Assembly: GCA_963707395.1 (NCBI GenBank)
Contig: CAVPPQ010000020.1
Location: 70,021-134,020, forward strand
DNA length: 64,000 nt
Source: an uncultured Chloroflexia bacterium
Lineage (GTDB): Bacteria; Chloroflexota; Limnocylindria; Limnocylindrales; CSP1-4
Direction: 5' to 3'
Shown: piece by piece, positions 1 to 64,000 of the stretch
Position numbering within the stretch: position 1 is the first letter of the stretch
How the letters are laid out: every line of letters begins with the position of its first letter
Notes under the pieces: generated by a model
Databases searched by the model: none
What the model saw: the letters and a program-made list of their open reading frames with translations, nothing else
What the model was told of the DNA's origin: nothing
Translations under genes and position numbers: made by a program

Positions 1-514
1 CACCGGCAACTGGCACGAGTCGCTGAACATGGCAGCCGCCTGGGAGCTGCCGGTCGTCTTCGTGCTGGAGAACAACCACTGGGGCGTCTCCACGCGCATC
101 GAGGACATGGTCAAGGAGCCGGATTTCTCCAAGCGGGCGGCAGGCTACGGCATCCCCGGCGTGCGGGTGGACGGCTTCGACGTGCTGGCCGTGTACGCAG
201 CGGCCTCGGCGGCCGTGGCGCGGGCGCGAGCCGGCGGAGGCCCCACGCTGCTGGTCACAGAGACCTACCGCATGGACGGACACTACGCGGGCGAGCCGGA
301 GGTCTACCGCGACAAGGCGGAGGTCGCCGAGTGGCGCGCCAAGGAGCCCATCGCGCGCTTCCGGCACGACCTGCTCGAGAGCGGCACGGCCACGCAGGCG
401 GACCTGGACGGCATCGACGCCGAGGTCAAGGCGGACCTCGACGAGGGCATCGCCTTCGCGAGGGCCAGCTCTGAGCCTGACCCGGCCACGGCCCTCGACT
501 ACATCTACGCGTAA
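1..514 (+). CDS. TPP-dependent acetoin/pyruvate dehydrogenase E1 component alpha subunit; C-terminal part only, 5' end lies outside the window
   Basis: The translation (ELPVVFVLENNHWGVST...VRVDGFDVLAVY...RMDGH) matches the C-terminal region of 2-oxoacid dehydrogenase E1-alpha (AcoA/PdhA type). The frame runs from the window edge and stops at 512-514. Confidence 0.8.
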   Translation, partial: TGNWHESLNMAAAWELPVVFVLENNHWGVSTRIEDMVKEPDFSKRAAGYGIPGVRVDGFDVLAVYAAASAAVARARAGGGPTLLVTETYRMDGHYAGEPEVYRDKAEVAEWRAKEPIARFRHDLLESGTATQADLDGIDAEVKADLDEGIAFARASSEPDPATALDYIYA

Positions 515-530
515 GGCAGGAGCGACGACG

Positions 531-1622
531 ATGACGACCGAGGTTCGCGACTCCGTCTCGCTGGCCGGCAACGTGCCGGCCATGTCCCCCGACACCATCC
601 GCCAGGTCCCCGATGGCGTGCCCGCCAGGCTCCTGAGCTACCAGGAGGCCATCCGCGAAGCGCTGCGCGAGGAGATGCACCGCGACCCGGCGGTCTTCCT
701 CATGGGCGAGGACATCGCCAAGCACGGCGGTGCCTTCGGCGTGACCCGCACCCTCTTCGACGAGTTCGGCGCAGAGCGGGTCCGCAACACGCCCATCTCG
801 GAGAACACCATCGTCGGTGCCGCCACCGGTGCTGCGCTGGTGGGCATGCGCCCCGTGGCGGAGATCATGTTCGTCGACTTCAGCGGCCTGGCCATGGACC
901 AGATCGCCACGCAGGCCGCCAAGATCCGCTTCATGACCGGCGGCCAGTGCAGCGTGCCGTGGGTCCTGCGCATGCCGCAGGGCGGCGGCGCCGGCAAGTC
1001 CACGGCTGCCCAGCACAGCCAGAGCCTGGAGGTCTGGTTCGCCCACATCCCCGGCCTCAAGGTGGTGCTGCCCTCAACGCCCTACGACGCCAAGGGGCTC
1101 ATGACGGCGGCCATCCGGGACGACAACCCGGTCATCTTCCTGGAGCACAAGCTGCTCTACGCCTTCAAGGGCCTGGTGCCGGAGGCGGACTACGTGGTGC
1201 CACTCGGCCAGTGCGACGTGAAGCGCGAGGGCACGGATGTCACCGTCGTGGCCTCGGGCTACATGGTCTGGCACGCCATGGTCGCGGCGCAGGCGCTGGA
1301 GCCGGAGGGCATCAGCGTGGAGGTCGTGGATGTGCGCACGGTGTCGCCGCTGGACAAGGACACCATCGGCCGCTCGGTCCGCAAGACCGGCCGTGTCGTG
1401 GCCGTCGCTGAAGCCTGCGAGCAGTACGGCCCGGCCAACGAGTGGGCCATGGTGGCCGTCGAGCAGGCCTGGAGCCAGCTCCGCGGGCCGGTCATCCGGG
1501 TGGCCGGGCGCAACTCGCCCATCCCCTTCGCCAACAGCCTGGAGAATGGCGTCTGGCCCGGCACACAGGATGTCATCGACGCCATCCGGGCCTGCGTGTC
1601 CGGCGACGCCCCCGGCGCCTGA
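531..1622 (+). CDS. Acetoin/pyruvate dehydrogenase E1 component beta subunit (transketolase-like pyrimidine-binding fold)
   Basis: The 363-aa ORF (FLMGEDIAKHGGAFGVT...ENTIVGAATGAALVGMRPVAEIMFVDF) shows typical E1-beta motifs. An RBS-like GGAGCG lies upstream of the ATG at 531. It directly follows E1 alpha. Confidence 0.85.
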   Translation: MTTEVRDSVSLAGNVPAMSPDTIRQVPDGVPARLLSYQEAIREALREEMHRDPAVFLMGEDIAKHGGAFGVTRTLFDEFGAERVRNTPISENTIVGAATGAALVGMRPVAEIMFVDFSGLAMDQIATQAAKIRFMTGGQCSVPWVLRMPQGGGAGKSTAAQHSQSLEVWFAHIPGLKVVLPSTPYDAKGLMTAAIRDDNPVIFLEHKLLYAFKGLVPEADYVVPLGQCDVKREGTDVTVVASGYMVWHAMVAAQALEPEGISVEVVDVRTVSPLDKDTIGRSVRKTGRVVAVAEACEQYGPANEWAMVAVEQAWSQLRGPVIRVAGRNSPIPFANSLENGVWPGTQDVIDAIRACVSGDAPGA

Positions 1623-1676
1623 CCTGCGGGCAGCGTGCCCCGGGCGCCTGCCACCCCCGAGCGAAAGGAGCACACC

Positions 1677-1964
1677 ATGGCCACCGAGGTCTTCATCTCC
1701 AAGATGACCGACTTCATGGAGGAGGGCACGATCGTGAGCTGGCTGGTCGCCGAGGGCGACCGGGTCGAGGAGGGCCAGCCCATCGTGGAGCTGGAGACGG
1801 ACAAGGCCACCTCGGAGCTGGAGGCGCCCGCCAGCGGCTACATCGTGGGCATCCGGCCGGGCGTCGTGCCGGGCACGGTCCTGCCGGTCGGGGAGACCAT
1901 CGCCTACATCGTGGACAGCCCCGACGAGGCCGTTGTGCCCCTGCCACCGCTGTCAGCTGGCTGA
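1677..1964 (+). CDS. Stand-alone lipoyl-attachment domain protein (about 95 aa) with no acyltransferase catalytic domain
   Basis: It carries the lipoyl-lysine motif (IVELETDKATSELEAP) within the hallmark EGDRVEEGQPI stretch. A strong RBS (AAAGGAG) precedes the ATG at 1677. The frame stops at 1964, so no E2 catalytic domain follows. Confidence 0.75.
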   Translation: MATEVFISKMTDFMEEGTIVSWLVAEGDRVEEGQPIVELETDKATSELEAPASGYIVGIRPGVVPGTVLPVGETIAYIVDSPDEAVVPLPPLSAG

Positions 1965-1967
1965 GCC

Positions 1968-2780
1968 ATGAGCCTCACCGGACGGACCGCCGTCATCACG
2001 GGTGCCGCCAGCGGCATCGGACGAGGGATCGCGGAACGGCTCCTCGCTGAGGGCATGCCCGTGGCCCTCCTGGACATGGACCCGGGCATCTCGGACATCG
2101 CCGCTACCCTGACCAGCCCGGACCGACGCGCCATCGGCATCGCCACGGACGTCACGAGCAGCACCAGCGTGCGTGCCGCCTTCGAGCGCGCGGAGGGAGA
2201 GCTGGGCCCGCCCTGGCTGCTCGTCAACAGCGCCGGCGTGCTCTCCTACGGGGCCACCGTGGACATGCCGGAAAGCGATTGGGACCGCGTCGTGGATGTC
2301 GACCTCAAGGGCGTCTTCCTCTGCTCGCAAGCGGCGTTGCGCAGCATGCTGCCGCGCGGCGGCGGGCGCATCGTGAACATCTCGTCCATCGCGGGACGCG
2401 TTGCCCGGCCCACCCAGATCGCCTACTGCGCGGCCAAGGCAGGCGCCGATCACTTCACGCGCTGCCTCGCCGTCGAGGTCGCCAGCGCCGGTGTCACCGT
2501 CAATTCCGTGGCGCCCGGCATGACCCGCTCCGTGATGCTCGAACGGGTCATCGCACGCGGAGGCAGCGAGGAGGATCTCCTGGCGCTGATCCCGGACGGG
2601 CGCTTCGCCTTGCCCGAGGATCATGCCGCGCTCGTGGCCTGGCTGGCGAGCGATGAGGCCTCGCACGTCACCGGGCAGGTCATCGATGTGGACGGCGGCC
2701 AGTCGCTGTTCGCTCCCATCGTGCGGCGAACGGGACCGCTGCCGGCAGCGGCGACCAGCAAATCGTCCCGGGCGGGCTGA
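1968..2780 (+). CDS. SDR-family NAD(P)-dependent oxidoreductase
   Basis: It has the Rossmann motif TGAASGIGRGIA, the catalytic YxxxK (YCAAK) and an NSAG motif. Length is 270 aa. Confidence 0.85.
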   Translation: MSLTGRTAVITGAASGIGRGIAERLLAEGMPVALLDMDPGISDIAATLTSPDRRAIGIATDVTSSTSVRAAFERAEGELGPPWLLVNSAGVLSYGATVDMPESDWDRVVDVDLKGVFLCSQAALRSMLPRGGGRIVNISSIAGRVARPTQIAYCAAKAGADHFTRCLAVEVASAGVTVNSVAPGMTRSVMLERVIARGGSEEDLLALIPDGRFALPEDHAALVAWLASDEASHVTGQVIDVDGGQSLFAPIVRRTGPLPAAATSKSSRAG

Positions 2781-2817
2781 CGGACGCTCCGGGCAATCTG
2801 ATCAGGAGGAGGGAACG

Positions 2818-3597
2818 GTGACCGAGTCGACTGGTCGCCTGCAGGGCAAGCGAGCCTTCGTGACGGGGGCCGGCACCGGCATCGGACGCGCCGTGGCCGT
2901 GCGTTTCGCACAGGATGGGGCCAAGGTGGGGCTCATCGGCCGCCGGGTGGAGCCACTGGAAGAGACTGCCGCGCTCATCGCCGAGTTCGGTGGCACGGCC
3001 CTCGTGACGCCCTGCGACGTCTCGAAGGAGGACCAGGTCGAACGGGCCGTGGCAGCCATCAAGGAAGCCTTCGGCGGCATCGACACCGTCGTCGGCGTGG
3101 CCGGCATCGAGCTCATGGGCGTCGGGGATGACCGCATCGACCGGGTCGAGATGTCGATCTGGCAGCAGACCATCGACGTCAACCTGACGGGCATGTTCCT
3201 GACCTGCAAGCACGGCACGCGGGCCCTGCTCGAGTCGGGCGGCGGTTCCATCACCATCACCGGGTCGCCGTGCGGCCAATTGGGCTTCTGCAGCGACCAG
3301 GCCGCCTACAGCGCCAGCAAGTCCGGCACGCACGGCCTGGTGCGCGGCATGGCGGCCGACCTGGCCACGGAGAACATCCGCGTCAACTGCGTCATCCCGG
3401 GCTTCATCGCGACGCCGCTCACGACCCAGGTCTTCGAGGATCCAGCGTGGCTGGGATCGCTCGAGAAGATGATCCCCATGCACCGCGCCGGACAGCCGGA
3501 CGAGGTGGCCACCATGTACGCCTGGCTGGCCTCGGACGAGGCCTCCTATGTGACGGGCGCTTTCTTCACCGTGGATGGCGGCGAGACGGCGGTCTGA
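2818..3597 (+). CDS. SDR-family oxidoreductase (second paralog)
   Basis: A GTG start at 2818 follows an AGGAGGA RBS. It shows TGAGTGIGRAVA and YSASK motifs. The longer ORF that begins at 2623 overlaps SDR1 and is rejected as the real start. Confidence 0.8.
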   Translation: MTESTGRLQGKRAFVTGAGTGIGRAVAVRFAQDGAKVGLIGRRVEPLEETAALIAEFGGTALVTPCDVSKEDQVERAVAAIKEAFGGIDTVVGVAGIELMGVGDDRIDRVEMSIWQQTIDVNLTGMFLTCKHGTRALLESGGGSITITGSPCGQLGFCSDQAAYSASKSGTHGLVRGMAADLATENIRVNCVIPGFIATPLTTQVFEDPAWLGSLEKMIPMHRAGQPDEVATMYAWLASDEASYVTGAFFTVDGGETAV

Positions 3598-3751
3598 CGC
3601 CGCAGGCAGCGGACTCGGCGTGGTGGACAGGCATACTGGTACACCGGTTGACCACAGCACGGGGACGTGTCAGGATGGCAGGCACAACGACCGCTTGAGT
3701 TAGGCCGGCTCGCGACGGGAGCGCGATCGGCGGCAACGTGGAGGGAGGGTC

Positions 3752-5287
3752 ATGACCGCGGACGCGGATCCGACAGTCCAGGCGCTGCGCCTCGAGGTGC
3801 GATCCTGCTGGAAGGAGTTCCCAGGCGTCCAGGCCCTGCGAGACGTCTCCACGGACGTGCGCCGCGGCGAGATCCACGCGCTCCTGGGCGAGAACGGCGC
3901 CGGCAAGTCCACGCTGGGCAAGGTCATCGGCGGCGTCTATCAGGCGGATGCCGGCGAGGTCCTGCTGGACGGCAACGTCCTGGGTCGCATCGATGAGCAC
4001 ACAGCCGCCCGCCTCGGGGTCGCCATCGTGCACCAGGAGGGCTCGCTGGTCCCACAGCTGTCCGTCGCGGAGAACGTCTTCGCAGGGCACGCGCCCAAGC
4101 TCTCGCTGGGACGCGTGGATCGCAAGGAATCGGCGCGCCGCACCCGGGCCCTGATGATGGACCTCGGGGTGGACATCGCTCCCGAAGCGCCGGTCTACTC
4201 GCTCTCCACCGCCCAGGCCCAGGTCGTCGAGATCGCCAAGGGCCTCTCGCACGAGCTGCGCCTGCTCATCCTGGATGAGCCGACGGCATCGCTGACCCTG
4301 ACCGAGTCGGCCCGCCTCTTCGAGATCCTGCGACGGCTTCGGGACTCGGGCGTTTCGATCATCTACATCAGCCACCGGCTGGCGGAGATCTTCCAGCTCT
4401 GCGACCGCGTCACGGTCCTCAAGGACGGCGCGGTGACAGGGACGCGAGATGTCGCGGCCACCACGCAGGACGAGCTCATCCGGCTGATGGTCGGTCGCGA
4501 CGTGCTCTTCCAGCGGGGTGACACGGTGCCGCCTGGTGAGGTCGTGCTGGAAGTCGAGCACCTCTCGTCCGCCCCGGTCGTGCAGGACGTGTCCTTCCAG
4601 GTCCGCGCCGGCGAGCTGGTCTGTCTCTCCGGGCTGGTGGGCTCAGGGCGCTCGGAGACCTGCCAGGCCATCTTCGGCGTGCACCGCCGCACTGGCGGGG
4701 TCGTCCGCCTCAACGGCAGGGACGTCGACTTCGGCGGGCCCTGGGACGCCATCGCGGCCGGCATCGGGATGATGCCGGAGGACCGCAAGGTGGCCGGCCT
4801 GTTCCTGGGGCACTCGGTCGCCCAGAACATCGCGGCGACGGTGCTCGGCAAGGTCTCCCGGAACGGCGTCCTCTCGCGACAGGCCATGGAGGAGATGGCC
4901 AAGCGCTATATCAGCGACCTGAACATCTCCACACCATCGACGCAGCAGCTCCTGGAGAAGCTTTCCGGCGGCAACCAGCAGAAGGTGCTGCTGGCCAAAT
5001 GGCTGGCGCCGGAGCCACGCCTGCTCATCGTCGACGAGCCCACGCGCGGCGTGGACGTGGGCGCACGGGCGGAGATCTACCGGATCCTGGGGGATCTGAA
5101 GAAGCGGGGGCTGGCCATCGTGGTCGTGTCCTCTGACCTGCCTGAGGTGCTGACCCTGGCCGATCGCATCGTCGTCATGGCGTACGGTCGCACGGTCGGC
5201 GAGCTCGATGGCGCCACTGCAACGGAGGAAGACGTGCTTCGCCTGGCTACCAAGATCACGGCCCAAACGACGGCGGTGGCGGCATGA
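3752..5287 (+). CDS. Sugar ABC transporter ATP-binding protein with duplicated nucleotide-binding domains (CUT2 / RbsA-MglA-like)
   Basis: It has two Walker A sites (GENGAGKST and the second-half GLVGSGRSE) and two LSGG signature motifs. Length is 511 aa. Confidence 0.9.
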   Translation: MTADADPTVQALRLEVRSCWKEFPGVQALRDVSTDVRRGEIHALLGENGAGKSTLGKVIGGVYQADAGEVLLDGNVLGRIDEHTAARLGVAIVHQEGSLVPQLSVAENVFAGHAPKLSLGRVDRKESARRTRALMMDLGVDIAPEAPVYSLSTAQAQVVEIAKGLSHELRLLILDEPTASLTLTESARLFEILRRLRDSGVSIIYISHRLAEIFQLCDRVTVLKDGAVTGTRDVAATTQDELIRLMVGRDVLFQRGDTVPPGEVVLEVEHLSSAPVVQDVSFQVRAGELVCLSGLVGSGRSETCQAIFGVHRRTGGVVRLNGRDVDFGGPWDAIAAGIGMMPEDRKVAGLFLGHSVAQNIAATVLGKVSRNGVLSRQAMEEMAKRYISDLNISTPSTQQLLEKLSGGNQQKVLLAKWLAPEPRLLIVDEPTRGVDVGARAEIYRILGDLKKRGLAIVVVSSDLPEVLTLADRIVVMAYGRTVGELDGATATEEDVLRLATKITAQTTAVAA

Positions 5288-6312
5288 CGCAGAGCGCCGC
5301 CGAATCCTCCGGAGCCGTGCCCAGCACGCCGCACGCCCCGGCGCAGAAGCAGGACAGCCTGCTCTCGCGCATCCTCGTCACGCTCGCCGAGTCGCGCGAG
5401 CTGACCCTCTTCGCGCTCATCGTCATCCTCGTCGTGGCGATGACGGTCCTCTACCCCAACAACTTCCCCACCGAGTCCAACATCTCGGCCATCCTCCTCA
5501 ACGCCGCCCAGAACGGGATCCTCGTGACGGGCATGATGCTGCTCTTCATCGCGGGCTTCTTCGACCTCTCGGTGGGCTCCATCCTGGCCCTCGCCGGCGT
5601 GTGGGCCGGGGTCGTCGTGGCCCAGTGGGGCTACCCGGCGCCGGTCGGCATCCTGGTCGGCTGCACGGTGGGCATCCTGGCCGGCGCCTTCAACGGCTTC
5701 CTCGTCACGAAGGTCGGGATCAACGCCCTCATCACGACGCTTGGCACCCTGGCCATCTTCCGAGGCCTGACCTACGTCACCGCCGGGACCGGCGTCACGC
5801 CCATCGGTGACGAGTTCAAGACCTATGGCCAGACCGACTTCCTGGGTCTCCAGTCGCCCTTCTGGGTCATGCTGGCCATCGTCCTCGTCATGGCCTGGGC
5901 GGTCTCGCGAACGGCCTTCTTCCGGCAGTACTACTTCATCGGCGGCAATTCCCGGGCCGCCCAATTGTCCGGCATCCGGGTGGCTCGCTTGACCTTCACC
6001 GCCTTCGTCCTCATGGGCTTTCTGGCAGGCGTCGCCGGCGTCCTGGGGGCCGCCCGTCTCAACAGCGCGGTCGTCTCGGCTGGCATCGGCGTGGAACTCT
6101 CCGTCATCACGGCCGCCGTCCTGGGCGGTGCCAGCCTGCGCGGTGGCGAGGGCTCCATCATCGGCGGTGTCCTGGGCGTGCTCTTCATCGCCCTGGTCTC
6201 CAACGCCATGATCATCAACGGCATCGGCGTCTTCTGGCAGCCCATCGTCACGGGCACGGTGCTCTTGCTGGCCGTGTCACTCGACCGCTTCCGCAGATCC
6301 CGCCGGGCCTGA
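5284..6312 (+). CDS. Sugar ABC transporter permease (RbsC-like)
   Basis: It forms an ATGA overlap with the upstream ATPase. It is multi-pass hydrophobic at 342 aa and carries a typical RbsC-family EAA-like region. Confidence 0.85.
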   Translation: MTQSAAESSGAVPSTPHAPAQKQDSLLSRILVTLAESRELTLFALIVILVVAMTVLYPNNFPTESNISAILLNAAQNGILVTGMMLLFIAGFFDLSVGSILALAGVWAGVVVAQWGYPAPVGILVGCTVGILAGAFNGFLVTKVGINALITTLGTLAIFRGLTYVTAGTGVTPIGDEFKTYGQTDFLGLQSPFWVMLAIVLVMAWAVSRTAFFRQYYFIGGNSRAAQLSGIRVARLTFTAFVLMGFLAGVAGVLGAARLNSAVVSAGIGVELSVITAAVLGGASLRGGEGSIIGGVLGVLFIALVSNAMIINGIGVFWQPIVTGTVLLLAVSLDRFRRSRRA

Positions 6313-6438
6313 GCGGCCCGGCGGACCACCGCGACGCGAACCCGCAGGGGAAGGAGGAGCCATCGAGCAGGGTCACGAGCCACCGCCGACGATCGGCACC
6401 AACGGAGCACGGAACACACGTGTGGAGGGATATCCCCT

Positions 6439-7446
6439 GTGAAGCGTTTTAGTCGCCTGGCGCTCCTCGTGAGCCTCGCTGTGGTCGCCACCGGCCTGCC
6501 CGCTCAGGCGCAGGAATCGGTCTTCGGTCCCGAGGACGCGACCGAGGTCTACTACTGGGTCTCCAACAAGGCCAACCTGCCGCTCTTCGTGCAGTACGAC
6601 TACGTGGGCATGGAGAAGATCGCCAACGAGCTTGGCGTGCAGGTCCGCGTGGCCGGCCCGACCGACTTCGACCTGCCCGGCTTCATCGCCGCCGTCGACC
6701 AGGTCTGCGCGCAGAAGCCCGCCGGCGTCTCCGTCGTGGGCGGCTGGGACCCGTCGCTGACCGAGTCGGTCAAGAAGTGCATCGAGGCCGGCGTGCCGAC
6801 CGTCGTGGACGACGGCGACCTGCCTGACTCCGGGCGCCTCTCCTACATCGGCACGGACTGGTCCGCCATCGGCGAGGCTCAGGCCAAGGCCATGATGGCG
6901 GCCCTGCCGGACGGCGGCAAGCTGGCCACCATGTCCATCATCAACGCCAACAACATGCGCGAAGGCGTCAAGGGCTTCGTTGACTACATCGAAGCCAACG
7001 GCGAGGGCAAGTACGAGCTCGTCGCCAATGAGGACGACAACGGTGACTCGGCCAAGGCGGCCGAGGTGACCGCGGCCGTGCTGGCAGCACACCCGGACAT
7101 CGCCGGCATCGCGGGCTTCGACTCCGAGTCCGGCGCGGGCATCGCGCTGGCCCTTCAGGAGGCCGGCAAGCAGCCGGGTGAGGTCGTCGTCACGGCCATG
7201 GAGCAGACGCCCGACTTCTTCAACACGGTCAAGGACGGCTGGGTCGACTCGATCATCGTCCAGAACCGCGAGCTCTTCATCTACTACGCGGTCAAGATGC
7301 TCTACGACTACAACCACAACGGCCTCAAGACGTCCGGCCTGACCGGCGCTGAGGGCGGCGTACCGATCCCGCCGACCGTCGACACGGGCGTGCTGGTCGT
7401 CAACTCGGACAACGTGGACAAGGTGCTGGCCACCTTCGAACAGTAG
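6439..7446 (+). CDS. Sugar ABC transporter periplasmic substrate-binding protein (RbsB/type-I PBP fold)
   Basis: A GTG start follows a GGAGGG RBS. The signal peptide is MKRFSRLALLVSLAVVATGLPAQA. Length is 335 aa. Confidence 0.85.
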   Translation: MKRFSRLALLVSLAVVATGLPAQAQESVFGPEDATEVYYWVSNKANLPLFVQYDYVGMEKIANELGVQVRVAGPTDFDLPGFIAAVDQVCAQKPAGVSVVGGWDPSLTESVKKCIEAGVPTVVDDGDLPDSGRLSYIGTDWSAIGEAQAKAMMAALPDGGKLATMSIINANNMREGVKGFVDYIEANGEGKYELVANEDDNGDSAKAAEVTAAVLAAHPDIAGIAGFDSESGAGIALALQEAGKQPGEVVVTAMEQTPDFFNTVKDGWVDSIIVQNRELFIYYAVKMLYDYNHNGLKTSGLTGAEGGVPIPPTVDTGVLVVNSDNVDKVLATFEQ

Positions 7447-7537
7447 GGTCCTCCTCCTCTTGAGAACGGCCCCCGGCCTGACGCCGGGGGCCGTTCTCTC
7501 TTCGCTGCGACGCACATCCCGAGAGAGGCACATCGAC

Positions 7538-8329
7538 ATGACGACACGGATCCGCTACCTGGGCGTGGCTGCCTACGAGATCGTGGGCCCGCGGCACCGC
7601 ATCCTCATGGATCCCTTCCTGACCGGCAGCCTGACGGCACCCTGCGGGCCGGATGACCTGGAGACCCCGGACGTCATCCTCGTGAGCCATCCGCCCGTCG
7701 ATCACCTCGGAGACGCGGCCGAGATCGCCATCCGCACCGGGGCGCCCATCGTCTGCGGCAACGACAGCCGTCTGCTGCTCCTGGAGCGCGGTGTCCCGCC
7801 CGAGCAGATCCGTCACACCATCTGGGGCATCAAGATCCTCATCGGCGAGGACCTCCTCATCCGGCCCGTGGAGTGCCGTCACTGGGCGGGCGCCCAGCTC
7901 AAGGACGGCCGCTTCGTACCGGGCTTCCCGCTGGCCTTCATCGTGGAGACCGAGCCGGGCGTGCGCATCTACCACTTCGGGGATTCCGCGGTCTTCGGGG
8001 ACATGCGCTTCATCGGCCAGCTGCACCAGCCCACCGTGGGCCTGCTCGGCTGCAGCCAGCCGTACGAGCTGCTGCCGAAGGTCTACACCGGTGCGGGCCA
8101 GGTCGTCACGGGCGAGATGTCACCCCTGGAGGCCGCCATGGCAGCGGAGCTGCTTGGCGTCAAGTTCGCCGTCGCGAGCCATTACTACGACCCCGATCAC
8201 GCTGACGTCCAGGAGTTCCTGGCCGAGGTGCCCAGGCAGGACACGACGGGCAAGCGGGTGCCCCTGGCCATGCGGCCGAATGAGGTCCTCGTCATCGACG
8301 GCGACGACTGGCGGATCGAGCAGGCCTAG
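7538..8329 (+). CDS. MBL-fold metallo-hydrolase (possibly a lactonase or phosphodiesterase)
   Basis: The motifs HPPVDHLGD, the CGND stretch and a His-rich C-terminal half (HFGDSAVFGD, ASHYYD) fit the metallo-beta-lactamase fold. I chose the ATG at 7538 (MTTRIRYLGV) over the longer 7460 ORF. Confidence 0.65.
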   Translation: MTTRIRYLGVAAYEIVGPRHRILMDPFLTGSLTAPCGPDDLETPDVILVSHPPVDHLGDAAEIAIRTGAPIVCGNDSRLLLLERGVPPEQIRHTIWGIKILIGEDLLIRPVECRHWAGAQLKDGRFVPGFPLAFIVETEPGVRIYHFGDSAVFGDMRFIGQLHQPTVGLLGCSQPYELLPKVYTGAGQVVTGEMSPLEAAMAAELLGVKFAVASHYYDPDHADVQEFLAEVPRQDTTGKRVPLAMRPNEVLVIDGDDWRIEQA

Positions 8330-9054
8330 ACCGGCTCCTCCTCGGGCAGCGCCCGCAGGATCTCCTGGTTGGCGCGATCGATGGCCACACCCATGGCTGC
8401 GCGGGCGGCCGGGTCATCACCTGCCGCGATGGCGTCGATGACGGCCGCGGCGTCCGCGGCCTGAACGTCCATGGCTTCCCTGGAGAGCGGCACCCGGGCC
8501 ACCCAGAACTGCAGCAGCGAGCGGATCGTGGCTGCCGCACCGGCCAGGACGTCGTTGTCGGCCACCTCCGTGACGGCGCGCAGGAAGGCCGCCTGGGCAG
8601 CGGCGAACCGCACCGGGTCGCGGTGGGCGGCCTTCATGGCCGCGTGGAGGGCGCGCAGGTCGGCCATGTCGCGCTCATCCCGGCGCACGGCCGCCAGGCC
8701 GGCCAGGATGACGTCGAGGTGTCGGCGCGCCTCGAGCAGGTCGGGCACGTGGCCGGCGCCCAGGACGAGCCCCCACTCGATCGACTCGGGCAGGATGTCC
8801 GCGTCCACGCGCTTGACGTAGGTGCCGTCCCCGAGGCGCACCTCGAGCAGGCCCAGCAGCGTCAACGACTTGAGCGCCTCCCGGACGACGGAGCGGCCGA
8901 CCCCCAGGACCTCCGCCAGCTTGCGCTCTGGAGGCAGCCTGTCGCCTGGCTGGACGCGCCCGGAGAGCAGGTAGTCCAGCAGCTGCCGACTGATGGAGAT
9001 GGTCGTCCCTTCGCGCCGCGACAGATCGAGCGGCTGCAGCGATCCACCCGTCAT
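8326..9054 (-). CDS. GntR-family transcriptional regulator, FadR (FCD) subfamily
   Basis: It has an N-terminal winged HTH (RLPPERKLAEVLGVGRSVVREAL) and a C-terminal FCD-like helical domain. Length is 242 aa. Confidence 0.85.
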   Translation of the reverse strand: MTGGSLQPLDLSRREGTTISISRQLLDYLLSGRVQPGDRLPPERKLAEVLGVGRSVVREALKSLTLLGLLEVRLGDGTYVKRVDADILPESIEWGLVLGAGHVPDLLEARRHLDVILAGLAAVRRDERDMADLRALHAAMKAAHRDPVRFAAAQAAFLRAVTEVADNDVLAGAAATIRSLLQFWVARVPLSREAMDVQAADAAAVIDAIAAGDDPAARAAMGVAIDRANQEILRALPEEEPV

Positions 9055-9827
9055 GGCTCGCCCGCGGCCGGGTGAGCAGCCGTGCCCGCGTCGGCTCGCC
9101 GACGTTCCTGCTCGTCAAGCGTCACCTGGAGCCGGTCGGCAGCGCCTTCCATGTGGCCCACCATGGCCCGCCGCGCCGCGGCTGCATCGCCAGCCTCGAT
9201 GGCCTCGAAGACAGCTTCGTGCTCGGCCCACGTGGCCGGCCGAGTCCCCGGCGCATAGGCCACGCGCTGGATCCAGACCTGCATGAGACTGCGAATGGAC
9301 TTCATGATCTGGAAGAGGGACTGATTGCCCGTCGACCGTGCGATCCCCAGGTGGAAGTCCACGTCGGCGCGGACGAACTCGTCGTTGTCCGTCGTCCGCT
9401 GCATGATCTCCACGCAGCGCCGCAGCTCCGTCAGGGCGGCTTCGTCACGGCGCTCCGCAGCCAGTCCGGCCAGCAGGATCTCCAGCTCCGCGCGCGCCTC
9501 CACGAGGTCCTGGGAACGCTTGGCCCCCAGCAGGAGCCCCCACTCGATGGCCAGCGGCAGCAGCGGGGAGTCCGTGCGCTTGAGGTACGTGCCGTCACCC
9601 TGGCGGGCGTCCACGAGGCCCAGCACGGTCAGCGACTTGATGGCCTGGCGGACGTGGGAGCGGCCGACGCCGAGCGTCTCCGCCAGCTGCCGCTCGGATG
9701 GCAGCCGCTCACCTGGCTTGACCTGCCCGGAGATGAGGTAGTCGAGCAGCCGACGGGTGACCTCCGAGGAGATGGGTTCCGGGTTCCGTTGGACGACGGG
9801 CCCCAGGTCGGGCAGCATGGTGGCCAT
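9051..9827 (-). CDS. GntR-family transcriptional regulator, FadR subfamily (tandem paralog)
   Basis: The HTH reads RLPSERQLAETLGVGRSHVRQAI. I placed the start at MATMLPDL (9827), which gives the same spacing to the HTH as in the neighbouring paralog. Its stop overlaps the downstream GntR start. Confidence 0.8.
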   Translation of the reverse strand: MATMLPDLGPVVQRNPEPISSEVTRRLLDYLISGQVKPGERLPSERQLAETLGVGRSHVRQAIKSLTVLGLVDARQGDGTYLKRTDSPLLPLAIEWGLLLGAKRSQDLVEARAELEILLAGLAAERRDEAALTELRRCVEIMQRTTDNDEFVRADVDFHLGIARSTGNQSLFQIMKSIRSLMQVWIQRVAYAPGTRPATWAEHEAVFEAIEAGDAAAARRAMVGHMEGAADRLQVTLDEQERRRADAGTAAHPAAGEP

Positions 9828-9944
9828 TGTAAGTGCCTCGATCGGCTGCCTCGAACGGCCCCCTGGGCGACGGACGGCCACGGCCGGGCTGTCATCGGGC
9901 GGACGGACGCGGGTCACCATGTCAGCCCTCCCCCTCCCTGATGC

Positions 9945-12329
9945 TCAACGACCGGAAACGGCCTCTACCACCGCGCGGATGCGAGCCACGCGGTCGGCAC
10001 GCTCGCGGACGAAGCGCTCGATGCCGGCCAGGATCTGCTCGCGACCGAGGCCGGCCTCGTCCATGACCTCGTCGACGCTGCCGCCGGTGCGCCAGCGGTC
10101 GTCGCGGTCGGCGCACAGGGTGTAGTCCTCGGCCACCGGGCCCAGGATCCAGTCGGACATGAGGCGCCGGGCACCGTTCGTGACGGCCATGGCGTCCCAG
10201 CGGTCGGCAGCCGACATGGTGGCCTCCCGGTAGGCGGCGTCCTGGCGGCGGAAGAGCTGCGGGCTGATGGCGGCCACGATCTTGACGTTGAGCCCCGCCC
10301 GGTCCAGCTCGGGCAGGATGGCAACGACATTGGCCGTGGGCACCGTGCCGCGCACGAAGACCGTGCCCATGCGCGGCTGCCCGTCGCGGAAGGGGCGCAT
10401 GACGTAGGCGCCGCGCGCGGCCTCGAAGTGCGATGGCATGCCGAGGGCTTCGCGGTCGGGGATGGCCACCGGCGGGCGCGTCAGGTGGAGAGCCACGATG
10501 GGCGCGTCCGTGGCCAGCGCAGCGCCCAGGACCACGGGCACCTCGTTGTGCTCCCAGGGATGAAGGTCGATGACCGCGCCTTCCGGGAAGAGCTGCGTGA
10601 CGCCGGTCTCGAAGATGCCGAAGTGCGTCCGCGAGTCCTCCGCGGTCTCCGGTCCGGAGTGGCCGGCGATCCAGATGATCTTGCCCAGCTTGAGCTCGCT
10701 GTCCTGGGCCATCTGGGAGAAGAGGCGCAGCGGCCCGTACTTCAGGTAGGAGAAGGAGGCGTACGTGGAGCAGGCGCCCCAGAACCCGTCGAAGGCTTCG
10801 CGCGCATCCGGGGCGAAGCTGACCGAGGCCATGCCGGCCAGGATGCCGGCGTTGGCCATCTCCGTGATCTCCTGGGGCAGGACCGACCCGCGCGGGTTGG
10901 CGTCACGCTCGTACCAACCCCAGCCGGGCAGCTCGCCGAAGTCCTTCGCGAAGCCGGCCACGTTGGTGGATTCGGCGAGGTCCGCGGAGCAGGCGATGAT
11001 CAGCGGGCGGCCGTGGCGCTGGCGCGCATAGGCGTTGACCCAGCTGCCCCAGGTGCCCAGCGCGGCGCGGTTCGGTTGCATGTCCCCCGGCGCCTTGTAG
11101 AGCTCCGCGGGGTAGGAGCGGAAGTCCGTGATGACCGGGTCGTTGAAGATGGCGGCCGTGTCGCCACCCAAGGTGCAGCCGGGGATGGCGTCCGGAACGG
11201 AGGCAGCCAGGTCCGCGAGGCGGTCGGACAGCCAGCGCACCGTGGCCTCGTCCCGGGTGAGCACGGAGAGCGCCAGCTGCAGGTTGGCAGCCGCCTGCGC
11301 CTGACGCGCCGCCGGATCCTCGGGTGCGGTCTGGCCGGCACCCTCGTAGGTCACGCCGTAGCGGGCCTGGAAGCCCTCGCGAGCGGTCCAGAAGGCCGGG
11401 CTGTTCAGGGCATGCGGGATGCCGTGGGAGGCGGCGTCCTGCTTGCCGTAGCCGCGACCCTTCTGCGTGCGGAACCAGGCCATGGTGGGCAGGCTCGCCG
11501 GGTTGTCACCCCGCGCTGCCTCCAGGGCCGTGCGCAGGACCGGCTCCCAGGCCATGCCCTCCGGCGTGCCCAGCGTGCGCCAGCCGTGCGAGGCGAACCA
11601 GTCCTGTGGCGTGCCGTAGATGACGGAGGATGCGGCTCGCGGGTCGATGCCGAAGTCGTTCCAGTCGACGAGGAAGACGAGGTTGCCGAGGCCCAGACCC
11701 CAGGCGGAGTTGAGCGTCTCGTGCGTGACGCCCGGGGTGAGGCCGCCCTCCCCTTCCACGACGAAGACCTTGACCTCCGGGCAACCGGCCATCTTGAGTG
11801 CCAGCGCTTCCCCGGCGGCGACGGGCATGCCGTGGCCGGACGGGCCCGTGTTGGCCTTGAAGAGCAGGGTCTTGCCGGCCATCTCGGCGTGCCCGGGCAG
11901 GCCACCGCGGTGGCGGAAGGTGAGCAGGTCCTCCCAGGTGAGCGCCCAGCGACCTTCGTCCGGGAAGGCGAAGCGCTCGTCGCCGTCGAGCGCGTGGCGG
12001 GCACGCATGCCCTCGTTCAGGGTGGCGAGGACGGCATAGATGAGCGGCACCGTGTGGCCGGCCGAGAGGACGAAGCGGTCGGAGAAGGTGCGCCAGGGCC
12101 GCAGCACGTCCCAGCGCATGGCGCCGCAGAGCAAGGTACCCAGGACGAAGTGGACCTTGGAACGTGATCCTCCGGGGTGGCCCGACTGGCGCTCGTTGAG
12201 GGTCAGGTCGATGAGCTCGTCGACGACGTCCTTGACGATCTCGTACCGTGCCATCTCGCTGTCATCGACCGGGAATGACCCGAGCGGCAGCGTGCGTCCC
12301 GACGCATCCATGCCTGATCCTCCATCCAC
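9945..12329 (-). CDS. Transketolase-family TPP-dependent enzyme, unusually long (794 aa), fused N- and C-modules with a C-terminal extension
   Basis: It has a GHPGGSRSK TPP motif, a GDGE-type motif (VVEGEGGL), and pyrimidine-binding and C-terminal regions. It runs about 100 aa longer than canonical transketolase. Confidence 0.8.
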   Translation of the reverse strand: MDGGSGMDASGRTLPLGSFPVDDSEMARYEIVKDVVDELIDLTLNERQSGHPGGSRSKVHFVLGTLLCGAMRWDVLRPWRTFSDRFVLSAGHTVPLIYAVLATLNEGMRARHALDGDERFAFPDEGRWALTWEDLLTFRHRGGLPGHAEMAGKTLLFKANTGPSGHGMPVAAGEALALKMAGCPEVKVFVVEGEGGLTPGVTHETLNSAWGLGLGNLVFLVDWNDFGIDPRAASSVIYGTPQDWFASHGWRTLGTPEGMAWEPVLRTALEAARGDNPASLPTMAWFRTQKGRGYGKQDAASHGIPHALNSPAFWTAREGFQARYGVTYEGAGQTAPEDPAARQAQAAANLQLALSVLTRDEATVRWLSDRLADLAASVPDAIPGCTLGGDTAAIFNDPVITDFRSYPAELYKAPGDMQPNRAALGTWGSWVNAYARQRHGRPLIIACSADLAESTNVAGFAKDFGELPGWGWYERDANPRGSVLPQEITEMANAGILAGMASVSFAPDAREAFDGFWGACSTYASFSYLKYGPLRLFSQMAQDSELKLGKIIWIAGHSGPETAEDSRTHFGIFETGVTQLFPEGAVIDLHPWEHNEVPVVLGAALATDAPIVALHLTRPPVAIPDREALGMPSHFEAARGAYVMRPFRDGQPRMGTVFVRGTVPTANVVAILPELDRAGLNVKIVAAISPQLFRRQDAAYREATMSAADRWDAMAVTNGARRLMSDWILGPVAEDYTLCADRDDRWRTGGSVDEVMDEAGLGREQILAGIERFVRERADRVARIRAVVEAVSGR

Positions 12330-12461
12330 CCAGGCCGGCCCGAACTGCCGCCGGGGCTGGCGGCACGCGATGGCATCTGGCCTGAGGAGGGTCAGTCTAC
12401 TCCGATGGTTGACCGGTCATCCACTGACCGCGACGGGGCCCGTGCCAGGCTGGCGGCCCTG

Positions 12462-13436
12462 TCAGTCCCCAGGGGCCAGGAGCTCCCGGCTCATCGCGAC
12501 GACATCGTCCGAGGAGACCTTGTAGCGCCACAGCAGGTCGTTGACGTGACCCGTGTGGATGAAGTCGTCGGGATCGGTGCCGATGGCGCCGACCCGCTTG
12601 CCCACCCCGCGTGCCACGAGCGTCTCAGCCACCAGCGAGTGAAGGCCGCCGCTCGTGCAGTGGTTCTCCAGGGTGATCATCGTCTCCACCTTGCCGGCCA
12701 GGTCGTAGACGAGATCGCGGTCGAAAGGCTTGAGGCTGGGATGGTGGTCCACCCGGACCCCGATGCCCAGGGCCTTGAGCTTGTCCGCCGCGGCGAGGGC
12801 CGTGTGCAGCATGAAGCCGGTGGTCATGAGGCCCACGTCCGAGCCCTCGTCGGAGACCGTCACGCCCTTGCCGACCTGGAAGCGGTAGTCCGAGCCGATG
12901 AGGTCGTCTGCCACCTCGCAGCGCACGATGCGCAGGTAGACCGGGCCCGGCGTCTCCACGGCGGCGCGCATGACCTGGCGCATCTCCGCGTTGCATGACG
13001 GCTCCAGCACGGTCAGCCGTGGCACGCGCAGCAGCGTGCCCAGCTCCTTGTCGCTCTGGTGCGTGGCCCCGGCCTTGCCCGTGAAGAGGCCCACGTAGGC
13101 GCCGATGAACTTCACGTTCAGGTTGCTGTAGGCGACCGTGACGTAGAGCTGGTCGAGCATGCGGCGACTGAAGGCGTCGAAGGTGCAGGGGAAGGGGATG
13201 AAGCCTTCCTGCGACAGTCCGGCCGCCATGCTCACGAGGTTCTGCTCGGCGATGCCGGACTTGACCAGCTTGCCCGGGTGGAAGTGCTCGAAGATGTGGA
13301 GGCCGGTGGATGAGCGCAGGTCGGCGTCGAGAGCCACGATCCTGGGGAACTCGACGGCGAGATCCGCCAGCGTGAAGCCCATCTGGTAGCGCATCTCCGT
13401 GGTGACGTTCCGGTCAGGCAGCGTGAATTGAGCCAT
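12462..13436 (-). CDS. Transketolase C-terminal (pyrimidine-binding) subunit, split transketolase pair 1
   Basis: It has a TK C-subunit core (GIAEQNLVSMAAGLS...FPCTFDAF) and a TK C-terminal domain. Length is 324 aa. Confidence 0.85.
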   Translation of the reverse strand: MAQFTLPDRNVTTEMRYQMGFTLADLAVEFPRIVALDADLRSSTGLHIFEHFHPGKLVKSGIAEQNLVSMAAGLSQEGFIPFPCTFDAFSRRMLDQLYVTVAYSNLNVKFIGAYVGLFTGKAGATHQSDKELGTLLRVPRLTVLEPSCNAEMRQVMRAAVETPGPVYLRIVRCEVADDLIGSDYRFQVGKGVTVSDEGSDVGLMTTGFMLHTALAAADKLKALGIGVRVDHHPSLKPFDRDLVYDLAGKVETMITLENHCTSGGLHSLVAETLVARGVGKRVGAIGTDPDDFIHTGHVNDLLWRYKVSSDDVVAMSRELLAPGD

Positions 13437-13448
13437 CGTCGCGGTCTC

Positions 13449-14537
13449 CTACATCTGCCGATCGGTGATGACGTCCACGGCCTCGTGCAGCGGCGGGACG
13501 ATCTCGGTCATGGCCTTGACGGCCTCGGGGAACGCGCGCGGGATGCCCAGGCGCTTGCCGTCATGCTCCCAGAGCTCGTCGATCCAGAGGCCGGCGGCCT
13601 CCGCGTTGCGAGGGGCGGATGTGTGCCAGTTGACGTTGTACTGGGCCTGGTCGACCTTCTTGCCCTTGACGGTATTGAGGATCACGGCCGCCGGCTTGCC
13701 GCGCCGCTGGGTGCCGATGACGTTGAAGAGGTCCACCAGCTCGGCCACGTCATGGCCGTTCTGGACGTCGTACACGGACAGGTTGAAGGCGCGCAGCTTG
13801 TCGGCCAGCGGCTCCAGGCTCATGTCCTGGGCCAGGAAGCCCTTGGCGAAGACCTTGTTGTAGTCGATGACGAAGACGATGTTGTCCAGCTTGTAGTGCC
13901 CGGCAGCCATGAAGGCCTCCCAGACGGAGCCCTCATTGCACTCGCCATCGCCCATGAGCACATAGATCATGCGGTCGCCGTGGTCCGGTCCACCGAAGCG
14001 CATGCCCAGCGAGCGGCCCACGGCCACGCCGGGGATCTGTCCCAGCGAGCCGCCACTGACCTCGATGCCCGGGGTCTCGGTGGAGTCGGGGTGCGATTCC
14101 AGGCCGGAGCCCCACATGCCGTAGTACTTGAGGCGCTCCACCTCGAAGTAGTCGAAGAGGGCCATGACCGTGTACACCGCGGGGCAGGCGTGGCCCTTGG
14201 AGAGGTAGAAGACGTCCCGCATGGCCCAGCCCGGGTCAGATGCGTCGAAGCGCAGGACGTAGTTGAAGAGGACAGCCAGGAACTCCGACTCCGAGAAGCT
14301 GCCGCCCGGATGCCCCAGGCCGGCACACGTCATCTGCCACGTCGTGTAGGTGCGGATGAGGTAGGCCAGCGTCTCGGTGTTGCGGAGCAGGTCCGCGTGA
14401 CCCGGATGGAAGGGCAGGCTGTCGACGCGCGTGCGCGTGTCCGCCCGCCACGGCGTCCACAGCTGGCCCACGTCCAGCGGATCGAACTGCCCGGGTGGGA
14501 TGGCGATACGTGCGGGGAGCGGCGGCATCTGGGTCAT
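13449..14537 (-). CDS. Transketolase N-terminal (TPP-binding) subunit, split pair 1, with extended termini (362 aa)
   Basis: It carries GHPGGSFS and GDGECNEGSVWEA motifs. It lies 12 bp upstream of its C-subunit partner. Confidence 0.85.
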   Translation of the reverse strand: MTQMPPLPARIAIPPGQFDPLDVGQLWTPWRADTRTRVDSLPFHPGHADLLRNTETLAYLIRTYTTWQMTCAGLGHPGGSFSESEFLAVLFNYVLRFDASDPGWAMRDVFYLSKGHACPAVYTVMALFDYFEVERLKYYGMWGSGLESHPDSTETPGIEVSGGSLGQIPGVAVGRSLGMRFGGPDHGDRMIYVLMGDGECNEGSVWEAFMAAGHYKLDNIVFVIDYNKVFAKGFLAQDMSLEPLADKLRAFNLSVYDVQNGHDVAELVDLFNVIGTQRRGKPAAVILNTVKGKKVDQAQYNVNWHTSAPRNAEAAGLWIDELWEHDGKRLGIPRAFPEAVKAMTEIVPPLHEAVDVITDRQM

Positions 14538-14579
14538 GGGTGACCTCCCGGTGCATCGAGGGTAGGTTGAGCGTCAGTG

Positions 14580-15524
14580 TCAGCGTGGCTTGAGCGCCAC
14601 GGCCCGGCGGGCCGCGGCCACGATGTCGGCGACAGCGAGACCGAGCAGTGCCAGCAGCTCGTCGTACGGTCCCGTCGTGCCGAAGCGATCAGCGATGCCG
14701 ACGCGCTCCACGGGCACGGGTCGCACCGCGGCCAGGGCCTCGACGACCGCGCCGCCCAGGCCGCCGACGATGCTGTGCTCCTCCGCGGTCACCAGGGCGC
14801 CGGTCTCCCGCGCGGCCGTGATGATCGTGTCGCTGTCGAGGGGCTTGACGGTGTGCACCTCGATGACGCGCGCGTCGATGCCCTCGGCGGCCAGGGCCTC
14901 CGCGGCCTCCAGGCAGCGGCTGACCATGAGCCCCGTGCCGACTAGGGTCACGTCGCCCCCGGGCCGCAGGACGAGGGCCTTGCCGATCTGCGGGGCGTAG
15001 TCGTCCCCGTGGATGAGCGGCACCTCGTTGCGATTGAGACGCATGTAGACGGGACCCGGCCAGGCCGCCACCTGGGGAAGCAGCTTCGCCACGGCCGTCG
15101 TGTCCGTGGGCACCACGATGGTCATGCCCGGCAGTGAGCGCAAGATGGCGATGTCGGTGATGGCGTGGTGCGTGGGGCCGTCGAAGGAGTCGGACACGCC
15201 GCCGTAGGCGCCCATGAGCTTGACGGGCACGCCGCCGTAGCAGAGGTGGGTGCGCACCATCTCCAGGGCGCGGGTGGCGAAGAGGAAGGCGAACGTGTTG
15301 GCGATGGCGACCTTCCCGGTCAGGGCCACGCCGACGGCCACGTCCACGAGCGACTGCTCGGCGATGCCGACGTTGATGAAGCGCTCCGGGAAGGCCTCCG
15401 CGAAGCGGAACGAGAAGTCCGAGTTGGAGACGTCGGCCGAGAGGACGACCACGTCGTCGCGGTCACGACCGAGCTGCACGAGCGCGTCGCCGTAGGCCGG
15501 GCGCATGGGAGCCAGCGTGGTCAT
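14580..15524 (-). CDS. Transketolase C-terminal subunit, split pair 2
   Basis: It has GIAEQSLVDVAVGVAL and a TK C-terminal domain. Length is 314 aa. Its start overlaps the upstream N-subunit stop. Confidence 0.85.
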   Translation of the reverse strand: MTTLAPMRPAYGDALVQLGRDRDDVVVLSADVSNSDFSFRFAEAFPERFINVGIAEQSLVDVAVGVALTGKVAIANTFAFLFATRALEMVRTHLCYGGVPVKLMGAYGGVSDSFDGPTHHAITDIAILRSLPGMTIVVPTDTTAVAKLLPQVAAWPGPVYMRLNRNEVPLIHGDDYAPQIGKALVLRPGGDVTLVGTGLMVSRCLEAAEALAAEGIDARVIEVHTVKPLDSDTIITAARETGALVTAEEHSIVGGLGGAVVEALAAVRPVPVERVGIADRFGTTGPYDELLALLGLAVADIVAAARRAVALKPR

Positions 15525-16423
15525 GCCTCGGTCTCCTCTCCGAGCTCGGCCAGGGAGGCGCGCAGCTCACGCATGGCCTGCTCGTACTGCTCTGGCGTGG
15601 GCACCATGCCGCCGTGCCAGCGGTGGTCGTACTCCATGTAGCTCACGCCCCGACCCTTGGTCGTGCGGGCGATGATGACCGAGGGCCGAGCATGGACCTC
15701 GTCGGCGCGATCGAGGGCGTCGAGCACCTCGCGCACGTTGTGGCCGTGGACCTCCTGGACATGCCAGCCGAAGGCGCTCCACTTCTCCGCGAGGGGCTCG
15801 CTGGGCATGACGTCCGCGGTGGCACCGGTCTGCTGGATGCCGTTGGCATCCACGATGGCGGTCAGGTTGCCGAGGCGGTACTTGGCCGCGAACATGGCGC
15901 CTTCCCAGACGACGCCGGCATCCAGCTCGCCGTCGCCCAGCAGGACGTAGACGCGGGCACGGGCGGCCATGGCCGAGGGGGCGCTGGCGGCCGACGGCTT
16001 GGGCACGCCCCGTGTGAGCGACCAGGCCATGCCCGCTCCGACAGCCACGCCGTGGCCAAGAGGCCCGGCGACCATCTCCACGCCAGGCAGCTTGAGGTCC
16101 GGGTGACCCTCCAGGCGCGTCGGGAAGTTGCGGAAGGTGGACAGCTCCTCGGTGGGGTAGAAGCCGCGGCGGGCGAGGACCGCGTAGAGGATGGGGGCGG
16201 CGTGGCCCTTCGAGAGCAGGAAGCGGTCGCGCTCCGGCCAGTCCGGCCGCGAGGGGTCGATGCGCAGGTGGTGGAAGTAGAGCGCGGACAGGATCTCCGC
16301 CGCGCTGTAGGGGCCGCCGAGGTGGCCGGTCCCGGTCCGGGTGACCATGTCCAGGACGTCTATCCGCAGGTGCTGGGCCTTGCGGGCCAGGTCGAGCGCG
16401 AGTGCGTCGGTGTGCTGGTGCAT
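15521..16423 (-). CDS. Transketolase N-terminal subunit, split pair 2
   Basis: It has GHLGGPYS, GDGELDAGVVWE and an ILYAVLARRG region. Length is 300 aa. Confidence 0.85.
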   Translation of the reverse strand: MHQHTDALALDLARKAQHLRIDVLDMVTRTGTGHLGGPYSAAEILSALYFHHLRIDPSRPDWPERDRFLLSKGHAAPILYAVLARRGFYPTEELSTFRNFPTRLEGHPDLKLPGVEMVAGPLGHGVAVGAGMAWSLTRGVPKPSAASAPSAMAARARVYVLLGDGELDAGVVWEGAMFAAKYRLGNLTAIVDANGIQQTGATADVMPSEPLAEKWSAFGWHVQEVHGHNVREVLDALDRADEVHARPSVIIARTTKGRGVSYMEYDHRWHGGMVPTPEQYEQAMRELRASLAELGEETEA

Positions 16424-16443
16424 CTCTCCCTCTTGCGTGGATC

Positions 16444-17106
16444 TCAGGTGGTCAGGACCTTGCGAATCTCCGCCAGGACCAGCTGCGGGCTGGCCAGGAC
16501 GGGGATCGCCAGGGGCTCGTTGGCGAGTGCTGCCTGGACGCGGGCCATCGTGGCCTGGGCGAGGACGATGACGTCCGCCTCCGGCGCCGCCTCGCGCAGG
16601 GCGGTCATCACCAACCGGTCGTGAAGTGCGGCGTCCCCGGCGAGGAGCGCGGGCAGCGCTCCGTCCACCATGCGCAGGCGCACATCGACCATCCGGCCGC
16701 TGCGCGCCGCCGTGGCCTCCAGGAGCTCTCGGGAGGGCTCGAGGGTCGTGGGCGCCGTGGCCACGACCGTGATGCGGCCGCCGATGCGCACGGCCTCCTC
16801 GGCCATGGGGTCGTCGATGGCGAAGAGGGGGATGGCGGACCGATCTCGGACCCGCGCCACGGCCCGCGACACCGACGAGCAGGTCACCAGCAGCGCCGCC
16901 GCGCCGATGGCTTGAGCTACGCCGACGTGATCGAGGAGGTGCGCGTCATCCTCGGGGTCGTCCTGGCCACGCTGCTTGATGCGCTCCAGCATGGGCTCGT
17001 CCAGGACGTGCAGCACGCGCACGCCGGGCAGCTCGTCCGCGCACCACGCCGCGAACGCCCCGATCAGGCCGGGGATCGTGTGGAGCAGTACGAGCGTGGG
17101 GGTCAT
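16444..17106 (-). CDS. Asp/Glu/hydantoin racemase superfamily protein
   Basis: The translation from MTPTLVLLHTIPGL to VVATAPTT reads like the arylmalonate decarboxylase / Asp-Glu racemase fold. I set the start at 17106, preceded by AAGGACAG. It lies 20 bp upstream of transketolase pair 2. Confidence 0.55.
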   Translation of the reverse strand: MTPTLVLLHTIPGLIGAFAAWCADELPGVRVLHVLDEPMLERIKQRGQDDPEDDAHLLDHVGVAQAIGAAALLVTCSSVSRAVARVRDRSAIPLFAIDDPMAEEAVRIGGRITVVATAPTTLEPSRELLEATAARSGRMVDVRLRMVDGALPALLAGDAALHDRLVMTALREAAPEADVIVLAQATMARVQAALANEPLAIPVLASPQLVLAEIRKVLTT

Positions 17107-17260
17107 CTGTCCTTTGGCTACGTGGCCGGGTCGCCGCCGCCCCGTCAGGATAATTGGTCGACCGGTCGTCCGATTGAGCATACGCCAGGTTGGTGGCCTG
17201 TGTCATCCTCTGCGCTGAGCCGGCCAGGACAGAAGGGGGGAGCCGGCAGCAAGGAGCGAC

Positions 17261-17659
17261 ATGTCGAGCATCCGCATCAGCTCCGGTCCCGTCACCGTCC
17301 TCGCGACCCTGGGTGACTCACCGACCGCCACGGCCGTGCTGGCCGCGCTGCCTGTCACCAGCCGGGCCTCCACGTGGGGCGATGAGGTCTACTTCGCGAT
17401 CCCGGTCGACGCCGATGAGGAGCCCGGATCGTCAGCTGTCGTCGAGCTCGGCGACGTGGCCTACTGGCCGCCTGGGTCGGCGCTGTGTCTCTTCTTCGGC
17501 CCGACACCTGCCTCGCGCGGCAGCGAGATCCGAGCCGCCAGCGCCGTCACCGTCGTGGGCAGGATCGATGGCGACGCAGCGGTCCTGAAGCAGGTGCGCG
17601 ACGGCACCCCGATCCGCGTCGAACTCGTCAGCCAGGAGGACCCGCAGCCATCGGTTTGA
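17261..17659 (+). CDS. Cyclophilin-like-fold small protein (DUF3830-like)
   Basis: The 132-aa ORF has GDVAYWPPGSALCLFFGPTP, which is characteristic of DUF3830 as I remember it. AAGGAGCG precedes the ATG. Confidence 0.5.
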   Translation: MSSIRISSGPVTVLATLGDSPTATAVLAALPVTSRASTWGDEVYFAIPVDADEEPGSSAVVELGDVAYWPPGSALCLFFGPTPASRGSEIRAASAVTVVGRIDGDAAVLKQVRDGTPIRVELVSQEDPQPSV

Positions 17660-17710
17660 CCGAGCTGGCAAGCGCCGGTGGGCCCGCAGCGGCTTCCGTG
17701 GGCGGCCCGC

Positions 17711-19648
17711 CTACCCAGCCTGGACGACCAGGCTGACCACCCCTGCCGGTGGCAGGTCCAGGACGTCCCCGACATCGTCCATGGCGACCCACGTGGAGGC
17801 ACCCGCGCCGTCACGGGTGAGCATGCGCACCTGCGTGGGACGAAGGGCCGCTGACCCGACACACATGGCGACCTGCCGACTCTCCGAACCGAGGTTGGCG
17901 AGGAGCACCCTCGAGGCGCCATCTCTGTCCCTCACGGCCAGGGCGTGGACGGGCGGCAGGCTCTCCACGGCCAACATCTCCGTGCCGGCGAGCCCGGTCA
18001 GGGCCGCCACGACGCGGCCGACGGGCAGGATCGTTCCCGGTGCGACGGGCATCTCCGGCAGGTCCCGATGGCTGGCCGCCACGAGGCCGCCCCAGCCGGC
18101 CGCTTCATGCAGGGTGAGGGCTGCGACGCCGGCCGACGCGAAGGCGGCCACGCTGCCCAGGGTCCAGGCCGCGGCGAACTCGCCCACCTGCCGCGGGTCG
18201 TAACGCCAGGGCAGTCCACCGGGTGGCGGGGGCGCCTCCGGCCCGACGAGGTCGGGATTGAAGAGCGGCCGCAGGCTGACCGGTCCCACCACGACCGGCT
18301 TGCCACCGGCCAGGGCGGCAGCCGTGCGCACGCCGGCGTCAAGCGCCTCGATGGTCTCCGCCATGCTGGCCTCGTCGAAGGCGTGGACCTGCGGGTTGGT
18401 CGGGAAGCAGACGGCGTCCACGAGGTGGCCAGGGACGCCACGCGATACGAGCTGGTACAGGTATGCCCGCGAGCCGCCCACGAATGGGGCATCCAGGCCG
18501 GCCGACTGCATCGCGGCACGGACACGCTCAGCCAGCGCTGCCGTGGTCGTGTTGCCGGCCACGTCGACCGCCATGAGCCTGGCCACGGGCGTGCCGGTCC
18601 CGGCGATGCGCGCCATGAGCCTGTCGATGGCCGGGTCGCTCGTGGAGCCGACCAGAAGGACGTCCAGCGCCGCGCCGGCAGCGGCAGCCGCGGCGGCGGC
18701 ACGGTCGATCGCGTCGAGGGCACCCCCGGATGCCGCGTCGATGCTCGCTCGCAGGTGGGCGAGCCCGATGGCACGGACCGCGTCGGCCACACGCGGATCG
18801 GGGGCCAGGTCGCCCGGCGGCTGGCAGCTGCCGATGGCCGGGAAGGTCGTGCCGGTGGCCGCGCCCAGCGCCACGACGGAGGCCTGAGCCGGGCCACCGA
18901 TGCCAGCCGTCACGGTGGCGACCCGCCCAGCGGCGAGCGGGTGGCGGACCGTGACGACCTGCCGGATGACCGTGCCGGCTTCGACCTTGAAGGGGCGCGG
19001 CATCTCCAGCGGGCGGCTGAATGTCTTGTAGGAGGCATCCGTGAAGGCCCGCTGGTCCTCGGTCTCGAAGACGTCGCCCTCGAAGCTGACGATGGTCTCG
19101 TGCGGGCTGCCGGCATCGTGCCGGATGGAGACCATGTTGCTGAACGGCATGTACTGCGTGATGAGGTCCGGGAAGCGGGCCTCCAGGGTCCCGAAGAGCG
19201 TCTCCACGGTGGTCGCCTGGCCCGCCAGGCGCGGCGGGTGCAGGACGCAGAGGCCGATGCGCGGCGTCATGAAGGCCGACCGGCAGACACCGTCGAACAT
19301 GAAGCGGACCGTGCCGTCGCTGGCCCCGGCGATGGTCCCTTGCCAGGCGACGTCGATGCTGCCGGCCTCCCGCACGCATTCCGCACGAAAGCGGACCTCG
19401 AAGGCGTCCGTGCCGATGTCGCCCTCGTAGCTGGTGAAGACGGGCTGGATGGTGGCCCAGTTGGGGTCGCGCACCGCCCCGTAGATGCCCCGCACGGTCT
19501 CCATGCCGGCCGCCGAGATCCAGCGCGCCGTGCCGTCGACGATGGTGAGGGCAGCCCCGCCTGCTGTGACGTGGATGGGCGTCTTCGGATCCAGCGAGCG
19601 GTGGGTGGACACGTTGGCCTCCAAGTGGACTACCGGTCGACCAGTCAC
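17711..19648 (-). CDS. Uncharacterised 645-aa protein with a central Ala-rich linker
   Basis: It is a long minus-strand ORF with a normal amino-acid composition. The overlapping plus-strand ORF is Arg/Gly-rich junk. I recognise no motif. Confidence 0.55.
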   Translation of the reverse strand: MTGRPVVHLEANVSTHRSLDPKTPIHVTAGGAALTIVDGTARWISAAGMETVRGIYGAVRDPNWATIQPVFTSYEGDIGTDAFEVRFRAECVREAGSIDVAWQGTIAGASDGTVRFMFDGVCRSAFMTPRIGLCVLHPPRLAGQATTVETLFGTLEARFPDLITQYMPFSNMVSIRHDAGSPHETIVSFEGDVFETEDQRAFTDASYKTFSRPLEMPRPFKVEAGTVIRQVVTVRHPLAAGRVATVTAGIGGPAQASVVALGAATGTTFPAIGSCQPPGDLAPDPRVADAVRAIGLAHLRASIDAASGGALDAIDRAAAAAAAAGAALDVLLVGSTSDPAIDRLMARIAGTGTPVARLMAVDVAGNTTTAALAERVRAAMQSAGLDAPFVGGSRAYLYQLVSRGVPGHLVDAVCFPTNPQVHAFDEASMAETIEALDAGVRTAAALAGGKPVVVGPVSLRPLFNPDLVGPEAPPPPGGLPWRYDPRQVGEFAAAWTLGSVAAFASAGVAALTLHEAAGWGGLVAASHRDLPEMPVAPGTILPVGRVVAALTGLAGTEMLAVESLPPVHALAVRDRDGASRVLLANLGSESRQVAMCVGSAALRPTQVRMLTRDGAGASTWVAMDDVGDVLDLPPAGVVSLVVQAG

Positions 19649-19721
19649 ATGATAGCGGCGCGGGGTGTGGCAGCGGTCGACGTGCGCGCAAGGGCGCGTG
19701 GTCTGCCGCTACGCTGTCGCG

Positions 19722-21206
19722 ATGGGGACTGACGCGCTGATCCTGGCCATCGACCAGGGCACCACCAATACCAAGGCCCTCCTCGTCGACCGGCGGGGCG
19801 CGATCGTAAGCCAGGCCTCCCGGCCGATGGCTGTCGACTACCCACAGCCGGGTTGGGTCCAGCAGGATGCCAGCGCCATCTGGCGAGCCGTGCGCGAGTG
19901 TGTCGACGAGTGCCTGACGGCGGCGAGCTCCCCTCCCCTGGCAGCCATCGGCATCTCCAACCAGCGCGAGACCGGCGTCGCCTGGGAGCGCGTCAGCGGC
20001 GCACCCATCGGCCCGGCGGTCACCTGGCAGTGCCGCCGTTCGGCGGACCTCTGCGAGCGCCTGCGCGCGGACGGCCGCGGGCCGCAGATCACGGCGCGCA
20101 CGGGCCTGCCCCTCGATCCCATGTTCACGGCCGGCAAGCTGCGCTGGCTGTTGGATGCGGCGCCGGACGGCCAGGTGCGGGCCGCCGCGGGTGAACTCCG
20201 CGTGGGTACTGTCGACAGCTGGTTGCTGTGGAACCTTACCGGCGGCACCACGCATGGCACTGACGTCAGCAACGCCTCGCGGACGCAGCTCATGGACATC
20301 GGCGCCGGCGGCTGGGACGCCGGCCTGTGCGAGGCCTTCGGCGTGCCGCTGGCGGCCCTGCCGCAGATCCTGCCCTCGCGAGCGGTCTTCGGCGAGTCCG
20401 TAGCCATCGGGGCGCTGCCGGCCGGTGTGCCCATCGGGGCGCTGGTCGGCGATTCGCACGCGGCACTCTTCGGTCAGGCCGGCTTCGAGCCCGGCTGCGT
20501 GAAGGCCACCTACGGCACGGGCAGCTCGCTGATGATGCCCACGAAGACCCGCCTGGAGGCCGTCGGCGGCCTCGCCTCGACCATCGCCTGGGGGCTCGAC
20601 GCCATCGTCTACGCGTTGGAGGGCAACATCTATGTGACCGGGGCGGCGGTCCAGTGGGTGGCTGATTTCGCTGGCCTGGCCGGCCCGGGCGCCGTGGCCG
20701 AGCTGGCCGCCGCGTGCCAGGACACCGACGGCGTCTACCTTGTGCCTGCCTTCGTGGGCCTTGGCGCGCCGCATTGGGATGATGCCGCGCGCGGGCTGGT
20801 GAGCGGCCTGACACGGGGCTCCAGCCTGGCACAGCTGGCACGCGCGGCCGTGGAGTCCATCGCCTACCAGGTGCGCGACGTCTTCGACGTCATGCAAGCC
20901 GCCAGCGGAGGTACCCTGCGGGTCCTGCTGGCTGACGGCGGTGTGACCCGGAATGCCGAGCTCATGCAGTTCCAGGCGGACATCCTGGGCGTACCCGTGC
21001 AGCGCAACAACACGCCAGAGCTATCGGCTATGGGAGCCGCCTACCTGGCCGGCCTGGCCACCGGCGTGTGGTCCTCCACCGACGAGATCGGCGCCTTGCC
21101 GCGCTCCGTGGACCGCTTCGAGCCGCAGCTCCCGACCGCCGCGCGCGAGCGACTCTACGGTGGGTGGCAGGAAGCACTCGCTCGAGCCACGCTGAGGTCG
21201 GCCTGA
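19722..21206 (+). CDS. FGGY-family carbohydrate kinase (glycerol/xylulose-kinase-like)
   Basis: It has the FGGY N-terminal signature (ALILAIDQGTTNTKALL), plus NQRETGVAWE and a C-terminal ADGG...GAAYLAG region. Length is about 494 aa. Confidence 0.85.
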   Translation: MGTDALILAIDQGTTNTKALLVDRRGAIVSQASRPMAVDYPQPGWVQQDASAIWRAVRECVDECLTAASSPPLAAIGISNQRETGVAWERVSGAPIGPAVTWQCRRSADLCERLRADGRGPQITARTGLPLDPMFTAGKLRWLLDAAPDGQVRAAAGELRVGTVDSWLLWNLTGGTTHGTDVSNASRTQLMDIGAGGWDAGLCEAFGVPLAALPQILPSRAVFGESVAIGALPAGVPIGALVGDSHAALFGQAGFEPGCVKATYGTGSSLMMPTKTRLEAVGGLASTIAWGLDAIVYALEGNIYVTGAAVQWVADFAGLAGPGAVAELAAACQDTDGVYLVPAFVGLGAPHWDDAARGLVSGLTRGSSLAQLARAAVESIAYQVRDVFDVMQAASGGTLRVLLADGGVTRNAELMQFQADILGVPVQRNNTPELSAMGAAYLAGLATGVWSSTDEIGALPRSVDRFEPQLPTAARERLYGGWQEALARATLRSA

Positions 21207-21461
21207 GGCTCTCGCGAGGACGCGCCCGTCAGCCCGCGACCAGCTCATCGAGACCGAGGAGCCGGATGCAGGTGTCTCGCGCTGCGGCCAGGCGCAGCCC
21301 GTCCATGAACCCCGACCGACTCACGAGCATGACCTGGGGTCGTGCCTCGACCGTGGTCACTCTGCGGCGGGCGGGCAGCTTGAAGCGCTCGATCTAGCCC
21401 AGCGCGCTGACGTCCATGGGCTTGCTGCGCCAGCGAACCTCACCCTTCGCGTTGCTCACCG

Positions 21462-21491
21462 CGGTTGGCGCTTGACGCCGACCTCTTGCGG
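21462..21491 (+). promoter_or_regulatory. Candidate sigma70-like promoter (TTGACG, 18 bp, TATCCT) upstream of transketolase pair 3
   Basis: The hexamers are read directly from the sequence. They sit in a locally AT-richer stretch about 120 bp upstream of the 21611 start. Confidence 0.3.
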
Positions 21492-21610
21492 CCGCTATCC
21501 TCTTGATGTCCATGCGATACTGAATGTATATGCAGCACATCCGTGCGACGGACACCACGGAGGAGGATGGCGCCCCTCGGGGCCGCCAGAGGGGGAGACA
21601 GCGCAGCGGG

Positions 21611-22526
21611 ATGCAGGGATCGCCCACACGGCAGGCTGTTGAGTTGCGGGCGCGCGCCACGGAGGCTCGATTGCGCGACCTGCGCATGGTCTACGAGGCC
21701 GGCCTGGGGCACATCGGGGGTGAGTTCTCAGCCCTTGACATCCTGACCGTCCTGTACCACGCGGTCCTGCGTCTCGACCCGCAGCGGCCGGACTGGCCGG
21801 AGCGCGACCGCTTCATCCTCAGCAAGGGCCACGCCGCGGCCGCCCTGTACGCGACGCTGGCCGGCGCCGGCTTCATCGACGTGGCGGAGCTGGACACCTG
21901 GTTGGCTCCGCTCTCCCGACTCAACGGGCACCCCGACCGCAAGAAGGTGCCGGGCGTGGAGACCAACACCGGCCCCCTGGGCCACGGCTTCCCGGTGGCC
22001 GTCGGCACAGCCCTGGCCGGCCAGATGGATGGTTCGAGTCGACGCACCTTCGTGCTCTGCGGCGACGGGGAGCTGCAGGAGGGCTCCATGTGGGAGGCCG
22101 CCATGGCCGGCTCGCACTTCGGCTTGGAGCGGCTGACACTCATCGTCGATCGCAACGGGCTGCAGCAGGGAGACACCACGGAGCGCACGATGCGCCTCGA
22201 TCCCCTCGCCGACCGCTTCACGGCCTTCGGCTGGGCCGTGCGCGAGGTCGATGGCCACGACCACGCCGCGCTGCTGGAGAGACTCACGGCCGTGCCCTAT
22301 CGAGCCGGGGATGCCCAGCTGCCTCATCGCGCACACGCACAAGGGCCACGGCGTCTCCTTCATCGCCGACCAGGTCGCCTGGCACCACCACGTGCCCACG
22401 GCAGACGAGTACGAGCGCGCCCGTGCGGAGCTGGAAGCGCAGCTCGTGGATGCCGAGGCGCAGCTCGCGACGCTGCGCACCCCGCCGTCAGCGGCGGCGA
22501 CCCCGGCACCGACGGTGCAGGCATGA
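21611..22526 (+). pseudogene. Transketolase N-terminal subunit, split pair 3, reading frame broken by an apparent 1-nt indel near 22295-22310
   Basis: The N-part (GLGHIGGEFSALDIL...GDGELQEGSMWEA) lies in one frame. The conserved C-terminal end of the N-subunit (PSCLIAHTHKGHGVSFIAD...EYERA) lies in another frame. The intervening stretch in the original frame is Arg/Pro-rich junk. Confidence 0.7.
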
Positions 22527-23470
22527 CCCGCTTCGATGGGGCCGCGCGACACGACTGTCGCGATGCCTTCGTCGACACCCTGCTGGACCTCGTGGCCGCC
22601 GATCCGCGCGTCGTGGCCGTCGTCAACGATTCGCTCGGCTCGACCAAGGTCACCAAGGTCGCCAAGGCTTTCCCGGAGCGCGTCATCAACGTCGGCATCG
22701 CCGAGCAGGACCTGGTGGGCATCGGCGCCGGCCTCGCCAACGGCGGCAAGATCCCCTTCGTCTGTGCCGCCTCACCCTTCCTGACCGGCCGGGCCCTCGA
22801 GCAGATCAAGGTCGACGCCGCCTACAGCGCCGCCAACGTCAAGCTGGTGGGCGTCAGCAGTGGCGTGGCCTACGGGGAGCTGGGGCCGACGCATCACTCC
22901 ATCGAGGACGTGGCCTGGACACGAGCGATCGACGGCCTGGTGGTGGTGGTGCCGGCCGACCCGCTCGAGACGAGCCAGGCCATCCGGGCCGCCTACGAGC
23001 TGGAGGGTCCCATCTTCGTGCGCACCAGCCGCATGCCCGTGCCGGACGTCCACGGCCCCGACTACCGCTTCCGCATCGGCCGGGCGGCCCTCCTGCGAGC
23101 GGGTGCCGACGTCACGCTCATCGCCAACGGCGTCATGGTCTGCCGTGCCCTGGAGGCCGCGGAGCTGCTGGCGGCCGAGGGCATCGAGGCGCGCGTCCTG
23201 GACATGGCCACGGTCAGCCCGATCGACCGTGAGGCCATCGTCGCGGCGGCGCGCGAGACGCGCGGCATCGTCACCGCCGAGGAGCACATCGTGCGCGGCG
23301 GCCTCGGAGGTGCCGTGGCGGAGGTCGTCGTCACCGAGCACCCGGTGCCCATGCGCCTGCTGGGTTTCCCGGGCTTCGCCCCGACCGGTTCCATCGACTT
23401 CCTGCTGGAGTGGGCCGGCCTCACCGCCGACGGCATGGCCCGCGCCGCTCGTGAGCTCGTGAGCGCCTGA
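22523..23470 (+). CDS. Transketolase C-terminal subunit, split pair 3
   Basis: It forms an ATGA overlap with the end of the N-subunit frame. It has GIAEQDLVGIGAGLA and a TK C-terminal domain. Length is 315 aa. Confidence 0.85.
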   Translation: MTRFDGAARHDCRDAFVDTLLDLVAADPRVVAVVNDSLGSTKVTKVAKAFPERVINVGIAEQDLVGIGAGLANGGKIPFVCAASPFLTGRALEQIKVDAAYSAANVKLVGVSSGVAYGELGPTHHSIEDVAWTRAIDGLVVVVPADPLETSQAIRAAYELEGPIFVRTSRMPVPDVHGPDYRFRIGRAALLRAGADVTLIANGVMVCRALEAAELLAAEGIEARVLDMATVSPIDREAIVAAARETRGIVTAEEHIVRGGLGGAVAEVVVTEHPVPMRLLGFPGFAPTGSIDFLLEWAGLTADGMARAARELVSA

Positions 23471-23471
23471 C

Positions 23472-24515
23472 GTGGCCCGCGTGGACGAACTGCGCCTCAT
23501 GACCCGCGTGGCAGGCCTCTACCACGACGATGGTGTGCGCCAGCCGGAGATCGCGCGGCGCCTGAGGCTCTCGCAGCCCAAGGTCTCGCGGCTGCTCAAG
23601 CAGGCCCACGAGGTGGGCATCGTGCGCATCTCGGTGCGACCACCGAGCGGCACCAATCCGGAGCTGGAGCGGGCCATCGAGAGCAGCTATGACCTCCACC
23701 AGGTGGAGGTCGTCGACATCTCGCGCGACGACGACGAGGCCGCCGTCCGGGAGCTCGGTGCGGCGGCCGCCTACCACCTCGAGACGACCGTGCGCAGCGG
23801 GGACGTCATCGGCGTGTCCTCCTGGAGCGCCACGCTGCTGGCCATGGTGGATGCCATGCACCCGGTCAACGGCGTGCGCGACACGCAAGTGGTCCAGATC
23901 CTGGGCGGCGGCGGCGATCCCGCAGCCGAAGGCCATGCCACCCATCTCGTGCGTCGCATGGCGCACCTCCTGCACGGGGAGGGCACGTTTCTGCCGGCGC
24001 CCAGCAGCGTGGGCTCGAAGGCCTCCCGGGACGTGCTCCGGGAGGACCCCTTCGTGCAGCGCGCCATGGCCCTCTGGGACGACCTGGACGTGGCACTGGT
24101 GGGCATCGGCGGCCAGGAGCCTTCCGGGTTGCTGGCCAGCAGCGGCAACGTCTTCTCTCGCGAGGAGCTGCAGACAGTGCGTGCCGCAGGCGGCATCGGG
24201 GACATCGGCCTGCGCTTCCTCTGCGGGGACGGCACGCCCGTGCGGTCGGCCCTCGACGAGCGCGTCATCGGCATCGAGCTGGAGCAGCTGAAGCGCGTGC
24301 CTCGCGCCATCGGGGTGGCCGGAGGGCCCGGCAAGACGACGGCCATCCGGGCCGCCCTGCTGGGTGGCTGGATCAACTGCCTCATCACCGACCGGTTCAC
24401 CGGCGAGCGCCTCCTGGGGCTGAGCCCCCAGGCCAGCGCGGGCGCCCGGCTGACCGGTGCAGACGGCCAGTCCAAGGAAGCGTCAACCCAACTCGCAGGA
24501 GCGGTCTTGGCATGA
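23472..24515 (+). CDS. SorC/DeoR-family sugar-binding transcriptional regulator
   Basis: It has an N-terminal HTH (QPEIARRLRLSQPKVSRLL) and a C-terminal SorC sugar-binding domain (GVSSWSATL...ALVGIGG). It starts at a GTG. Confidence 0.8.
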   Translation: MARVDELRLMTRVAGLYHDDGVRQPEIARRLRLSQPKVSRLLKQAHEVGIVRISVRPPSGTNPELERAIESSYDLHQVEVVDISRDDDEAAVRELGAAAAYHLETTVRSGDVIGVSSWSATLLAMVDAMHPVNGVRDTQVVQILGGGGDPAAEGHATHLVRRMAHLLHGEGTFLPAPSSVGSKASRDVLREDPFVQRAMALWDDLDVALVGIGGQEPSGLLASSGNVFSREELQTVRAAGGIGDIGLRFLCGDGTPVRSALDERVIGIELEQLKRVPRAIGVAGGPGKTTAIRAALLGGWINCLITDRFTGERLLGLSPQASAGARLTGADGQSKEASTQLAGAVLA

Positions 24516-25204
24516 AGCGGAAGATCAGTCCGGGTCTCGCCGTGCTCATCGGCGCGGTGGCCATCTTCGTGGTCGTGGCCGTGCTGTTCGGCTTCACGGT
24601 CATCTCCACCGAGGACGAGGCGGCACTCGATGTCCAGTTCGACCCCGTCACCTTCGTGGCCGACTCGTGGGATGAGGTGCAGACGGTCATCACGGACGAA
24701 GCCGTGCCGCTTGCCGACGTGCTCAACCGCATCACGCCCGACGCCGACGGCAAGGCCACGACCGAGGCGCTGACGCCGGTGGCGGAAGAGCTCGGGCGCA
24801 TCACGACCGGCAATGCCCACGTCTACCGGGTCACGGCCACGGGCACGGTCACCGACGTCGACACGGAGACCAGCAAGGGCACCCTGGGCATGACGATCGA
24901 CGGCTACGAGGGACCCATCGCGGTGCGCGTCTACGTGGGCTCGCGCATCCCCAGCGACAAATCCTCCATCCGCGACGCCACTGGCTTCATCGAGTTCGGC
25001 GATTTCCGCGAGCAGACCGAGTACGGCAAGGTGGCCGCGGAGATCAACAAGAAGGTCCTCGAGAATCTCGAGGCGGTCGATGTCGAGTCGCTGGTGGGCA
25101 AGCCCATCTCCGTCACCGGCGCCTTCACCCTGCGTACCCAGAACCAGCCGTCGGTCGACGTCAGCCAGGTCTCCCTGGTGCCCATCGCGGTCAGCACCCC
25201 GTGA
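24512..25204 (+). CDS. DUF2291-like membrane-anchored/periplasmic protein associated with sugar ABC transporters
   Basis: It overlaps SorC with ATGA and has an N-terminal TM/signal segment. Length is 230 aa. The family call rests on my recollection that DUF2291 proteins precede CUT2 ATPases. Confidence 0.5.
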   Translation: MKRKISPGLAVLIGAVAIFVVVAVLFGFTVISTEDEAALDVQFDPVTFVADSWDEVQTVITDEAVPLADVLNRITPDADGKATTEALTPVAEELGRITTGNAHVYRVTATGTVTDVDTETSKGTLGMTIDGYEGPIAVRVYVGSRIPSDKSSIRDATGFIEFGDFREQTEYGKVAAEINKKVLENLEAVDVESLVGKPISVTGAFTLRTQNQPSVDVSQVSLVPIAVSTP

Positions 25205-26808
25205 CGACGGTCCTGGAGCCCCAGATCGTGGCCGAGCCAGCGGTGACCGCTCACGTGCCCATGCGCGCCGAGCACATCACGAAGGTCTTCCCGGGCACCA
25301 CGGCCCTCGATGACGTGAGCTTCGACGTGTTCGCCGGACAGGTGAACGTGCTCGTGGGCGAGAACGGCGCCGGCAAGTCGACGCTGATGAAGATCCTGGC
25401 CGGCGTGGAGCAGCCCACCTCGGGGCGCGTGCTCATGGACGGCGAACCCGTCGAGCTGCCCAGCGTCACGGCCGCCGCGCAGCACGGCGTGGGCATCATC
25501 TTCCAGGAGCTCAACCTCTGCGCCAACCTGTCGGTCCTGGACAACCTCTTCCTGGCCCAGGAGCTGGTGCGCGGCGTGGCCATCGACCGCAGGGCCGAGC
25601 GGGAGAAGGCACGCCAGCTGCTGGCGCGCCTGGAGCAGGACATCGATCCGGATGAGCTGGTCAGCAACCTGCGCATCGGCCAACAGCAGATCGTCGAGAT
25701 CGCCAAGGCCCTCACCCACGACGTGCGCGTCCTCATCATGGATGAGCCCACCTCGGCCCTCTCGCAGGCGGAGGTGCAGGGCCTCTTCCGCATCATCCGC
25801 GATCTCAAGTCGCGCGGTGTCTCCATCGTCTACATCTCGCACAAGCTGGAGGAGCTGCTCCAGGTCGGCGACCGCATCACGGTCCTGCGCGACGGTCGTG
25901 TGGTGGCCCACGCGGAAGCGGCCGACGTTGACGTGCCCTGGATCATCGAGCAGATGGTGGGCCGCTCTGCGGCCTCGTTGTTCGCCCGGAGCGAACGTCA
26001 GATGGGCGAGACCCTGCTGCGCGTCGATGACGTGACCCTGCCGCGCCTGGGTGGGGGCTACCTGCTCGAGCACGTCTCCCTGCAATTGCACGCCGGCGAG
26101 ATCCTGGGGCTCTATGGCCTGATGGGCGCCGGTCGCACCGAGCTCATGGAGGTGCTGGCAGGCGTCCGTCCGGAGGCCAGCGGCGAGGTCTGGATCGGCG
26201 AGCGGCGCCTCGACGGCGCCAGCGTCGCGGACCGCATCGAGGCCGGCATCGTGCTGGTGCCCGAGGATCGCAAGACGGACGGCCTGGTGCCCACGCTATC
26301 GGTGGCCCACAACATGGTGCTGGCCAGCCTGCGGCGCTACCTCAACCGCTTCTTCCTGTCACGGAGCCAGGAGCGCACTGCCGTCGAGCAGATGATCGCC
26401 GACCTCTCCGTGCGCGTCTCCAGCCCCACCGCCAGCATCGGCTCGCTCTCGGGCGGCAACCAGCAGAAGGTCGTGGTGGCCAAGGGCCTTCTGACCGCAC
26501 CCAAGGTCCTGCTGCTGGATGAGCCCACGCGCGGCATCGACGTGGGCGCCAAGTCGGAGATCTTCCAGATCATGAGCCGCCTGGCCAGCCAGGGCTACGG
26601 CATCCTCTTCGTCTCCTCTGAGCTCAAGGAGGTGCTGGCCATGTCCGACCGCATCCTGGTGCTCTCGAAGGGCGCCGTGGTGGCCGAGTTCGAGGGCCAA
26701 CGCGCGACGGAGAAGGAGCTCGTCGACGCCTCGGCCGCCGGGCACGGCCCGGCCCGTCCAGCCAGCCAGCCATCGTCCCAGGCCCCAGCCACCACCGAGG
26801 TGATCTAG
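25201..26808 (+). CDS. Sugar ABC transporter ATP-binding protein with duplicated NBDs (CUT2)
   Basis: It has Walker A sites GENGAGKST and GLMGAGRTE and two LSGG motifs. Length is 535 aa. It forms a GTGA overlap upstream. Confidence 0.9.
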   Translation: MTTVLEPQIVAEPAVTAHVPMRAEHITKVFPGTTALDDVSFDVFAGQVNVLVGENGAGKSTLMKILAGVEQPTSGRVLMDGEPVELPSVTAAAQHGVGIIFQELNLCANLSVLDNLFLAQELVRGVAIDRRAEREKARQLLARLEQDIDPDELVSNLRIGQQQIVEIAKALTHDVRVLIMDEPTSALSQAEVQGLFRIIRDLKSRGVSIVYISHKLEELLQVGDRITVLRDGRVVAHAEAADVDVPWIIEQMVGRSAASLFARSERQMGETLLRVDDVTLPRLGGGYLLEHVSLQLHAGEILGLYGLMGAGRTELMEVLAGVRPEASGEVWIGERRLDGASVADRIEAGIVLVPEDRKTDGLVPTLSVAHNMVLASLRRYLNRFFLSRSQERTAVEQMIADLSVRVSSPTASIGSLSGGNQQKVVVAKGLLTAPKVLLLDEPTRGIDVGAKSEIFQIMSRLASQGYGILFVSSELKEVLAMSDRILVLSKGAVVAEFEGQRATEKELVDASAAGHGPARPASQPSSQAPATTEVI

Positions 26809-27921
26809 GTGACAGCCAGTGCGCAGACGTACAAGCCCCGCAGCATGAGTCGCACCGAGGCCGCGCAGTTCCTGCTCCGTGGCCGTGCCTTCATCGCGCT
26901 CATCGTGCTGGCCGTCTTCTTCGCCGTCATGGAGAGCTCCTTCCTGACGGGCGCCAACATCGAGATCCTCATCAAGCAGACGGCCCTCAACGCCATCCTC
27001 GCCATCGGCATGACCTTCGTCATCCTGACCGGCGGCATCGACCTCGCCGTGGGCTCCATCGTGGGCTTCACCGGCATCATCGCGGGCCTGCTCATCAACC
27101 AGGGCCTGGACATCGGCCTCCTGGGCGTCGTGGTCTACCCGCACACCTGGATGGTGCTGGTCATCTCCCTGGCGGCGGGCACGTTCCTGGGCGCCATCAG
27201 CGGCTTCATCATCACGCGCTTCAACGTGGCGCCCTTCATCGCCACGCTCGGCATGCTCCTCGTGGCACGCGGCCTGGCGGGGCTCATCAACGGCGGCAAG
27301 ACGTTCCCCAACCTGGTGGGCAAGGAGCAGCTGGGCAACACCGGCTTCCGCGAGCTGGGCACGGGGGAGCTCTTCGGCATCGTCCCCTGGGCCATCGTCA
27401 TCATGGTCATCTTCGCCGCCGTGGCCTGGTTCGTCACCACCCGGACACCCTTCGGGCGTGCGGTGTACGCGGTAGGCGGAAACGAGCGTTCCGCCGAGCT
27501 CTCCGGCGTGCGCGTCAACCGCACCAAGATGATCGTGTACATGATCAGCGCCTTCTGCGCCGCGACCGTGGGGCTCATCATCGCCTCGCAGTTGGTGGCC
27601 GCGCACCCCGCCACGGGCCAGTACTTCGAGCTCTACGCCATCGCCGCGGTCGTCCTGGGTGGCACATCGCTGGCCGGTGGTCGCGGGACCATCATCGGCA
27701 CGCTCATCGGCGCCTTCGTCATCGGCATCCTCAACAACGGCCTGACCCTGATGGGCATCTCCTCGTTCCTGGAGCTGATCATCACGGGCACCGTCATCGT
27801 GCTGGCGCTGATCATCGACCAGCTCCAGCAGCGCGCCGAGCGGCGCCTGGCCCTGCAGCAGCAGGCGGCCCAGGTCGGCGCCATCAGCGACTCTCCCACC
27901 TCGACATCACGCGACGACTGA
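26809..27921 (+). CDS. Sugar ABC transporter permease (RbsC-like)
   Basis: The GTG sits directly after the ATPase stop. Length is 370 aa and it is multi-pass hydrophobic. Confidence 0.85.
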   Translation: MTASAQTYKPRSMSRTEAAQFLLRGRAFIALIVLAVFFAVMESSFLTGANIEILIKQTALNAILAIGMTFVILTGGIDLAVGSIVGFTGIIAGLLINQGLDIGLLGVVVYPHTWMVLVISLAAGTFLGAISGFIITRFNVAPFIATLGMLLVARGLAGLINGGKTFPNLVGKEQLGNTGFRELGTGELFGIVPWAIVIMVIFAAVAWFVTTRTPFGRAVYAVGGNERSAELSGVRVNRTKMIVYMISAFCAATVGLIIASQLVAAHPATGQYFELYAIAAVVLGGTSLAGGRGTIIGTLIGAFVIGILNNGLTLMGISSFLELIITGTVIVLALIIDQLQQRAERRLALQQQAAQVGAISDSPTSTSRDD

Positions 27922-28032
27922 AAGGAGGGACGATCCGGAGAGAGGACTGGGTAGTGGTCGGCCCGGTGGCATCGACAGCGTCGAGGCCGGCCAGGTCGAC
28001 GATCGGGATCCAAGCACACCAGGGAGGATGGA

Positions 28033-29016
28033 ATGAATCGCAACAAGAGCGTGCGCGGCCTGCTGATGGTGGCCGTCGTGGCGGCCGCGATCGGGTCGCA
28101 GGCCATGGTGGCCACGGCCCAGGACAAGGGCAACATCTGTGTCATCGTGCCGCCGGTGGAGAACCCCTTCTTCGGCGCCATGCAGACCATCGCCGCCGAC
28201 AAGGCCGAGGAGCTCGGCTACACGACCACGCGCCTCGTCCACAACGACGACGCCAACACGCAGCTCGAGCTCTTCGAGTCCTGCATCGCTGACGGCGCCA
28301 AGGCCATCATCCTTGACAACGCCGGTGCCGACGCCACGGTGGCAGCGGTGCAGGCCGCCAAGGACGCCGGCATCCCCAGCTTCCTCGTCGACCGCGAGAT
28401 CACGTCGGAAGGCGTGGCCGTGGCCCAGATCGTCTCCAACAACTACCAGGGCGCCACGATCCTGGCCGAGGAGTTCGCCTCCCTCATGGGCGAGGAAGGC
28501 ACGTACATCGAGCTGACCGGCAAGGACACGGACACCAACGCGAGCGTCCGCTCGCAGGGCTACCACGAAGTCCTTGACGCCATCGACACCATGGAGATGG
28601 TCGCCCAGCAGACCGCCAACTGGAGCCAGGACGAGGGCTTCACGGTCGCTGAGGCCCTGCTCCAGCAGTACCCGGATGTCAAGGGCATCATCGCCGGCAA
28701 CGACACGATGGCCCTGGGCGCCCAGGCCGCCGTCGAGGCCGCCGGCAAGCCGGAGATCATCGTCGTCGGCTTCGACGGCAGCGATGACGCCATCATGTCC
28801 ATCAACGCGGGCGGCCTGAAGGCCACCTCGCTGCAGCCCGTTGCCGAGATGGCGACCCAGGCCGCGGTGCAGGCGGATGCCTACCTGACCGCAGGCGGCA
28901 CCACCGAGCTGCCCGAGAAGCAGTCCATCGACATGGTGCTCATCACCCCGGACAACGCCTGCGACTACTTCCAGTTCGCGCCGGTGGAGGCCGGGACCTC
29001 GCCCAACTGCCAGTAG
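28033..29016 (+). CDS. Sugar ABC transporter substrate-binding protein (RbsB-like)
   Basis: It has a signal peptide followed by a type-I periplasmic binding fold (ICVIVPPVENPFF...GNDTMALGA). Length is 327 aa. Confidence 0.85.
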   Translation: MNRNKSVRGLLMVAVVAAAIGSQAMVATAQDKGNICVIVPPVENPFFGAMQTIAADKAEELGYTTTRLVHNDDANTQLELFESCIADGAKAIILDNAGADATVAAVQAAKDAGIPSFLVDREITSEGVAVAQIVSNNYQGATILAEEFASLMGEEGTYIELTGKDTDTNASVRSQGYHEVLDAIDTMEMVAQQTANWSQDEGFTVAEALLQQYPDVKGIIAGNDTMALGAQAAVEAAGKPEIIVVGFDGSDDAIMSINAGGLKATSLQPVAEMATQAAVQADAYLTAGGTTELPEKQSIDMVLITPDNACDYFQFAPVEAGTSPNCQ

Positions 29017-29204
29017 GCAGCTGACAGCACCACGGTGAGCGGAGGGCGGCCGCCCAAAGTCCGGTAGCCGCTTCATCGCTCAGCGCACGGGCCGCGTGCG
29101 CCGACCCGACAGGGCCGGCCGCGCGGCCTTCGCGCGTCCACGAGGAAGTCGCTGCCGACGACCGCGGCGCTGGCCACATCGGCGGCCGCACGCCGGCGAT
29201 GAAC

Positions 29205-29280
29205 TGGTAGGGGAGCCTGGATTCGAACCAGGAACCAGTCGGATATAAGCCGACCGCTCTGACCGTTGAGCTACTCCCCC
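29205..29280 (-). tRNA. tRNA with anticodon UAU (nominally tRNA-Ile reading AUA)
   Basis: Reverse complement: GGGGGAG TA GCTC AACGGTCA GAGC G GTCGG CTTATAT CCGAC TGGTT CCTGG TTCGAAT CCAGG CTCCCCT A CCA. It gives a 76-nt cloverleaf with all four stems paired and an encoded CCA. Confidence 0.85.
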
Positions 29281-29360
29281 GCCGAATGGGCGGCATCCGC
29301 CGTGCGGCGATGCTAGCACTCGTCGTGCCCACGCCCAGGCGCTAGGACCGGTCTCGAACG

Positions 29361-29783
29361 TCAGCCGAGCAGCGGGCGCAGCACCTGGAAGATGATGACG
29401 AGCGCCAGGTAGACGATGGGGATGCTGGCGAACAGGCCGAGCATGGCGGCCCACCCTGAGCGGCGTCGCTCCCCTGCCCTGCCGGTCGGCAGCTCCACCC
29501 ACAGGTAGGTCAGGAGGCTCCCGCTGACGATGACGACGACCACGTAGACGAGCGGGGCCACCGAGGCCCAGCCGGCAGGCAGGACACCCTGACCGGCCAG
29601 CCAGTCGACGAGCAGCAGCACGATGCCGCCGATGCCGGCCACGGCAAGGTTGGCCAGCACGGCCCGCACCACCGGCGGCGGGGCGTTGCGAGCCTGGCGC
29701 CAGCGGATCTCGAGCTCGGAACGCGGCCTGGCTGGCGGACGGGGTGGCACGTCGGATGTGCCGTCCGTGCCCGGGTCGCTCAA
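29361..29783 (-). CDS. Small membrane protein (three predicted TM helices), function unknown
   Basis: The 140-aa ORF forms an ATGA overlap with the upstream aminotransferase. It has hydrophobic segments such as AVLANLAVAGIGGIVLLLV. Confidence 0.45.
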   Translation of the reverse strand: MSDPGTDGTSDVPPRPPARPRSELEIRWRQARNAPPPVVRAVLANLAVAGIGGIVLLLVDWLAGQGVLPAGWASVAPLVYVVVVIVSGSLLTYLWVELPTGRAGERRRSGWAAMLGLFASIPIVYLALVIIFQVLRPLLG

Positions 29784-31069
29784 GCGTCGCCGTCCCGGGG
29801 TCCGTGCAGGACGGTCAGCGACGGCCGCCGCGGCAGGTCGGCGGGGGTGTGCGCCGCCAACTCCGCGACCCGCGCCACGAAGCGATCGAGTTCGTCCTCC
29901 CGGTTCCAGGCCCCCACGCTGACGCGGATGACATCGGCCTCTTCGTCCACGTCGGCGATGACCGATGCGCTCCGCGAGAGCTCCTCAGCGGCCTGATCCG
30001 CGTCCCAGCCCGCGATGCGGAACGCCAGCAGGGCCGCATGGGCCGACCGGCCGTGCGCCAGCTCCACGCCGTGGATGCTGGCCAGGCTCTCCGAGAGCCG
30101 CCGCGCCAGGCGCCCGGTGCGCGCCACCGCCCAGGGCAGCTCGACGTACATGAGCAGCCAGCCCACGCTGCGGGCGAGGGCCAGCAGTGATCCGCGCGCG
30201 AAGCCACCGCTGCCCGTCCGCAGTCGGTCCGGCGCATCCGTGCCCAGAGCTGGCGAGAGCCAGGCCAGCGCGAGGCCCTCCGGTCCCAGCAGCCAGTGCC
30301 GGACGTCGGCCACCACTGCGTCGGCGGCCAGCTCGACGATATCAAGCGGCAGGGCGCCGACGCTCAGGCTCACGTCCACCATCAGGTGTGCGCCCGCGCG
30401 GTGGACGGCGGCGGCGACGCCAGGCGGGTCAAGCAGCCGACCTAGCGGGTCGACATGCGGCATGACCACGAGCGCCACGTCCGTCCCCAGGATCTGCGGT
30501 ACCGCCGGGAGCCGGTCCACGTGAGCGCCGAGGGCGCGTGCCACCGACCCCACGGCCGCCGCCACGGGCTCCGCAAGGCCGTCGACCAGGATGACGCGGA
30601 GCTGGGGCCGCGAGCGCGGCGACCCTTGCGGCTCTTGCAGCCATTGCGGCCCCGGCGTTCCCGGCGGCCCTTGCGGCTCTTGCAGCCATTGCGGCCCTCG
30701 CGGACCCGGCGGCCTGGGCCGGACCTCAACGCCCCTCTCATCATCGGCCCGCCTCGCCAGTACCTCCAGTGCGATGCCGCGGGTGGCCTCCGCCGCCCCG
30801 TGAGCCAGCACGACCTGCTCGAAGGGTGCCCGCAGGGTGGCAGCCACGGCCGCCCGCGCCTCCCACTCGCGCTGCTCGAGGTCATCCGCTCGGTCGGGGC
30901 CGACGCGCCCGATGCGCAGCTCCATCTCGTCCGACTCGTGGACGGCGGCCAGGGTCTCCGCCGGTAGAGGCCCGGCCACGTGCGTGGCGAGGTAGATGCC
31001 CGCCCCGGTGGCGGTGAGGACCTGGCGCAGGGCGCGAACGCGGTCGGCGTCCGCCTGATCGCTGCTCAC
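29780..31069 (-). CDS. Class V aminotransferase-fold PLP-dependent enzyme (cysteine-desulfurase-like) with an internal 15-aa tandem duplication
   Basis: It has the class V fold length and pattern. It carries an internal PQWLQEPQG repeat. Confidence 0.65.
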   Translation of the reverse strand: MSSDQADADRVRALRQVLTATGAGIYLATHVAGPLPAETLAAVHESDEMELRIGRVGPDRADDLEQREWEARAAVAATLRAPFEQVVLAHGAAEATRGIALEVLARRADDERGVEVRPRPPGPRGPQWLQEPQGPPGTPGPQWLQEPQGSPRSRPQLRVILVDGLAEPVAAAVGSVARALGAHVDRLPAVPQILGTDVALVVMPHVDPLGRLLDPPGVAAAVHRAGAHLMVDVSLSVGALPLDIVELAADAVVADVRHWLLGPEGLALAWLSPALGTDAPDRLRTGSGGFARGSLLALARSVGWLLMYVELPWAVARTGRLARRLSESLASIHGVELAHGRSAHAALLAFRIAGWDADQAAEELSRSASVIADVDEEADVIRVSVGAWNREDELDRFVARVAELAAHTPADLPRRPSLTVLHGPRDGDA

Positions 31070-31139
31070 GGGCGGCCCGGGCAGCGGACGGCCGACCCGC
31101 CAGGACGAACGATCAAACGGGGCATGGCGTCATCATCGC

Positions 31140-32985
31140 TCATGGCCGCTGGGCATCGTGGGCCAGGACGCCAGCGCGACCACCGGCCTGGAGCCGCTCG
31201 TGGAGCGCCGCGACCGTGCTCAGCCGGTCGATCTGGCTGGCCGTCTTGTCGTCACGGAGTCGAACGATGCGCGGGAAGCGCAGCGCGAAGCCGGAGGCAT
31301 GGCGCGCCGAGCGGTGCACGACGTCGAAGGCGATCTCCACCACCACCTCCGGCTCGACCACGCGGTAGCGCCCGTGCCGGCTGATGGTGTGACCCTCGAA
31401 CCAGCGCGTCATCTCCGCGATCTCGGCATCCGTGAGCCCCGAGTAGGCCTTGCCGACCGTCACCAGCGCGCCGTCCGCGGCGCCCGGTCGGTCGTCCAGG
31501 ACAGCGAACGTGTAGTCGGAGAGCAGCGCGTGCCGGCGGCCGTGACCGACCTCCACGCCGACCACCACACAGTCGAGCGTCGTCGTTGCCTTCTTGAGCT
31601 TCAGCCAGGCGTAGCCGCGTCGACCGGGTACATAGGCCGACTCCGGTATCCTTGATCATGAGGCCCTCATTGCCGCGAGCCTGCGCCTCGTCGAAGAGGC
31701 GTGCCAGCCCGTCGGCATCGGCGGCATCCACGAGAGCGGCCAGCCCGAAGCCGGGCGTCCGGTCCAGCCCCAGGGCCTCCAGTCGGGCGCGCCGCTGGCG
31801 CAGGGGCAGGAGCAGCAACGGCTCCACCGACACGAGAGGGGCATCGTCCGTGCCGGCAGTGGTCGCGGGCGTAGGTCGCCCCGTCGCGGGCATAGGTCGC
31901 CCAGTCGCGGAGGTGGGCCACCCGCTTGCGGGCGTCAGCGCCAGCGCATCGAAGGCCACGTAGATGACCGGCACCCGTGCCAGGATGACGTCCGATGGCG
32001 CCTTGCGGCCCAGCCGGGCCTGCAGCTCCAGGAACGGCAGGGCAGCGCCCTCCTTCCACGCCAGGATCTCGCCATCGAGGATGCCGTCCCAGGGCAGTGG
32101 CTCCGCCGCCCGCACCACCTCCGGGAACTGGTCAGTCACGTCATTGAGATCGCGGCTGTAGAGCCGCACCTGCCGACCCTCCTTGTGGAGCTGGGCGCGA
32201 ATGCCGTCGTACTTGTCCTCCACCCAGACCGGCGGGCGCATCCGTCGCATCGCCTCCGCCTCGTCGGCGACGGGCGAGGCCAGCATCGACGTGAGCGCAT
32301 GGAAGAGCGTCAGCCGCGCGCTCGCGAGCGCGTCGTGGCGGGCCAGCACGGCAGTACGGCCGATGTCCCCGGTGAGCATGCCGGCCCAGCGCACGTCCGC
32401 CAGGTCACGCTCGAAGGCGGCCGCGACGGCCGATTCCAGATGACCCGCGCGCAGGCCGATGCGCAGCTCACCGCTCAGGATGGCCACCACGTAGCGTGCC
32501 GCCAGGGGGTCACAGCGGCGCAGCAGCCCGCTCATGACCTCGCGCTTGGCCTCCATGCCCCGGGCCGCCACCACCGCCGCGTAGCCATCCGCGACATCCG
32601 CCAGGCGCAGCGGCGGCGCGTCCTTCAGGGGCTCGTGGCCGGCCTCCGCGAAGACCTCGCCGACGGCCGTGCCAAGGTCGGAGGAGCGGTCGTAGGCGGC
32701 ACGGAGCGCATCCTCGCCCGCCCCGGAAACCTCGTGCACGATGGCCCTGATGGCCACCCAGCCCAGGCCGGTGGTGCGCTGCTGTTGCTCCGGGAAGGGT
32801 CGTCCGGAAAGGAAGACGGCGGCGGTAGCCAGGCCCGCGTCGTCCAGCGTTCGCAGGTAGCCCGCGATGATGGTCACCTTCTCCGAGGTCCTGGGCGTGG
32901 CGCGCACCTGCTCGGCGGTCTCCGCCCAGCGCCGCATCGCGTCAGCGCCCTCGATGTCGCCAGCGTGCATGCCCATGCCGTCCAT
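31140..32985 (-). pseudogene. ATP-dependent DNA ligase (LigB-type: DNA-binding, adenylation and OB domains) disrupted by a +1 frameshift near 31590
   Basis: Adenylation motif I (KYDGIRAQ) and ...EGLMIKDTG lie in one frame. The downstream OB-domain part (SAYVPGRRGYAWLKLKK...VVVGVEVGHGRRH...FPRIVRLRDDK) lies in a second frame, with one extra base at ACCGGAGTCGGCC. Confidence 0.75.
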
Positions 32986-33155
32986 GCTAGACAGCCAGCC
33001 TGCGCGGGACACGACCACATCGGCCCTGGCAGCGCGCGCCCCCGCGCACACCCGCGGGCAGCGACACGCGCGCGCACCGGGGCCGTGGCGTGGGGTAGCA
33101 TCGGCGGCCGATGCTACTGGCCGACACCTCACGCGACTCCTGGCACCCGCCAGCG

Positions 33156-33704
33156 ATGGAGGGGACCCGCGTCACCCTCCGCCATCACCGAGTGGAGGAC
33201 CTGCCGCACGTCCGCCGCTGGTACCGCGACCCGGAGTTGGCGCGACTCACGCGCTACTCCGTGCTGCCCATGTCCGACGACGAGGTCGACCGCTTCTTCC
33301 ACGCCCGTCTCATGTCTCCCGAATCGGTCGCCTATGCCATCGACCTGCGGGAGCCCAGCCGCCTGGTCGGCCTGACGACCTTCAGCAACCTCGACCCGGA
33401 CAACGGCAGCGCGCTCTTCCACATCACCATCGGCGAGCCGGGTGCCTGGGGGCAGGGCTACGGCACGGAAGCCACCGGCCTCATGCTGCGGCTGGCCTTC
33501 GAGCGCATCGGCCTGCACCGCGTGAGCCTGTCCGTGTTCAGCTTCAACGGGCGAGCCATCCGCAGCTACCAGAAGTCGGGCTTCCGGCTGGAAGGGCGCG
33601 CGCGGGAAGCCATCCTGCGCAGCGGCGAGCGCTTCGACGAGCTGCACATGGGGATCCTGGCGCAGGAGTGGCTGGCGCAGCAGGCAGAGGACGTGACGCG
33701 GTGA
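33156..33704 (+). CDS. GNAT-family N-acetyltransferase (RimJ/RimL-like)
   Basis: It has the GNAT core (LVGLTTF...HITIGEPGAWGQGYGTEA...FERIGLHRVSL). Confidence 0.75.
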   Translation: MEGTRVTLRHHRVEDLPHVRRWYRDPELARLTRYSVLPMSDDEVDRFFHARLMSPESVAYAIDLREPSRLVGLTTFSNLDPDNGSALFHITIGEPGAWGQGYGTEATGLMLRLAFERIGLHRVSLSVFSFNGRAIRSYQKSGFRLEGRAREAILRSGERFDELHMGILAQEWLAQQAEDVTR

Positions 33705-34468
33705 GCGGCCCCGTCGGCCGCCGCATCGAGTACGACCGCGCCACGCTGGAGCTCGATGACCTGGACCCGGACCCTCTCCGGCAGTTCAACGACTGGCTCA
33801 TGGACGCCGCGGATGCCGGCCACCTGGAGCCCAACGCCATGACGCTGGCCACGGCGGCGGCAGATGGCACACCCTCCGCTCGGGTCGTGCTGCTGCGCGG
33901 CGTCGACGAGCGAGGCTTCACCTGGTACACCAACCGCACGTCGCTGAAGAGCCGCGACCTGGAGGCCAATCCGCAGGCAGCGCTCGTCTTCCACTGGGAG
34001 CGGCTGGAGCGGCAGGTGCGGGTCAGCGGCAACGTCTCGATCATCCCCGATGACGAGTCGACCGCCTACTTCGCCTCCCGGCCGCGCCGCAGCCAGCTCG
34101 CTGCCTGGGCCTCACCACAGGGCCAGCCACTCGACAGCCGGGTGGAGCTCGTCTCGGCCACGGAGCGCTACGCCATCCTCTATCCCGACAAGGTGCCCCT
34201 GCCGCCCTTCTGGGGCGGCTATCGGATGCGGCCGCACATGCTGGAGTTCTGGCAGGGTCGACGCAGCCGTATGCACGACCGGTTCCTGTACCTGCCCGAG
34301 GACGCCGACGCGAGGGCACCCGACGCCGGCGCTGGAGGCCCGAGTGCAGCCGGCGCCGACTCTGGACGCCAGAGTGCAGACAGCGCTGGAGGCCCGAGCG
34401 CAGACAGTGATGCTCGACCTGGTGAGACAAGCGCGCCGAGATGGCGGATCGTGCGGCTGGCACCGTAG
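33701..34468 (+). CDS. pdxH: Pyridoxamine 5'-phosphate oxidase with a low-complexity in-frame insertion before the conserved C-terminus
   Basis: It forms a GTGA overlap with the GNAT gene. It has PdxH motifs (RVVLLRGVDERGFTWYTNRTS, FWGGYRM, EFWQG...HDRF) and the terminal WRIVRLAP, compared with the E. coli WKIDRLAP ending. Confidence 0.85.
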   Translation: MSGPVGRRIEYDRATLELDDLDPDPLRQFNDWLMDAADAGHLEPNAMTLATAAADGTPSARVVLLRGVDERGFTWYTNRTSLKSRDLEANPQAALVFHWERLERQVRVSGNVSIIPDDESTAYFASRPRRSQLAAWASPQGQPLDSRVELVSATERYAILYPDKVPLPPFWGGYRMRPHMLEFWQGRRSRMHDRFLYLPEDADARAPDAGAGGPSAAGADSGRQSADSAGGPSADSDARPGETSAPRWRIVRLAP

Positions 34469-34496
34469 CGGCTGCCCTCACGTTCACCGCGGTGAG

Positions 34497-34683
34497 GCGT
34501 TCGGCCACGAACGGTCGATGCATCGACAAGATGCCGCCCGACGGCGTCGGCAGCCCGTCGGGGACGACCCTCGGGCCACGAACGGTCGATGCATCGACAG
34601 ATCCTGCCCGTAGGCTCCGGCGTCCGGGGACGACCCCGGGCCGCGAACGGTCGATGCATCGACAAGATGCCGCCCGACGGCGG
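34497..34683. repeat. Three direct repeats of about 55-60 bp, each containing the perfect 14-bp palindrome GTCGATGCATCGAC
   Basis: The palindromes lie at 34514-34527, 34585-34598 and 34650-34663, each flanked by near-identical sequence (GGGACGACCCyGGGCCrCGAAC...). The repeats sit in the convergent intergenic region between pdxH and the DHOD-like gene. Confidence 0.75.
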
Positions 34684-34767
34684 GCAAGGTCGAGAAGAGG
34701 CGCGGCGGAATGATCGAGCGCCCGGTGGTGGGCCGGGCGCTCGATCTGCTTGGCCGACCGGGGGTCG

Positions 34768-35792
34768 TCAGGCGGTGGCGGTGAAGCTCGCCGGCGTGGT
34801 CCAGGAGTGCAGAGTCCGGATGTACTGGGCGCGCTCGAAGGCGCCCGGGTCACCCACCTTGCCCTGACTGGCGCTGCCGCGCAGCTGGCCGACCGATTGG
34901 TACTCGTTCTCCACCATCCAGGCGCGCATCTCCGCTTCGACGTCAGCGATCTTGCCGGGCCCGTCGCGCAGGAGCGCGGAGGCCATGGCCACCACGTCCG
35001 CCCCGACCATGAGGGCCTTGATGGCGTCCTGGCCGCTGTGGATGCCGGAGGTGGCGGCAAGGCCGACCTCCGGGCCAAGCTGCGGACGGAGGATGGCGGT
35101 CCAGCGCATGGGCAGTCGCAGCTCTGAGGAGTGGCTGAGGCTGACCCGCGGCACCACGGCCAGCTCGTCGAGGTCGATGTCCGGCTGGTAGAAGCGGTTG
35201 AAGAGGACGAGGCCGTTGGCACCCGCCTCGACGGCCTTGCCGGCGAAGTTCGCCAGGGCCGTGTAGTAGGGGCTGAGCTTCACGGCCAGGGGCAGGTTGA
35301 CGGCTCCGCGCACAGCCGCGATGAGCTCGAGGTCTTCCTCCTCGATGTCCACCGACGTGCGTGTGCGGTCGACGCTGATGCGGTAGAGGTTGAGTTCCAA
35401 GGCGTCCGCGCCCGCGTCAGCCATGAGCCGCGCGAAGCGCACCCAGCCGCCGGTCGAGTTGGCATTGAGGCTGGCGATGACCGGGATCCGTGCCTTGGAC
35501 TTGATGCGTTCAAGGGTGCGCAGGTAGCGTTCGCCCTCGCCGATGAACGTCTCGACCTCCGGGAAGTAGTCGAGGGCCTCGGCGAAACCTTCCGAGCCGG
35601 CCTCCAGGGAGTTGGAGAGCTCGATCTCCTCGTTCTCGATCTCCTCCTCGAAGAGCGAGGGCATGACGATGGCACCGACCCCGGCAGCCTCCATCCGCGC
35701 CGTCATATCCGGGTCGCGGGTCAGCGGCGAAGCGGAAGCGATGATGGGTGATCGCAGCTCCAGCCCCAGGTATCGGGTGCTCAGATCGACGG

Positions 35793-35796
<4 letters not shown>
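34768..35796 (-). CDS. Dihydroorotate-dehydrogenase-like TIM-barrel flavoprotein (PFOR-associated)
   Basis: The translation reads as the DHOD/DHPD-like fold (IIASASPLT...NLPLAVKLSPY...LVLFNR). Length is 342 aa. It overlaps the stop of the upstream PFOR gene. Confidence 0.7.
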
Positions 35797-39434
<3,638 letters not shown>

Positions 39435-39622
39435 GTGCCGGGCCTCCTTGCAGTGCTTGGCTTGCGTCACCCGGTCTCATGGGTGGAGTCGGGTCAGGTC
39501 GATCCCGCGGCCAAGGGGGCGACCGCGGGGCTCCCACAGTGTGCGCAGCGGATGGATGGGCCGTCAGGGCCATCAGGCCCCCCGTGGGGCGGGTGAGCAG
39601 TCACGTCGTGGAGGGCTGCGGC

Positions 39623-39637
39623 ACGCTAGGCTAGCGT
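39623..39637. promoter_or_regulatory. Palindrome ACGCTAG-g-CTAGCGT in the divergent promoter region between nifJ and the 39678 membrane-protein gene
   Basis: It has 7-bp perfect inverted arms with a 1-nt spacer. Confidence 0.3.
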
Positions 39638-39677
39638 CAGAAGAACCGCCGATGCCCGGTGGACGAGGAGGACAGGC

Positions 39678-40796
39678 ATGCCACGTTCGATCCTGCGCGC
39701 ACTGCTGCTGGCGTGCGCCACGCTCATGCTGGGCGCACTGCCCGCGCTGGCCCAGGCCGAAGAGCAGACGCTCCCCGGCCCACAGGACGCCAGCGTCGTG
39801 GTGGGCATCCAGAATGATGTCTCGCTGGCCGCCGGCGAAGAGACCGACGTGGTCTTCGTCGTCGATGGCACGGCCCGTGTCGAAGGCTCCACCAGGGCCC
39901 TGGTGGCCATCGATTCGGAGGTCACCATCAGCGGCGCCGGCGCGTCGGCGGAGAGCGTCCTGGCCATTGGCGGCACGCTTGACGTGGCCGATGGAGCCAC
40001 GGTCAAGGACTTGGCCTATGTGGGCACGACGCCGACGATCGCACCGACCGCGACCGTGACCGGCGAGATCACCAACATCGAGACGGACCTCACCGAATTC
40101 GCCGCCTTCCTCCTGGCGGCATTGGCAGTCATCGCCTTCTTCGTCTTGATCGGCTGGCTGCTGGCCGTGCTCATCTCAGCCCTGCTGCTGGTCGCCTTCG
40201 GGACCGACCAGGCCCGGCGGGCGGCCGCCAACATCGGCGGCGACGTGCTCAAGACGCTCGTCGTCGGCCTGCTCATGCTCATCGTGCCGTGGATCGTCAT
40301 CGGCCTCCTGGCCGTCACCATCGTGGGCATCCCGCTGGCCATCGGGCTGGGACTCATGTGGGGCTTCATCGCCTTCCTGGGCTACCTCGTGGTGGGCCTC
40401 TGGATCGGAGAACGGATCCTGTCGCGCAGCCGCAGGGCAGCGCGACCCTACGGGGCCGCCTTCCTGGGCGTGCTCATCCTCATGCTCGTGAGCTGGATCC
40501 CGTTCGTCTCCACGATCGCGCTGTGGTTCGGCCTGGGGGCGGTCACGCTGGCTGGCTGGCGCACGCTGCGTGCTGGCGGCACGCCACCCCCGGCGGACGG
40601 ATGGGGAGGCATCCCCGGACAGGCCTGGCCGGTGCCTCCGCCCTACGGACAGCCCGTCTACGGTCAGCCACAGTACGGCCAGCCGGGCTATGGCCAGCCG
40701 GGCTATGGCCAGCCGCCGTACGCACCGCCCCCGCCGCCCCAGGGCTACTGGCCGCCGCAGCAGGGCGGCCCGCCGGCCGGCTGGCCGCAGGGCTGA
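39678..40796 (+). CDS. Secreted/membrane protein with a beta-strand-rich N-domain (tentatively bactofilin-like), four TM helices and a C-terminal YGQP/Pro-rich repeat tail
   Basis: It has a signal peptide followed by short beta-strand-like repeats (VVGIQNDVSL, VFVVDGTARV, TISGAGAS, AIGGTL, VADGATV). Hydrophobic helices follow, then a YGQPVYGQPQYGQPGYGQPGYGQPPY tail. Confidence 0.55.
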   Translation: MPRSILRALLLACATLMLGALPALAQAEEQTLPGPQDASVVVGIQNDVSLAAGEETDVVFVVDGTARVEGSTRALVAIDSEVTISGAGASAESVLAIGGTLDVADGATVKDLAYVGTTPTIAPTATVTGEITNIETDLTEFAAFLLAALAVIAFFVLIGWLLAVLISALLLVAFGTDQARRAAANIGGDVLKTLVVGLLMLIVPWIVIGLLAVTIVGIPLAIGLGLMWGFIAFLGYLVVGLWIGERILSRSRRAARPYGAAFLGVLILMLVSWIPFVSTIALWFGLGAVTLAGWRTLRAGGTPPPADGWGGIPGQAWPVPPPYGQPVYGQPQYGQPGYGQPGYGQPPYAPPPPPQGYWPPQQGGPPAGWPQG

Positions 40797-40832
40797 CGAC
40801 CCGGCCGCTGGCCTGTCGAGGCGGGCCGGTCT

Positions 40833-41759
40833 TCAGCCGGCCCGACGCCCAAGACCCGCGGCGTCCACGATGATGGGCCGCAGGCCCTGTCGCAGGAACC
40901 AGGTCTCGCGACCCAGGAGCCGCTCCAGGTCGAGCAGCCGCAGCGTCGTCGTGGGCGCCTCGAGCAGCTCCTGGCGTGAGGCCAGGTCGACCTGGACGAG
41001 GGCCGTCAGGACGTAGGAAAGCGCCGTCGGGTCGTCGGTGGCGAGAAGGCGTCGTGCCGCCGCCATGAGCAGCTCGCGACGCTGTTCCGGCGTCAGGTCG
41101 GCGGCGTCGCCGGCCGCGAGGAGCGGTCCTTCGAGGTCGAAGGGCAGCGACCCGTCCGACCGAGCCAGGGGTTCGCTCGTGCCCCCCTGCGCCGGGACTT
41201 CTTCCTGCCCGGCGTCGTCGGCCCGGGCGGGCTCCGCGGGTGCAGGCGCGCCAGTCCCGGCCTCGGAGTCGTCCACCTCGATCTCGAACTCGATCTCGAT
41301 CTCCGGCCCCTCGCCGTCTCCGAGCGGTTGGAGCAGGCGGAGGTACTCCAGGAACCGCTTGCCCACCCGCTCGGCGTGCCGGTGAGCCACGTCCGGGGAG
41401 CCCACGGGCTCATCGAGGAAGCTGACCCGCCCGACGAGGTAGGGCTCCGAGACGGTGTCGACGGCCTCAAGCTGGAATCGTTGCTGGCCGACGGTCAGGA
41501 TGTCGAAGCGACCGTCCGGGTAGCGGCCGGCGCGACGGATGGCCGCGGTCGTGCCGACCTGTGCGATGGCACCGCTCAGGGGGCCGACCTCGCGCCCGGT
41601 CCGGAGCAGCACGACCCCGAAGGGCTCGCCGCGCGCGAGGCAGCGATCGACCATGCGGCGGTAGCGCTCCTCGAAGATATGGAGCGGCAGCGCCACGCCC
41701 GGGCAGAGCACAGAGCGCAAGGGGAAGAGCGGGATCCTCGTCACGCCACCATCATCCAC
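40833..41759 (-). CDS. LON N-terminal (substrate-binding) domain protein with no AAA or protease domains
   Basis: IPLFPLRSVLCPGVALPLHIFEERYR is the hallmark of the Lon N-domain. An acidic linker follows. Length is 308 aa. Confidence 0.7.
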   Translation of the reverse strand: MDDGGVTRIPLFPLRSVLCPGVALPLHIFEERYRRMVDRCLARGEPFGVVLLRTGREVGPLSGAIAQVGTTAAIRRAGRYPDGRFDILTVGQQRFQLEAVDTVSEPYLVGRVSFLDEPVGSPDVAHRHAERVGKRFLEYLRLLQPLGDGEGPEIEIEFEIEVDDSEAGTGAPAPAEPARADDAGQEEVPAQGGTSEPLARSDGSLPFDLEGPLLAAGDAADLTPEQRRELLMAAARRLLATDDPTALSYVLTALVQVDLASRQELLEAPTTTLRLLDLERLLGRETWFLRQGLRPIIVDAAGLGRRAG

Positions 41760-41854
41760 CCGGGCGGTCCAGCCCTCGCACCCGGCCTGGGGGCGCCCCG
41801 ACCTGGGAGCACCCGACCGTGGCGATCGGCGTCAGCCGGAAGGACGCTCCAGGC

Positions 41855-42277
41855 TCAGTGCCCGCAGGCGCCGGGGGATCCGGTCGACTCCGCGGTTCGG
41901 AAACTGCTGCCGCAGCCACAGCCGGTCACGGCGTTGGGGTTGTTGACGGTGAAGCCGGCACCCATGAGCGTGTCCACGTAGTCGATCTGCGATTCCTGCA
42001 GCAGTCCCGTGGACTGCGGGTCCACGTAGACGTTGATGCCCGACGACTGGACCCTGACGTCCTCCGCGGTGGGCTGGTCCTCGAGCATCATGCCGTAGCG
42101 ATACCCGCTGCAGCCTCCGCTGTAGACGTAGACGCGCAGGCCGACGTTCGGATCCGCCTCCGCGCGGGTCAGCTCGGTGAGCTTGGCGACCGCGGCATCC
42201 GTCAGCGTCACGAGTGGCGTGGCTTCAGGCTCGAGCGTCGGGATGGGCTGGACGGCTGACTGCTGCGGCTCGATCAT
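41855..42277 (-). CDS. Fe-S cluster insertion protein, HesB/IscA/ErpA family
   Basis: The cysteine pattern is GGCSGYRYG...GCGCGSSF. The real protein is about 140 aa, starting at MIEPQQ. The upstream part of the 335-aa ORF is junk. The start coordinate is good to within about 3 nt. Confidence 0.8.
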   Translation of the reverse strand: MIEPQQSAVQPIPTLEPEATPLVTLTDAAVAKLTELTRAEADPNVGLRVYVYSGGCSGYRYGMMLEDQPTAEDVRVQSSGINVYVDPQSTGLLQESQIDYVDTLMGAGFTVNNPNAVTGCGCGSSFRTAESTGSPGACGH

Positions 42278-42581
42278 CGAGTCGGGACCTCCGGAGTCGA
42301 CTGGGTGGCTGCGGCGCGGGGAGCTCCGCGACCTAAATCCTACGTCCGCGCTAAGGATTAGGCAAGGGCACCAGGGCGGCGCGATCCGCGGGTCAGGCCC
42401 GTGCGCTCCGCGGGTCAGGCCGTGCGCACTTCCTGCGGCCCCGACGGCCCGCCGGTTCTGCCAGCGGGTCCGCCAGCGGCGCGAAGCCCGGCGAGACGCT
42501 GGAGACGCAAGACACCGGGACGATTGGGACGGCCCTCGCCGTACCCCGGGGTGATGGGTCGGCAGGCCGGGCAGGACCACT

Positions 42582-43238
42582 GTGAGGCGCATGTCGAGCG
42601 TCCGGACGCCTCGCGCCATGCTGCCAGCCATGCTGGCGGTGGTCGTCTCCCTCGTGAGCGTGGTCCAGGTCGCCCAGGCCGGGAACCTCGTCGAGAGGCC
42701 GCGCCTCCGCACAGCCGGTGACGACGTGCCGACCGTCCAGGGCCCCGAGATGCTCCTGCCAGAGCGCGACACGGACGCTGAGCTGTTCGCCCTGCGACTG
42801 CTCAACTGCACGCGCACGGGCGGCTGGGTGCGCGTCGACGGCACCTGCAAGGGACGGGCCACGGGGACCTACTCGCCGTACCTGCCGCCGCTCCGCCTGC
42901 ACGATGGCATCAGCAGCCTGGTGGCGTTCGGCTGGGCCAGCGAGCTGGTGAAGGCCAAGGCCTGCGGCCACGTCATCCCGGGTCAGCCCGTCCTCCAGGT
43001 CCGCCTCGCCACGGCCGGCTTCCTGGACGCCTCCTTCGGAGAGAACGTGGGCTGCTGGTGGAGCGACAAGCCGGCGCGCGAGGTCGTCCTCAACGTCCAT
43101 CGCCTCATGCAGGCTGAGAAGCCCTACGACGGCGGCCACTGGCACAACATGAAGAATCCGCGGTACCGCAGCGTGGGCATCGGCGTCGCGACGGTGGCGG
43201 GGAGGACCACCGTCGTCTTCGACTTCTACGGCGGCTGA
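42582..43238 (+). CDS. Secreted CAP-domain (SCP/PR-1-like) protein
   Basis: It has a signal peptide and the motif HWHNMKNPRYRSVGIGVA, which is typical of the CAP superfamily. Confidence 0.7.
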   Translation: MRRMSSVRTPRAMLPAMLAVVVSLVSVVQVAQAGNLVERPRLRTAGDDVPTVQGPEMLLPERDTDAELFALRLLNCTRTGGWVRVDGTCKGRATGTYSPYLPPLRLHDGISSLVAFGWASELVKAKACGHVIPGQPVLQVRLATAGFLDASFGENVGCWWSDKPAREVVLNVHRLMQAEKPYDGGHWHNMKNPRYRSVGIGVATVAGRTTVVFDFYGG

Positions 43239-43259
43239 CGACTCCCCGGCGCCGCTGGG

Positions 43260-44528
<1,269 letters not shown>

Positions 44529-44544
44529 GGGACAGCGTCGGGAC

Positions 44545-44624
44545 GTGGGTCGGCGCCGGGTCGCGGGTCAGACGGCGGCGGGGCAGCGACGGCGGCGGGA
44601 AGTGGGTCGGCGCCGGGTCGCGGG
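44545..44624. repeat. Two copies of the 23-bp direct repeat GTGGGTCGGCGCCGGGTCGCGGG, 57 bp apart, upstream of the thiolase
   Basis: The exact copies lie at 44545-44567 and 44602-44624. Confidence 0.6.
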
Positions 44625-44656
44625 AAGCGGCGGTTGCGGGACGCGATGGGGCGCGG

Positions 44657-45338
44657 TCAGACGGTGGCCATCTGCCAGAGGAGGGTCGCGACGAGGTACT
44701 GGTCGCCCGCGGACTCGGCGGTCTCCTCGTGCAGGCTCCGGAGTCGCCCGATGACGGCGCGCAGACCGATCCGGTCAACGAGCTGAAAGGGACCCAGCGG
44801 GAAGCCGGCCACCGTCCGCATGACCTCGTCGATGGCTGGCGGCGCGCCCAGCCCATCCGCCACGGCGCGGTAGGCCTCGTTGACCACGGCCAGCTCGATG
44901 CGCTCCACGATGTGCTCCGGCGCCAGCGGCACGGCCAGTGGCCGTGCCACGTCCGGGACGACGCGCCCGCCTGGGCCGTAGCGATAGAAGCCGTGGCCGG
45001 TGGCACGACCCAGGCGTCCGGCAGCCACCAGCTCCCGCTGCAGCCGCGGCGAGGCGAAGCGCTCCTCGCCCCAGGTCTCGACGAGTGCGTCGCCGATGGC
45101 CAGGTCCACGTCCAGGCCGGTGTCGTCGAGGACTTCGCAGCGGCCCCCGCGCGTAGCCGGCCGACTCGAGCGCCCGGTCGATGTCCGCCACGGTGCCCTG
45201 CCCCGCCTGCACCATGCGCACGGCCTCGACGAGAAACGGGCGGCCGACCCGCCGGGCGACCAGGGCCGCCACGTCGAGCACCTCGGGGGCAGCGGCCACA
45301 CCAGCGCCGTCTTCCGCCTGGCGCGCTGCCTCACGCAC
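44657..45338 (-). pseudogene. 3-hydroxyacyl-CoA dehydrogenase remnant: C-terminal domains only, no NAD-binding domain, with an internal frameshift
   Basis: One frame (PFLVEAVRMVQAGQGTVADIDRAL) matches the start of the 3HCDH C-terminal domain. The continuation (LDVDLAIGDALVETWGE...GHGFYRY) lies in a second frame. The upstream space is taken by the hydrolase gene, so a Rossmann domain is absent. Confidence 0.5.
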
Positions 45339-46098
45339 GTCCGACCTCCGAGGCGCGCAGGAACTGCAGCAGGGCCTGGTTGAACAGCGAGGGACGCTCG
45401 GCGGTCAGGACATGGCCGACGCCCGGCGCGACGAAGAGGCTGGCCTCGGGCAGCTGGCGTTGCAGGCGCACGGCCTGCTCCAGGGGCACCCACGGGTCGC
45501 GATCCCCGCAGGCGAGCAAGATCGGCGACCGGGCACGCAGCAGCTCCTCCGGCCGCGGGTGGCGCTGTACGAGGATGTCGTCGCGGATCGCCGTGAGCAG
45601 CTTCCGCCAGGCGCCGTGGCCCTGGGTCGGGTCGTGCCGGCGCGCCAGCCTGGCGGCCCAGGCCGGGTCGTCTCGCTCCAGCCGCTCGGGGTCCATGAGG
45701 CGGCGAGCGACGCTGTTGCGGGGCTCGGGCTCCACGCCGACCGCCGCCAGCACGGCCGAGCGGAGGCGCTCCGGGTGCCGGATCGCGAAGGCCAGCGCCG
45801 TGCCGGCACCCATGGAGAGGCCGGCCACGTGGAAGCGCTCCAGCCCCAGTCCGTCTGCCAGGGCCAGCAGGTCGTCGACAAGCAGCCCGTGGCTCCAGCC
45901 CTGGTCGGTGTCCCAACGCGTCCCGGCGTGACCCCGGGCGTCGGGCAGGTAGAGCGTGAAGTGCTGGCGCAGCAGGGGCCTCTGGGCAGCCCAGTCCTCC
46001 ATCGCCGAGGAGGTCGCGGCGTGCAGCAGGACGAGGGGCGGCCCCTGACCCTCGGTCCGATAGGCGATGCGCAGGCCGTTGGCCTCCAGCTCAGGCAT
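45331..46098 (-). CDS. Alpha/beta-hydrolase fold protein
   Basis: It has an oxyanion HAATS region (PLVLLHAATSS), the nucleophile elbow GLSMGAG and a late His (GVGHV). I chose the start at MPELEANGL. Confidence 0.75.
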   Translation of the reverse strand: MPELEANGLRIAYRTEGQGPPLVLLHAATSSAMEDWAAQRPLLRQHFTLYLPDARGHAGTRWDTDQGWSHGLLVDDLLALADGLGLERFHVAGLSMGAGTALAFAIRHPERLRSAVLAAVGVEPEPRNSVARRLMDPERLERDDPAWAARLARRHDPTQGHGAWRKLLTAIRDDILVQRHPRPEELLRARSPILLACGDRDPWVPLEQAVRLQRQLPEASLFVAPGVGHVLTAERPSLFNQALLQFLRASEVGRA

Positions 46099-46211
46099 GC
46101 GAGCGTCGCCTTGGTACGCGAGGGACGGCGGGGCAGGTGCGCGGCGATGTGGAGGGGGCTGGCATGCGTGGCCACGATGGTCGCACGTCCGAGGCGCTAC
46201 CCTCACGTCCC

Positions 46212-46886
46212 ATGAGCAGCCAGCCTCCCGGGCTCCCCGCGCCACCACGCGAGGAGCTGCGCATCGGGCGCAGCGCGAAGCGGGCCCGCTACGACCGCGA
46301 GACGATCGAGGCCATCGTGGACGCCACGCTCATCGCCCACGTCGGCACCGTGCGGGACGGCTTGCCCGTGGTCATCCCCATGCTCTGCGGCCGCGATGGC
46401 GACTGGCTGCTGCTCCACGGCTCGCCGGCGGCGGGCACCATCGTGCGCGGCCGGGACCGGGAGGTCTGCGTGACGCTGACCGTCCTGGACGGCCTGGTGC
46501 TGGCGCGGTCGGCCTTCCACCACTCGCTCAACTATCGCTCCGTCGTGGTGATCGGCCGCGCAGAGCTCGTGCGCGACGAGGCTGAGCGGCGCCGTGCCCT
46601 GGAGGCCCTCATGGAGCGGCTCGTGCCCGGACGGCAGGCGACGCTCCGCCCGACCACCGATGCCGAGGTGCGCCAGACCGCCGTCCTGCGGGTGTCGCTG
46701 GAGAAGGCCTCAGCCAAGCTGCGCAGCGGGCCTCCGGCGGACGATGAAGCCGACTACGGCCTGCCCATCTGGGCCGGCGTGCTGCCGGTGGCCACGACGT
46801 TCGGCAGCCCGGAACCGGATCCACGCCTGGCGGCCGGCATCGAGCTGCCCGAGCACGTCAGGCGCCTGGCCGGCCGGCAGCCCTGA
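46212..46886 (+). CDS. Pyridoxamine-5'-phosphate-oxidase-like FMN-binding split-barrel protein (NimA/Pyridox_ox_2-like)
   Basis: The pattern IAHVGTVRDGLPVVIPM...GDWLLLHGS is typical of this fold. Length is about 224 aa, starting at MSSQPPGL. Confidence 0.6.
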   Translation: MSSQPPGLPAPPREELRIGRSAKRARYDRETIEAIVDATLIAHVGTVRDGLPVVIPMLCGRDGDWLLLHGSPAAGTIVRGRDREVCVTLTVLDGLVLARSAFHHSLNYRSVVVIGRAELVRDEAERRRALEALMERLVPGRQATLRPTTDAEVRQTAVLRVSLEKASAKLRSGPPADDEADYGLPIWAGVLPVATTFGSPEPDPRLAAGIELPEHVRRLAGRQP

Positions 46887-47017
46887 CCGACCGACCCGCG
46901 GCCCGACCGATACCAGCACCTCTTGCCCGGCTGGCCCGCGGCCCCGTCGATCGCCACCACTCCGCGCCCGGCGGGCAGGCGGCCCGCCGTTCGCCGGCAG
47001 TCGGGGCTGCCGAAGGC

Positions 47018-47428
47018 TCAGGCGGGCGCCGGGGGCTCGCCCGATGGATCAGGCTCGGGCGCGGGGAGCGGGTGCGAGAGGACGTCCTGCTGATCGGGGT
47101 GCCGTTCCAGCCAGCGGATGACGAACGGGCAGCGCGGGATGACGGCCAAGCCGCGCGCGCGCGCATCGCCGATGACCCAGGCCACGAGCTGGCTGGAGAG
47201 GCCCTGGCCCTCGAAGCCCTCCTGGACCTCCGTGTGCAGGAGCGCGACCCACGTCGCCGAGCGCTCGTAGCTCACGATGGCCGCCAGCGGGCCCCCGGGA
47301 CCGACGCGGGCCTCGTAGCGCTGCCGCGACTCGATGTCCGCGAAGTCGAGGCTGGGCCGCTCCACCGGGATGTGATCGGGCTCGTGCATCGGTCGCGGGT
47401 CGCTCGGGGGCCGCTCCTGGTCACTCAT
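47018..47428 (-). CDS. Small GNAT-like acetyltransferase (Acetyltransf_CG/YjdC-like)
   Basis: The motif EGQGLSSQLVAWVIGDARARGLAVIPRCPFV is recognisable. It overlaps the GH36 stop. The start may be an internal Met. Confidence 0.55.
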   Translation of the reverse strand: MSDQERPPSDPRPMHEPDHIPVERPSLDFADIESRQRYEARVGPGGPLAAIVSYERSATWVALLHTEVQEGFEGQGLSSQLVAWVIGDARARGLAVIPRCPFVIRWLERHPDQQDVLSHPLPAPEPDPSGEPPAPA

Positions 47429-49662
47429 GGCTCGCTCTCCCCTACTGCCTCGAGCTCGAAGAGGCGGGCCTGGAAGTCACCGCGCGCCTGCGCCTCCCAG
47501 GCGCGGTCGTCGAGGAAGAGGCCGACGTGCATGAGCTCGTCGCCGCCACGTTCCAGCTCGTTGGCGCGCGCGAGGGCATCGTCGGACCCCGGCCAGAGCG
47601 TGACCCGATAGCGCACCGCGGCGTCCAGGCCGCGCAGTCGCAGCCGGCCGGGACCGGGCACCGTGTGGGAGAGCACGCGGTACCAGCCCACGATGGCCCG
47701 CCGGCCGTCGTCGGAGGCGACCATCCAGGCGGTCTCGTTGCCGTCTCCCGCGAAGGGGCTGGCAAGACGCAGGAAGCGCCCGCCCTGCAGGAGCTCGCGA
47801 CGCTCGCGGTACCACTCGACCTGTGCCCGGACCCGGGCACGCTCGTCCGGCGACAGTCGGCGCGGGTCGAGCTCGTAGCCCAGGTTGCCGAAGAAGGCCA
47901 CCGCGGCCCGCATCTCGAGCGAGGTCAGGCGGCCGACCTGGTGGTTGGGCACGGCCGAGACGTGGGCAGCCATGGATACCAGCGGGTAGGCGAGCGAGGT
48001 GCCGTACTGGATGCGCAAGCGCTCGACCGCGTCGGTGTCGTCGCTCGTCCAGGCCTGTGGCGCGTAGGCCAGCAGGCCCGGGTCGAAGCGGCCACCGCCA
48101 CTGGCACAGGATTCGAAGAGGATGTCCGGGAAGCGCGACGTGAGGCGGCCATAGAGGTCATAGAGGCCCAGCACGTAGCGGTGGAAGAACTCGCCCTGCT
48201 GCTCTGGCGGCAGGCTGGCGCCGTAGGGCTCGGTGATGATGCGGTTCATGTCCCACTTCACGTAGGCGATCGGGGCGCTGGCGAGGACCGCGCCGATGAC
48301 CTCGGCGAGGTGCTCGACGACCTGCGGGTTCGAGAGGTCCAGGACGAGCTGGTTGCGCAGCTCGGAGCGGCTCCGGCCCGGGATGCCCACCGCCCACTCG
48401 GGATGCGCCTCGAAGAGCCGGCTGTCCGGGTTGACCATCTCCGGCTCGATCCAGAGGCCGAAGGCCAGGCCGAGGTCGTTGATCCGCGCCACGAGGGCCG
48501 CCAGCCCGGAGGGCAGCTTGCGGGCGTCGACCGTCCAGTCGCCCAGTGACGAGGTGTCGTCGTCACGCCGGCCGAACCAGCCGTCGTCGAGCACGAAGAG
48601 CTCCACGCCCAGCTCCGCCGCGGCCGCGGCCATCTCCACGACCCGCTCCTCGTCGAAGTCGAAGTAGACGCCTTCCCAGCTGTTGAGCAGGACCGGGCGT
48701 GGGCGATCGCGCCAGGGGCCGCGCACGAGGCGCTCCCGGTAGAGGCGGTGGTACGCGTCGGAGACGCCGCCGACCCCCTCGTCGCTCCAGGCCAGCACGG
48801 CCTCCGGCGCCTGGAACGAGGCGCCCGGCAGGAGCTGCCAGCGGAGGGTCTCGGGGTCGAGGCCGAGTCGCGCCCGGACCGTGTCGAAGGGGTCGACCTC
48901 CACCTCGGCGAGGAAGTTGCCCGAGTAGACCAGTGACAGGCCGATGGCCTCCCCGCTGGCCTCCGTCGTGGCCGGGCGGCGCAGCAGCAGGAAGGGGTTC
49001 TGGTAGTGGCTCGAGGTCCCGTGCCGGCTGGCCAGGGCCCGTCGCCCGCGGACGAGCGGGGCCTCCGTGACGTGGCACTCGCGGCCCCAGGCGCCAGTGA
49101 GCTGGGCGAGGTGCCAGTCCGCGTCGGGCAGGTCCAGGCTGGCGCTCATGGCCGTGCCGAGCTCCAGCGCCTCGCGGCCCTCGTTCACGACGCGCAGGCT
49201 GCGCACGATGACGGGGCGGTCGCGGTAGATGGTCAGGAGCAGGCCGACCAGGAGGCCGGACGGCGCGTCCTCCAGGAGGACCTCCACGCTGTCGGCCTCC
49301 GCGTCGTCTTCCACGTAGGTCGATGGCAGCCCCGGCAGGGCGGGCTTGCCGGGCAGGAGACGGTGCTCGCGGTAGACGAGGTCGAGGATCGAGCTGCCAT
49401 CCGCGTGGCGGATGGCCAGGGCGGGCGCCCGGAGGTCGCCGCGCCCCGTCGTGGGCACCTCCAGGCCGACCGGGTCGAGCACCTGGTTCTGCTGCGACAC
49501 GAACGCCTGGCGGACGAGGTGCCGGTAGTCCGTGCTCGCGGCGAGCGGCGCGCCGAAGTGGAGCTGGGCCAGCGTGCCCGAATCGAGCACGGCCATGACG
49601 TGGCTGATGACGCCGTTGTGCAGATGTAGCTGGCGCGCCTCTGGGCGCCACTCGATGGGCAT
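47425..49662 (-). CDS. Glycoside hydrolase family 36 alpha-galactosidase
   Basis: The protein is 745 aa with GH36 motifs (VLDDGWFGRRDDD, KWDMNR, catalytic CASGGGRFD region). The start at 49662 is preceded by AAGGAGA. The long N-terminal extension of the ORF is junk. Confidence 0.85.
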   Translation of the reverse strand: MPIEWRPEARQLHLHNGVISHVMAVLDSGTLAQLHFGAPLAASTDYRHLVRQAFVSQQNQVLDPVGLEVPTTGRGDLRAPALAIRHADGSSILDLVYREHRLLPGKPALPGLPSTYVEDDAEADSVEVLLEDAPSGLLVGLLLTIYRDRPVIVRSLRVVNEGREALELGTAMSASLDLPDADWHLAQLTGAWGRECHVTEAPLVRGRRALASRHGTSSHYQNPFLLLRRPATTEASGEAIGLSLVYSGNFLAEVEVDPFDTVRARLGLDPETLRWQLLPGASFQAPEAVLAWSDEGVGGVSDAYHRLYRERLVRGPWRDRPRPVLLNSWEGVYFDFDEERVVEMAAAAAELGVELFVLDDGWFGRRDDDTSSLGDWTVDARKLPSGLAALVARINDLGLAFGLWIEPEMVNPDSRLFEAHPEWAVGIPGRSRSELRNQLVLDLSNPQVVEHLAEVIGAVLASAPIAYVKWDMNRIITEPYGASLPPEQQGEFFHRYVLGLYDLYGRLTSRFPDILFESCASGGGRFDPGLLAYAPQAWTSDDTDAVERLRIQYGTSLAYPLVSMAAHVSAVPNHQVGRLTSLEMRAAVAFFGNLGYELDPRRLSPDERARVRAQVEWYRERRELLQGGRFLRLASPFAGDGNETAWMVASDDGRRAIVGWYRVLSHTVPGPGRLRLRGLDAAVRYRVTLWPGSDDALARANELERGGDELMHVGLFLDDRAWEAQARGDFQARLFELEAVGESEP

Positions 49663-49842
49663 GGCCAGCGGTCTCCTTGTGCGATGTGCTGCGACCGGGT
49701 AGGGTATGGCTGGTGCGGCCGGTCGAGCGCACGCGCCCCGATGGTACGACGTCGTCTTGGCGGCGCATCCACACACAAGTGCGGTCTCGATTACGATACG
49801 TGCCGTTTGGCAAAGGTCGTGAAACACAAAGGGGAACGATCC

Positions 49843-50088
49843 GTGAAGAAGACCATCGTGGCTGGCGCTCTCGTGCTCAGCCTCTTCGTCGTCGGTTGCA
49901 ACAACAACGACGAGGCGACCGAGGCACCGGCAGCCGTGGAGTCCGCGGCGGCTGAGGTGGAGGACGCGGTCGAGTCCGTCGCTGCCGAGGTCGAGGATGC
50001 CGTGGAGTCCGCTGCGGCCGACGCCGAAGCGGCCGTCGAGTCCATGGCAGCTGAGGTCGTCGACGCCGCCGCCTCGCCGGCAGCCTGA
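49843..50088 (+). CDS. Small lipoprotein with Ala/Glu-rich (AAEVEDAVES) repeats
   Basis: The GTG start lies after AAAGGGGAA. The signal plus lipobox is LSLFVVGC. An AT-richer promoter-like region lies upstream. Confidence 0.45.
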   Translation: MKKTIVAGALVLSLFVVGCNNNDEATEAPAAVESAAAEVEDAVESVAAEVEDAVESAAADAEAAVESMAAEVVDAAASPAA

Positions 50089-50164
50089 CGCCAGACGAGC
50101 AACGCTCGAACCGAAGGCCGCCCGGGAAACCGGGCGGCCTTCACGATTCCCGGGGGGCGGCCGC

Positions 50165-50581
50165 CTAGATCGCCCGCATGCGGTTGCCACGCTTCTCGTG
50201 GGTCAGCTCCGCGAGCCCGAGGGCCTCGAGCAGCGGTGGAACGTACATGCCGAAGCGCCCGCGGTAGCCCTTGCGGAGTCCATACCAGCCGCCGACCGGG
50301 TTGTCCGCGGCACGCCCCCAGGCCTCGACGCTCCCGGGGGGCGGGTCCTTGCCCTCGTCCGTGGCACCCAGGTCCATCCAGTCACCGTGGGCTGCGAGCA
50401 TGGCGTGCAGGTCCTCGATGCAGCGCACCTGGTAGGTGAGCCGGGTCGAGCCGACCTGGCAGACGAGCACTGCCGGCTCCACCGATTCGTCGCGGAACAT
50501 CGTGTACGCGGAGGACCCCGGCGCCGTCACCAGGGTCCAGGGATCGTCGGGTGTGCCGCTGCCGGTCTTCGTCATGGCCAT
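50165..50581 (-). CDS. Conserved hypothetical protein (about 139 aa)
   Basis: It is a coherent ORF from MAMTKTGSGTPDDPWTLV. The composition is non-repetitive. I know no motif for it. Confidence 0.45.
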   Translation of the reverse strand: MAMTKTGSGTPDDPWTLVTAPGSSAYTMFRDESVEPAVLVCQVGSTRLTYQVRCIEDLHAMLAAHGDWMDLGATDEGKDPPPGSVEAWGRAADNPVGGWYGLRKGYRGRFGMYVPPLLEALGLAELTHEKRGNRMRAI

Positions 50582-50670
50582 CGTCCTCGTGGGGTGGGGG
50601 TGGCCATAGCCTATCCATGGTCGGCCTGCACGTGAAGTGCCGACGAAGGTGACGCTCAACACCCGTGCCG

Positions 50671-50745
50671 CTCAGCACCGTCGGGCTCAGCACCGTCGGG
50701 CTCAGCACCGTCGGGCTCGCACCGTGGGGCTCAGCGCCAGTCGGG
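50671..50745. repeat. Tandem array of the 15-bp unit CTCAGCACCGTCGGG (three perfect and two degenerate copies)
   Basis: Perfect copies lie at 50671-50685, 50686-50700 and 50701-50715. Degenerate copies run into the 3' end of the kinase gene. Confidence 0.75.
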
Positions 50746-51906
50746 CTCGTAGGGAAAGCGTGCCAGCACCCAGTAGCCACGGCCCGTGCGCGGCCCCGCG
50801 TCCAGCGTGCCGCCCAGCGCCGCGACCTCATCGCGCACGGCCAGCAGTCCCGCCGTGGCCTGCATCGCGTCCCCATCCTCGCTGCCCACGCCATCGTCGA
50901 CGACCTCCACCTGGAGCTCGTCTGACAGGTACCGCACGACGACGTCAGACCGCTCGGCCTGGCTGTGGTGGAGCGTGCTCATGAGCGCCTCGTGGACGAC
51001 CCGGTAGGCCACCGCGTCCAGATCCAGCCTCAGAGGCGCAGGCTCACCCTCGACGCGGACGGCCACGCGCAACCCGGCGTCAGTGACCGAGACGGCGAGA
51101 TAGTCCAGGTCGTCGAGGCCCGGACGAGGCTCGGGCAGCGGCGTGCCATCGGGGGAGAGCAGCAACCCGGTCAGGCGCTGGGTCTCTTCCAGGGCCTCGG
51201 TGCCGGCAGCCTCGATGATGGCGAGGGACCGGCGCGCCTGCTCCGGCTCGGCCGTGAGCAGGCGTCGGGCTGTACGCGCCTGGAGCACGACCGCGCTCAT
51301 GGAGCGCTCGATGACGTCACGGAGCTCGCGGACGGTGTCGTCCCGACCGATCGAATCGGGGACGGTGGCGGCTGCCTCCCAGTCCAACCGGCCGATGATA
51401 CGGTCATCACCGCGCCCCACCCGAACGCTGCGCACGGCGAGGCCCAGCAGCCAGGCGCCGACGAGCACGAATACCGGCCACGCCACGTCGCGCGCTTCGA
51501 GGCCCGGTCCGGGCATGCGCACGACCACCAGGCCCGCCAGGGCACCGACGCCCAGCGCGCCGACCTGTCCGGCGCGGCCGCCCGCCCAAGCGCCCGTCGA
51601 GTACACGGCCAGGATGACGCCGGCCAGGAGGCTCCAGGAGGACGACGGCGACAGTCGACCGGCCAGCCCGAGGGCCACGAAGGCCAGGCCCAGCGGCAGC
51701 AGTGGCAGGCGCCTGCGCAGCCCCAGCGAGAGGAGGAAGAGCAGGCCGGCCGCGAGCACGACGCCGTCGTCCAGGCGCAGGTCCGCGACGATCGGCTCGC
51801 CCAGGATGGGTTCGGCAGAGATGGCCGCCTCGACGAGGTACGCCACTCCGAGCAGGACCGCGATGACCGCATCGAGGTGGGCCCGGAGAGCACGGATCAC
51901 GACCAC
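50731..51906 (-). CDS. HisKA_3-type membrane sensor histidine-kinase-like protein (DesK/LiaS-like), possibly catalytically degenerate
   Basis: It has a multi-TM N-terminus, a dimerisation region reading VRELRDVIERSMSAV and an HATPase_c domain (VVDDGVG, ALGGTL). Confidence 0.75.
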   Translation of the reverse strand: MVVIRALRAHLDAVIAVLLGVAYLVEAAISAEPILGEPIVADLRLDDGVVLAAGLLFLLSLGLRRRLPLLPLGLAFVALGLAGRLSPSSSWSLLAGVILAVYSTGAWAGGRAGQVGALGVGALAGLVVVRMPGPGLEARDVAWPVFVLVGAWLLGLAVRSVRVGRGDDRIIGRLDWEAAATVPDSIGRDDTVRELRDVIERSMSAVVLQARTARRLLTAEPEQARRSLAIIEAAGTEALEETQRLTGLLLSPDGTPLPEPRPGLDDLDYLAVSVTDAGLRVAVRVEGEPAPLRLDLDAVAYRVVHEALMSTLHHSQAERSDVVVRYLSDELQVEVVDDGVGSEDGDAMQATAGLLAVRDEVAALGGTLDAGPRTGRGYWVLARFPYEPDWR

Positions 51907-52031
51907 GCCCGCAGGCTACCCCACGTGCGAGCCGTCATCAGCGCCGTGATGCGACGTCGCCGTTTCGCTGCGATGCCAGCGCCGAAGCGGACGACCAGGC
52001 ACTGCGCTGGCACCGGCAGCCGCGGACATGG

Positions 52032-53918
52032 TCAGACGCGAGCGCTGCCGTCCCAGTAGCGGTTGGCCAGCTGCCAGGCGTCCTTGCCGCACTGTGAGCC
52101 CATGAGGCGGCCCCGGAAGTCGTCGGCCGCGATGTGGATCCCGCCGAAGATCCGCGACAGGCCGGCCTGGTCGGCGGCATCGTAGTAGGTCGCCCACTGG
52201 AGCGGCACGTCCTGGCTCGGCCCGGCTTCGAAGTCCAGGTCGCCGGCCGGGATGGTCCAGGCGCCGAGACCACCGGGGAAGGACTCCGAGCCGGTCATGG
52301 CCGTGAGCACCTCGGCCGCGGCGCGGCTGAAGGTGGAGTGGCCGGAGACGTAGGCGGGGAAGGCAGGGGTCACGAACGTCGGCAGCTGATAGGGCACCCA
52401 TTCGACGGCCCGGATCCATTCCACCCCTCCGAGGCCTGTCTCGGGATCATCCGGGTTGCCGGCCCAGGAGCGGATGGCGATCTCGCCCACGTGATCGGCG
52501 AGCTTCTCGTGGCGCTGCCCAGGGGCCGAGGACTCCTCGCTGATGACCTCGACCAGGCCGTCCTCGAGGGGCAGGCCGTCGGGGTGGTACGCCGGTCCGC
52601 TCGGGTCGCTCGACTGGCCCAGGCCGCCCATGTAGCGGATCATCGAGATGGGCCGCACCGTGTCGTAGTGGCCCTTGCAGCCCCAGGCCGCCACCGCCGC
52701 GTCGTGGACCGCCCCATTCAGCGCGAGATACATCTTGACGTCCCACTCCAGCGGGTCCAGCAGCTCGCCCTGGCCGCCCAGGCGACGTTCGAAGCCAGGA
52801 GCGTCGGTGACGGAGTTGGCGATCGTGTTCCAGTGTCCGGGCGGCGTCTCGCTGTTCGGACCATCGGCCCAGAACTCGGCCAGGACGCGCGCGAAGTCCG
52901 CGCGGGGCACCACCTCCGGCTCATAGGGCTGGCCGGTGGCCGCATTGACGGCATAGCCGGTGCCGTCGTTGGTGCCCAGCGGGTTGTTGCCCAGCGCCCC
53001 CGGTGAGATGTCCACCCACTCGCCGTCACGCGGGTCCAGCATCGCGCTGTAGCGGATGACATCGAGCGCTCCGCCCTTGTACTCCGCGTCACCGGCCGGG
53101 TCACCCAGCAGGGGCGGCGCGCCCGGGTCGATGGGCAGGCCGGGCTCACCCGACGGTGGCAGGGCGAACGAGGTCACGTTGCCCCAGTGGGGCGTCACGG
53201 CCTGCTGTGGTCCGACCGGGAGCGGGATCCCGTTCTGCGTGTAGGAGACCTCCAGCGCCAGCGGCTGCCAACGGTTGGGATCGTTCATGACGGTCCCCGG
53301 CAGCTCGACGATGAGCGGCTCGTTGACCGGCTCGTAGCCCGACTGGTAGCCCTTCCGCTCCAGCGAGCCGTCCTTGAGCGTGGTGCGGATGATGGTGTCG
53401 GCGATGCGGTTCCCCAGAGCGGCGGGTGACTCGCCCTTGGTGTTCGTCCGAGCCACGGGGTAGCACAGGGCGGTCATGAGGCGGTCGAGTTCGCGCAGGC
53501 TCTGCTTGCCCCCGATGGCGCCCGCGTAGCGGTGACTGAGTACCCGGTAGGCCGCATAGCTGATGGCCTCATCTCGAGCTGCCTGAAGGGCGGCGGGATC
53601 CTCGAGGACCACCTTCTCGTCGACGAAGACGCCGTCCGCCAGCGGGTCATAGGCCGCCCACGCATCCCACATCGCTGCGGAGGTGTGATAGAGGTTCCGC
53701 GCGTGGACCGTGGGTCGCGGTGTGTCGCGTCGGATGGCATCCAGCAGGGCCTCGTCCCAGAGTCGTGCCACGGAGTGGCTGCGGTCGGCCGTGGGGGTGC
53801 AGGTGGTCTTTCCAGAAGCCGCACTCGTGGGAGCCGACCAGGCCACGAGGCTGGCGGACAAGGCGAGGGCGACGAAGAGTGCGACTCGGAGGCGCCCGTG
53901 TTCGATCGCCTTGGACAT
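52032..53918 (-). CDS. Secreted PAP2-superfamily / vanadium-dependent haloperoxidase-like protein
   Basis: It has a signal peptide and a C-terminal PAP2 signature (SGHSTFSRAAA...GGIHIAADDFRGR). The start at 53918 is preceded by GGAGG. Confidence 0.7.
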   Translation of the reverse strand: MSKAIEHGRLRVALFVALALSASLVAWSAPTSAASGKTTCTPTADRSHSVARLWDEALLDAIRRDTPRPTVHARNLYHTSAAMWDAWAAYDPLADGVFVDEKVVLEDPAALQAARDEAISYAAYRVLSHRYAGAIGGKQSLRELDRLMTALCYPVARTNTKGESPAALGNRIADTIIRTTLKDGSLERKGYQSGYEPVNEPLIVELPGTVMNDPNRWQPLALEVSYTQNGIPLPVGPQQAVTPHWGNVTSFALPPSGEPGLPIDPGAPPLLGDPAGDAEYKGGALDVIRYSAMLDPRDGEWVDISPGALGNNPLGTNDGTGYAVNAATGQPYEPEVVPRADFARVLAEFWADGPNSETPPGHWNTIANSVTDAPGFERRLGGQGELLDPLEWDVKMYLALNGAVHDAAVAAWGCKGHYDTVRPISMIRYMGGLGQSSDPSGPAYHPDGLPLEDGLVEVISEESSAPGQRHEKLADHVGEIAIRSWAGNPDDPETGLGGVEWIRAVEWVPYQLPTFVTPAFPAYVSGHSTFSRAAAEVLTAMTGSESFPGGLGAWTIPAGDLDFEAGPSQDVPLQWATYYDAADQAGLSRIFGGIHIAADDFRGRLMGSQCGKDAWQLANRYWDGSARV

Positions 53919-54011
53919 GCGGAGCTCCTCCATCACGCGCGGTCCTGATGAGGGCCCGATGCTACTCCCGCCATCGCCGCGTGGCGAGAGCGCCGGTAGA
54001 CTGACCGCATC

Positions 54012-55658
54012 GTGATGCGAACCCTGCAGCCGGTCCTGGTGACCCTTGTGGCTGCCCTGCTCCTCCTGCCGGGCACCTCACTGGCCGCCAAGCCATCCAA
54101 GGTCCAGCCCAAGGTCCCGACCTTCGTGGAGGAGACCGCCAGCGCCGGCGTCGAGCACCGCTACGACGGCGAGTTCCAGTTCTTCACCGGCGGCGGCGTG
54201 GCCGTCCTCGATTGCGATGACGACGGCCTGCCGGATCTCTTCGTGGCCGGTGGCTCGGAGCCGGCCGGTCTCTTCCGCAACGAGAGCCGGGTCGGTGGAG
54301 CCTTCGCCTTCAGCCAGGTGCCCTCCGAGACGACCGACCTGACGGAGGTCACGGGCGCCTACCCCATCGACATCGACAGTGACGACAGGGTCGACCTGGC
54401 CGTCCTGCGGCGCGGCGAGAACGTCCTGCTGCGCGGGCTGGGAGGCTGCGCCTTCGAGCGCGCCAACGAGGCCCTGGGCTTCGACGGAGGCGATGGCTGG
54501 ACGGTCTCCTTCAGCGCCAAGTGGGATCCTGGCGCCACGCTGCCGACGCTGGCAGTGGGTGACTACCTCACCATCGTCGAGTACCCGAAGGTGCCCGACT
54601 GTGCTGGTGTGGCCGTGCACCGACCGGGCGCCGACGGCCAGGGCTACGCGCCGCCCGAAGCGCTCCTGCCGGCGTGGTGCCCGCTGTCCGTCCTCTTCAG
54701 TGACTGGGACCGCTCGGGCCGGCGGGACCTGCGCGTCAGCAACGACCGCCAGTACTACCCGCGCCAGGAGGGCGAGGAGCAGCTCTGGAAGGTCGAGCCG
54801 GGACAGGCGCCCGCCGCCTGGACGCGCGAGGAGGGTTGGCAGCGGGTCCAGCTGGAGGGCATGAGCATCGCCAGTGACGACGTCACCGGTGACGGCCTTC
54901 CCGAGTACTACCTCTCCAGCATGGCCGACAACAAGCTCATGACCCTGGTCGACGGGCCGGCCCGCCCGGAGTTCGGCAACATCGCCCTCGACCGCGGGGT
55001 GACGGCTGCGCAACCCTACGCCGGGGGCGAGCGCCTCCCGTCGACCTCCTGGCACGCCGAGTTCGACGATGTCAACAACGATGGCCTGCTCGACCTGTAC
55101 GTGGCCAAGGGCAACGTGGAGGCCATGCCCGACCACGCCATGAAGGACCCCAGCGAGCTCTTCCTGGGTCGGGCAGACGGCACCTTCGAACGAGCCGCGA
55201 GGGCCGCGGGCATCCAGCACTTCGACCGTACGCGGGGTGCAGCCCTCACCGACCTCAACCTGGACGGCCTGCTCGACCTGGTGGAAGTCAACCGGCGTGA
55301 GCCGGTGCGCCTCTGGCGCAACGTCGGTGCCGGGACAGCCGAGACGCCCAGGGCCATGGGGCACTGGCTATCGGTGGAGCTGGAGCAGCCGGCACCCAAC
55401 CGGGACGCCATCGGCTCCTGGATCGAGGTCGAGCACGACGGGCAGACGTCCACGCGCGAGCTGACCATCGGCGGCGGGCACGCTGGCGGCCAGCTGGGCC
55501 CTGTCCACTTCGGCCTGGGCGCGTCGGACACGGCTCGCCTGCGCGTCACCTGGCCGGACGGCGAGGTGGGGGCGTGGATGGACGTGGCGGCCGACCAGCG
55601 GCTGCGCATCAAGCGGGGCAGCGACCAGCCGGTCGAGCTGCCCGATCCGGAGGACTGA
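54012..55658 (+). CDS. CRTAC1-family protein (FG-GAP/VCBS repeats plus ASPIC/UnbV C-terminal domain)
   Basis: It has a signal peptide, repeated DxDxDGxxD-like motifs (DCDDDGLPDLFV, DIDSDDRVDL, DVNNDGLLDLYV, DLNLDGLLDL) and an ASPIC-like C-terminus (WIEVE...GGGHAGGQ). Confidence 0.75.
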   Translation: MMRTLQPVLVTLVAALLLLPGTSLAAKPSKVQPKVPTFVEETASAGVEHRYDGEFQFFTGGGVAVLDCDDDGLPDLFVAGGSEPAGLFRNESRVGGAFAFSQVPSETTDLTEVTGAYPIDIDSDDRVDLAVLRRGENVLLRGLGGCAFERANEALGFDGGDGWTVSFSAKWDPGATLPTLAVGDYLTIVEYPKVPDCAGVAVHRPGADGQGYAPPEALLPAWCPLSVLFSDWDRSGRRDLRVSNDRQYYPRQEGEEQLWKVEPGQAPAAWTREEGWQRVQLEGMSIASDDVTGDGLPEYYLSSMADNKLMTLVDGPARPEFGNIALDRGVTAAQPYAGGERLPSTSWHAEFDDVNNDGLLDLYVAKGNVEAMPDHAMKDPSELFLGRADGTFERAARAAGIQHFDRTRGAALTDLNLDGLLDLVEVNRREPVRLWRNVGAGTAETPRAMGHWLSVELEQPAPNRDAIGSWIEVEHDGQTSTRELTIGGGHAGGQLGPVHFGLGASDTARLRVTWPDGEVGAWMDVAADQRLRIKRGSDQPVELPDPED

Positions 55659-55660
55659 CC

Positions 55661-57046
55661 ATGACGACGGCGCGCCTGGAGACCATCGAGCTGCCCGACT
55701 TCGGCACGCCCAGCACCATGCCGCTCCTGCCGAACGAGCTGTACGCCGCGCGCACGGATCGGGCGCGGGCGCGCGCCGCCGACCGAGGCTACGACAGCCT
55801 CCTCATCTACGCCGATCGTGAGCACAGCGCCAACCTGAGCCACCTGACCGGCTTCGACCCGCGCTTCGAGGAGGCGGTCCTCATCCTGAGCGTGGCGCGT
55901 GACGAAGATCCACTCATCCTCGTCGGCAATGAGTGCCAGGGGTTGGCGCGGAATGCCGCGCTGCCCATGCGGGTGGAGCTCTACCAGGATCTGAGCCTGC
56001 CCGGCCAGCCCCGCGACCGCTCGCGGCCGCTGGCCGAGATCCTTGCCTCGGAGGGCGTCGGTCCGGGGGCACGCGTCGGTGTCGCCGGCTGGAAGCCGTT
56101 CACCGATCGGAGCCTCCTTGAGGTGCCCGCCTACCTGGTCGACGCGCTGCGGGCGGCCGTCGGTGCGGCCGGCCTCGTGGAGAACGCCAACGACCTCTTC
56201 GTCGACGCCGCGGACGGTCTGCGGGCCGTCAACGAGGTCGAGCAGCTGGCGGCCTTCGAGTGGGCGGCCTGCCAGACCTCGGAGGGCGTCAAGCGCATCC
56301 TGGTCGGTCTGCAGCCGGGCATGACGGAGCACGAGGCCGCCCGCCTTGCGGGCTGGAGCGGCGATCCCCTCTCCTGCCACTTCATGCTCTCGGCGGGTCC
56401 GCGCGCGTCACTCGGCATGCTCAGCCCGACGGATCGCGTCATCGAGCGCGGCGACCCCTTCACGACCGCCTTCGGCATCTGGGGCGCGCTGGACTGCCGG
56501 GCCGGCTTCGTGGTGGAAGAGGCCGCGGAGCTGCCGGCGGGCATCGCCGACTACGTGGAGCGCCTGGTGGCGCCCTACTTCCTGGCCGTCGCCGAGTGGC
56601 TGGAGGCCCTCCACGTGGGCCAGACCGGCGGTGCCCTGCAGGCCATCATCGACCGCCACCTGGGCGACCCATTCTTCGGCATCTTCCTCAACCCGGGGCA
56701 CCTCCTGGGGCTCGACGAGTGGGTGAACTCGCCGGTCGCACGCGGCTCGACGATCGAGCTGCGCTCGGGCATGGCGTTCCAGGTGGACGTCATCCCGGCC
56801 ACCGGCACGGACTACTTCACTTCCAACATCGAAGGTGGCCTGGCCGTCGCGGATGAGGACCTGCGCGCCGACTTCGCAGCGCGCTACCCAGAGGCTTGGG
56901 GGCGTATCGAGGCCCGGCGCGGCTTCATGCGTGAGACCCTCGGCATCGACCTGCACCCGGACGTGCTGCCCTTCTCCAACCTGCCGGCCTCCCTGCCACC
57001 GTTCCTCCTGCGGCCCGACCGGGTGCTCGTGCGCCAAAGTATCTAG
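55661..57046 (+). CDS. Creatinase/prolidase N-terminal-domain protein, M24-like fold (possibly non-peptidase)
   Basis: The N-terminus (GYDSLLIYADREHSANLSHLTGFDP) resembles the creatinase_N domain. The ATG lies 3 nt after the CRTAC1 stop. The assignment is tentative. Confidence 0.45.
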   Translation: MTTARLETIELPDFGTPSTMPLLPNELYAARTDRARARAADRGYDSLLIYADREHSANLSHLTGFDPRFEEAVLILSVARDEDPLILVGNECQGLARNAALPMRVELYQDLSLPGQPRDRSRPLAEILASEGVGPGARVGVAGWKPFTDRSLLEVPAYLVDALRAAVGAAGLVENANDLFVDAADGLRAVNEVEQLAAFEWAACQTSEGVKRILVGLQPGMTEHEAARLAGWSGDPLSCHFMLSAGPRASLGMLSPTDRVIERGDPFTTAFGIWGALDCRAGFVVEEAAELPAGIADYVERLVAPYFLAVAEWLEALHVGQTGGALQAIIDRHLGDPFFGIFLNPGHLLGLDEWVNSPVARGSTIELRSGMAFQVDVIPATGTDYFTSNIEGGLAVADEDLRADFAARYPEAWGRIEARRGFMRETLGIDLHPDVLPFSNLPASLPPFLLRPDRVLVRQSI

Positions 57047-57189
57047 ACCTGTCTAGGACATTCCTTGACAACGCCTCGGCCGGGGTGCGGTAATCTCGCC
57101 TCGGAGGACAGAGGCGCCCCGGCCCCGGGGTGAGTGTCCTCATGGAGGTGGGAGCGTTTCCCCATCCCACACAAGGAGGAGGACCGCGG

Positions 57190-58257
57190 ATGCGGAATCT
57201 CAAGAAGGGCACGACTGCCCTGCTGACGCTGACCGTCGTTGGCGCAGGCATGCTGGCCAACGCGGGCTTCGTCGCCGCCCAGGATGACGAGGTCATCGTG
57301 GGTGTCTCCTGGAACAACTTCCAGGAAGAGCGCTGGGCGCGTGACGACGAGCCGGCGATCAAGGCGGCGCTGGAGGCAGCAGGTGCCTCGTACATCAGCA
57401 CCGACGCGGCTTCCGATGCGGCGCAGCAGCTGGCTGACGTCGAGCAGCTCATCACGCAGGGCGCAGATGCGCTCATCATCCTCGCCCAGGACGGCACCGC
57501 CATCCTGCCGGCGGTCCAGTCGGCCCTTGACCAGGGTATCCCGGTCATCGCCTATGACCGCCTCATCGAGGACCCGGGCGCCCTCTACCTCACCTTCGAC
57601 AACATCGGCGTGGGTCGCCTGATGGCTGAGATCATCTACGGTCTCGTGCCCTCCGGCAATTACGCCATCATCAAGGGCAACCAGGCCGACGCCAACGCAG
57701 ACTTCCTGCGCGCCGGCATGGAAGAGATCATCGGCGAGGCCGTCGCCGCGGGTGACATCGTCATCCAGTGCGAGACCTACACCGACAACTGGGACGCGGC
57801 CAACGCGCAGTCCAACATGGAGCAGTGCCTGACCTCGACCAACAACGAGATCGACGCGGTCCTCTCCGAGAACGACGGCATGGCCGGCGGCGTCGTCGCG
57901 GCGCTGGATGCCCAGGGCATGGCTGGCACCATCCCGGTGTCCGGGCAGGACGGCGACAAGGCCGCCCTGAACCGCGTCGCCCTCGGCACGCAGACCGTCT
58001 CCGTGTGGAAGGACTCCCGCAACCTGGGCAAGGCAGCCGGTGAGGCGGCCGTGGCCCTGGCGAGCGGCACCGCCCTCGCGGACATCCCGGGGGTCGTGCA
58101 GTTCACGAGCCCCGGCGGCAACGACATGACCTCCATCTTCCTGGATCCCACGCCGGTGACCCAGGAGAACCTGCAGGTCGTGATCGACGGCAACGTCATC
58201 AGCCAGGAAGAGCTCTGCCAGGGCGTCGAGGCCGGCGCCGTGGCAGCCTGCCCGTAA
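57190..58257 (+). CDS. Sugar ABC transporter substrate-binding protein (XylF-like)
   Basis: AGGAGGA precedes the ATG. It has a signal peptide, and the pattern VIVGVSWNNFQEERW...GADALIIL is typical of xylose/ribose-type binding proteins. Confidence 0.85.
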   Translation: MRNLKKGTTALLTLTVVGAGMLANAGFVAAQDDEVIVGVSWNNFQEERWARDDEPAIKAALEAAGASYISTDAASDAAQQLADVEQLITQGADALIILAQDGTAILPAVQSALDQGIPVIAYDRLIEDPGALYLTFDNIGVGRLMAEIIYGLVPSGNYAIIKGNQADANADFLRAGMEEIIGEAVAAGDIVIQCETYTDNWDAANAQSNMEQCLTSTNNEIDAVLSENDGMAGGVVAALDAQGMAGTIPVSGQDGDKAALNRVALGTQTVSVWKDSRNLGKAAGEAAVALASGTALADIPGVVQFTSPGGNDMTSIFLDPTPVTQENLQVVIDGNVISQEELCQGVEAGAVAACP

Positions 58258-58358
58258 GCGACCCACACACGTCACCGACGTGAACCAGCGCCCCGTGCCG
58301 CGGTCCAGCCGCGGCACGGGGCTTTGACACATCCGGCTCCAGCCAGGAGTCCCCGACG

Positions 58359-59678
58359 ATGAGCGAACCTGCAGCAGCCGCCGCCAACAGCTCGGCCACC
58401 ACCGGTCGCGGTGGTGTGACCGGGTTGCTGCGTACCCTGGAGATCGACACTCGACTGCTGGGCATGATCATCGCCCTCGCGGTCATCTGGATCGGCTTCG
58501 ACCTGGCCTCAGGCGGTCTGTTCCTGAGCGCACGCAACCTCTGGAACCTGTCCGTCCAGACGTCGGCCGTGGCCGTCATGGCCACGGGCATGGTGCTCAT
58601 CATCGTCTCGCGCAACATCGACCTGTCGGTCGGCTCGGTGGCGGGATTGGTGGGCATGTCCATCGCGCTCTTCCAGGTGCAATTCATCCCTGACGCCCTC
58701 GGGCTCGGCCTCGAGCAGCCCTACACCTGGGTCCTCGCCGTGGTCTTCGGGCTGCTGCTGGGTGGAGCCATCGGGGCGCTGCAGGGCACGCTCGTGGCCT
58801 ACGTGGGCATCCCTTCCTTCATCGTCACGCTCGGCGGCCTGCTCGTCTGGCGCAGCGTGATCTTCCAGATGGCAGCCGGGCAGACGATCGCACCACTGGA
58901 CACCACCTTCCAGCTCCTCGGTGGCGGGCCCCAGGGTTCGGTCGGCGAGACACTCAGCTGGGTCATCGGCATCATCGCCTGCATCGGCATCATCTACGCC
59001 ATGATCACGGGCCGGCGGCGGCGGCAGCGCTACGGGTTCCCGGTCCGCCCCATGTGGGCCGCCGTCGGACTCATCATCGTGGGCTGCGTCGCCATCCTGG
59101 GAGCCGTGGCCATCGCCAACAGCTATCCCTGGCCGGAGCGGCTCGCCGAACAGTACGCGGTCGCGCACGACATCCCCATCCCTGAGGGCGGGCTGATCAT
59201 CCCAACGGGCATCGCCAACCCAGCCCTCATCATGGTCGGGGTCGCCATCCTCATGACCGTGCTGGCCAACCGTCGGCGCTTCGGGCGCTACGTCTACGCC
59301 ATCGGCGGCAACCCCGAGGCGGCAGAGCTGTCGGGCATCAACACCCGTCGCACCATCATGTGGACCTTCGTCATCATGGGTGTGCTGGCTGCCGTGAGCG
59401 CCATCATCCTGACGGCACGACAGAACTCCGCCACCAACGGACTGGGCACTGGCGCGGAGCTCCAGGTCATCGCGGCGGCCGTCATCGGAGGCACCTCGTT
59501 CGCTGGCGGCATCGGCACCATCGCGGGCGCTGTGCTGGGCGCCCTGGTCATGCAGTCCCTGGTGTCAGGCATGCAGCTGCTGCGCTATTCGAACGCCGAG
59601 GTCGACATCGTCGTCGGCATCGTGCTGGTCATCGCGGTCGGCATCGACACCATCGTGCGGAGGCGGTCCCATGGCTGA
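58359..59678 (+). CDS. Sugar ABC transporter permease (XylH-like, 439 aa)
   Basis: It is multi-pass hydrophobic with the RbsC/XylH-family pattern. Confidence 0.8.
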
Positions 59679-60510
59679 GGCACCCAAGACGATCGCGCCG
59701 CCGACGGCTGAGGCTGCGGCACCCTCGCTGGATCGGTCGACCGTGCCGCTGGTCGAGATGCGCGACATCCGTGTCTCCTTCGGCGGCGTCCATGCCGTGG
59801 ACCATGTCACGGTGGACCTCTTTGCGGGCGAGGTGGTAGGACTGGTGGGCGGCAACGGCGCCGGCAAGTCCACGCTCATGAAGGCGCTCTCGGGAGCGCA
59901 TCCCCAGGACGGCGGCGAGATCTACGTCAATGGGGAACTGGCCCACATCGGCAACCCCCGGGAGGCCAAGACCTACGGCATCGAGACCATCTACCAGACC
60001 CTGGCCCTGGCCGACAACGTGGATGCGGCCGCCAACATCTTCCTGGGCCGGGAGCTCGTCACGCGCTTCGGCTCCCTGAACGACGCCGCCATGGAGTCGG
60101 CGACTCGCGAGGTGATGGGCCGGCTCAATCCACGCTTCAAGAACCTCAAGTCCCCGGTGAAGTCCCTGTCGGGCGGCCAGCGCCAGTCGGTGGCCATCGC
60201 CCGCGCCGTCCACTTCAACGCCAAGATCCTCATCATGGACGAGCCGACCGCAGCCCTGGGCCCAGCGGAGACGGCGCAGGTCCGCGACCTCGTCGTCCAG
60301 TTGAAGAGCGAGGGCATCGGCATCTTCCTCATCAGCCACGACATCCACGACGTCTTCGACCTGTCGGACCGCATCAGCGTCATGCTCCAGGGCAAGCTCG
60401 TGGGAACCGTCAACAAGGACGACGTCACCAAGGACGACGTGCTGGGCATGATCATCCTGGGCAAGACGCCGGAGAGCCTGGCCGAACGGGAGCGCGCCGC
60501 GCTGCATTGA
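59671..60510 (+). CDS. ABC transporter ATP-binding protein with a single NBD (279 aa)
   Basis: It has a Walker A site (GGNGAGKST), an LSGGQRQ signature and a Walker B site (ILIMDEPT). It overlaps the permease stop. Confidence 0.85.
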
Positions 60511-60890
60511 GCCGGGCCAACCGGGTGGAACACCTGGCTCCGACTTGGCGTTGGCACTGTGGCGGTGGTGCGTCGGGGCTTCGGGACAGATGTCCGCCCC
60601 GGGGCCGTTACGGCCGGGATCGCCGGGGGCTTGAGGACAGACGTCCGCCCCGGGGCTCTCGAGGTCCGGCGTGTCGCCGCCGCGCCCGGTAGCCGGCCCG
60701 CTGGGCCGCGGTCAACGCGTCGCCCTGAGCGTGGCGCAGGAGCGCGAGTCCACCGAGGCGGCTGTCGCCGTGTCCTCGATCACGCCCGATGGTCCCCCTG
60801 CGGGCATTCGTCCTGAAGGCGACGCCTTGGCGCACGGAACGTAGCTCGGCCCGGGCGTGACGCGTTCGGTGCTCGACGCGTCCGGGGTCC

Positions 60891-61811
60891 TCAGCCCTCC
60901 CGGCGTGAGGCGATCCAGGCGCCCACCAGGACGAGGACCACGCCCGCCATGGCGATGGGCGCCACGGTCTCGCCCAGCACGACGATGCCGAGCGCGACCG
61001 CCACGAGGGGCAGGAAGTAGATGGCGATCGAGGCGCGCGTGGCACCCACGCGCCCGGCCAGCGTGGCCATGAGCACGATGGCGGCACCGGTGCCCAGGGC
61101 TCCCAGCGGGACCATGGCCAGGGCAGCCTCCCAGGACCACGTCGAGTCGCCGAGTCCCCAGATGCCCAGCGGCAGCACCAGCAGCAGGGCCACGAGCTGC
61201 GCGCGCAGCACCACCGGGGGTGAACCGTACTTCTGCTGGAGCGGCACGGCCAGGTTCGTGGCCAGGCCGTAGAAGGTGACGGCGAAGAGGGCCACGAGAG
61301 CGCCGATGGCGGTGTCTGCGCTGGCCTGCAGCTCCGGCAGGAAGACCAGCACGATGCCGGCGAAGCCGATGGCGATGCCCAGCATCTGGCGCCAGCCGGG
61401 CAGGCGGCGCAGCAGGTAGGCTGCCCAGGCGGCGGCGAAGATGGGCATCGCCCCGTTGATCATGCCGGCCACGCTGGAGGCGATCCACTGCTGGGCGATC
61501 GGGAAGAGCGTCAGCGGGATGGCCATCCAGACGGTGCCCAGCAGCGCGATCCGGCCCCAGTCATCGCGATCCACGGGCTGGCGTGCCTGCCGAAAGAGCG
61601 CCAGCGTGGCTGTGCCCAGGCCGATGCGCGCGAGGGTCACGACGCCCGGCGCGAACGAGCGCAGGCCGATCTCCATGAAGAGGAAGGACGAGCCCCAGAT
61701 GACGGCGATGACGGCCAGGATGCCCCAGTCTTCCAGCGTGTAGGCGTGCGCGCTGGTGCCATGGGCGGTGGCAGGCAGGCTGGAACGCGTCCGCGTCAAC
61801 GGGGAGACCAC
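60891..61811 (-). CDS. DMT-superfamily (EamA-like) transporter
   Basis: It has ten hydrophobic helices and a duplicated EamA pattern. The start is uncertain (GTG near 61811; the upstream ORF extension is implausible). Confidence 0.7.
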   Translation of the reverse strand: MVSPLTRTRSSLPATAHGTSAHAYTLEDWGILAVIAVIWGSSFLFMEIGLRSFAPGVVTLARIGLGTATLALFRQARQPVDRDDWGRIALLGTVWMAIPLTLFPIAQQWIASSVAGMINGAMPIFAAAWAAYLLRRLPGWRQMLGIAIGFAGIVLVFLPELQASADTAIGALVALFAVTFYGLATNLAVPLQQKYGSPPVVLRAQLVALLLVLPLGIWGLGDSTWSWEAALAMVPLGALGTGAAIVLMATLAGRVGATRASIAIYFLPLVAVALGIVVLGETVAPIAMAGVVLVLVGAWIASRREG

Positions 61812-61893
61812 AGCCGCATCGTAGCGGGTACGCTGACGGGGCGGGCATCGCCGCTCCCTGCACCATCGACAGCTGCCCGCGCCGGGAGACGCC

Positions 61894-62686
61894 ATGGACA
61901 CCCTGACGTACTACGCCATCACCCACGCCGACCACGTCGTCCTCAACCCGACGTCCGTGTCCCGGCTCAACGAGATCATCGGACTCCTCGATCTGCCGCC
62001 CGAGCCGCGCGTGCTCGACATCGGCTGCGGGACCGGGGAGCTGCTCGTGCGGCTCGCCGAGGCGCATGGTGGCGCCGGTCACGAGGTCAAGGGCGCCGGG
62101 TTCGGCGGCGTCGGCGTGGATGTCTCGCCGCGCTTCATGGCCCGCTGCCGCGAGTCGGTGGCGCGCCGCGTGCCGGGAGCCTCGATCGACCTGCTCGAGA
62201 TGGACGGCGCGGACTACGTGCCGGAGGCCGAGGCGTTCGACCTGGCCTGCTGCCTGGGCGCAAGCTGGGTCTTCGGCGGCCACCGCGGGACGCTCCAGGC
62301 CCTGGCGCGAGCGGCGCGTCCTGGCGGTCTGATCCTGGTCGGCGAACCCTTCTGGCGGTGCGAGCCAGCCGCCGAGTACCTGGCCTGGTCGGGCATGAGG
62401 GCCAGCGACTTCGCGAGCCACGCGGGGAACGTCGCCATCGGCGAGTCGGAGGGGCTGGTGCCGCTATTGGCGTGGGTCAGCAGCGCCGAGGACTGGGATC
62501 GCTACGAGACCCTGCAGTGGCGCGCTGCGGCGCGGTATGCGACGGCCAACCCGCGATGATCCGGACGTGCCGGAGCTGCTCGAGCGGATGTCCCGGACAC
62601 GCCACGAGTACCTCACGTGGGGACGAGAGACGCTGGGCTGGGCACTGTACCTCTTCGCGCGGCCGGCCGAGGCCCTCGGAGCCTGA
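61894..62686 (+). pseudogene. Class I SAM-dependent methyltransferase with an apparent 1-nt frameshift at about 62553 (C-terminal 44 aa continue in another frame)
   Basis: It has SAM motif I (VLDIGCGTGEL). After RYATANP the frame hits a stop. The next frame reads DDPDVPELLERMSRTRHEYLTWGRETLGWALYLF, a typical C-terminus for this family. Confidence 0.65.
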
Positions 62687-62690
62687 CGGC

Positions 62691-64000
62691 TCAGGCGGCG
62701 GGAGTGACCGTGGCCACACCCGGACCTGTCGCTTCGACCGCGGGCGGGTGCTCGGTGGCCTGCAGCCGCCAGAGGTGGGCGTAGAGGCCGTCGAGGGCCA
62801 GGAGCTCCTCGTGCGTCCCCAGCTCGAGGAGCCAGCCGTCATCGAGCACGGCGATGCGGTCGGCGCGGCGGATGGTCGAGAGACGGTGTGCCACGACGAT
62901 GGTCGTGCGGCCCTCCATGAGTCGCGCCAGGGCCTCCTGGACGAGCCGCTCCGACTCGTTGTCCAGTGAGCTCGTGGCCTCGTCCAGGATGAGGATGGGC
63001 GCGTCCTTGAGGATGGCCCGGGCGATGGCCACCCGCTGGCGCTGCCCACCAGAGAGGCGCGTGCCGCGGTCACCCAGGACGGTGTCGTAGCCATCGGGCA
63101 GGGCCTCGATGAAGTCGTGGGCATTGGCGGCGCGGGCGGCCGCCACCATCTCCGCGTGCGTGGCCTCCAGGCGCCCGTAGCGGATGTTCTCGGCCACGCT
63201 CCCGCCGAAGACGGTGGCCTCCTGGGGCACGAGCGAGACCGAGCCACGCAGGCTGCGCAGGCCGACCTCGCGCACGTCGCGACCGTCGACCAGGAGCCGC
63301 CCCTCGGTCACGTCCCAGAGCCGCGGGATGAGGTTGCAGAAGCTCGTCTTGCCGGCGCCGGAGGGACCGACCACGGCCAGCACCTCGCCGGGGGCGATGT
63401 CGAGGTCGATGTCCCGCAGGACGAGCCGCTCCGCACCGTAGCCGAAGCTGACACGCTCGAAGGTGAGGCGGCCGGCGACGGGATGCAGGTCGGGTGCACC
63501 GGGCACCTCGTGGATGGTCGGCCGCTCATCGATGATCTCGAAGACGCGCGCCACGGCCCCGGCGCCCTCCTGGAACTGGCCGTAGATGCCAGCGATGGAG
63601 CTCAGGCTGGTGCCGATGGCGATGCCGTAGAGCAGGAAGGCCGTCAGCGAGCCGAGGGTCAGGCTGCCCTCGATGACCATCCGACCCGTGTACCAGAGGA
63701 TGACGATGAGCGTCCCGAAGCCGAGCACCGTCATCATCGCCGCGAAGAGCCCGCGCGCGGTGACGAGCCGCGTGGCCGTGCCCACCACGCCGCGCAGCTC
63801 CTCGTCGTAGCGATGCCGCTCCCAGCCCTCGCGGCCGAACGACTTGACGACGCGGATGCCGCTGAGCGCCTCCTCAGCCGTGGTCGTGCTGACGGCGATG
63901 GCGTCCTGGACCTTCGTGCTCAGGCGACGCAGCGGCCGCGCGAAGACCATGGCCACGATGACCAGGGCCGGCGCCAGGGCCAGGATGACGAGCAGCAGCG
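62691..64000 (-). CDS. ABC exporter with fused permease and ATPase (MsbA/Mdl-like); N-terminal part lies outside the window
   Basis: The C-terminal NBD has [17 protein letters not shown] and ILILDEATS motifs, preceded by TM helices. The ORF continues past the window end. Confidence 0.85.
   Translation of the reverse strand, partial: LLLVILALAPALVIVAMVFARPLRRLSTKVQDAIAVSTTTAEEALSGIRVVKSFGREGWERHRYDEELRGVVGTATRLVTARGLFAAMMTVLGFGTLIVILWYTGRMVIEGSLTLGSLTAFLLYGIAIGTSLSSIAGIYGQFQEGAGAVARVFEIIDERPTIHEVPGAPDLHPVAGRLTFERVSFGYGAERLVLRDIDLDIAPGEVLAVVGPSGAGKTSFCNLIPRLWDVTEGRLLVDGRDVREVGLRSLRGSVSLVPQEATVFGGSVAENIRYGRLEATHAEMVAAARAANAHDFIEALPDGYDTVLGDRGTRLSGGQRQRVAIARAILKDAPILILDEATSSLDNESERLVQEALARLMEGRTTIVVAHRLSTIRRADRIAVLDDGWLLELGTHEELLALDGLYAHLWRLQATEHPPAVEATGPGVATVTPAA

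What the first reader, a model, noticed from the sequence alone, without database searches (positions are those of the whole stretch)
1..3597. E1 alpha/beta TPP dehydrogenase with only a stand-alone lipoyl carrier and two SDRs, no E2 catalytic domain or E3
The operon encodes acetoin/pyruvate-dehydrogenase-type E1 alpha and E1 beta. It then encodes a 95-aa protein that is just a lipoyl-attachment domain (ETDKA motif), followed by two SDR oxidoreductases. A CUT2 sugar ABC importer and an MBL-fold hydrolase follow. A normal complex needs an E2 acyltransferase core and an E3. Here the acyl group would be delivered to a free lipoyl carrier. Together with the downstream sugar transporter, this looks like an unconventional TPP-dependent C-C cleavage module of a sugar-derived diketone or acyloin, not a central-metabolism PDH.
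Basis: partly seen in the sequence, partly recalled or inferred. Interest (0 to 1): 0.55.

Follow-up and report, generated by a model that had tools for sequence, protein, structure and literature searches.

The report
E1 dehydrogenase with free lipoyl carrier
A thiamine-dependent E1 dehydrogenase sits beside a conserved 95-residue free-standing lipoyl protein instead of a normal E2 core, and related bacteria encode the missing E2 catalytic domain as a separate small gene that this genome lacks at the matching position.

Summary
The window encodes E1 alpha (cut by the window start), E1 beta, a 95-aa lipoyl-only protein, two SDRs, a CUT2 ABC importer and an MBL-fold hydrolase. No E2 catalytic domain or E3 was found in the 64 kb. 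Syntenic contigs show none in the 10 kb upstream either.

The lipoyl-only gene is not a remnant. It belongs to a clade of more than 100 sequence clusters of 88-95 aa. In the loci checked it always lies directly after E1 beta, the ETDKA lysine motif is kept, and dN/dS is 0.09-0.32. The nearest outgroup has ordinary full-length E2.

Sister lineages encode a free-standing E2 catalytic domain of 200-250 aa. It lies either in the divergent transketolase operon or directly after a different lipoyl-only gene. This window has that operon in the same order, but only 133 nt where the catalytic-domain gene should be.

My best reading is a dissociated system with a split E2 and no E1/E3-binding domain, set in a sugar-catabolic island rich in thiamine enzymes. 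E1 loads the free lipoyl carrier. Off-loading and re-oxidation depend on unlinked genes. The substrate is unknown. I rate it a new variant of a known kind.

The parts
2..514 (+). E1 alpha subunit, C-terminal 170 aa; the N-terminus lies before the window start
   Evidence: PF00676, E=1.8e-48. It contains the ENN end of the ThDP motif. It also contains the DGH histidine that aligns with human E1 alpha His263, seen in the full-length orthologue L163.
531..1622 (+). E1 beta subunit (363 aa)
   Evidence: Transket_pyr plus Transketolase_C. NCBIfam PRK09212 subfamily scores 366.6 bits against a cut-off of 321. It scores 294 bits to G. stearothermophilus PDH E1 beta (1W85_B), and the residue aligned with His128 is conserved.
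1677..1964 (+). Free-standing lipoyl carrier protein (95 aa), with no E1/E3-binding domain and no catalytic domain
   Evidence: PF00364, 61 bits. AAGGAG Shine-Dalgarno 6 nt before the ATG. The lipoyl lysine and 26 other columns are invariant in 30 family members. dN/dS 0.09-0.32. AlphaFold pLDDT 93, with E2 lipoyl domains as best PDB matches.
1968..2780 (+). SDR oxidoreductase 1; its start lies 3 nt after the lipoyl stop
   Evidence: adh_short_C2, E=2e-58. An SDR1 orthologue at 50% identity or more is the commonest gene directly after the lipoyl-only gene in related loci.
2821..3597 (+). SDR oxidoreductase 2 (start placed at the GTG at 2821; the longest ORF begins at 2623)
   Evidence: adh_short_C2, E=9e-62. 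The orthologue is 257 aa in L163.
3752..7446 (+). CUT2-type ABC importer: ATPase 3752-5287, permease 5284-6312, binding protein 6439-7446
   Evidence: Pfam ABC_tran x2, BPD_transp_2 and Peripla_BP_4. The binding protein has only distant PDB relatives, so no ligand can be inferred.
7460..8329 (+). MBL-fold metal hydrolase of the UPF0173 type
   Evidence: Lactamase_B_2. NCBIfam PRK00685 scores 105 bits against a cut-off of 144. PDB relatives are UPF0173 hydrolases. Present in L081, L082 and L088 but absent from L163.
8326..9920 (-). Two tandem GntR/FCD regulators (8326-9054 and 9051-9920)
   Evidence: They are 51-63% identical to the GntR/FCD regulator (Pfam GntR plus FCD) of L166 and L167. Two tandem GntR/FCD genes occupy the same position in the syntenic contigs L081 and L163.
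9945..12329 (-). Divergent 794-aa transketolase-like ThDP protein
   Evidence: Only weak Transketolase_N (66 bits) and Transket_pyr hits. It is 71-73% identical to the 791-aa gene that follows the free-standing E2 catalytic domain in L166 and L167.
12330..12461 (.). Intergenic gap (133 nt from the transketolase stop to the next start) at the position where sister lineages carry the free-standing E2 catalytic-domain gene
   Evidence: In L167 the order is TK_C327, then Cat(237 aa), then the 791-aa TK-like gene. The window has the two flanking orthologues (78% and 71% identical) with only this gap and no remnant of the catalytic domain.
12462..14537 (-). Split transketolase pair 1: N-terminal part 13449-14537 (362 aa) and C-terminal part 12462-13436 (324 aa)
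   Evidence: Pfam. It is 69-78% identical to the pair that directly precedes the catalytic-domain gene in L164 and L167. The same type of pair sits directly before E1 alpha in L039, a relative with a full E2.
14580..17181 (-). Split transketolase pair 2 (15521-16423 and 14580-15524) plus an Asp/Glu-racemase-family gene (16444-17181)
   Evidence: Pfam. The order and identities (74-80% for the transketolase pair, 47-55% for the racemase-family gene) match the divergent operon of L166 and L167.

Best explanation
This is a dissociated member of the 2-oxo-acid/acetoin dehydrogenase family in which the E2 scaffold has been taken apart.

Proposed mechanism:
1. The alpha2beta2-type E1 (2-514 and 531-1622) cleaves a ThDP-activated substrate. 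The substrate is a 2-oxo acid or an alpha-hydroxyketone derived from an imported plant-type sugar.
2. E1 reductively acylates the lipoyl-lysine of a free, soluble 95-aa lipoyl carrier protein (1677-1964). Normally this lysine sits on a domain tethered to an E2 core.
3. In sister lineages the acyl group is then passed to CoA by a separate free-standing E2 catalytic domain of 200-250 aa. No component has an E1/E3-binding domain, so no E2-scaffolded complex of the classical kind is expected.
4. In this lineage the catalytic-domain gene is missing from its syntenic slot. Off-loading must therefore rely on an unlinked catalytic domain or a housekeeping E2 acting in trans, or on hydrolysis of the thioester.
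5. Re-oxidation of the dihydrolipoyl carrier relies on an unlinked E3, as it does in all relatives.

What is shown: the gene content, the conservation and selection on the carrier, the split architecture in relatives, and the specific absence here.
What is inferred: acyl loading of the carrier by E1, trans off-loading, E3 sharing, and the sugar origin of the substrate.
For: The carrier is a real, selected gene.
- It belongs to one clade of 88-95-aa proteins with more than 100 clusters at 90% identity.
- In about 27 loci it sits 27-78 nt after E1 beta.
- The lipoyl lysine is invariant and dN/dS is 0.09-0.32.
- It has a confident lipoyl-domain fold.

E1 looks competent to load it.
- The residues aligned with the two histidines I recall (from memory, not checked in a paper here) as acting in reductive acylation of lipoamide are conserved: G. 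stearothermophilus E1 beta His128 and human E1 alpha His263.

The ancestral state was ordinary.
- Relatives at 72-78% E1 beta identity carry full E2 of 393-468 aa with lipoyl domain, binding domain and DHRxxDG.

The split E2 is recurrent.
- About 70 clusters of 200-250-aa proteins contain only PF00198.
- They lie in the divergent transketolase operon beside E1ab plus lipoyl-only in L086/87, L164 and L166, and next to E1 alpha in L167/168, where the locus ends before the lipoyl gene.
- They also lie directly after a different 85-aa lipoyl-only gene in L169 and L170, with an overlapping ATGA stop/start.

The absence here is specific.
- The window has the orthologous operon but only 133 nt at the catalytic-domain slot, and no E2 catalytic domain or E3 anywhere in 64 kb.

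Published precedents for using a lipoyl domain and a catalytic domain on separate polypeptides.
- Actinobacterial OdhA with AceF (PMC10415282).
- A transketolase working with a lipoyl/acyltransferase protein: QncN/L/M and SclQ1-4 (PMC6335953).
Against: - No biochemistry exists for any member of this clade, and nothing here shows that E1 acylates this carrier.
- On the long contigs of this lineage no catalytic-domain-only gene was seen. None of the catalytic-domain-only clusters lists a longest contig of 354,744, 275,435 or 186,903 bases, which are the contigs carrying the closest carriers. The trans partner is therefore hypothetical, and the rest of the source genome could not be examined.
- The catalytic-domain-only clade is not specially related to the E2 of the nearest relatives with full E2 (33-41% identity). 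It is therefore not a simple fission product, and its pairing with this carrier rests on gene neighbourhood only.
- Without a binding domain, catalysis would depend on free diffusion, which is expected to be slow.
Confidence: 0.5

Rival explanations
1. This is an ordinary acetoin or pyruvate dehydrogenase operon whose full E2 and E3 lie just outside the window, so the small lipoyl protein is only an extra.
For: The window start cuts E1 alpha, so the upstream region of this exact sequence is unseen. Relatives at about 77% E1 beta identity do have a full E2 in the operon.
Against: Syntenic contigs with 82-97% identical carriers show 10 kb upstream with no E2 or E3. In about 27 loci the gene after E1 beta is the short carrier and the next gene is something else. 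There is no E2 or E3 in the 62 kb downstream.
Confidence: 0.03
2. The lipoyl-only ORF is a decaying remnant of a truncated E2 and has no function, and E1 is inactive or works with a housekeeping complex only.
For: The outgroup has full E2 at the corresponding place, so a truncation did happen at some point in history.
Against: dN/dS is 0.09-0.32 across lineages whose synonymous sites are half saturated. Twenty-seven columns are invariant, including the lipoyl lysine. The length is constant at 88-95 aa across more than 100 clusters. It has its own Shine-Dalgarno sequence and a 3-nt junction to the next gene. E1 beta is 80-98% conserved within the clade.
Confidence: 0.04
3. No CoA transfer is needed in this lineage. 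The acyl-dihydrolipoyl thioester on the free carrier is hydrolysed, for example by the co-transcribed MBL-fold hydrolase acting like a glyoxalase-II thioesterase, or it lactonises on its own if the acyl group is polyhydroxylated. The products are a free acid or lactone plus the reduced carrier.
For: The catalytic-domain gene is missing exactly here. An MBL-fold hydrolase is present in the same gene string in the window, L081, L082 and L088. SDR1 orthologues follow the carrier only in loci without a nearby catalytic-domain gene.
Against: The MBL protein is of the UPF0173 type, not glyoxalase II. It is absent from the syntenic contig L163. It sits after the ABC importer and could equally be a sugar lactonase. 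Hydrolysis would waste the thioester energy.
Confidence: 0.15
4. The free carrier is a shared acceptor for two-carbon units. It serves E1ab and also the neighbouring transketolase-type enzymes (the split 362/324-aa pair and the 794-aa protein). These would act as oxidative transketolases like QncN/QncL and make glycolyl-lipoyl from ketoses. This is not exclusive of the main explanation.
For: In sister lineages the free-standing catalytic domain is co-transcribed with the split 364/327-aa transketolase and the 791-aa TK-like gene, not with E1ab. This mimics the published QncN/QncL and SclQ2-Q4 arrangement minus the lipoyl domain (PMC6335953). The same transketolase type sits directly before E1 alpha in L039, a relative with full E2.
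Against: The best 120 homologues of the 324-aa subunit are all plain two-domain proteins, with no lipoyl or acyltransferase fusions. The family is 71-97% conserved across several phyla, which suits an ordinary sugar-phosphate transketolase. No sequence comparison with QncN/L was possible.
Confidence: 0.2

Closest known systems
Acetoin dehydrogenase enzyme system (AcoA/AcoB E1, AcoC E2, AcoL E3)
   Same: It has a heterotetramer-type E1 alpha/beta. The carrier's best NCBIfam match is the N-terminal lipoyl part of the AcoC model PRK14875 (69 bits). SDR genes are adjacent, as butanediol dehydrogenase is in aco operons. The role is catabolic and non-central.
   Different: AcoC carries its acyltransferase part on the same chain as the lipoyl domain, whereas here the carrier is 95 aa with nothing attached. 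There is no AcoL. The substrate is not known to be acetoin.
Gram-positive-type PDH and BCKDH complexes (for example G. stearothermophilus E1 alpha2beta2 with E2 core, PDB 1W85)
   Same: E1 beta scores 294 bits to 1W85_B, and the full-length E1 alpha orthologue scores 147 bits to 1W85_A and 213 bits to human PDH E1 alpha. Residues aligned with the catalytic histidines are conserved. The nearest outgroup has an E2 with lipoyl domain, binding domain and catalytic domain.
   Different: There is no binding domain and no core-forming domain next to the carrier. Full-length E1 alpha orthologues score below the PDH equivalog cut-off (325 against 394 bits). The gene context is sugar catabolism.
Actinobacterial hybrid PDH/ODH (OdhA with AceF; PMC10415282)
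   Same: It is a precedent for the lipoyl domain and the acyltransferase domain that act in one reaction sitting on different polypeptides.
   Different: There the catalytic domain is fused to E1o and the lipoyl domains belong to a full E2p that still has a binding domain. Here both parts are free-standing small proteins.
QncN/QncL/QncM and SclQ1-4 glycolyl-unit systems in natural-product biosynthesis (PMC6335953, PMC7570522)
   Same: A split transketolase-type ThDP enzyme works with a lipoyl domain and an E2-type acyltransferase. The gene order of transketolase N-terminal part, C-terminal part, then acyltransferase resembles the sister-lineage operons.
   Different: Those systems are biosynthetic and deliver to an ACP, and their lipoyl domain is fused to the acyltransferase. 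No ACP or NRPS is present here, and homology to Qnc proteins was not tested.
Glycine cleavage H protein
   Same: It is a small free lipoyl protein that shuttles between separate, non-scaffolded enzymes.
   Different: It belongs to a different family. The GCV_H Pfam hit is only 19.5 bits, below the cut-off. Its partners are also different.

Membership tests
Lipoyl domain (PF00364, E2-type) | Sequence match above the curated threshold | tested here: met
   61.4 bits against a cut-off of 22.1.
Lipoyl domain (PF00364, E2-type) | Lysine in a DKA hairpin motif rather than the biotinyl MKM motif | tested here: met
   LETDKA at 1791. E40, T41, D42 and K43 are invariant in 30 relatives.
Lipoyl domain (PF00364, E2-type) | Flattened beta-barrel fold | tested here: met
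   pLDDT 93.3 with seven strands. Best PDB matches are E2 lipoyl domains, for example 3crk_C at rmsd 1.3 A.
Lipoyl domain (PF00364, E2-type) | The protein is actually lipoylated | not testable with these tools
   This needs mass spectrometry or an anti-lipoate blot. No lipoate ligase or synthase gene is in the window.
Heterotetramer-type E1 of 2-oxo-acid/acetoin dehydrogenases | E1_dh alpha subunit plus a beta subunit with Transket_pyr and Transketolase_C domains, encoded in adjacent genes | tested here: met
   The two genes are 16 nt apart.
Heterotetramer-type E1 of 2-oxo-acid/acetoin dehydrogenases | ThDP motif and the histidines that act on lipoamide | tested here: met
   The ENN end of the motif lies in the window. 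The L163 orthologue has GDA-x-NN in place of GDG, a small deviation. The residues aligned with human alpha His263 and G. stearothermophilus beta His128 are present. The role of these residues is recalled from memory.
Pyruvate dehydrogenase E1 proper (NCBIfam equivalogs TIGR03181, TIGR03182, NF008854) | Score above the equivalog cut-off | tested here: not met
   Full-length alpha orthologue: 325.5 against 393.85 bits. Beta: 367.7 against 454 bits. Only the broader subfamily model PRK09212 is passed.
Classical 2-oxo-acid dehydrogenase multienzyme complex | An E2 chain with lipoyl domain, E1/E3-binding domain and core-forming catalytic domain | tested here: not met
   The carrier ends 15 residues after the lipoyl fold. 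No PF00198 is found in 64 kb. None is found upstream in syntenic contigs.
Classical 2-oxo-acid dehydrogenase multienzyme complex | A dedicated or shared E3 (dihydrolipoyl dehydrogenase) | tested here: inconclusive
   No E3 is present in the window or in flanks of relatives. E3 is often unlinked, and the rest of the genome is unavailable.
Split E2 architecture seen here in relatives (lipoyl-only gene plus catalytic-domain-only gene) | A free-standing PF00198 protein of 200-250 aa in the same gene neighbourhood | tested here: not met
   It is present in L086/87, L164, L166-L170. It is absent from the window, where the syntenic slot 12330-12461 is empty.
D-apiose catabolic clusters (Carter et al. 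2018, recalled from memory) | Orthologues of the named pathway enzymes, for example D-apionate lactonase ApnL | tested here: inconclusive
   ORF 17711-19648 hits the ApnL model at 268 bits against a cut-off of 750. The binding protein 28033-29016 matches PDB 5IBQ/4RY0 at E=1e-99. No PdxA-type, DUF1537 or RuBisCO-like genes were found in the window.

The most novel reading that the evidence does not exclude
A previously undescribed organisation of lipoate-dependent catabolism may exist in soil and sediment bacteria. Their labels are mostly Chloroflexota-like metagenome-assembled genomes. In this reading, a free lipoyl carrier protein acts as a diffusible acyl and electron shuttle. It collects two-carbon or other acyl units from several ThDP enzymes (E1ab and transketolase-like proteins) during breakdown of branched or rare plant sugars such as apiose. 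Off-loading is done by a free-standing acyltransferase or, in this lineage, without CoA at all.
Probability: 0.25. Interest if true: 0.75.

Novelty: new variant of a known kind. Interest (0 to 1): 0.55.

Why it matters
The textbook picture of 2-oxo-acid and acetoin dehydrogenases is an E2 core that tethers lipoyl arms and binds E1 and E3. Here a large environmental clade keeps a well-conserved E1 but has reduced E2 to a 95-aa free carrier. Related lineages carry the acyltransferase as another free small protein, and none has a binding domain.

If these parts work together, substrate channelling by a scaffold is dispensable for a whole class of catabolic ThDP/lipoate systems. The pieces would then be modular: one carrier or one acyltransferase could serve several E1-type enzymes.

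The finding also points to unknown steps in the breakdown of plant-derived sugars. It gives a small, easily expressed set of proteins with which acyl loading can be tested directly by mass spectrometry.

Tried and rejected
- An exact-sequence look-up of SDR1 found no record.
- The Carter et al. 2018 apiose paper is not held. Statements about it, and about the ligand in PDB 5IBQ, therefore rest on memory. The one paper citing 5IBQ did not name the ligand.
- Literature searches for stand-alone lipoyl proteins, or for E2 lacking lipoyl domains, gave nothing relevant beyond glycine-cleavage H, LarG and OdhA.
- I searched homologues of the 324-aa transketolase subunit for QncL-like fusions to lipoyl or acyltransferase domains. 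None appeared among the best 120, so the Qnc analogy stays an analogy.
- I tested whether loss of the C-terminal aromatic residue of E1 beta tracks loss of the binding domain. That residue is Phe324 in G. stearothermophilus and, as I recall, contacts the binding domain. None of about 27 lipoyl-only loci end in Tyr, Trp or Phe, against about 22 of 34 loci with full E2. However, a subgroup with full E2 ends in VMK, so the trait is not required and the sequences are not independent. I kept this only as a weak hint.
- I tested whether the catalytic-domain-only clade is a fission product of the neighbouring E2 type. It is not closer to it than to other E2s.
- My first E2 motif regex missed L039 (DHRSLDG) and was corrected.
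- A GC3 filter for gene calling failed on mid-GC loci and was replaced.
- The first SBP gave no informative ligand match.
- At 50% clustering the whole carrier clade collapses into one representative, so that search added little.

Full report
**1. What is in the sequence**

The window has about 70% G+C. The + strand from base 2 carries a tight gene string:
- E1 alpha, C-terminal 170 aa only (2-514, PF00676, E=1.8e-48).
- E1 beta (531-1622).
- A lipoyl-only protein.
- SDR1 (1968-2780) and SDR2 (start placed at 2821; ends 3597).
- A CUT2 ABC importer (3752-7446).
- An MBL-fold hydrolase (7460-8329).

The lipoyl gene starts at the ATG at 1677. This start has an AAGGAG Shine-Dalgarno sequence 6 nt upstream, and the gene ends 3 nt before the SDR1 start. 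The product is 95 aa: a lipoyl domain with LETDKA plus a 15-residue Pro-rich tail. An AlphaFold model built on 30 relatives has pLDDT 93.3.

**2. Are E2 and E3 really absent?**

- No DHRxxDG or E3 disulfide motif occurs in any frame of the 64 kb.
- HMMs built from 37 E2 catalytic domains and 3 E3 sequences from related loci score nothing better than E=2.7.
- Pfam scans of the candidate coding ORFs of 130 aa or more across the window show no E2, E3 or lipoate-attachment enzyme.
- The window start cuts E1 alpha, so I looked at syntenic contigs. L081, L082 and L163 have carriers 82-97% identical, E1 beta up to 98% identical, and the same downstream order as far as the importer and the regulators; L163 lacks the MBL hydrolase.
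- In the 10 kb upstream they carry an MhpD-like hydratase directly before E1 alpha. Further out are two IolO-like TIM barrels, a glyoxylate/hydroxypyruvate-reductase-like 2-hydroxyacid dehydrogenase, SDRs, a shikimate-dehydrogenase-like gene, RhaM and bactofilin. They carry no E2 and no E3.

**3. Is the small lipoyl gene functional?**

- A search of 5.8 billion proteins found more than 100 clusters of 88-95-aa proteins that are 65-96% identical to it.
- In an alignment of 30 members, 27 columns are invariant, including E40, T41, D42 and K43.
- Pairwise dN/dS is 0.09-0.32, while synonymous sites differ by 16-56%.
- In 75 metagenome loci plus the genome loci there is a sharp divide. Every lipoyl match at 66% identity or more to the window protein that could be read to its stop is a short ORF, except L156, whose N-terminus runs off its contig and which reads on into a full E2. 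Where E1 beta is visible, that short ORF lies 27-78 nt after it.
- Almost all matches at 65% or less are the first domain of a full E2 of 393-468 aa. These have one or two E1/E3-binding domains and DHRxxDG.
- E1 beta is 80-98% identical within the short-carrier clade and 72-78% identical to the group with full E2.

A truncation of E2 happened once, or a few times since L006 looks independent. The product then persisted under purifying selection through a wide radiation. Most source labels are Chloroflexota-type metagenome-assembled genomes from soil, wetland and sediment.

**4. The missing half exists in sister lineages**

In L086/87, L164 and L166 the operon of MhpD-like hydratase, E1 alpha, E1 beta and carrier faces a divergent operon. 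L167/168 show the same divergent operon next to E1 alpha, but those loci end before the carrier gene. The order in the divergent operon is:
- Asp/Glu-racemase-family gene
- TIM barrel
- transketolase N-terminal part (292 aa) and C-terminal part (328 aa)
- two aminotransferases
- transketolase N-terminal part (364 aa) and C-terminal part (327 aa)
- a protein of 227-237 aa that contains only PF00198 and has an intact DHRVxDG motif
- a 791-aa transketolase-like protein
- TIM barrel
- GntR regulator

This catalytic-domain-only protein defines its own clade of about 70 clusters of 200-250 aa. It is at most 46% identical to any full-length E2. Several of its clusters list the same longest-contig length as a carrier cluster, for example 291,323, 80,520, 39,570, 46,032 and 33,291 bases.

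In L169 and L170 the same catalytic-domain clade (60-65% identical) sits directly after a different 85-aa lipoyl-only gene, which is only 34-39% identical to the window carrier. That gene follows a different E1ab (E1 beta 58% identical), and L169 has an overlapping ATGA stop/start. The cluster also contains a RuBisCO-like protein.

A split E2 made of a free carrier and a free acyltransferase, with no binding domain, is thus a recurrent architecture. The catalytic-only clade is not a simple fission product of the neighbouring E2 type, since identity is 33-41%, no closer than to other E2s.

**5. What is special in this window**

The window carries the orthologous divergent operon in the same order:
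- racemase-family gene 16444-17181
- split transketolase 15521-16423 and 14580-15524
- split transketolase 13449-14537 and 12462-13436
- the 794-aa TK-like gene 9945-12329
- GntR regulators

Identities to L166 and L167 are 69-80% for the transketolase genes and 47-63% for the racemase-family gene and the regulators. Between the transketolase stop (12462) and the TK-like start (12329) there are only 133 nt, with no trace of the catalytic domain. The syntenic contigs L081, L082 and L163 also lack it within 10 kb. None of the catalytic-only clusters lists a longest contig matching their long contigs. In this lineage the dedicated acyltransferase is therefore either far away or lost.

SDR1 orthologues follow the carrier only in loci without a nearby catalytic-domain gene. 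That pattern is suggestive, but it comes from few independent lineages.

**6. Context and substrate**

Bases 1-29,000 form a carbohydrate island. It contains:
- E1ab and three further transketolase-type enzymes: two split pairs and one fused 648-aa protein at 21524-23470, plus the 794-aa TK-like protein.
- A 645-aa homologue of D-apionate lactonase (17711-19648). It is 56% identical to a protein Pfam labels Apionate_lact in L165, and it scores 268 bits to NCBIfam ApnL against a cut-off of 750.
- A glycerol-kinase-type FGGY kinase (19665-21206).
- A SorC/DeoR-type regulator (23472-24515).
- A second CUT2 importer. Its binding protein (28033-29016) matches PDB 5IBQ/4RY0 at E=1e-99. From memory, these are the Rhizobium etli binding protein solved with D-apiose and D-ribose, but I could not confirm the ligand here.

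L163 has an apiosidase-family gene beside the TK-like gene. The island is therefore probably aimed at plant cell-wall sugars of the apiose type. None of the named apiose-pathway enzymes passes an orthologue threshold, so this stays a lead.

For E1 itself the evidence points two ways:
- The adjacent SDRs and the many ketose-cleaving enzymes fit an acyloin substrate.
- The MhpD-like hydratase just before E1 alpha and the glyoxylate/hydroxypyruvate-reductase-like dehydrogenase in relatives fit a 2-oxo acid.

E1 alpha orthologues fall below the PDH equivalog cut-off, at 325 against 394 bits. Residues aligned with the two histidines that I recall acting in reductive acylation of lipoamide are conserved.

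In other sister loci the carrier is followed by MttB, corrinoid and URO-D-type methyltransferase genes. The E1ab-carrier module is thus reused in different pathways.

**7. Mechanism proposed**

E1ab generates a ThDP-bound carbanion from its substrate and reductively acylates the free lipoyl carrier. This is inferred from family chemistry and conserved residues. In sister lineages a free acyltransferase then makes acyl-CoA, which is inferred from gene neighbourhood.

Here off-loading needs one of three things: an unlinked acyltransferase or housekeeping E2 in trans, hydrolysis of the thioester, or lactonisation of the acyl group. An unlinked E3 re-oxidises the carrier, as must also be true for the relatives with full E2, which have no linked E3. 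Because nothing carries a binding domain, the parts would work as soluble partners, as in the glycine cleavage system.

Published precedents for parts of this picture:
- OdhA using AceF lipoyl domains (PMC10415282).
- QncN/QncL/QncM and SclQ1-4, where a split transketolase feeds a lipoyl/acyltransferase protein (PMC6335953, PMC7570522).

**8. Verdict**

This is not a new kind of chemistry. It is an undescribed variant of a very well studied enzyme family, it is widespread in environmental genomes, and this window holds its most reduced form. My confidence in the overall model is about 0.5. The weakest steps are off-loading in this lineage and the identity of the substrate.

Noticed in passing
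window 17711-29016: A second sugar cluster lies here. It holds a D-apionate-lactonase homologue (268 bits against a cut-off of 750), a GlpK-type kinase, a fused 648-aa transketolase, a SorC/DeoR regulator and a DUF2291 plus CUT2 importer. The importer's binding protein matches PDB 5IBQ/4RY0 at E=1e-99. From memory that is an apiose/ribose-binding protein, but the ligand was not confirmed here.
   Followed up: partly
window 9945-12329 (-): This 794-aa transketolase-like protein has only weak Pfam matches (Transketolase_N 66 bits). It is 71-73% conserved and always sits just after the free-standing E2 catalytic domain in L166-L168. Its function is unknown.
   Followed up: partly
L084/L085 10329-12535; L086/L087 10489-12625; L164 10440-11621; L165 4353-5820: In sister loci the E1ab-carrier module is followed or flanked by MttB-family methyltransferase, corrinoid-binding protein and URO-D/MtaA-like genes, plus class III and class IV aminotransferases. 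This suggests a link to demethylation of a methylated amine or sugar.
   Followed up: no
L169 and L170, about 3755-12891: A different E1ab with an 85-aa lipoyl-only gene and an adjacent catalytic-domain-only gene lies in a cluster with a RuBisCO-like protein, an FGGY kinase, two D-serine-dehydratase-like genes, a class II aldolase and a cyclase. This is a second, independent split-E2 system.
   Followed up: partly
window 1590-1622 and E1 beta C-termini in related loci: E1 beta of all lipoyl-only loci lacks the C-terminal aromatic residue. They end in VVAG, VMGR, APGA and similar, whereas about two thirds of relatives with full E2 end in VM-x-Y/W. A subgroup with full E2 ends in VMK, so the link to loss of the binding domain is only suggestive.
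   Followed up: partly
L003-L005, L007, L039 (between E1 beta and E2): Relatives with full E2 insert an IolO-like TIM-barrel gene between E1 beta and E2. It scores 230 bits to 5-keto-L-gluconate epimerase against a cut-off of 300. In L004 and L005 a URO-D/MtaA-like gene is inserted there as well.
   Followed up: no
window 35793-39470 (-): A 1225-aa pyruvate:ferredoxin oxidoreductase is followed by a dihydroorotate-dehydrogenase-like gene (34768-35796). The organism therefore has a lipoate-independent route for pyruvate oxidation.
   Followed up: no
window 47425-50190 (-) and 57130-60510 (+): A GH36 alpha-galactosidase (921 aa) and a third CUT2-type ABC importer are present, which adds to the plant-sugar theme of the region.
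   Followed up: no
window 17261-17659 (+): A small cyclophilin-like protein (PF04126) sits between the racemase-family gene and the lactonase homologue. Its role is unknown.
   Followed up: no
L081, L082, L163, L166, L168: Several long-read metagenome contigs show genes split by apparent frameshifts: E1 beta in L082, L163 and L166, and SDR and ABC genes in L081 and L082. Gene lengths from these contigs should not be trusted individually.
   Followed up: no

Follow-up and report, generated by a model that had tools for sequence, protein, structure and literature searches.

D-apiose is a branched pentose of the plant cell wall, for which the apiose cluster of Escherichia coli SE15 encodes a validated transketolase (TK) pathway, the apulose-4-phosphate TK pathway, allowing growth on this sugar. 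For Escherichia, conversion of apiose to apulose by two SDRs has been proposed. The sulfo-TK pathway ends with the PF00465 reductase SqwF.

The window analysed here is a stretch of 64,000 nucleotides (contig CAVPPQ010000020.1) from an uncultured Chloroflexia bacterium. Genes were called as GC3-supported ORFs and domains assigned with Pfam and NCBIfam. ORF and domain analysis places four TK-family systems within 9.9–23.5 kb of the window and bears out the three split TK pairs and the 794-aa TK-like enzyme of the initial annotation; its two GntR regulators, racemase-family gene, FGGY kinase, and SorC regulator with ABC importer are likewise confirmed in position. The right edge of the island is marked by one feature:

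29205–29280, minus strand: tRNA-Ile, anticodon TAT (ARAGORN and Rfam)

Two related Chloroflexia MAGs (L001 and L003) show synteny over the entire island, and its minus-strand gene order is found again in the more distant genomes L171 and L087; the arrangement is therefore not a product of chance. The three split pairs (a, b and 3) are mutually 32–46% identical, each is a separate conserved family (68–98% identity for pair b, 64–93% for pair a), and they differ in the equivalent of E. coli TktA Asp469, with Asp in pair b, Ala in pair a and Leu in pair 3. Together these data support the earlier suggestion of a catabolic island, built around TKs other than copies of one housekeeping gene. On balance we favor the view that the island is sugar-catabolic and centered on D-apiose, with two parts: a version of the known pathway (Part A) and an uncharacterised module (Part B).

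A plus-strand operon of the SE15 type

Part A spans 19665–29016. Percentages are identities to the counterparts in the E. coli apiose cluster.

19665–21206, plus strand: GlpK-like FGGY kinase, candidate apulose kinase (AplK) by homology to SE15 AplK (47%, full length)
21524–22526, plus strand: AptA-like TK N subunit of pair 3 (frame analysis and alignment), its reading frame interrupted by a 1-nt insertion near 22298
22523–23470, plus strand: AptB-like TK C subunit of pair 3, the ATG at 22523 overlapping the N-gene stop (ATGA)
23472–24515, plus strand: SorC regulator (Pfam; 42%)
24512–25204, plus strand: DUF2291 (Pfam; 21%)
25201–26808, plus strand: ABC ATPase (Pfam; 47%)
26809–27921, plus strand: ABC permease (Pfam; 48%)
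28033–29016, plus strand: ABC binding protein (Pfam; 40%)

Seven of seven gene families are common to this operon and the SE15 cluster, the shared set being an AplK-like kinase, an AptA/AptB-like TK, SorC, DUF2291 and an ABC importer. The apulose-4-phosphate TK pathway had been cited in the initial annotation just as an analogy.

The ORF finder gives pair 3 as a single 648-aa ORF (21524–23470). We rejected this fusion reading: the ORF arises from the 1-nt indel near 22298, its residues ~257–335 are out-of-frame junk, and the true C-terminal part of the N subunit is in the other frame at 22299–22526. From this displaced end, together with the separate start codon of the C subunit, we conclude that pair 3 is split, as originally described, with a frameshifted N gene. 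In the related MAG L003 the reading frame is intact at this point. Once corrected, the N subunit aligns with E. coli AptA over 268 aa at 47% identity; the C subunit is 40% identical to AptB, is its sister in a neighbor-joining tree of 74 split-TK C subunits, and has in common with it the Leu at the Asp469-equivalent position. A promoter-like site (21472–21501) lies ahead of the N gene.

The binding protein matches PDB entries 5IBQ/4RY0 with 59% identity over 281 aa and 337 bits, against 185 bits for the next match, and is much closer to these than to ribose-binding proteins. We take 5IBQ to be the D-apiose complex of Carter et al. 2018. The seven shared families, the sister position to AptB, the 5IBQ-like binding protein and an adjoining homologue of the lactonase ApnL (below) all argue for apiose, a specificity we infer from homology; the operon is thus a predicted new member of the known D-apiose TK pathway. 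Two observations stand against this reading. The kinase is nearly as close to what we take to be the sequence of E. coli GlpK (44%) as to AplK (GlpK models give ~490–547 bits for both the window kinase and SE15 AplK), and pair 3 keeps two phosphate-binding Arg residues that are missing from E. coli AptB.

The minus-strand operon and its recurrence in other genomes

From the GntR regulators up to the plus-strand operon the genes are as follows.

8326–9054 and 9051–9920, minus strand: two tandem GntR/FCD regulators (Pfam GntR and FCD)
9945–12329, minus strand: TK794, a 794-aa TK-family enzyme (Pfam Transketolase_N 66 bits; Pyr and C domains weak)
12462–13436 and 13449–14537, minus strand: C and N subunits of TK pair a (Pfam)
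14580–15524 and 15521–16423, minus strand: C and N subunits of TK pair b (Pfam; 4-nt overlap)
16444–17181, minus strand: single-Cys member of the Asp/Glu racemase superfamily (Pfam Asp_Glu_race, 67 bits)
17261–17659, plus strand: cyclophilin-like protein (Pfam PF04126, 137 bits)
17711–19648, minus strand: ApnL-family (D-apionate lactonase) homologue, 645 aa (NCBIfam NF049900)

The racemase-like gene probably starts at 17106, and a promoter-like site (17206–17177) lies ahead of it. Its product has no relative in PDB or NCBIfam; it keeps the first catalytic Cys (TCS), while AQx(S/T)M stands at the site of the second Cys in all eight homologues (Chloroflexota and PVC bacteria). The pair a family extends over several phyla and has Ala at the Asp469 equivalent in 6/6 genomes checked; in the active-site signature of pair b, RDSEYDHR, a Tyr occupies the place of TktA His461. 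Two labels of the initial annotation need replacing. Its "DUF3830" protein scores as cyclophilin-like PF04126 and has conserved counterparts in the closest MAGs alone (L001 and L003), and its 645-aa "unknown" is an ApnL homologue, matching NF049900 over its full length at 268 bits (equivalog cut-off 750) and nothing in Pfam or PDB.

A further set of genes lies upstream, at the window start.

29–514, plus strand: PDH/acetoin-type E1 alpha (Pfam E1_dh), cut by the window start
531–1622, plus strand: PDH/acetoin-type E1 beta (Pfam Transket_pyr/Transketolase_C)
1635–1964, plus strand: free-standing lipoyl-domain protein, 109 aa (Pfam Biotin_lipoyl; no E2 catalytic domain)
1968–2780, plus strand: SDR oxidoreductase 1 (Pfam adh_short)
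2623–3597, plus strand: ORF of SDR oxidoreductase 2 (Pfam adh_short), start probably near 2830
3752–5287, plus strand: first CUT2 ABC ATPase (Pfam)
5284–6312, plus strand: first CUT2 ABC permease (Pfam)
6439–7446, plus strand: first CUT2 ABC binding protein (Pfam), best PDB matches ≤122 bits
7460–8329, plus strand: MBL-fold hydrolase (Pfam)

E1 beta scores 367 bits against the NCBIfam PDH E1-beta subfamily (cut-off 321), and the best NCBIfam match of the lipoyl protein is the acetoin dehydrogenase E2 lipoyl domain. Both SDRs give generic NCBIfam SDR matches close to the glucose-1-dehydrogenase subfamily and share 34–37% identity with the SDR pair encoded in the E. coli apiose cluster.

Many of these genes travel with the TK pairs elsewhere. 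L171 and L087 share the order racemase-like gene, pair b, pair a, TK794 and two GntR genes, and in both the genes for E1 alpha, E1 beta and the lipoyl protein are divergent from this operon; the L171 cluster is closed by the same tandem GntR/FCD pair and has a 92-aa lipoyl-only gene at the same position. In L086, L087 and L090 pair b is likewise bordered by a GntR/FCD gene. A compact operon in L090 comprises AP_endonuc_2, a TK794-like gene, pair b, the racemase-like gene and an ApnL-like gene, and an ApnL-like gene also adjoins pair b in L068. E1 orthologues (62–89% identity) adjoin pair b clusters in L068, L093, L087 and L171. In L068 and L093 the clusters include SDR1 orthologues (51–53% identity) and add Fe-ADH, AFOR and a full E2, to which the window protein corresponds in the lipoyl domain only. 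Pair b thus recurs with the racemase-like gene, AP_endonuc_2, E1/E2, Fe-ADH, ApnL-like genes and TK794, and across Chloroflexota the module is conserved with PDH-like E1/lipoyl genes, sugar isomerases and tartronate-semialdehyde reductase. MBL homologues (37–54% identity) adjoin ApnL-like or pair a genes in L002, L018, L036, L076 and L170. The lack of an isomerase, remarked on earlier, holds within the window, but xylose-isomerase-like TIM-barrel genes are present in nearly all related clusters.

Of particular note are three contigs (L169, L172 and L173; two labelled Phycisphaerae and Kiritimatiellia) on which pair a and the racemase-like gene adjoin GH140 (PF13204) apiosidase genes, with four copies in L172. 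Because the module here adjoins apiose-releasing enzymes in other phyla, we consider it the probable signature of a TK-dependent pathway, not yet described, that acts on apiose or on an oxidised form of it.

TK794 requires separate consideration. Its best PDB matches are transketolases, and the 14 positions that serve cofactor binding and catalysis in TKs show no variation among 121 family members; they include the phosphate-binding Arg, Ser and His and the Asp469 equivalent, and GEG replaces GDG. Such invariance is also what a general pentose-phosphate transketolase of unusual length would display, either incidental to the island or handling xylulose-5-P from the other TKs. The 67–87% identity of the family across Chloroflexota (matches labelled Limnocylindrales and Dormibacterota) fits this possibility, as do the 132-nt gap between TK794 and pair a and three homologues (70–75% identity) in non-sugar contexts; outside the pair b clusters the gene can stand alone, adjoining an aminotransferase. 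Set against it is the linkage of TK794 to pair b within 10 kb in at least six independent clusters (L085, L086, L087, L090, L161 and L171), inside the operon in L090. In L171, moreover, TK794 lies between a tartronate-semialdehyde reductase (above its equivalog cut-off) and a hydroxypyruvate-isomerase-like gene, two aminotransferases also being found around the TKs; this is the place occupied by glyoxylate carboligase in the E. coli gcl-hyi-glxR operon. We regard a general role for TK794 as rather unlikely.

Candidate routes and their alternatives

In Part A, the ABC importer with its apiose-type binding protein would import the sugar. Since no ApsI isomerase is present in the window, apiose may be converted to apulose via the two SDRs; the GlpK-like kinase would then yield apulose-4-phosphate, from which the AptA/AptB-like TK would transfer C1–C2 onto glyceraldehyde-3-P, giving xylulose-5-P and DHAP.

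Part B would take in the minus-strand operon (17106–8326) together with the ApnL-like lactonase; the E1/lipoyl/SDR/ABC/MBL genes upstream probably belong to it as well. We infer its substrates and reactions as follows. Thiamine-diphosphate enzymes would remove C2 units from phosphate-free ketoses or keto-acids. In the reading we prefer, the racemase-like protein would ready the TK donor through proton transfer by a single base, the simplest case being conversion of apiose to apulose. In pair a the Asp that recognises the C4 hydroxyl has been lost, and its donor would be branched at a tertiary C3: either apulose, cleaved to leave dihydroxyacetone, or 3-oxo-isoapionate, cleaved to leave hydroxypyruvate. 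Pair b and TK794, which keep the Asp, would process ordinary ketoses or hydroxypyruvate arising downstream, and the lactonase and SDRs would supply an oxidative (apionate) branch. The known oxidative route is incomplete here, since the window genes scanned include no ApnO, DUF1537 kinase or RuBisCO-like gene. The recurrent gene order, the apiosidase neighbors, the single Cys, the Ala of pair a and the L171 reductase speak for this reading of Part B. Against it, the ApnL-like score is far under the cut-off and the wider family (~35% identity) occurs mostly without TKs nearby; TK794 has its relatives in non-sugar contexts; pair a in L170 is accompanied by TRAP transporters and HpcH aldolases, with neither apiosidase nor racemase-like gene; and the fuller clusters have AP_endonuc_2, Fe-ADH and reductase genes and an E2 catalytic domain, all of which the window lacks.

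A further challenge comes from pair b clusters in other genomes, which are without AplK, AptAB or an apiose-type binding protein, some of them carrying IolO-like epimerase, FAA hydrolase, Ldh_2, FucU and LarA genes that point to other sugar acids. The minus-strand module might accordingly be unrelated to apiose and remove C2 units from other unphosphorylated ketoses or keto sugar acids (keto-uronates, 5-keto-aldonates or 3-oxo-tetronates, for example), with the apiose operon a mere neighbor in this lineage. In a cycle resembling the sulfo-TK pathway, an epimerase or isomerase would set the donor, a TK would take C2, and the product would be re-isomerised and cut again until a last aldehyde or oxo-acid passed to glycerate. 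The IolO-like homologue (a 5-keto-L-gluconate epimerase match of 241 bits), a Hyi/OtnI-like isomerase, an above-cut-off tartronate-semialdehyde reductase, and the PF00465 Fe-ADH and AFOR of pair b clusters would all suit such a cycle, as would acid-sugar-type transporters (GntP and TRAP) near pair a. It accounts poorly for the apiosidases beside pair a and the racemase-like gene, for the ApnL-family lactonase inside pair b operons (L090, L068), for the loss of the Asp469 equivalent from pair a as from AptB, and for the joining of module and apiose operon in the window lineage, syntenic in L001 and L003. We judge it unlikely.

The frameshift in pair 3 invites a further reading, in which the TK genes would be degenerating or superfluous copies of a split housekeeping transketolase and would serve no separate pathway. 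This is very improbable, being already contradicted by the low identity between pairs, by orthologues (64–98% identity) in many genomes with conserved neighborhoods, by intact cofactor and catalytic residues in all TKs and by the in-frame gene of L003. The quinocarcin and naphthyridinomycin systems use a TK-like enzyme to charge a lipoyl/E2-like protein with a C2 unit, and a comparable supply of glycolyl or hydroxyethyl units for natural-product biosynthesis is suggested by the free lipoyl protein clustered with TK-family genes, a separate E2 catalytic-domain gene in L087 and a TK pair amid polysaccharide-biosynthesis genes in L043; yet the window and related clusters hold no NRPS, PKS, carrier-protein or tailoring genes, and the neighbors are importers, GntR/SorC regulators, lactonase, sugar isomerases, glycosidases and tartronate-semialdehyde reductase, making this the most improbable reading of all.

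Relation to described systems

The minus-strand operon with its upstream E1/lipoyl/SDR genes matches no described pathway in the literature searched, and in this respect the initial annotation, which could name no pathway for the island, still stands; conserved as they are in other genomes, these genes are the real lead. Pair a has lost the Asp469 equivalent (Ala) as has AptB (Leu), and pair b clusters elsewhere share a PF00465 reductase (Fe-ADH) with the sulfo-TK pathway (SqwF). For the plus-strand operon the same statement no longer holds, as it matches the SE15 D-apiose cluster gene for gene. The locus is that of a soil Chloroflexia bacterium with a recognisable D-apiose pathway beside a second, uncharacterised TK module.

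Gene content and conservation of the island

Genes were selected from a mechanical ORF list on the basis of third-position GC and then annotated with Pfam and NCBIfam. The gene inventory and coordinates of the initial annotation proved essentially right. For convenience the plus-strand operon at 19665-29016 is called Part A; Part B comprises the minus-strand operon, the neighboring 645-aa gene and probably the upstream E1, lipoyl, SDR, ABC and MBL genes.

Features of the island, in order of coordinates. TK, transketolase; pairs a, b and 3 are split into N and C subunits; TK794 is a 794-aa transketolase-like enzyme.
29-8329, plus: E1 alpha (cut by the window start), E1 beta, 109-aa lipoyl protein, two SDRs, CUT2 ABC importer and MBL-fold hydrolase
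1635-1964, plus: the lipoyl-domain protein, after E1 beta
1968-3597, plus: the two SDRs
8326-9054 and 9051-9920, minus: two GntR/FCD regulators
9945-12329, minus: TK794
12462-13436 (C) and 13449-14537 (N), minus: TK pair a
14580-15524 (C) and 15521-16423 (N), minus: TK pair b
16444-17181, minus: racemase-family gene, first in the direction of transcription
17261-17659, plus: cyclophilin-like gene
17711-19648, minus: 645-aa (ApnL-like) gene
19665-21206, plus: FGGY kinase
After the kinase to 29016, plus: TK pair 3, SorC regulator, DUF2291, ABC ATPase, permease and binding protein
29205-29280, minus: tRNA-Ile, anticodon TAT, 190 nt after the island's last gene

Searched against one genome per species, the 645-aa protein has relatives that assign the window to Chloroflexia. 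The entire island, with its order unchanged, is present in the two closest Chloroflexia MAGs, L003 (91% identity) and L001 (73%), both of which are full of frameshifts. G+C content of the window is approximately 70%. The position of the tRNA-Ile gene, with an anticodon that is to our knowledge unusual in bacteria, suggests an integration site, though base composition is uniform across the island. This tRNA was the sole match in an Rfam scan, which found no riboswitch (such as TPP) in the island. A scan for promoters and terminators gave counts not above those of shuffled sequence; two promoter-like sites nevertheless fall at the expected operon starts.

Two start codons deserve comment. The start of the second SDR (ORF 2623-3597) is probably too far upstream: it overlaps the first SDR by 158 nt and homology begins at about residue 72. 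Likewise, alignment of the racemase-like ORF to its orthologues begins only at Met26 (17106), so that the annotated start is probably too early; a promoter-like site at 17206-17177 falls inside the longer ORF. Further along, the window encodes a GH36 alpha-galactosidase (47425-50190, minus strand) and a third CUT2-type ABC importer (57130-60510, plus strand), and the region in general is rich in sugar-utilisation genes.

The plus-strand operon and the D-apiose transketolase pathway

The island had been thought to match no pathway that could be named. For the plus-strand operon this view does not hold: its gene families are those of the apiose cluster of E. coli, at 40-48% identity (21% for DUF2291). 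The cluster in question, ECSF_RS02670-02715 of E. coli SE15, represents the apiose TK pathway (MetaCyc PWY-8089; ApsI, AplK, AptA/AptB), and growth on D-apiose has been observed in strains carrying it. The region encodes two SDRs, a permease, an ATPase, a DUF2291 protein, a binding protein, AplK, a SorC-type regulator, AptA and AptB.

Identity of window proteins to their counterparts in the E. coli apiose cluster.
Kinase and AplK: 47%, full length
Pair 3 N subunit (frame corrected) and AptA: 47%
Pair 3 C subunit and AptB: 40%
SorC and SorC-type regulator: 42%
ABC ATPase and ATPase: 47%
Permease and permease: 48%
Binding protein (28033-29016) and binding protein: 40%
DUF2291 and DUF2291: 21%

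In a neighbor-joining tree of 74 split-TK C subunits, built without bootstrap, the pair 3 C subunit is sister to AptB, and the two share a leucine at the position equivalent to Asp469 of E. coli TktA. Pairwise identities are less discriminating: the N subunit is 46% identical to that of pair b, about as high as its 47% to AptA, and the C subunit is closer to pair b (44%) than to AptB (40%). Pair 3 also retains two phosphate-binding arginines absent from E. coli AptB. The leucine itself was considered as a hallmark of apiose TKs and rejected, as it occurs also in L146, a locus of no informative context, and in L043, where the context is polysaccharide biosynthesis. In the latter (12477-20728) the genes around the Leu-type split TK encode glycosyltransferase, DegT aminotransferase, methyltransferase and Polysacc_synt_2 proteins, and an ApnL-like gene is just 3 kb away; this TK-like enzyme probably serves the biosynthesis of a branched sugar.

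The importer set is complete, with an ABC importer, an RbsB-like binding protein, DUF2291 and the SorC regulator. The binding protein is 59% identical to PDB entries 5IBQ/4RY0 over 281 residues (337 bits, as against 185 bits for the best ribose-binding protein), and is thus predicted to bind apiose. We take 5IBQ to be the Rhizobium etli protein crystallised with D-apiose; the structure reportedly stems from the work in which Carter et al. discovered apiose pathways in 2018.

The kinase is more ambiguous. It is 47% identical to AplK and 44% identical to E. coli GlpK, and both it and AplK score near the cut-offs of the NCBIfam GlpK models; neither identity nor NCBIfam score therefore separates AplK from GlpK. 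A search of the 64-kb window by tblastn with seven AP_endonuc_2 proteins of related clusters found no ApsI-type isomerase. Escherichia apiose clusters likewise lack apsI, and their two SDRs are thought to substitute.

Pair 3 requires a corrected reading frame. ORF finders report a single 648-aa ORF at 21524-23470, a false "fused transketolase" that arises because an alternative frame stays open. Alignment with other N subunits shows that residues ~257-335 of this ORF are Arg/Ala/Pro-rich junk; the true continuation of the N subunit (..EPGMPSCLIAHTHKGHGVSFIADQVAWHHHVP..) lies in another frame at 22299-22526, where its TGA stop overlaps the ATG of the C subunit at 22523. One extra base near 22298 (cccTatc, within 22290-22304) shifts the AptA-like frame, and an intact aptA frame is absent. 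At the equivalent site L003 is in frame; L001 carries another indel, 12 nt farther upstream. A genuine 648-aa fusion, which the ORF list and a seemingly continuous tblastn match in L003 appeared to back, is ruled out by the out-of-frame junk, the true C-terminus and the ATGA overlap. Pair 3 is a split pair, as first annotated. The frameshift could be an assembly or sequencing error, or a recent inactivation.

On the strength of these similarities Part A is likely to be a member of the apiose TK pathway. It would then function as published for AplK/AptAB, with apulose-4-phosphate and glyceraldehyde-3-phosphate giving dihydroxyacetone phosphate and xylulose-5-phosphate. Window and E. coli cluster share a GlpK-like FGGY kinase, a split TK, SorC, DUF2291 and a CUT2 importer with an RbsB-like binding protein; neither has apsI and both have two SDRs available. 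They differ in host (Chloroflexia) and in gene order, in that the window SDRs stand 17 kb away in another operon, and in the frameshift of the AptA-like gene. We know of no previous description of the apiose TK pathway in the phylum Chloroflexota, where the window places a recognisable operon for apiose uptake and TK cleavage.

Transketolases of the minus strand and their partners in other genomes

All four TK systems have intact ThDP and metal motifs, catalytic histidines and the cofactor-activating glutamate. Substrate positions are another matter. Eight were compared, corresponding to R358, D381, S385, E411, H461, D469, H473 and R520 of E. coli TktA.

Residues at the eight substrate positions.
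Ordinary split TKs in the sample (20 loci): RDSEHDHR
Pair b and its wider clade (27 loci): RDSEYDHR
Pair a (6 of 6 genomes): RDSEYAHR
Pair 3: RDSESLHR
E. coli AptB: ADTENLHG

The full canonical set is kept by TK794 alone, and not by pairs a, b and 3; across 121 TK794 homologues the canonical TK residues are invariant, with GEG replacing GDG. Structural work on TK has Asp469 of TktA recognising a single hydroxyl, borne by C2 in the acceptor and by C4 in the donor. In apulose-4-phosphate, the donor of AptB, C3 is tertiary and C4 is not a stereocentre. The equivalent of Asp469 is lost in AptB, pair 3 and pair a, and its loss in pair a would fit a branched donor.

Orthologues of pair b, 68-98% identical, recur with the same partners in other genomes.

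Clusters related to the minus-strand operon.
L090 (8-kb contig, 57% G+C), on one strand: GntR, AP_endonuc_2, TK794-like (58%), pair b (70%), racemase-like (48%), ApnL-like (42%)
L068 and L093: E1 alpha, E1 beta, full E2, Fe-ADH (PF00465), pair b, racemase-like, AP_endonuc_2, SDR1
L068 only: aldehyde:ferredoxin oxidoreductase (AFOR) and ApnL-like gene
L171, divergent genes: lipoyl-only protein (92 aa), E1 beta, E1 alpha, FAA-hydrolase-family gene
L171, main operon, first part: racemase-like (65%), IolO-like epimerase homologue, pair b, class III and class IV aminotransferases
L171, main operon, second part: pair a, tartronate-semialdehyde reductase, TK794, hydroxypyruvate-isomerase-like, two GntR/FCD
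L087 (the same cluster, genome of L002): E2 catalytic-domain gene after pair a

The cluster of L171 is the fullest version of the module. Its reductase scores 363 bits (cut-off 341) and its hydroxypyruvate-isomerase-like (Hyi-like) gene 256 bits (cut-off 353). Judged by gene content, the minus-strand operon of the window is a reduced version of this arrangement; tblastn found in the window no AP_endonuc_2, Fe-ADH, E2 catalytic domain, reductase or aminotransferase of the types present in related clusters. The lipoyl domain is free-standing (68-109 aa) and follows E1 beta in the window (1635-1964), in L171 (502-780) and in L087 (5262-5468). L087 has a separate E2 catalytic-domain gene (16496-17209), the E2 of L068 and L093 shows the normal three domains, and no E3 was seen among the window genes scanned. 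Beyond these clusters lies a broad clade of split TKs (L094-L114), 50-59% identical to pair b and with tyrosine for the His461 equivalent. Genes that repeatedly flank its members are those for IolO-like and Hyi-like AP_endonuc_2 proteins (L094), for E1 alpha/beta together with AFOR and Fe-ADH (L096), or for importers of the CUT2 type. The clade looks catabolic rather than housekeeping.

The exact sequence of TK794 is not on record (exact-sequence look-up). Three of its homologues stand in non-sugar contexts, and TK794 was at one point taken to be unrelated to the island, a view since revised: six pair b clusters carry it. These six linkages, and its place in L171 between glxR-like and hyi-like genes, argue against TK794 being simply the general transketolase of these organisms. 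This reading, which concerns the one gene only, is less likely than not; in its favor are the fully canonical active site and the homologues that stand alone. In L081 (6814-10373) and L082/L083 (6793-10370), all non-sugar contexts, a class I/II aminotransferase gene immediately precedes a homologue 70-75% identical to TK794, the two frames touching or overlapping, which suggests that the two enzymes share a 2-oxo-acid substrate; hydroxypyruvate is a guess. At 34768-39470 (minus strand), 22 kb from TK794, the window encodes a DHO_dh-like protein and a pyruvate:ferredoxin oxidoreductase of 1225 aa, and the same pair of genes directly adjoins the TK794 homologue in L081 (10424-15139). The pair may be the trace of an older arrangement that was invaded by sugar genes.

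The N-subunit family of pair a (64-93% identical) includes proteins labelled Chloroflexota, Brocadiaceae, Phycisphaerae, NC10, Poribacteria and Kiritimatiellia. Beyond the large Chloroflexota cluster, four gene contexts of pair a were examined.

Genes around pair a in the four contexts.
L169 (Phycisphaerae): GntP, 326-aa protein, pair a, racemase-like, DUF5060+PF13204 apiosidase
L172 (Kiritimatiellia): DUF1537 kinase, AraC, pair a, apiosidase, racemase-like, sulfatase, three more apiosidases
L173: glycosidase, pair a, SDR, racemase-like, LacI, ABC importer, apiosidase
L170: TRAP transporters, GntR, MBL, two HpcH aldolases, 2-hydroxyacid dehydrogenase, with pair a

An apiosidase (PF13204, GH140) adjoins pair a in three of the four contexts and is absent from that of L170. 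PF13204 is a small family, and adjacency of this kind is unlikely to arise by chance, a judgement from family size rather than a statistic. In L169 a 326-aa protein with a signal-peptide-like N-terminus (9009-9989) stands between GntP and pair a; it has no Pfam or NCBIfam match and may be a missing step of the Phycisphaerae pathway.

The racemase-like proteins beside these apiosidases are just 27-30% identical to that of the window yet share its signature. The protein matches Pfam PF01177 and has no detectable relative in the PDB or NCBIfam. The first catalytic cysteine is kept in a TCS motif; the position of the second reads AQx(S/T)M in all eight homologues. With the second cysteine missing, a two-base racemase is unlikely. 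A single base is sufficient for either of two reactions: aldose-ketose isomerisation by a 1,2-proton shift, of the RpiB kind, or a decarboxylation with subsequent protonation, of the kind catalysed by arylmalonate decarboxylase. The gene is always found beside a TK pair, and not beside amino-acid genes.

The 645-aa protein has no Pfam match and no PDB sequence match. It aligns with the NCBIfam model for D-apionate lactonase ApnL (NF049900) over positions 13-593 of 595, scoring 268 bits where the equivalog cut-off is 750; by this alignment it is a member of the ApnL family, its specificity uncertain. The wider ApnL-like family (~35% identity; 507 confirmed loci, one genome per species) occurs commonly in genomes with the labels Chloroflexota, Poribacteria, Acidobacteriota and Planctomycetota. 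The usual neighbors are GntR/FCD, SDR and CUT2 genes, joined at some loci by an MBL-fold hydrolase; TKs are absent from 76 of the 80 loci inspected (L001-L080), where the proteins may be lactonases for other sugars.

Could the minus-strand module serve other keto sugar acids and be a mere neighbor of the apiose operon? Pair b clusters elsewhere lack apiose genes and carry IolO-like, FAA-hydrolase, Ldh_2, FucU and LarA genes, as such a role would lead one to expect. The links to GH140 and ApnL argue the other way, and we consider this alternative unlikely, if worth keeping in mind. A biosynthetic supply of C2 units by the TK, E1 and lipoyl genes is scarcely credible, no assembly-line genes having been found in the window or in related clusters, and the idea that the TK genes are decaying tkt duplicates, contradicted by the conservation data, is hardly less remote.

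A candidate route and its relation to known pathways

Weighing the comparisons, we lean toward a two-part explanation, in which an apiose TK operon adjoins an undescribed TK module. Rhamnogalacturonan-II and apiogalacturonan of plant cell walls have D-apiose as a signature sugar, and four bacterial routes for its use were reportedly described by Carter et al. in 2018. A more tentative proposal, which may well prove wrong, is that pair a and the one-Cys racemase-like protein constitute a fifth, operating without a dedicated kinase or RuBisCO-like protein. We read Part B in terms of an apiose isomerase and a TK because the TK and the one-Cys protein are the genes that stay together beside apiosidases.

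In this scheme the racemase-fold enzyme would act as a one-base aldose-ketose isomerase, converting apiose to apulose, or would otherwise prepare the branched donor. Pair a would cleave unphosphorylated apulose to dihydroxyacetone, transferring the C2 unit onto glyceraldehyde-3-phosphate. Alternatively, the donor could be 3-oxo-isoapionate, a known product of ApnO, with hydroxypyruvate as the product. A donor of this kind would explain the presence in L171 of the Hyi-like isomerase, the reductase, the aminotransferases, the E1 with its lipoyl carrier and the canonical-site TK, which are kinds of enzyme that act on hydroxypyruvate or tartronate semialdehyde; it would explain, too, the ApnL-like lactonase and SDRs of the module and the DUF1537 kinase beside pair a in L172. 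In Chloroflexota further enzymes would join this core: pair b and TK794, the PDH-like E1 and its free lipoyl protein, isomerases of the Hyi-like kind and the tartronate-semialdehyde reductase. Between them they would turn all of the sugar into xylulose-5-phosphate and glycerate. Pair b keeps the aspartate and travels with epimerase/isomerase genes, Fe-ADH and AFOR, and would therefore cut ordinary unphosphorylated ketoses stepwise, in the manner of SqwGH.

Literature searches yielded no description of a TK/racemase/lactonase or TK/Hyi/GlxR pathway. The conserved gene pair beside GH140 apiosidases in other phyla, an Asp-less TK family and a one-Cys racemase-fold protein, has no assigned function. 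If the proposed apiose/apionate route is real, then TK chemistry reaches new branched or acidic donors, of interest for biocatalysis; a new class of TK substrate exists across Chloroflexota and contigs of several other phyla; and the Asp/Glu racemase fold gains a new reaction. Annotation of carbon cycling would improve for soil Chloroflexota, which are abundant, as well as for contigs that carry the labels Planctomycetota, Kiritimatiellia and Poribacteria. The widespread ~790-aa TK family, now annotated just "transketolase", also acquires a testable candidate function. What we offer, from genomic context alone, is a testable lead to a further apiose/apionate route and to three unannotated enzyme families.

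Several known systems invite comparison. As in the acetoin and PDH complexes, E1 alpha/beta of PDH/acetoin type occur with a lipoyl domain, and in L068 and L093 with a full E2; in the window and L171, however, the lipoyl domain is separate (92-109 aa) and without an acyltransferase domain, and the E1/lipoyl genes are embedded in a sugar cluster. The TK794 gene of L171 is flanked by tartronate-semialdehyde reductase and Hyi-like genes, so that this thiamine enzyme shares both partners of E. coli gcl-hyi-glxR; it belongs, though, to the TK family and not to the Gcl (TPP_enzyme) family, and both partner genes are missing in the window. With the Asp/Glu/hydantoin racemase superfamily the racemase-like protein shares the PF01177 match and the first cysteine. 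Arylmalonate decarboxylase retains the second cysteine only, of which the pattern seen here, first retained and second lost, is the mirror image.

The oxidative D-apiose pathways (ApsD, ApnL, ApnO, OiaK and the RuBisCO-like OiaC/OiaX), reportedly described by Carter et al. in 2018, have in common with the window an ApnL-family homologue, candidate sugar-oxidising SDRs and an apiose-type binding protein. In place of ApnO, OiaK and the RuBisCO-like proteins the window has TKs, a PDH-like E1/lipoyl pair and the racemase-like protein; none of the window proteins scanned with Pfam has a DUF1537 or RuBisCO_large domain, and none of those annotated was recognised as ApnO.

In the sulfo-TK pathway (SqwGH, SqwI, SqwF) a split TK removes C2 units stepwise onto glyceraldehyde-3-phosphate, with an isomerase between cuts, and the last aldehyde is handled by a PF00465 alcohol dehydrogenase. 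Here also a split TK would act on a ketose other than a sugar phosphate, and pair b clusters elsewhere carry isomerases and a PF00465 gene. The isomerases of these clusters, however, are of the AP_endonuc_2 family; the window has neither isomerase nor Fe-ADH, the PF00465 gene being confined to L068, L093 and L096; and Pfam and NCBIfam searches of the window found no sulfoquinovosidase, SQ isomerase, PF02502 isomerase, sulfoacetaldehyde reductase or sulfonate exporter. A one-Cys racemase-fold protein, a PDH-like E1 with free lipoyl protein and a 790-aa TK set Part B apart from known pathways. Part B thus resembles the AptAB and SqwGH pathways in logic, while its TK families, its partners and presumably its substrates differ.
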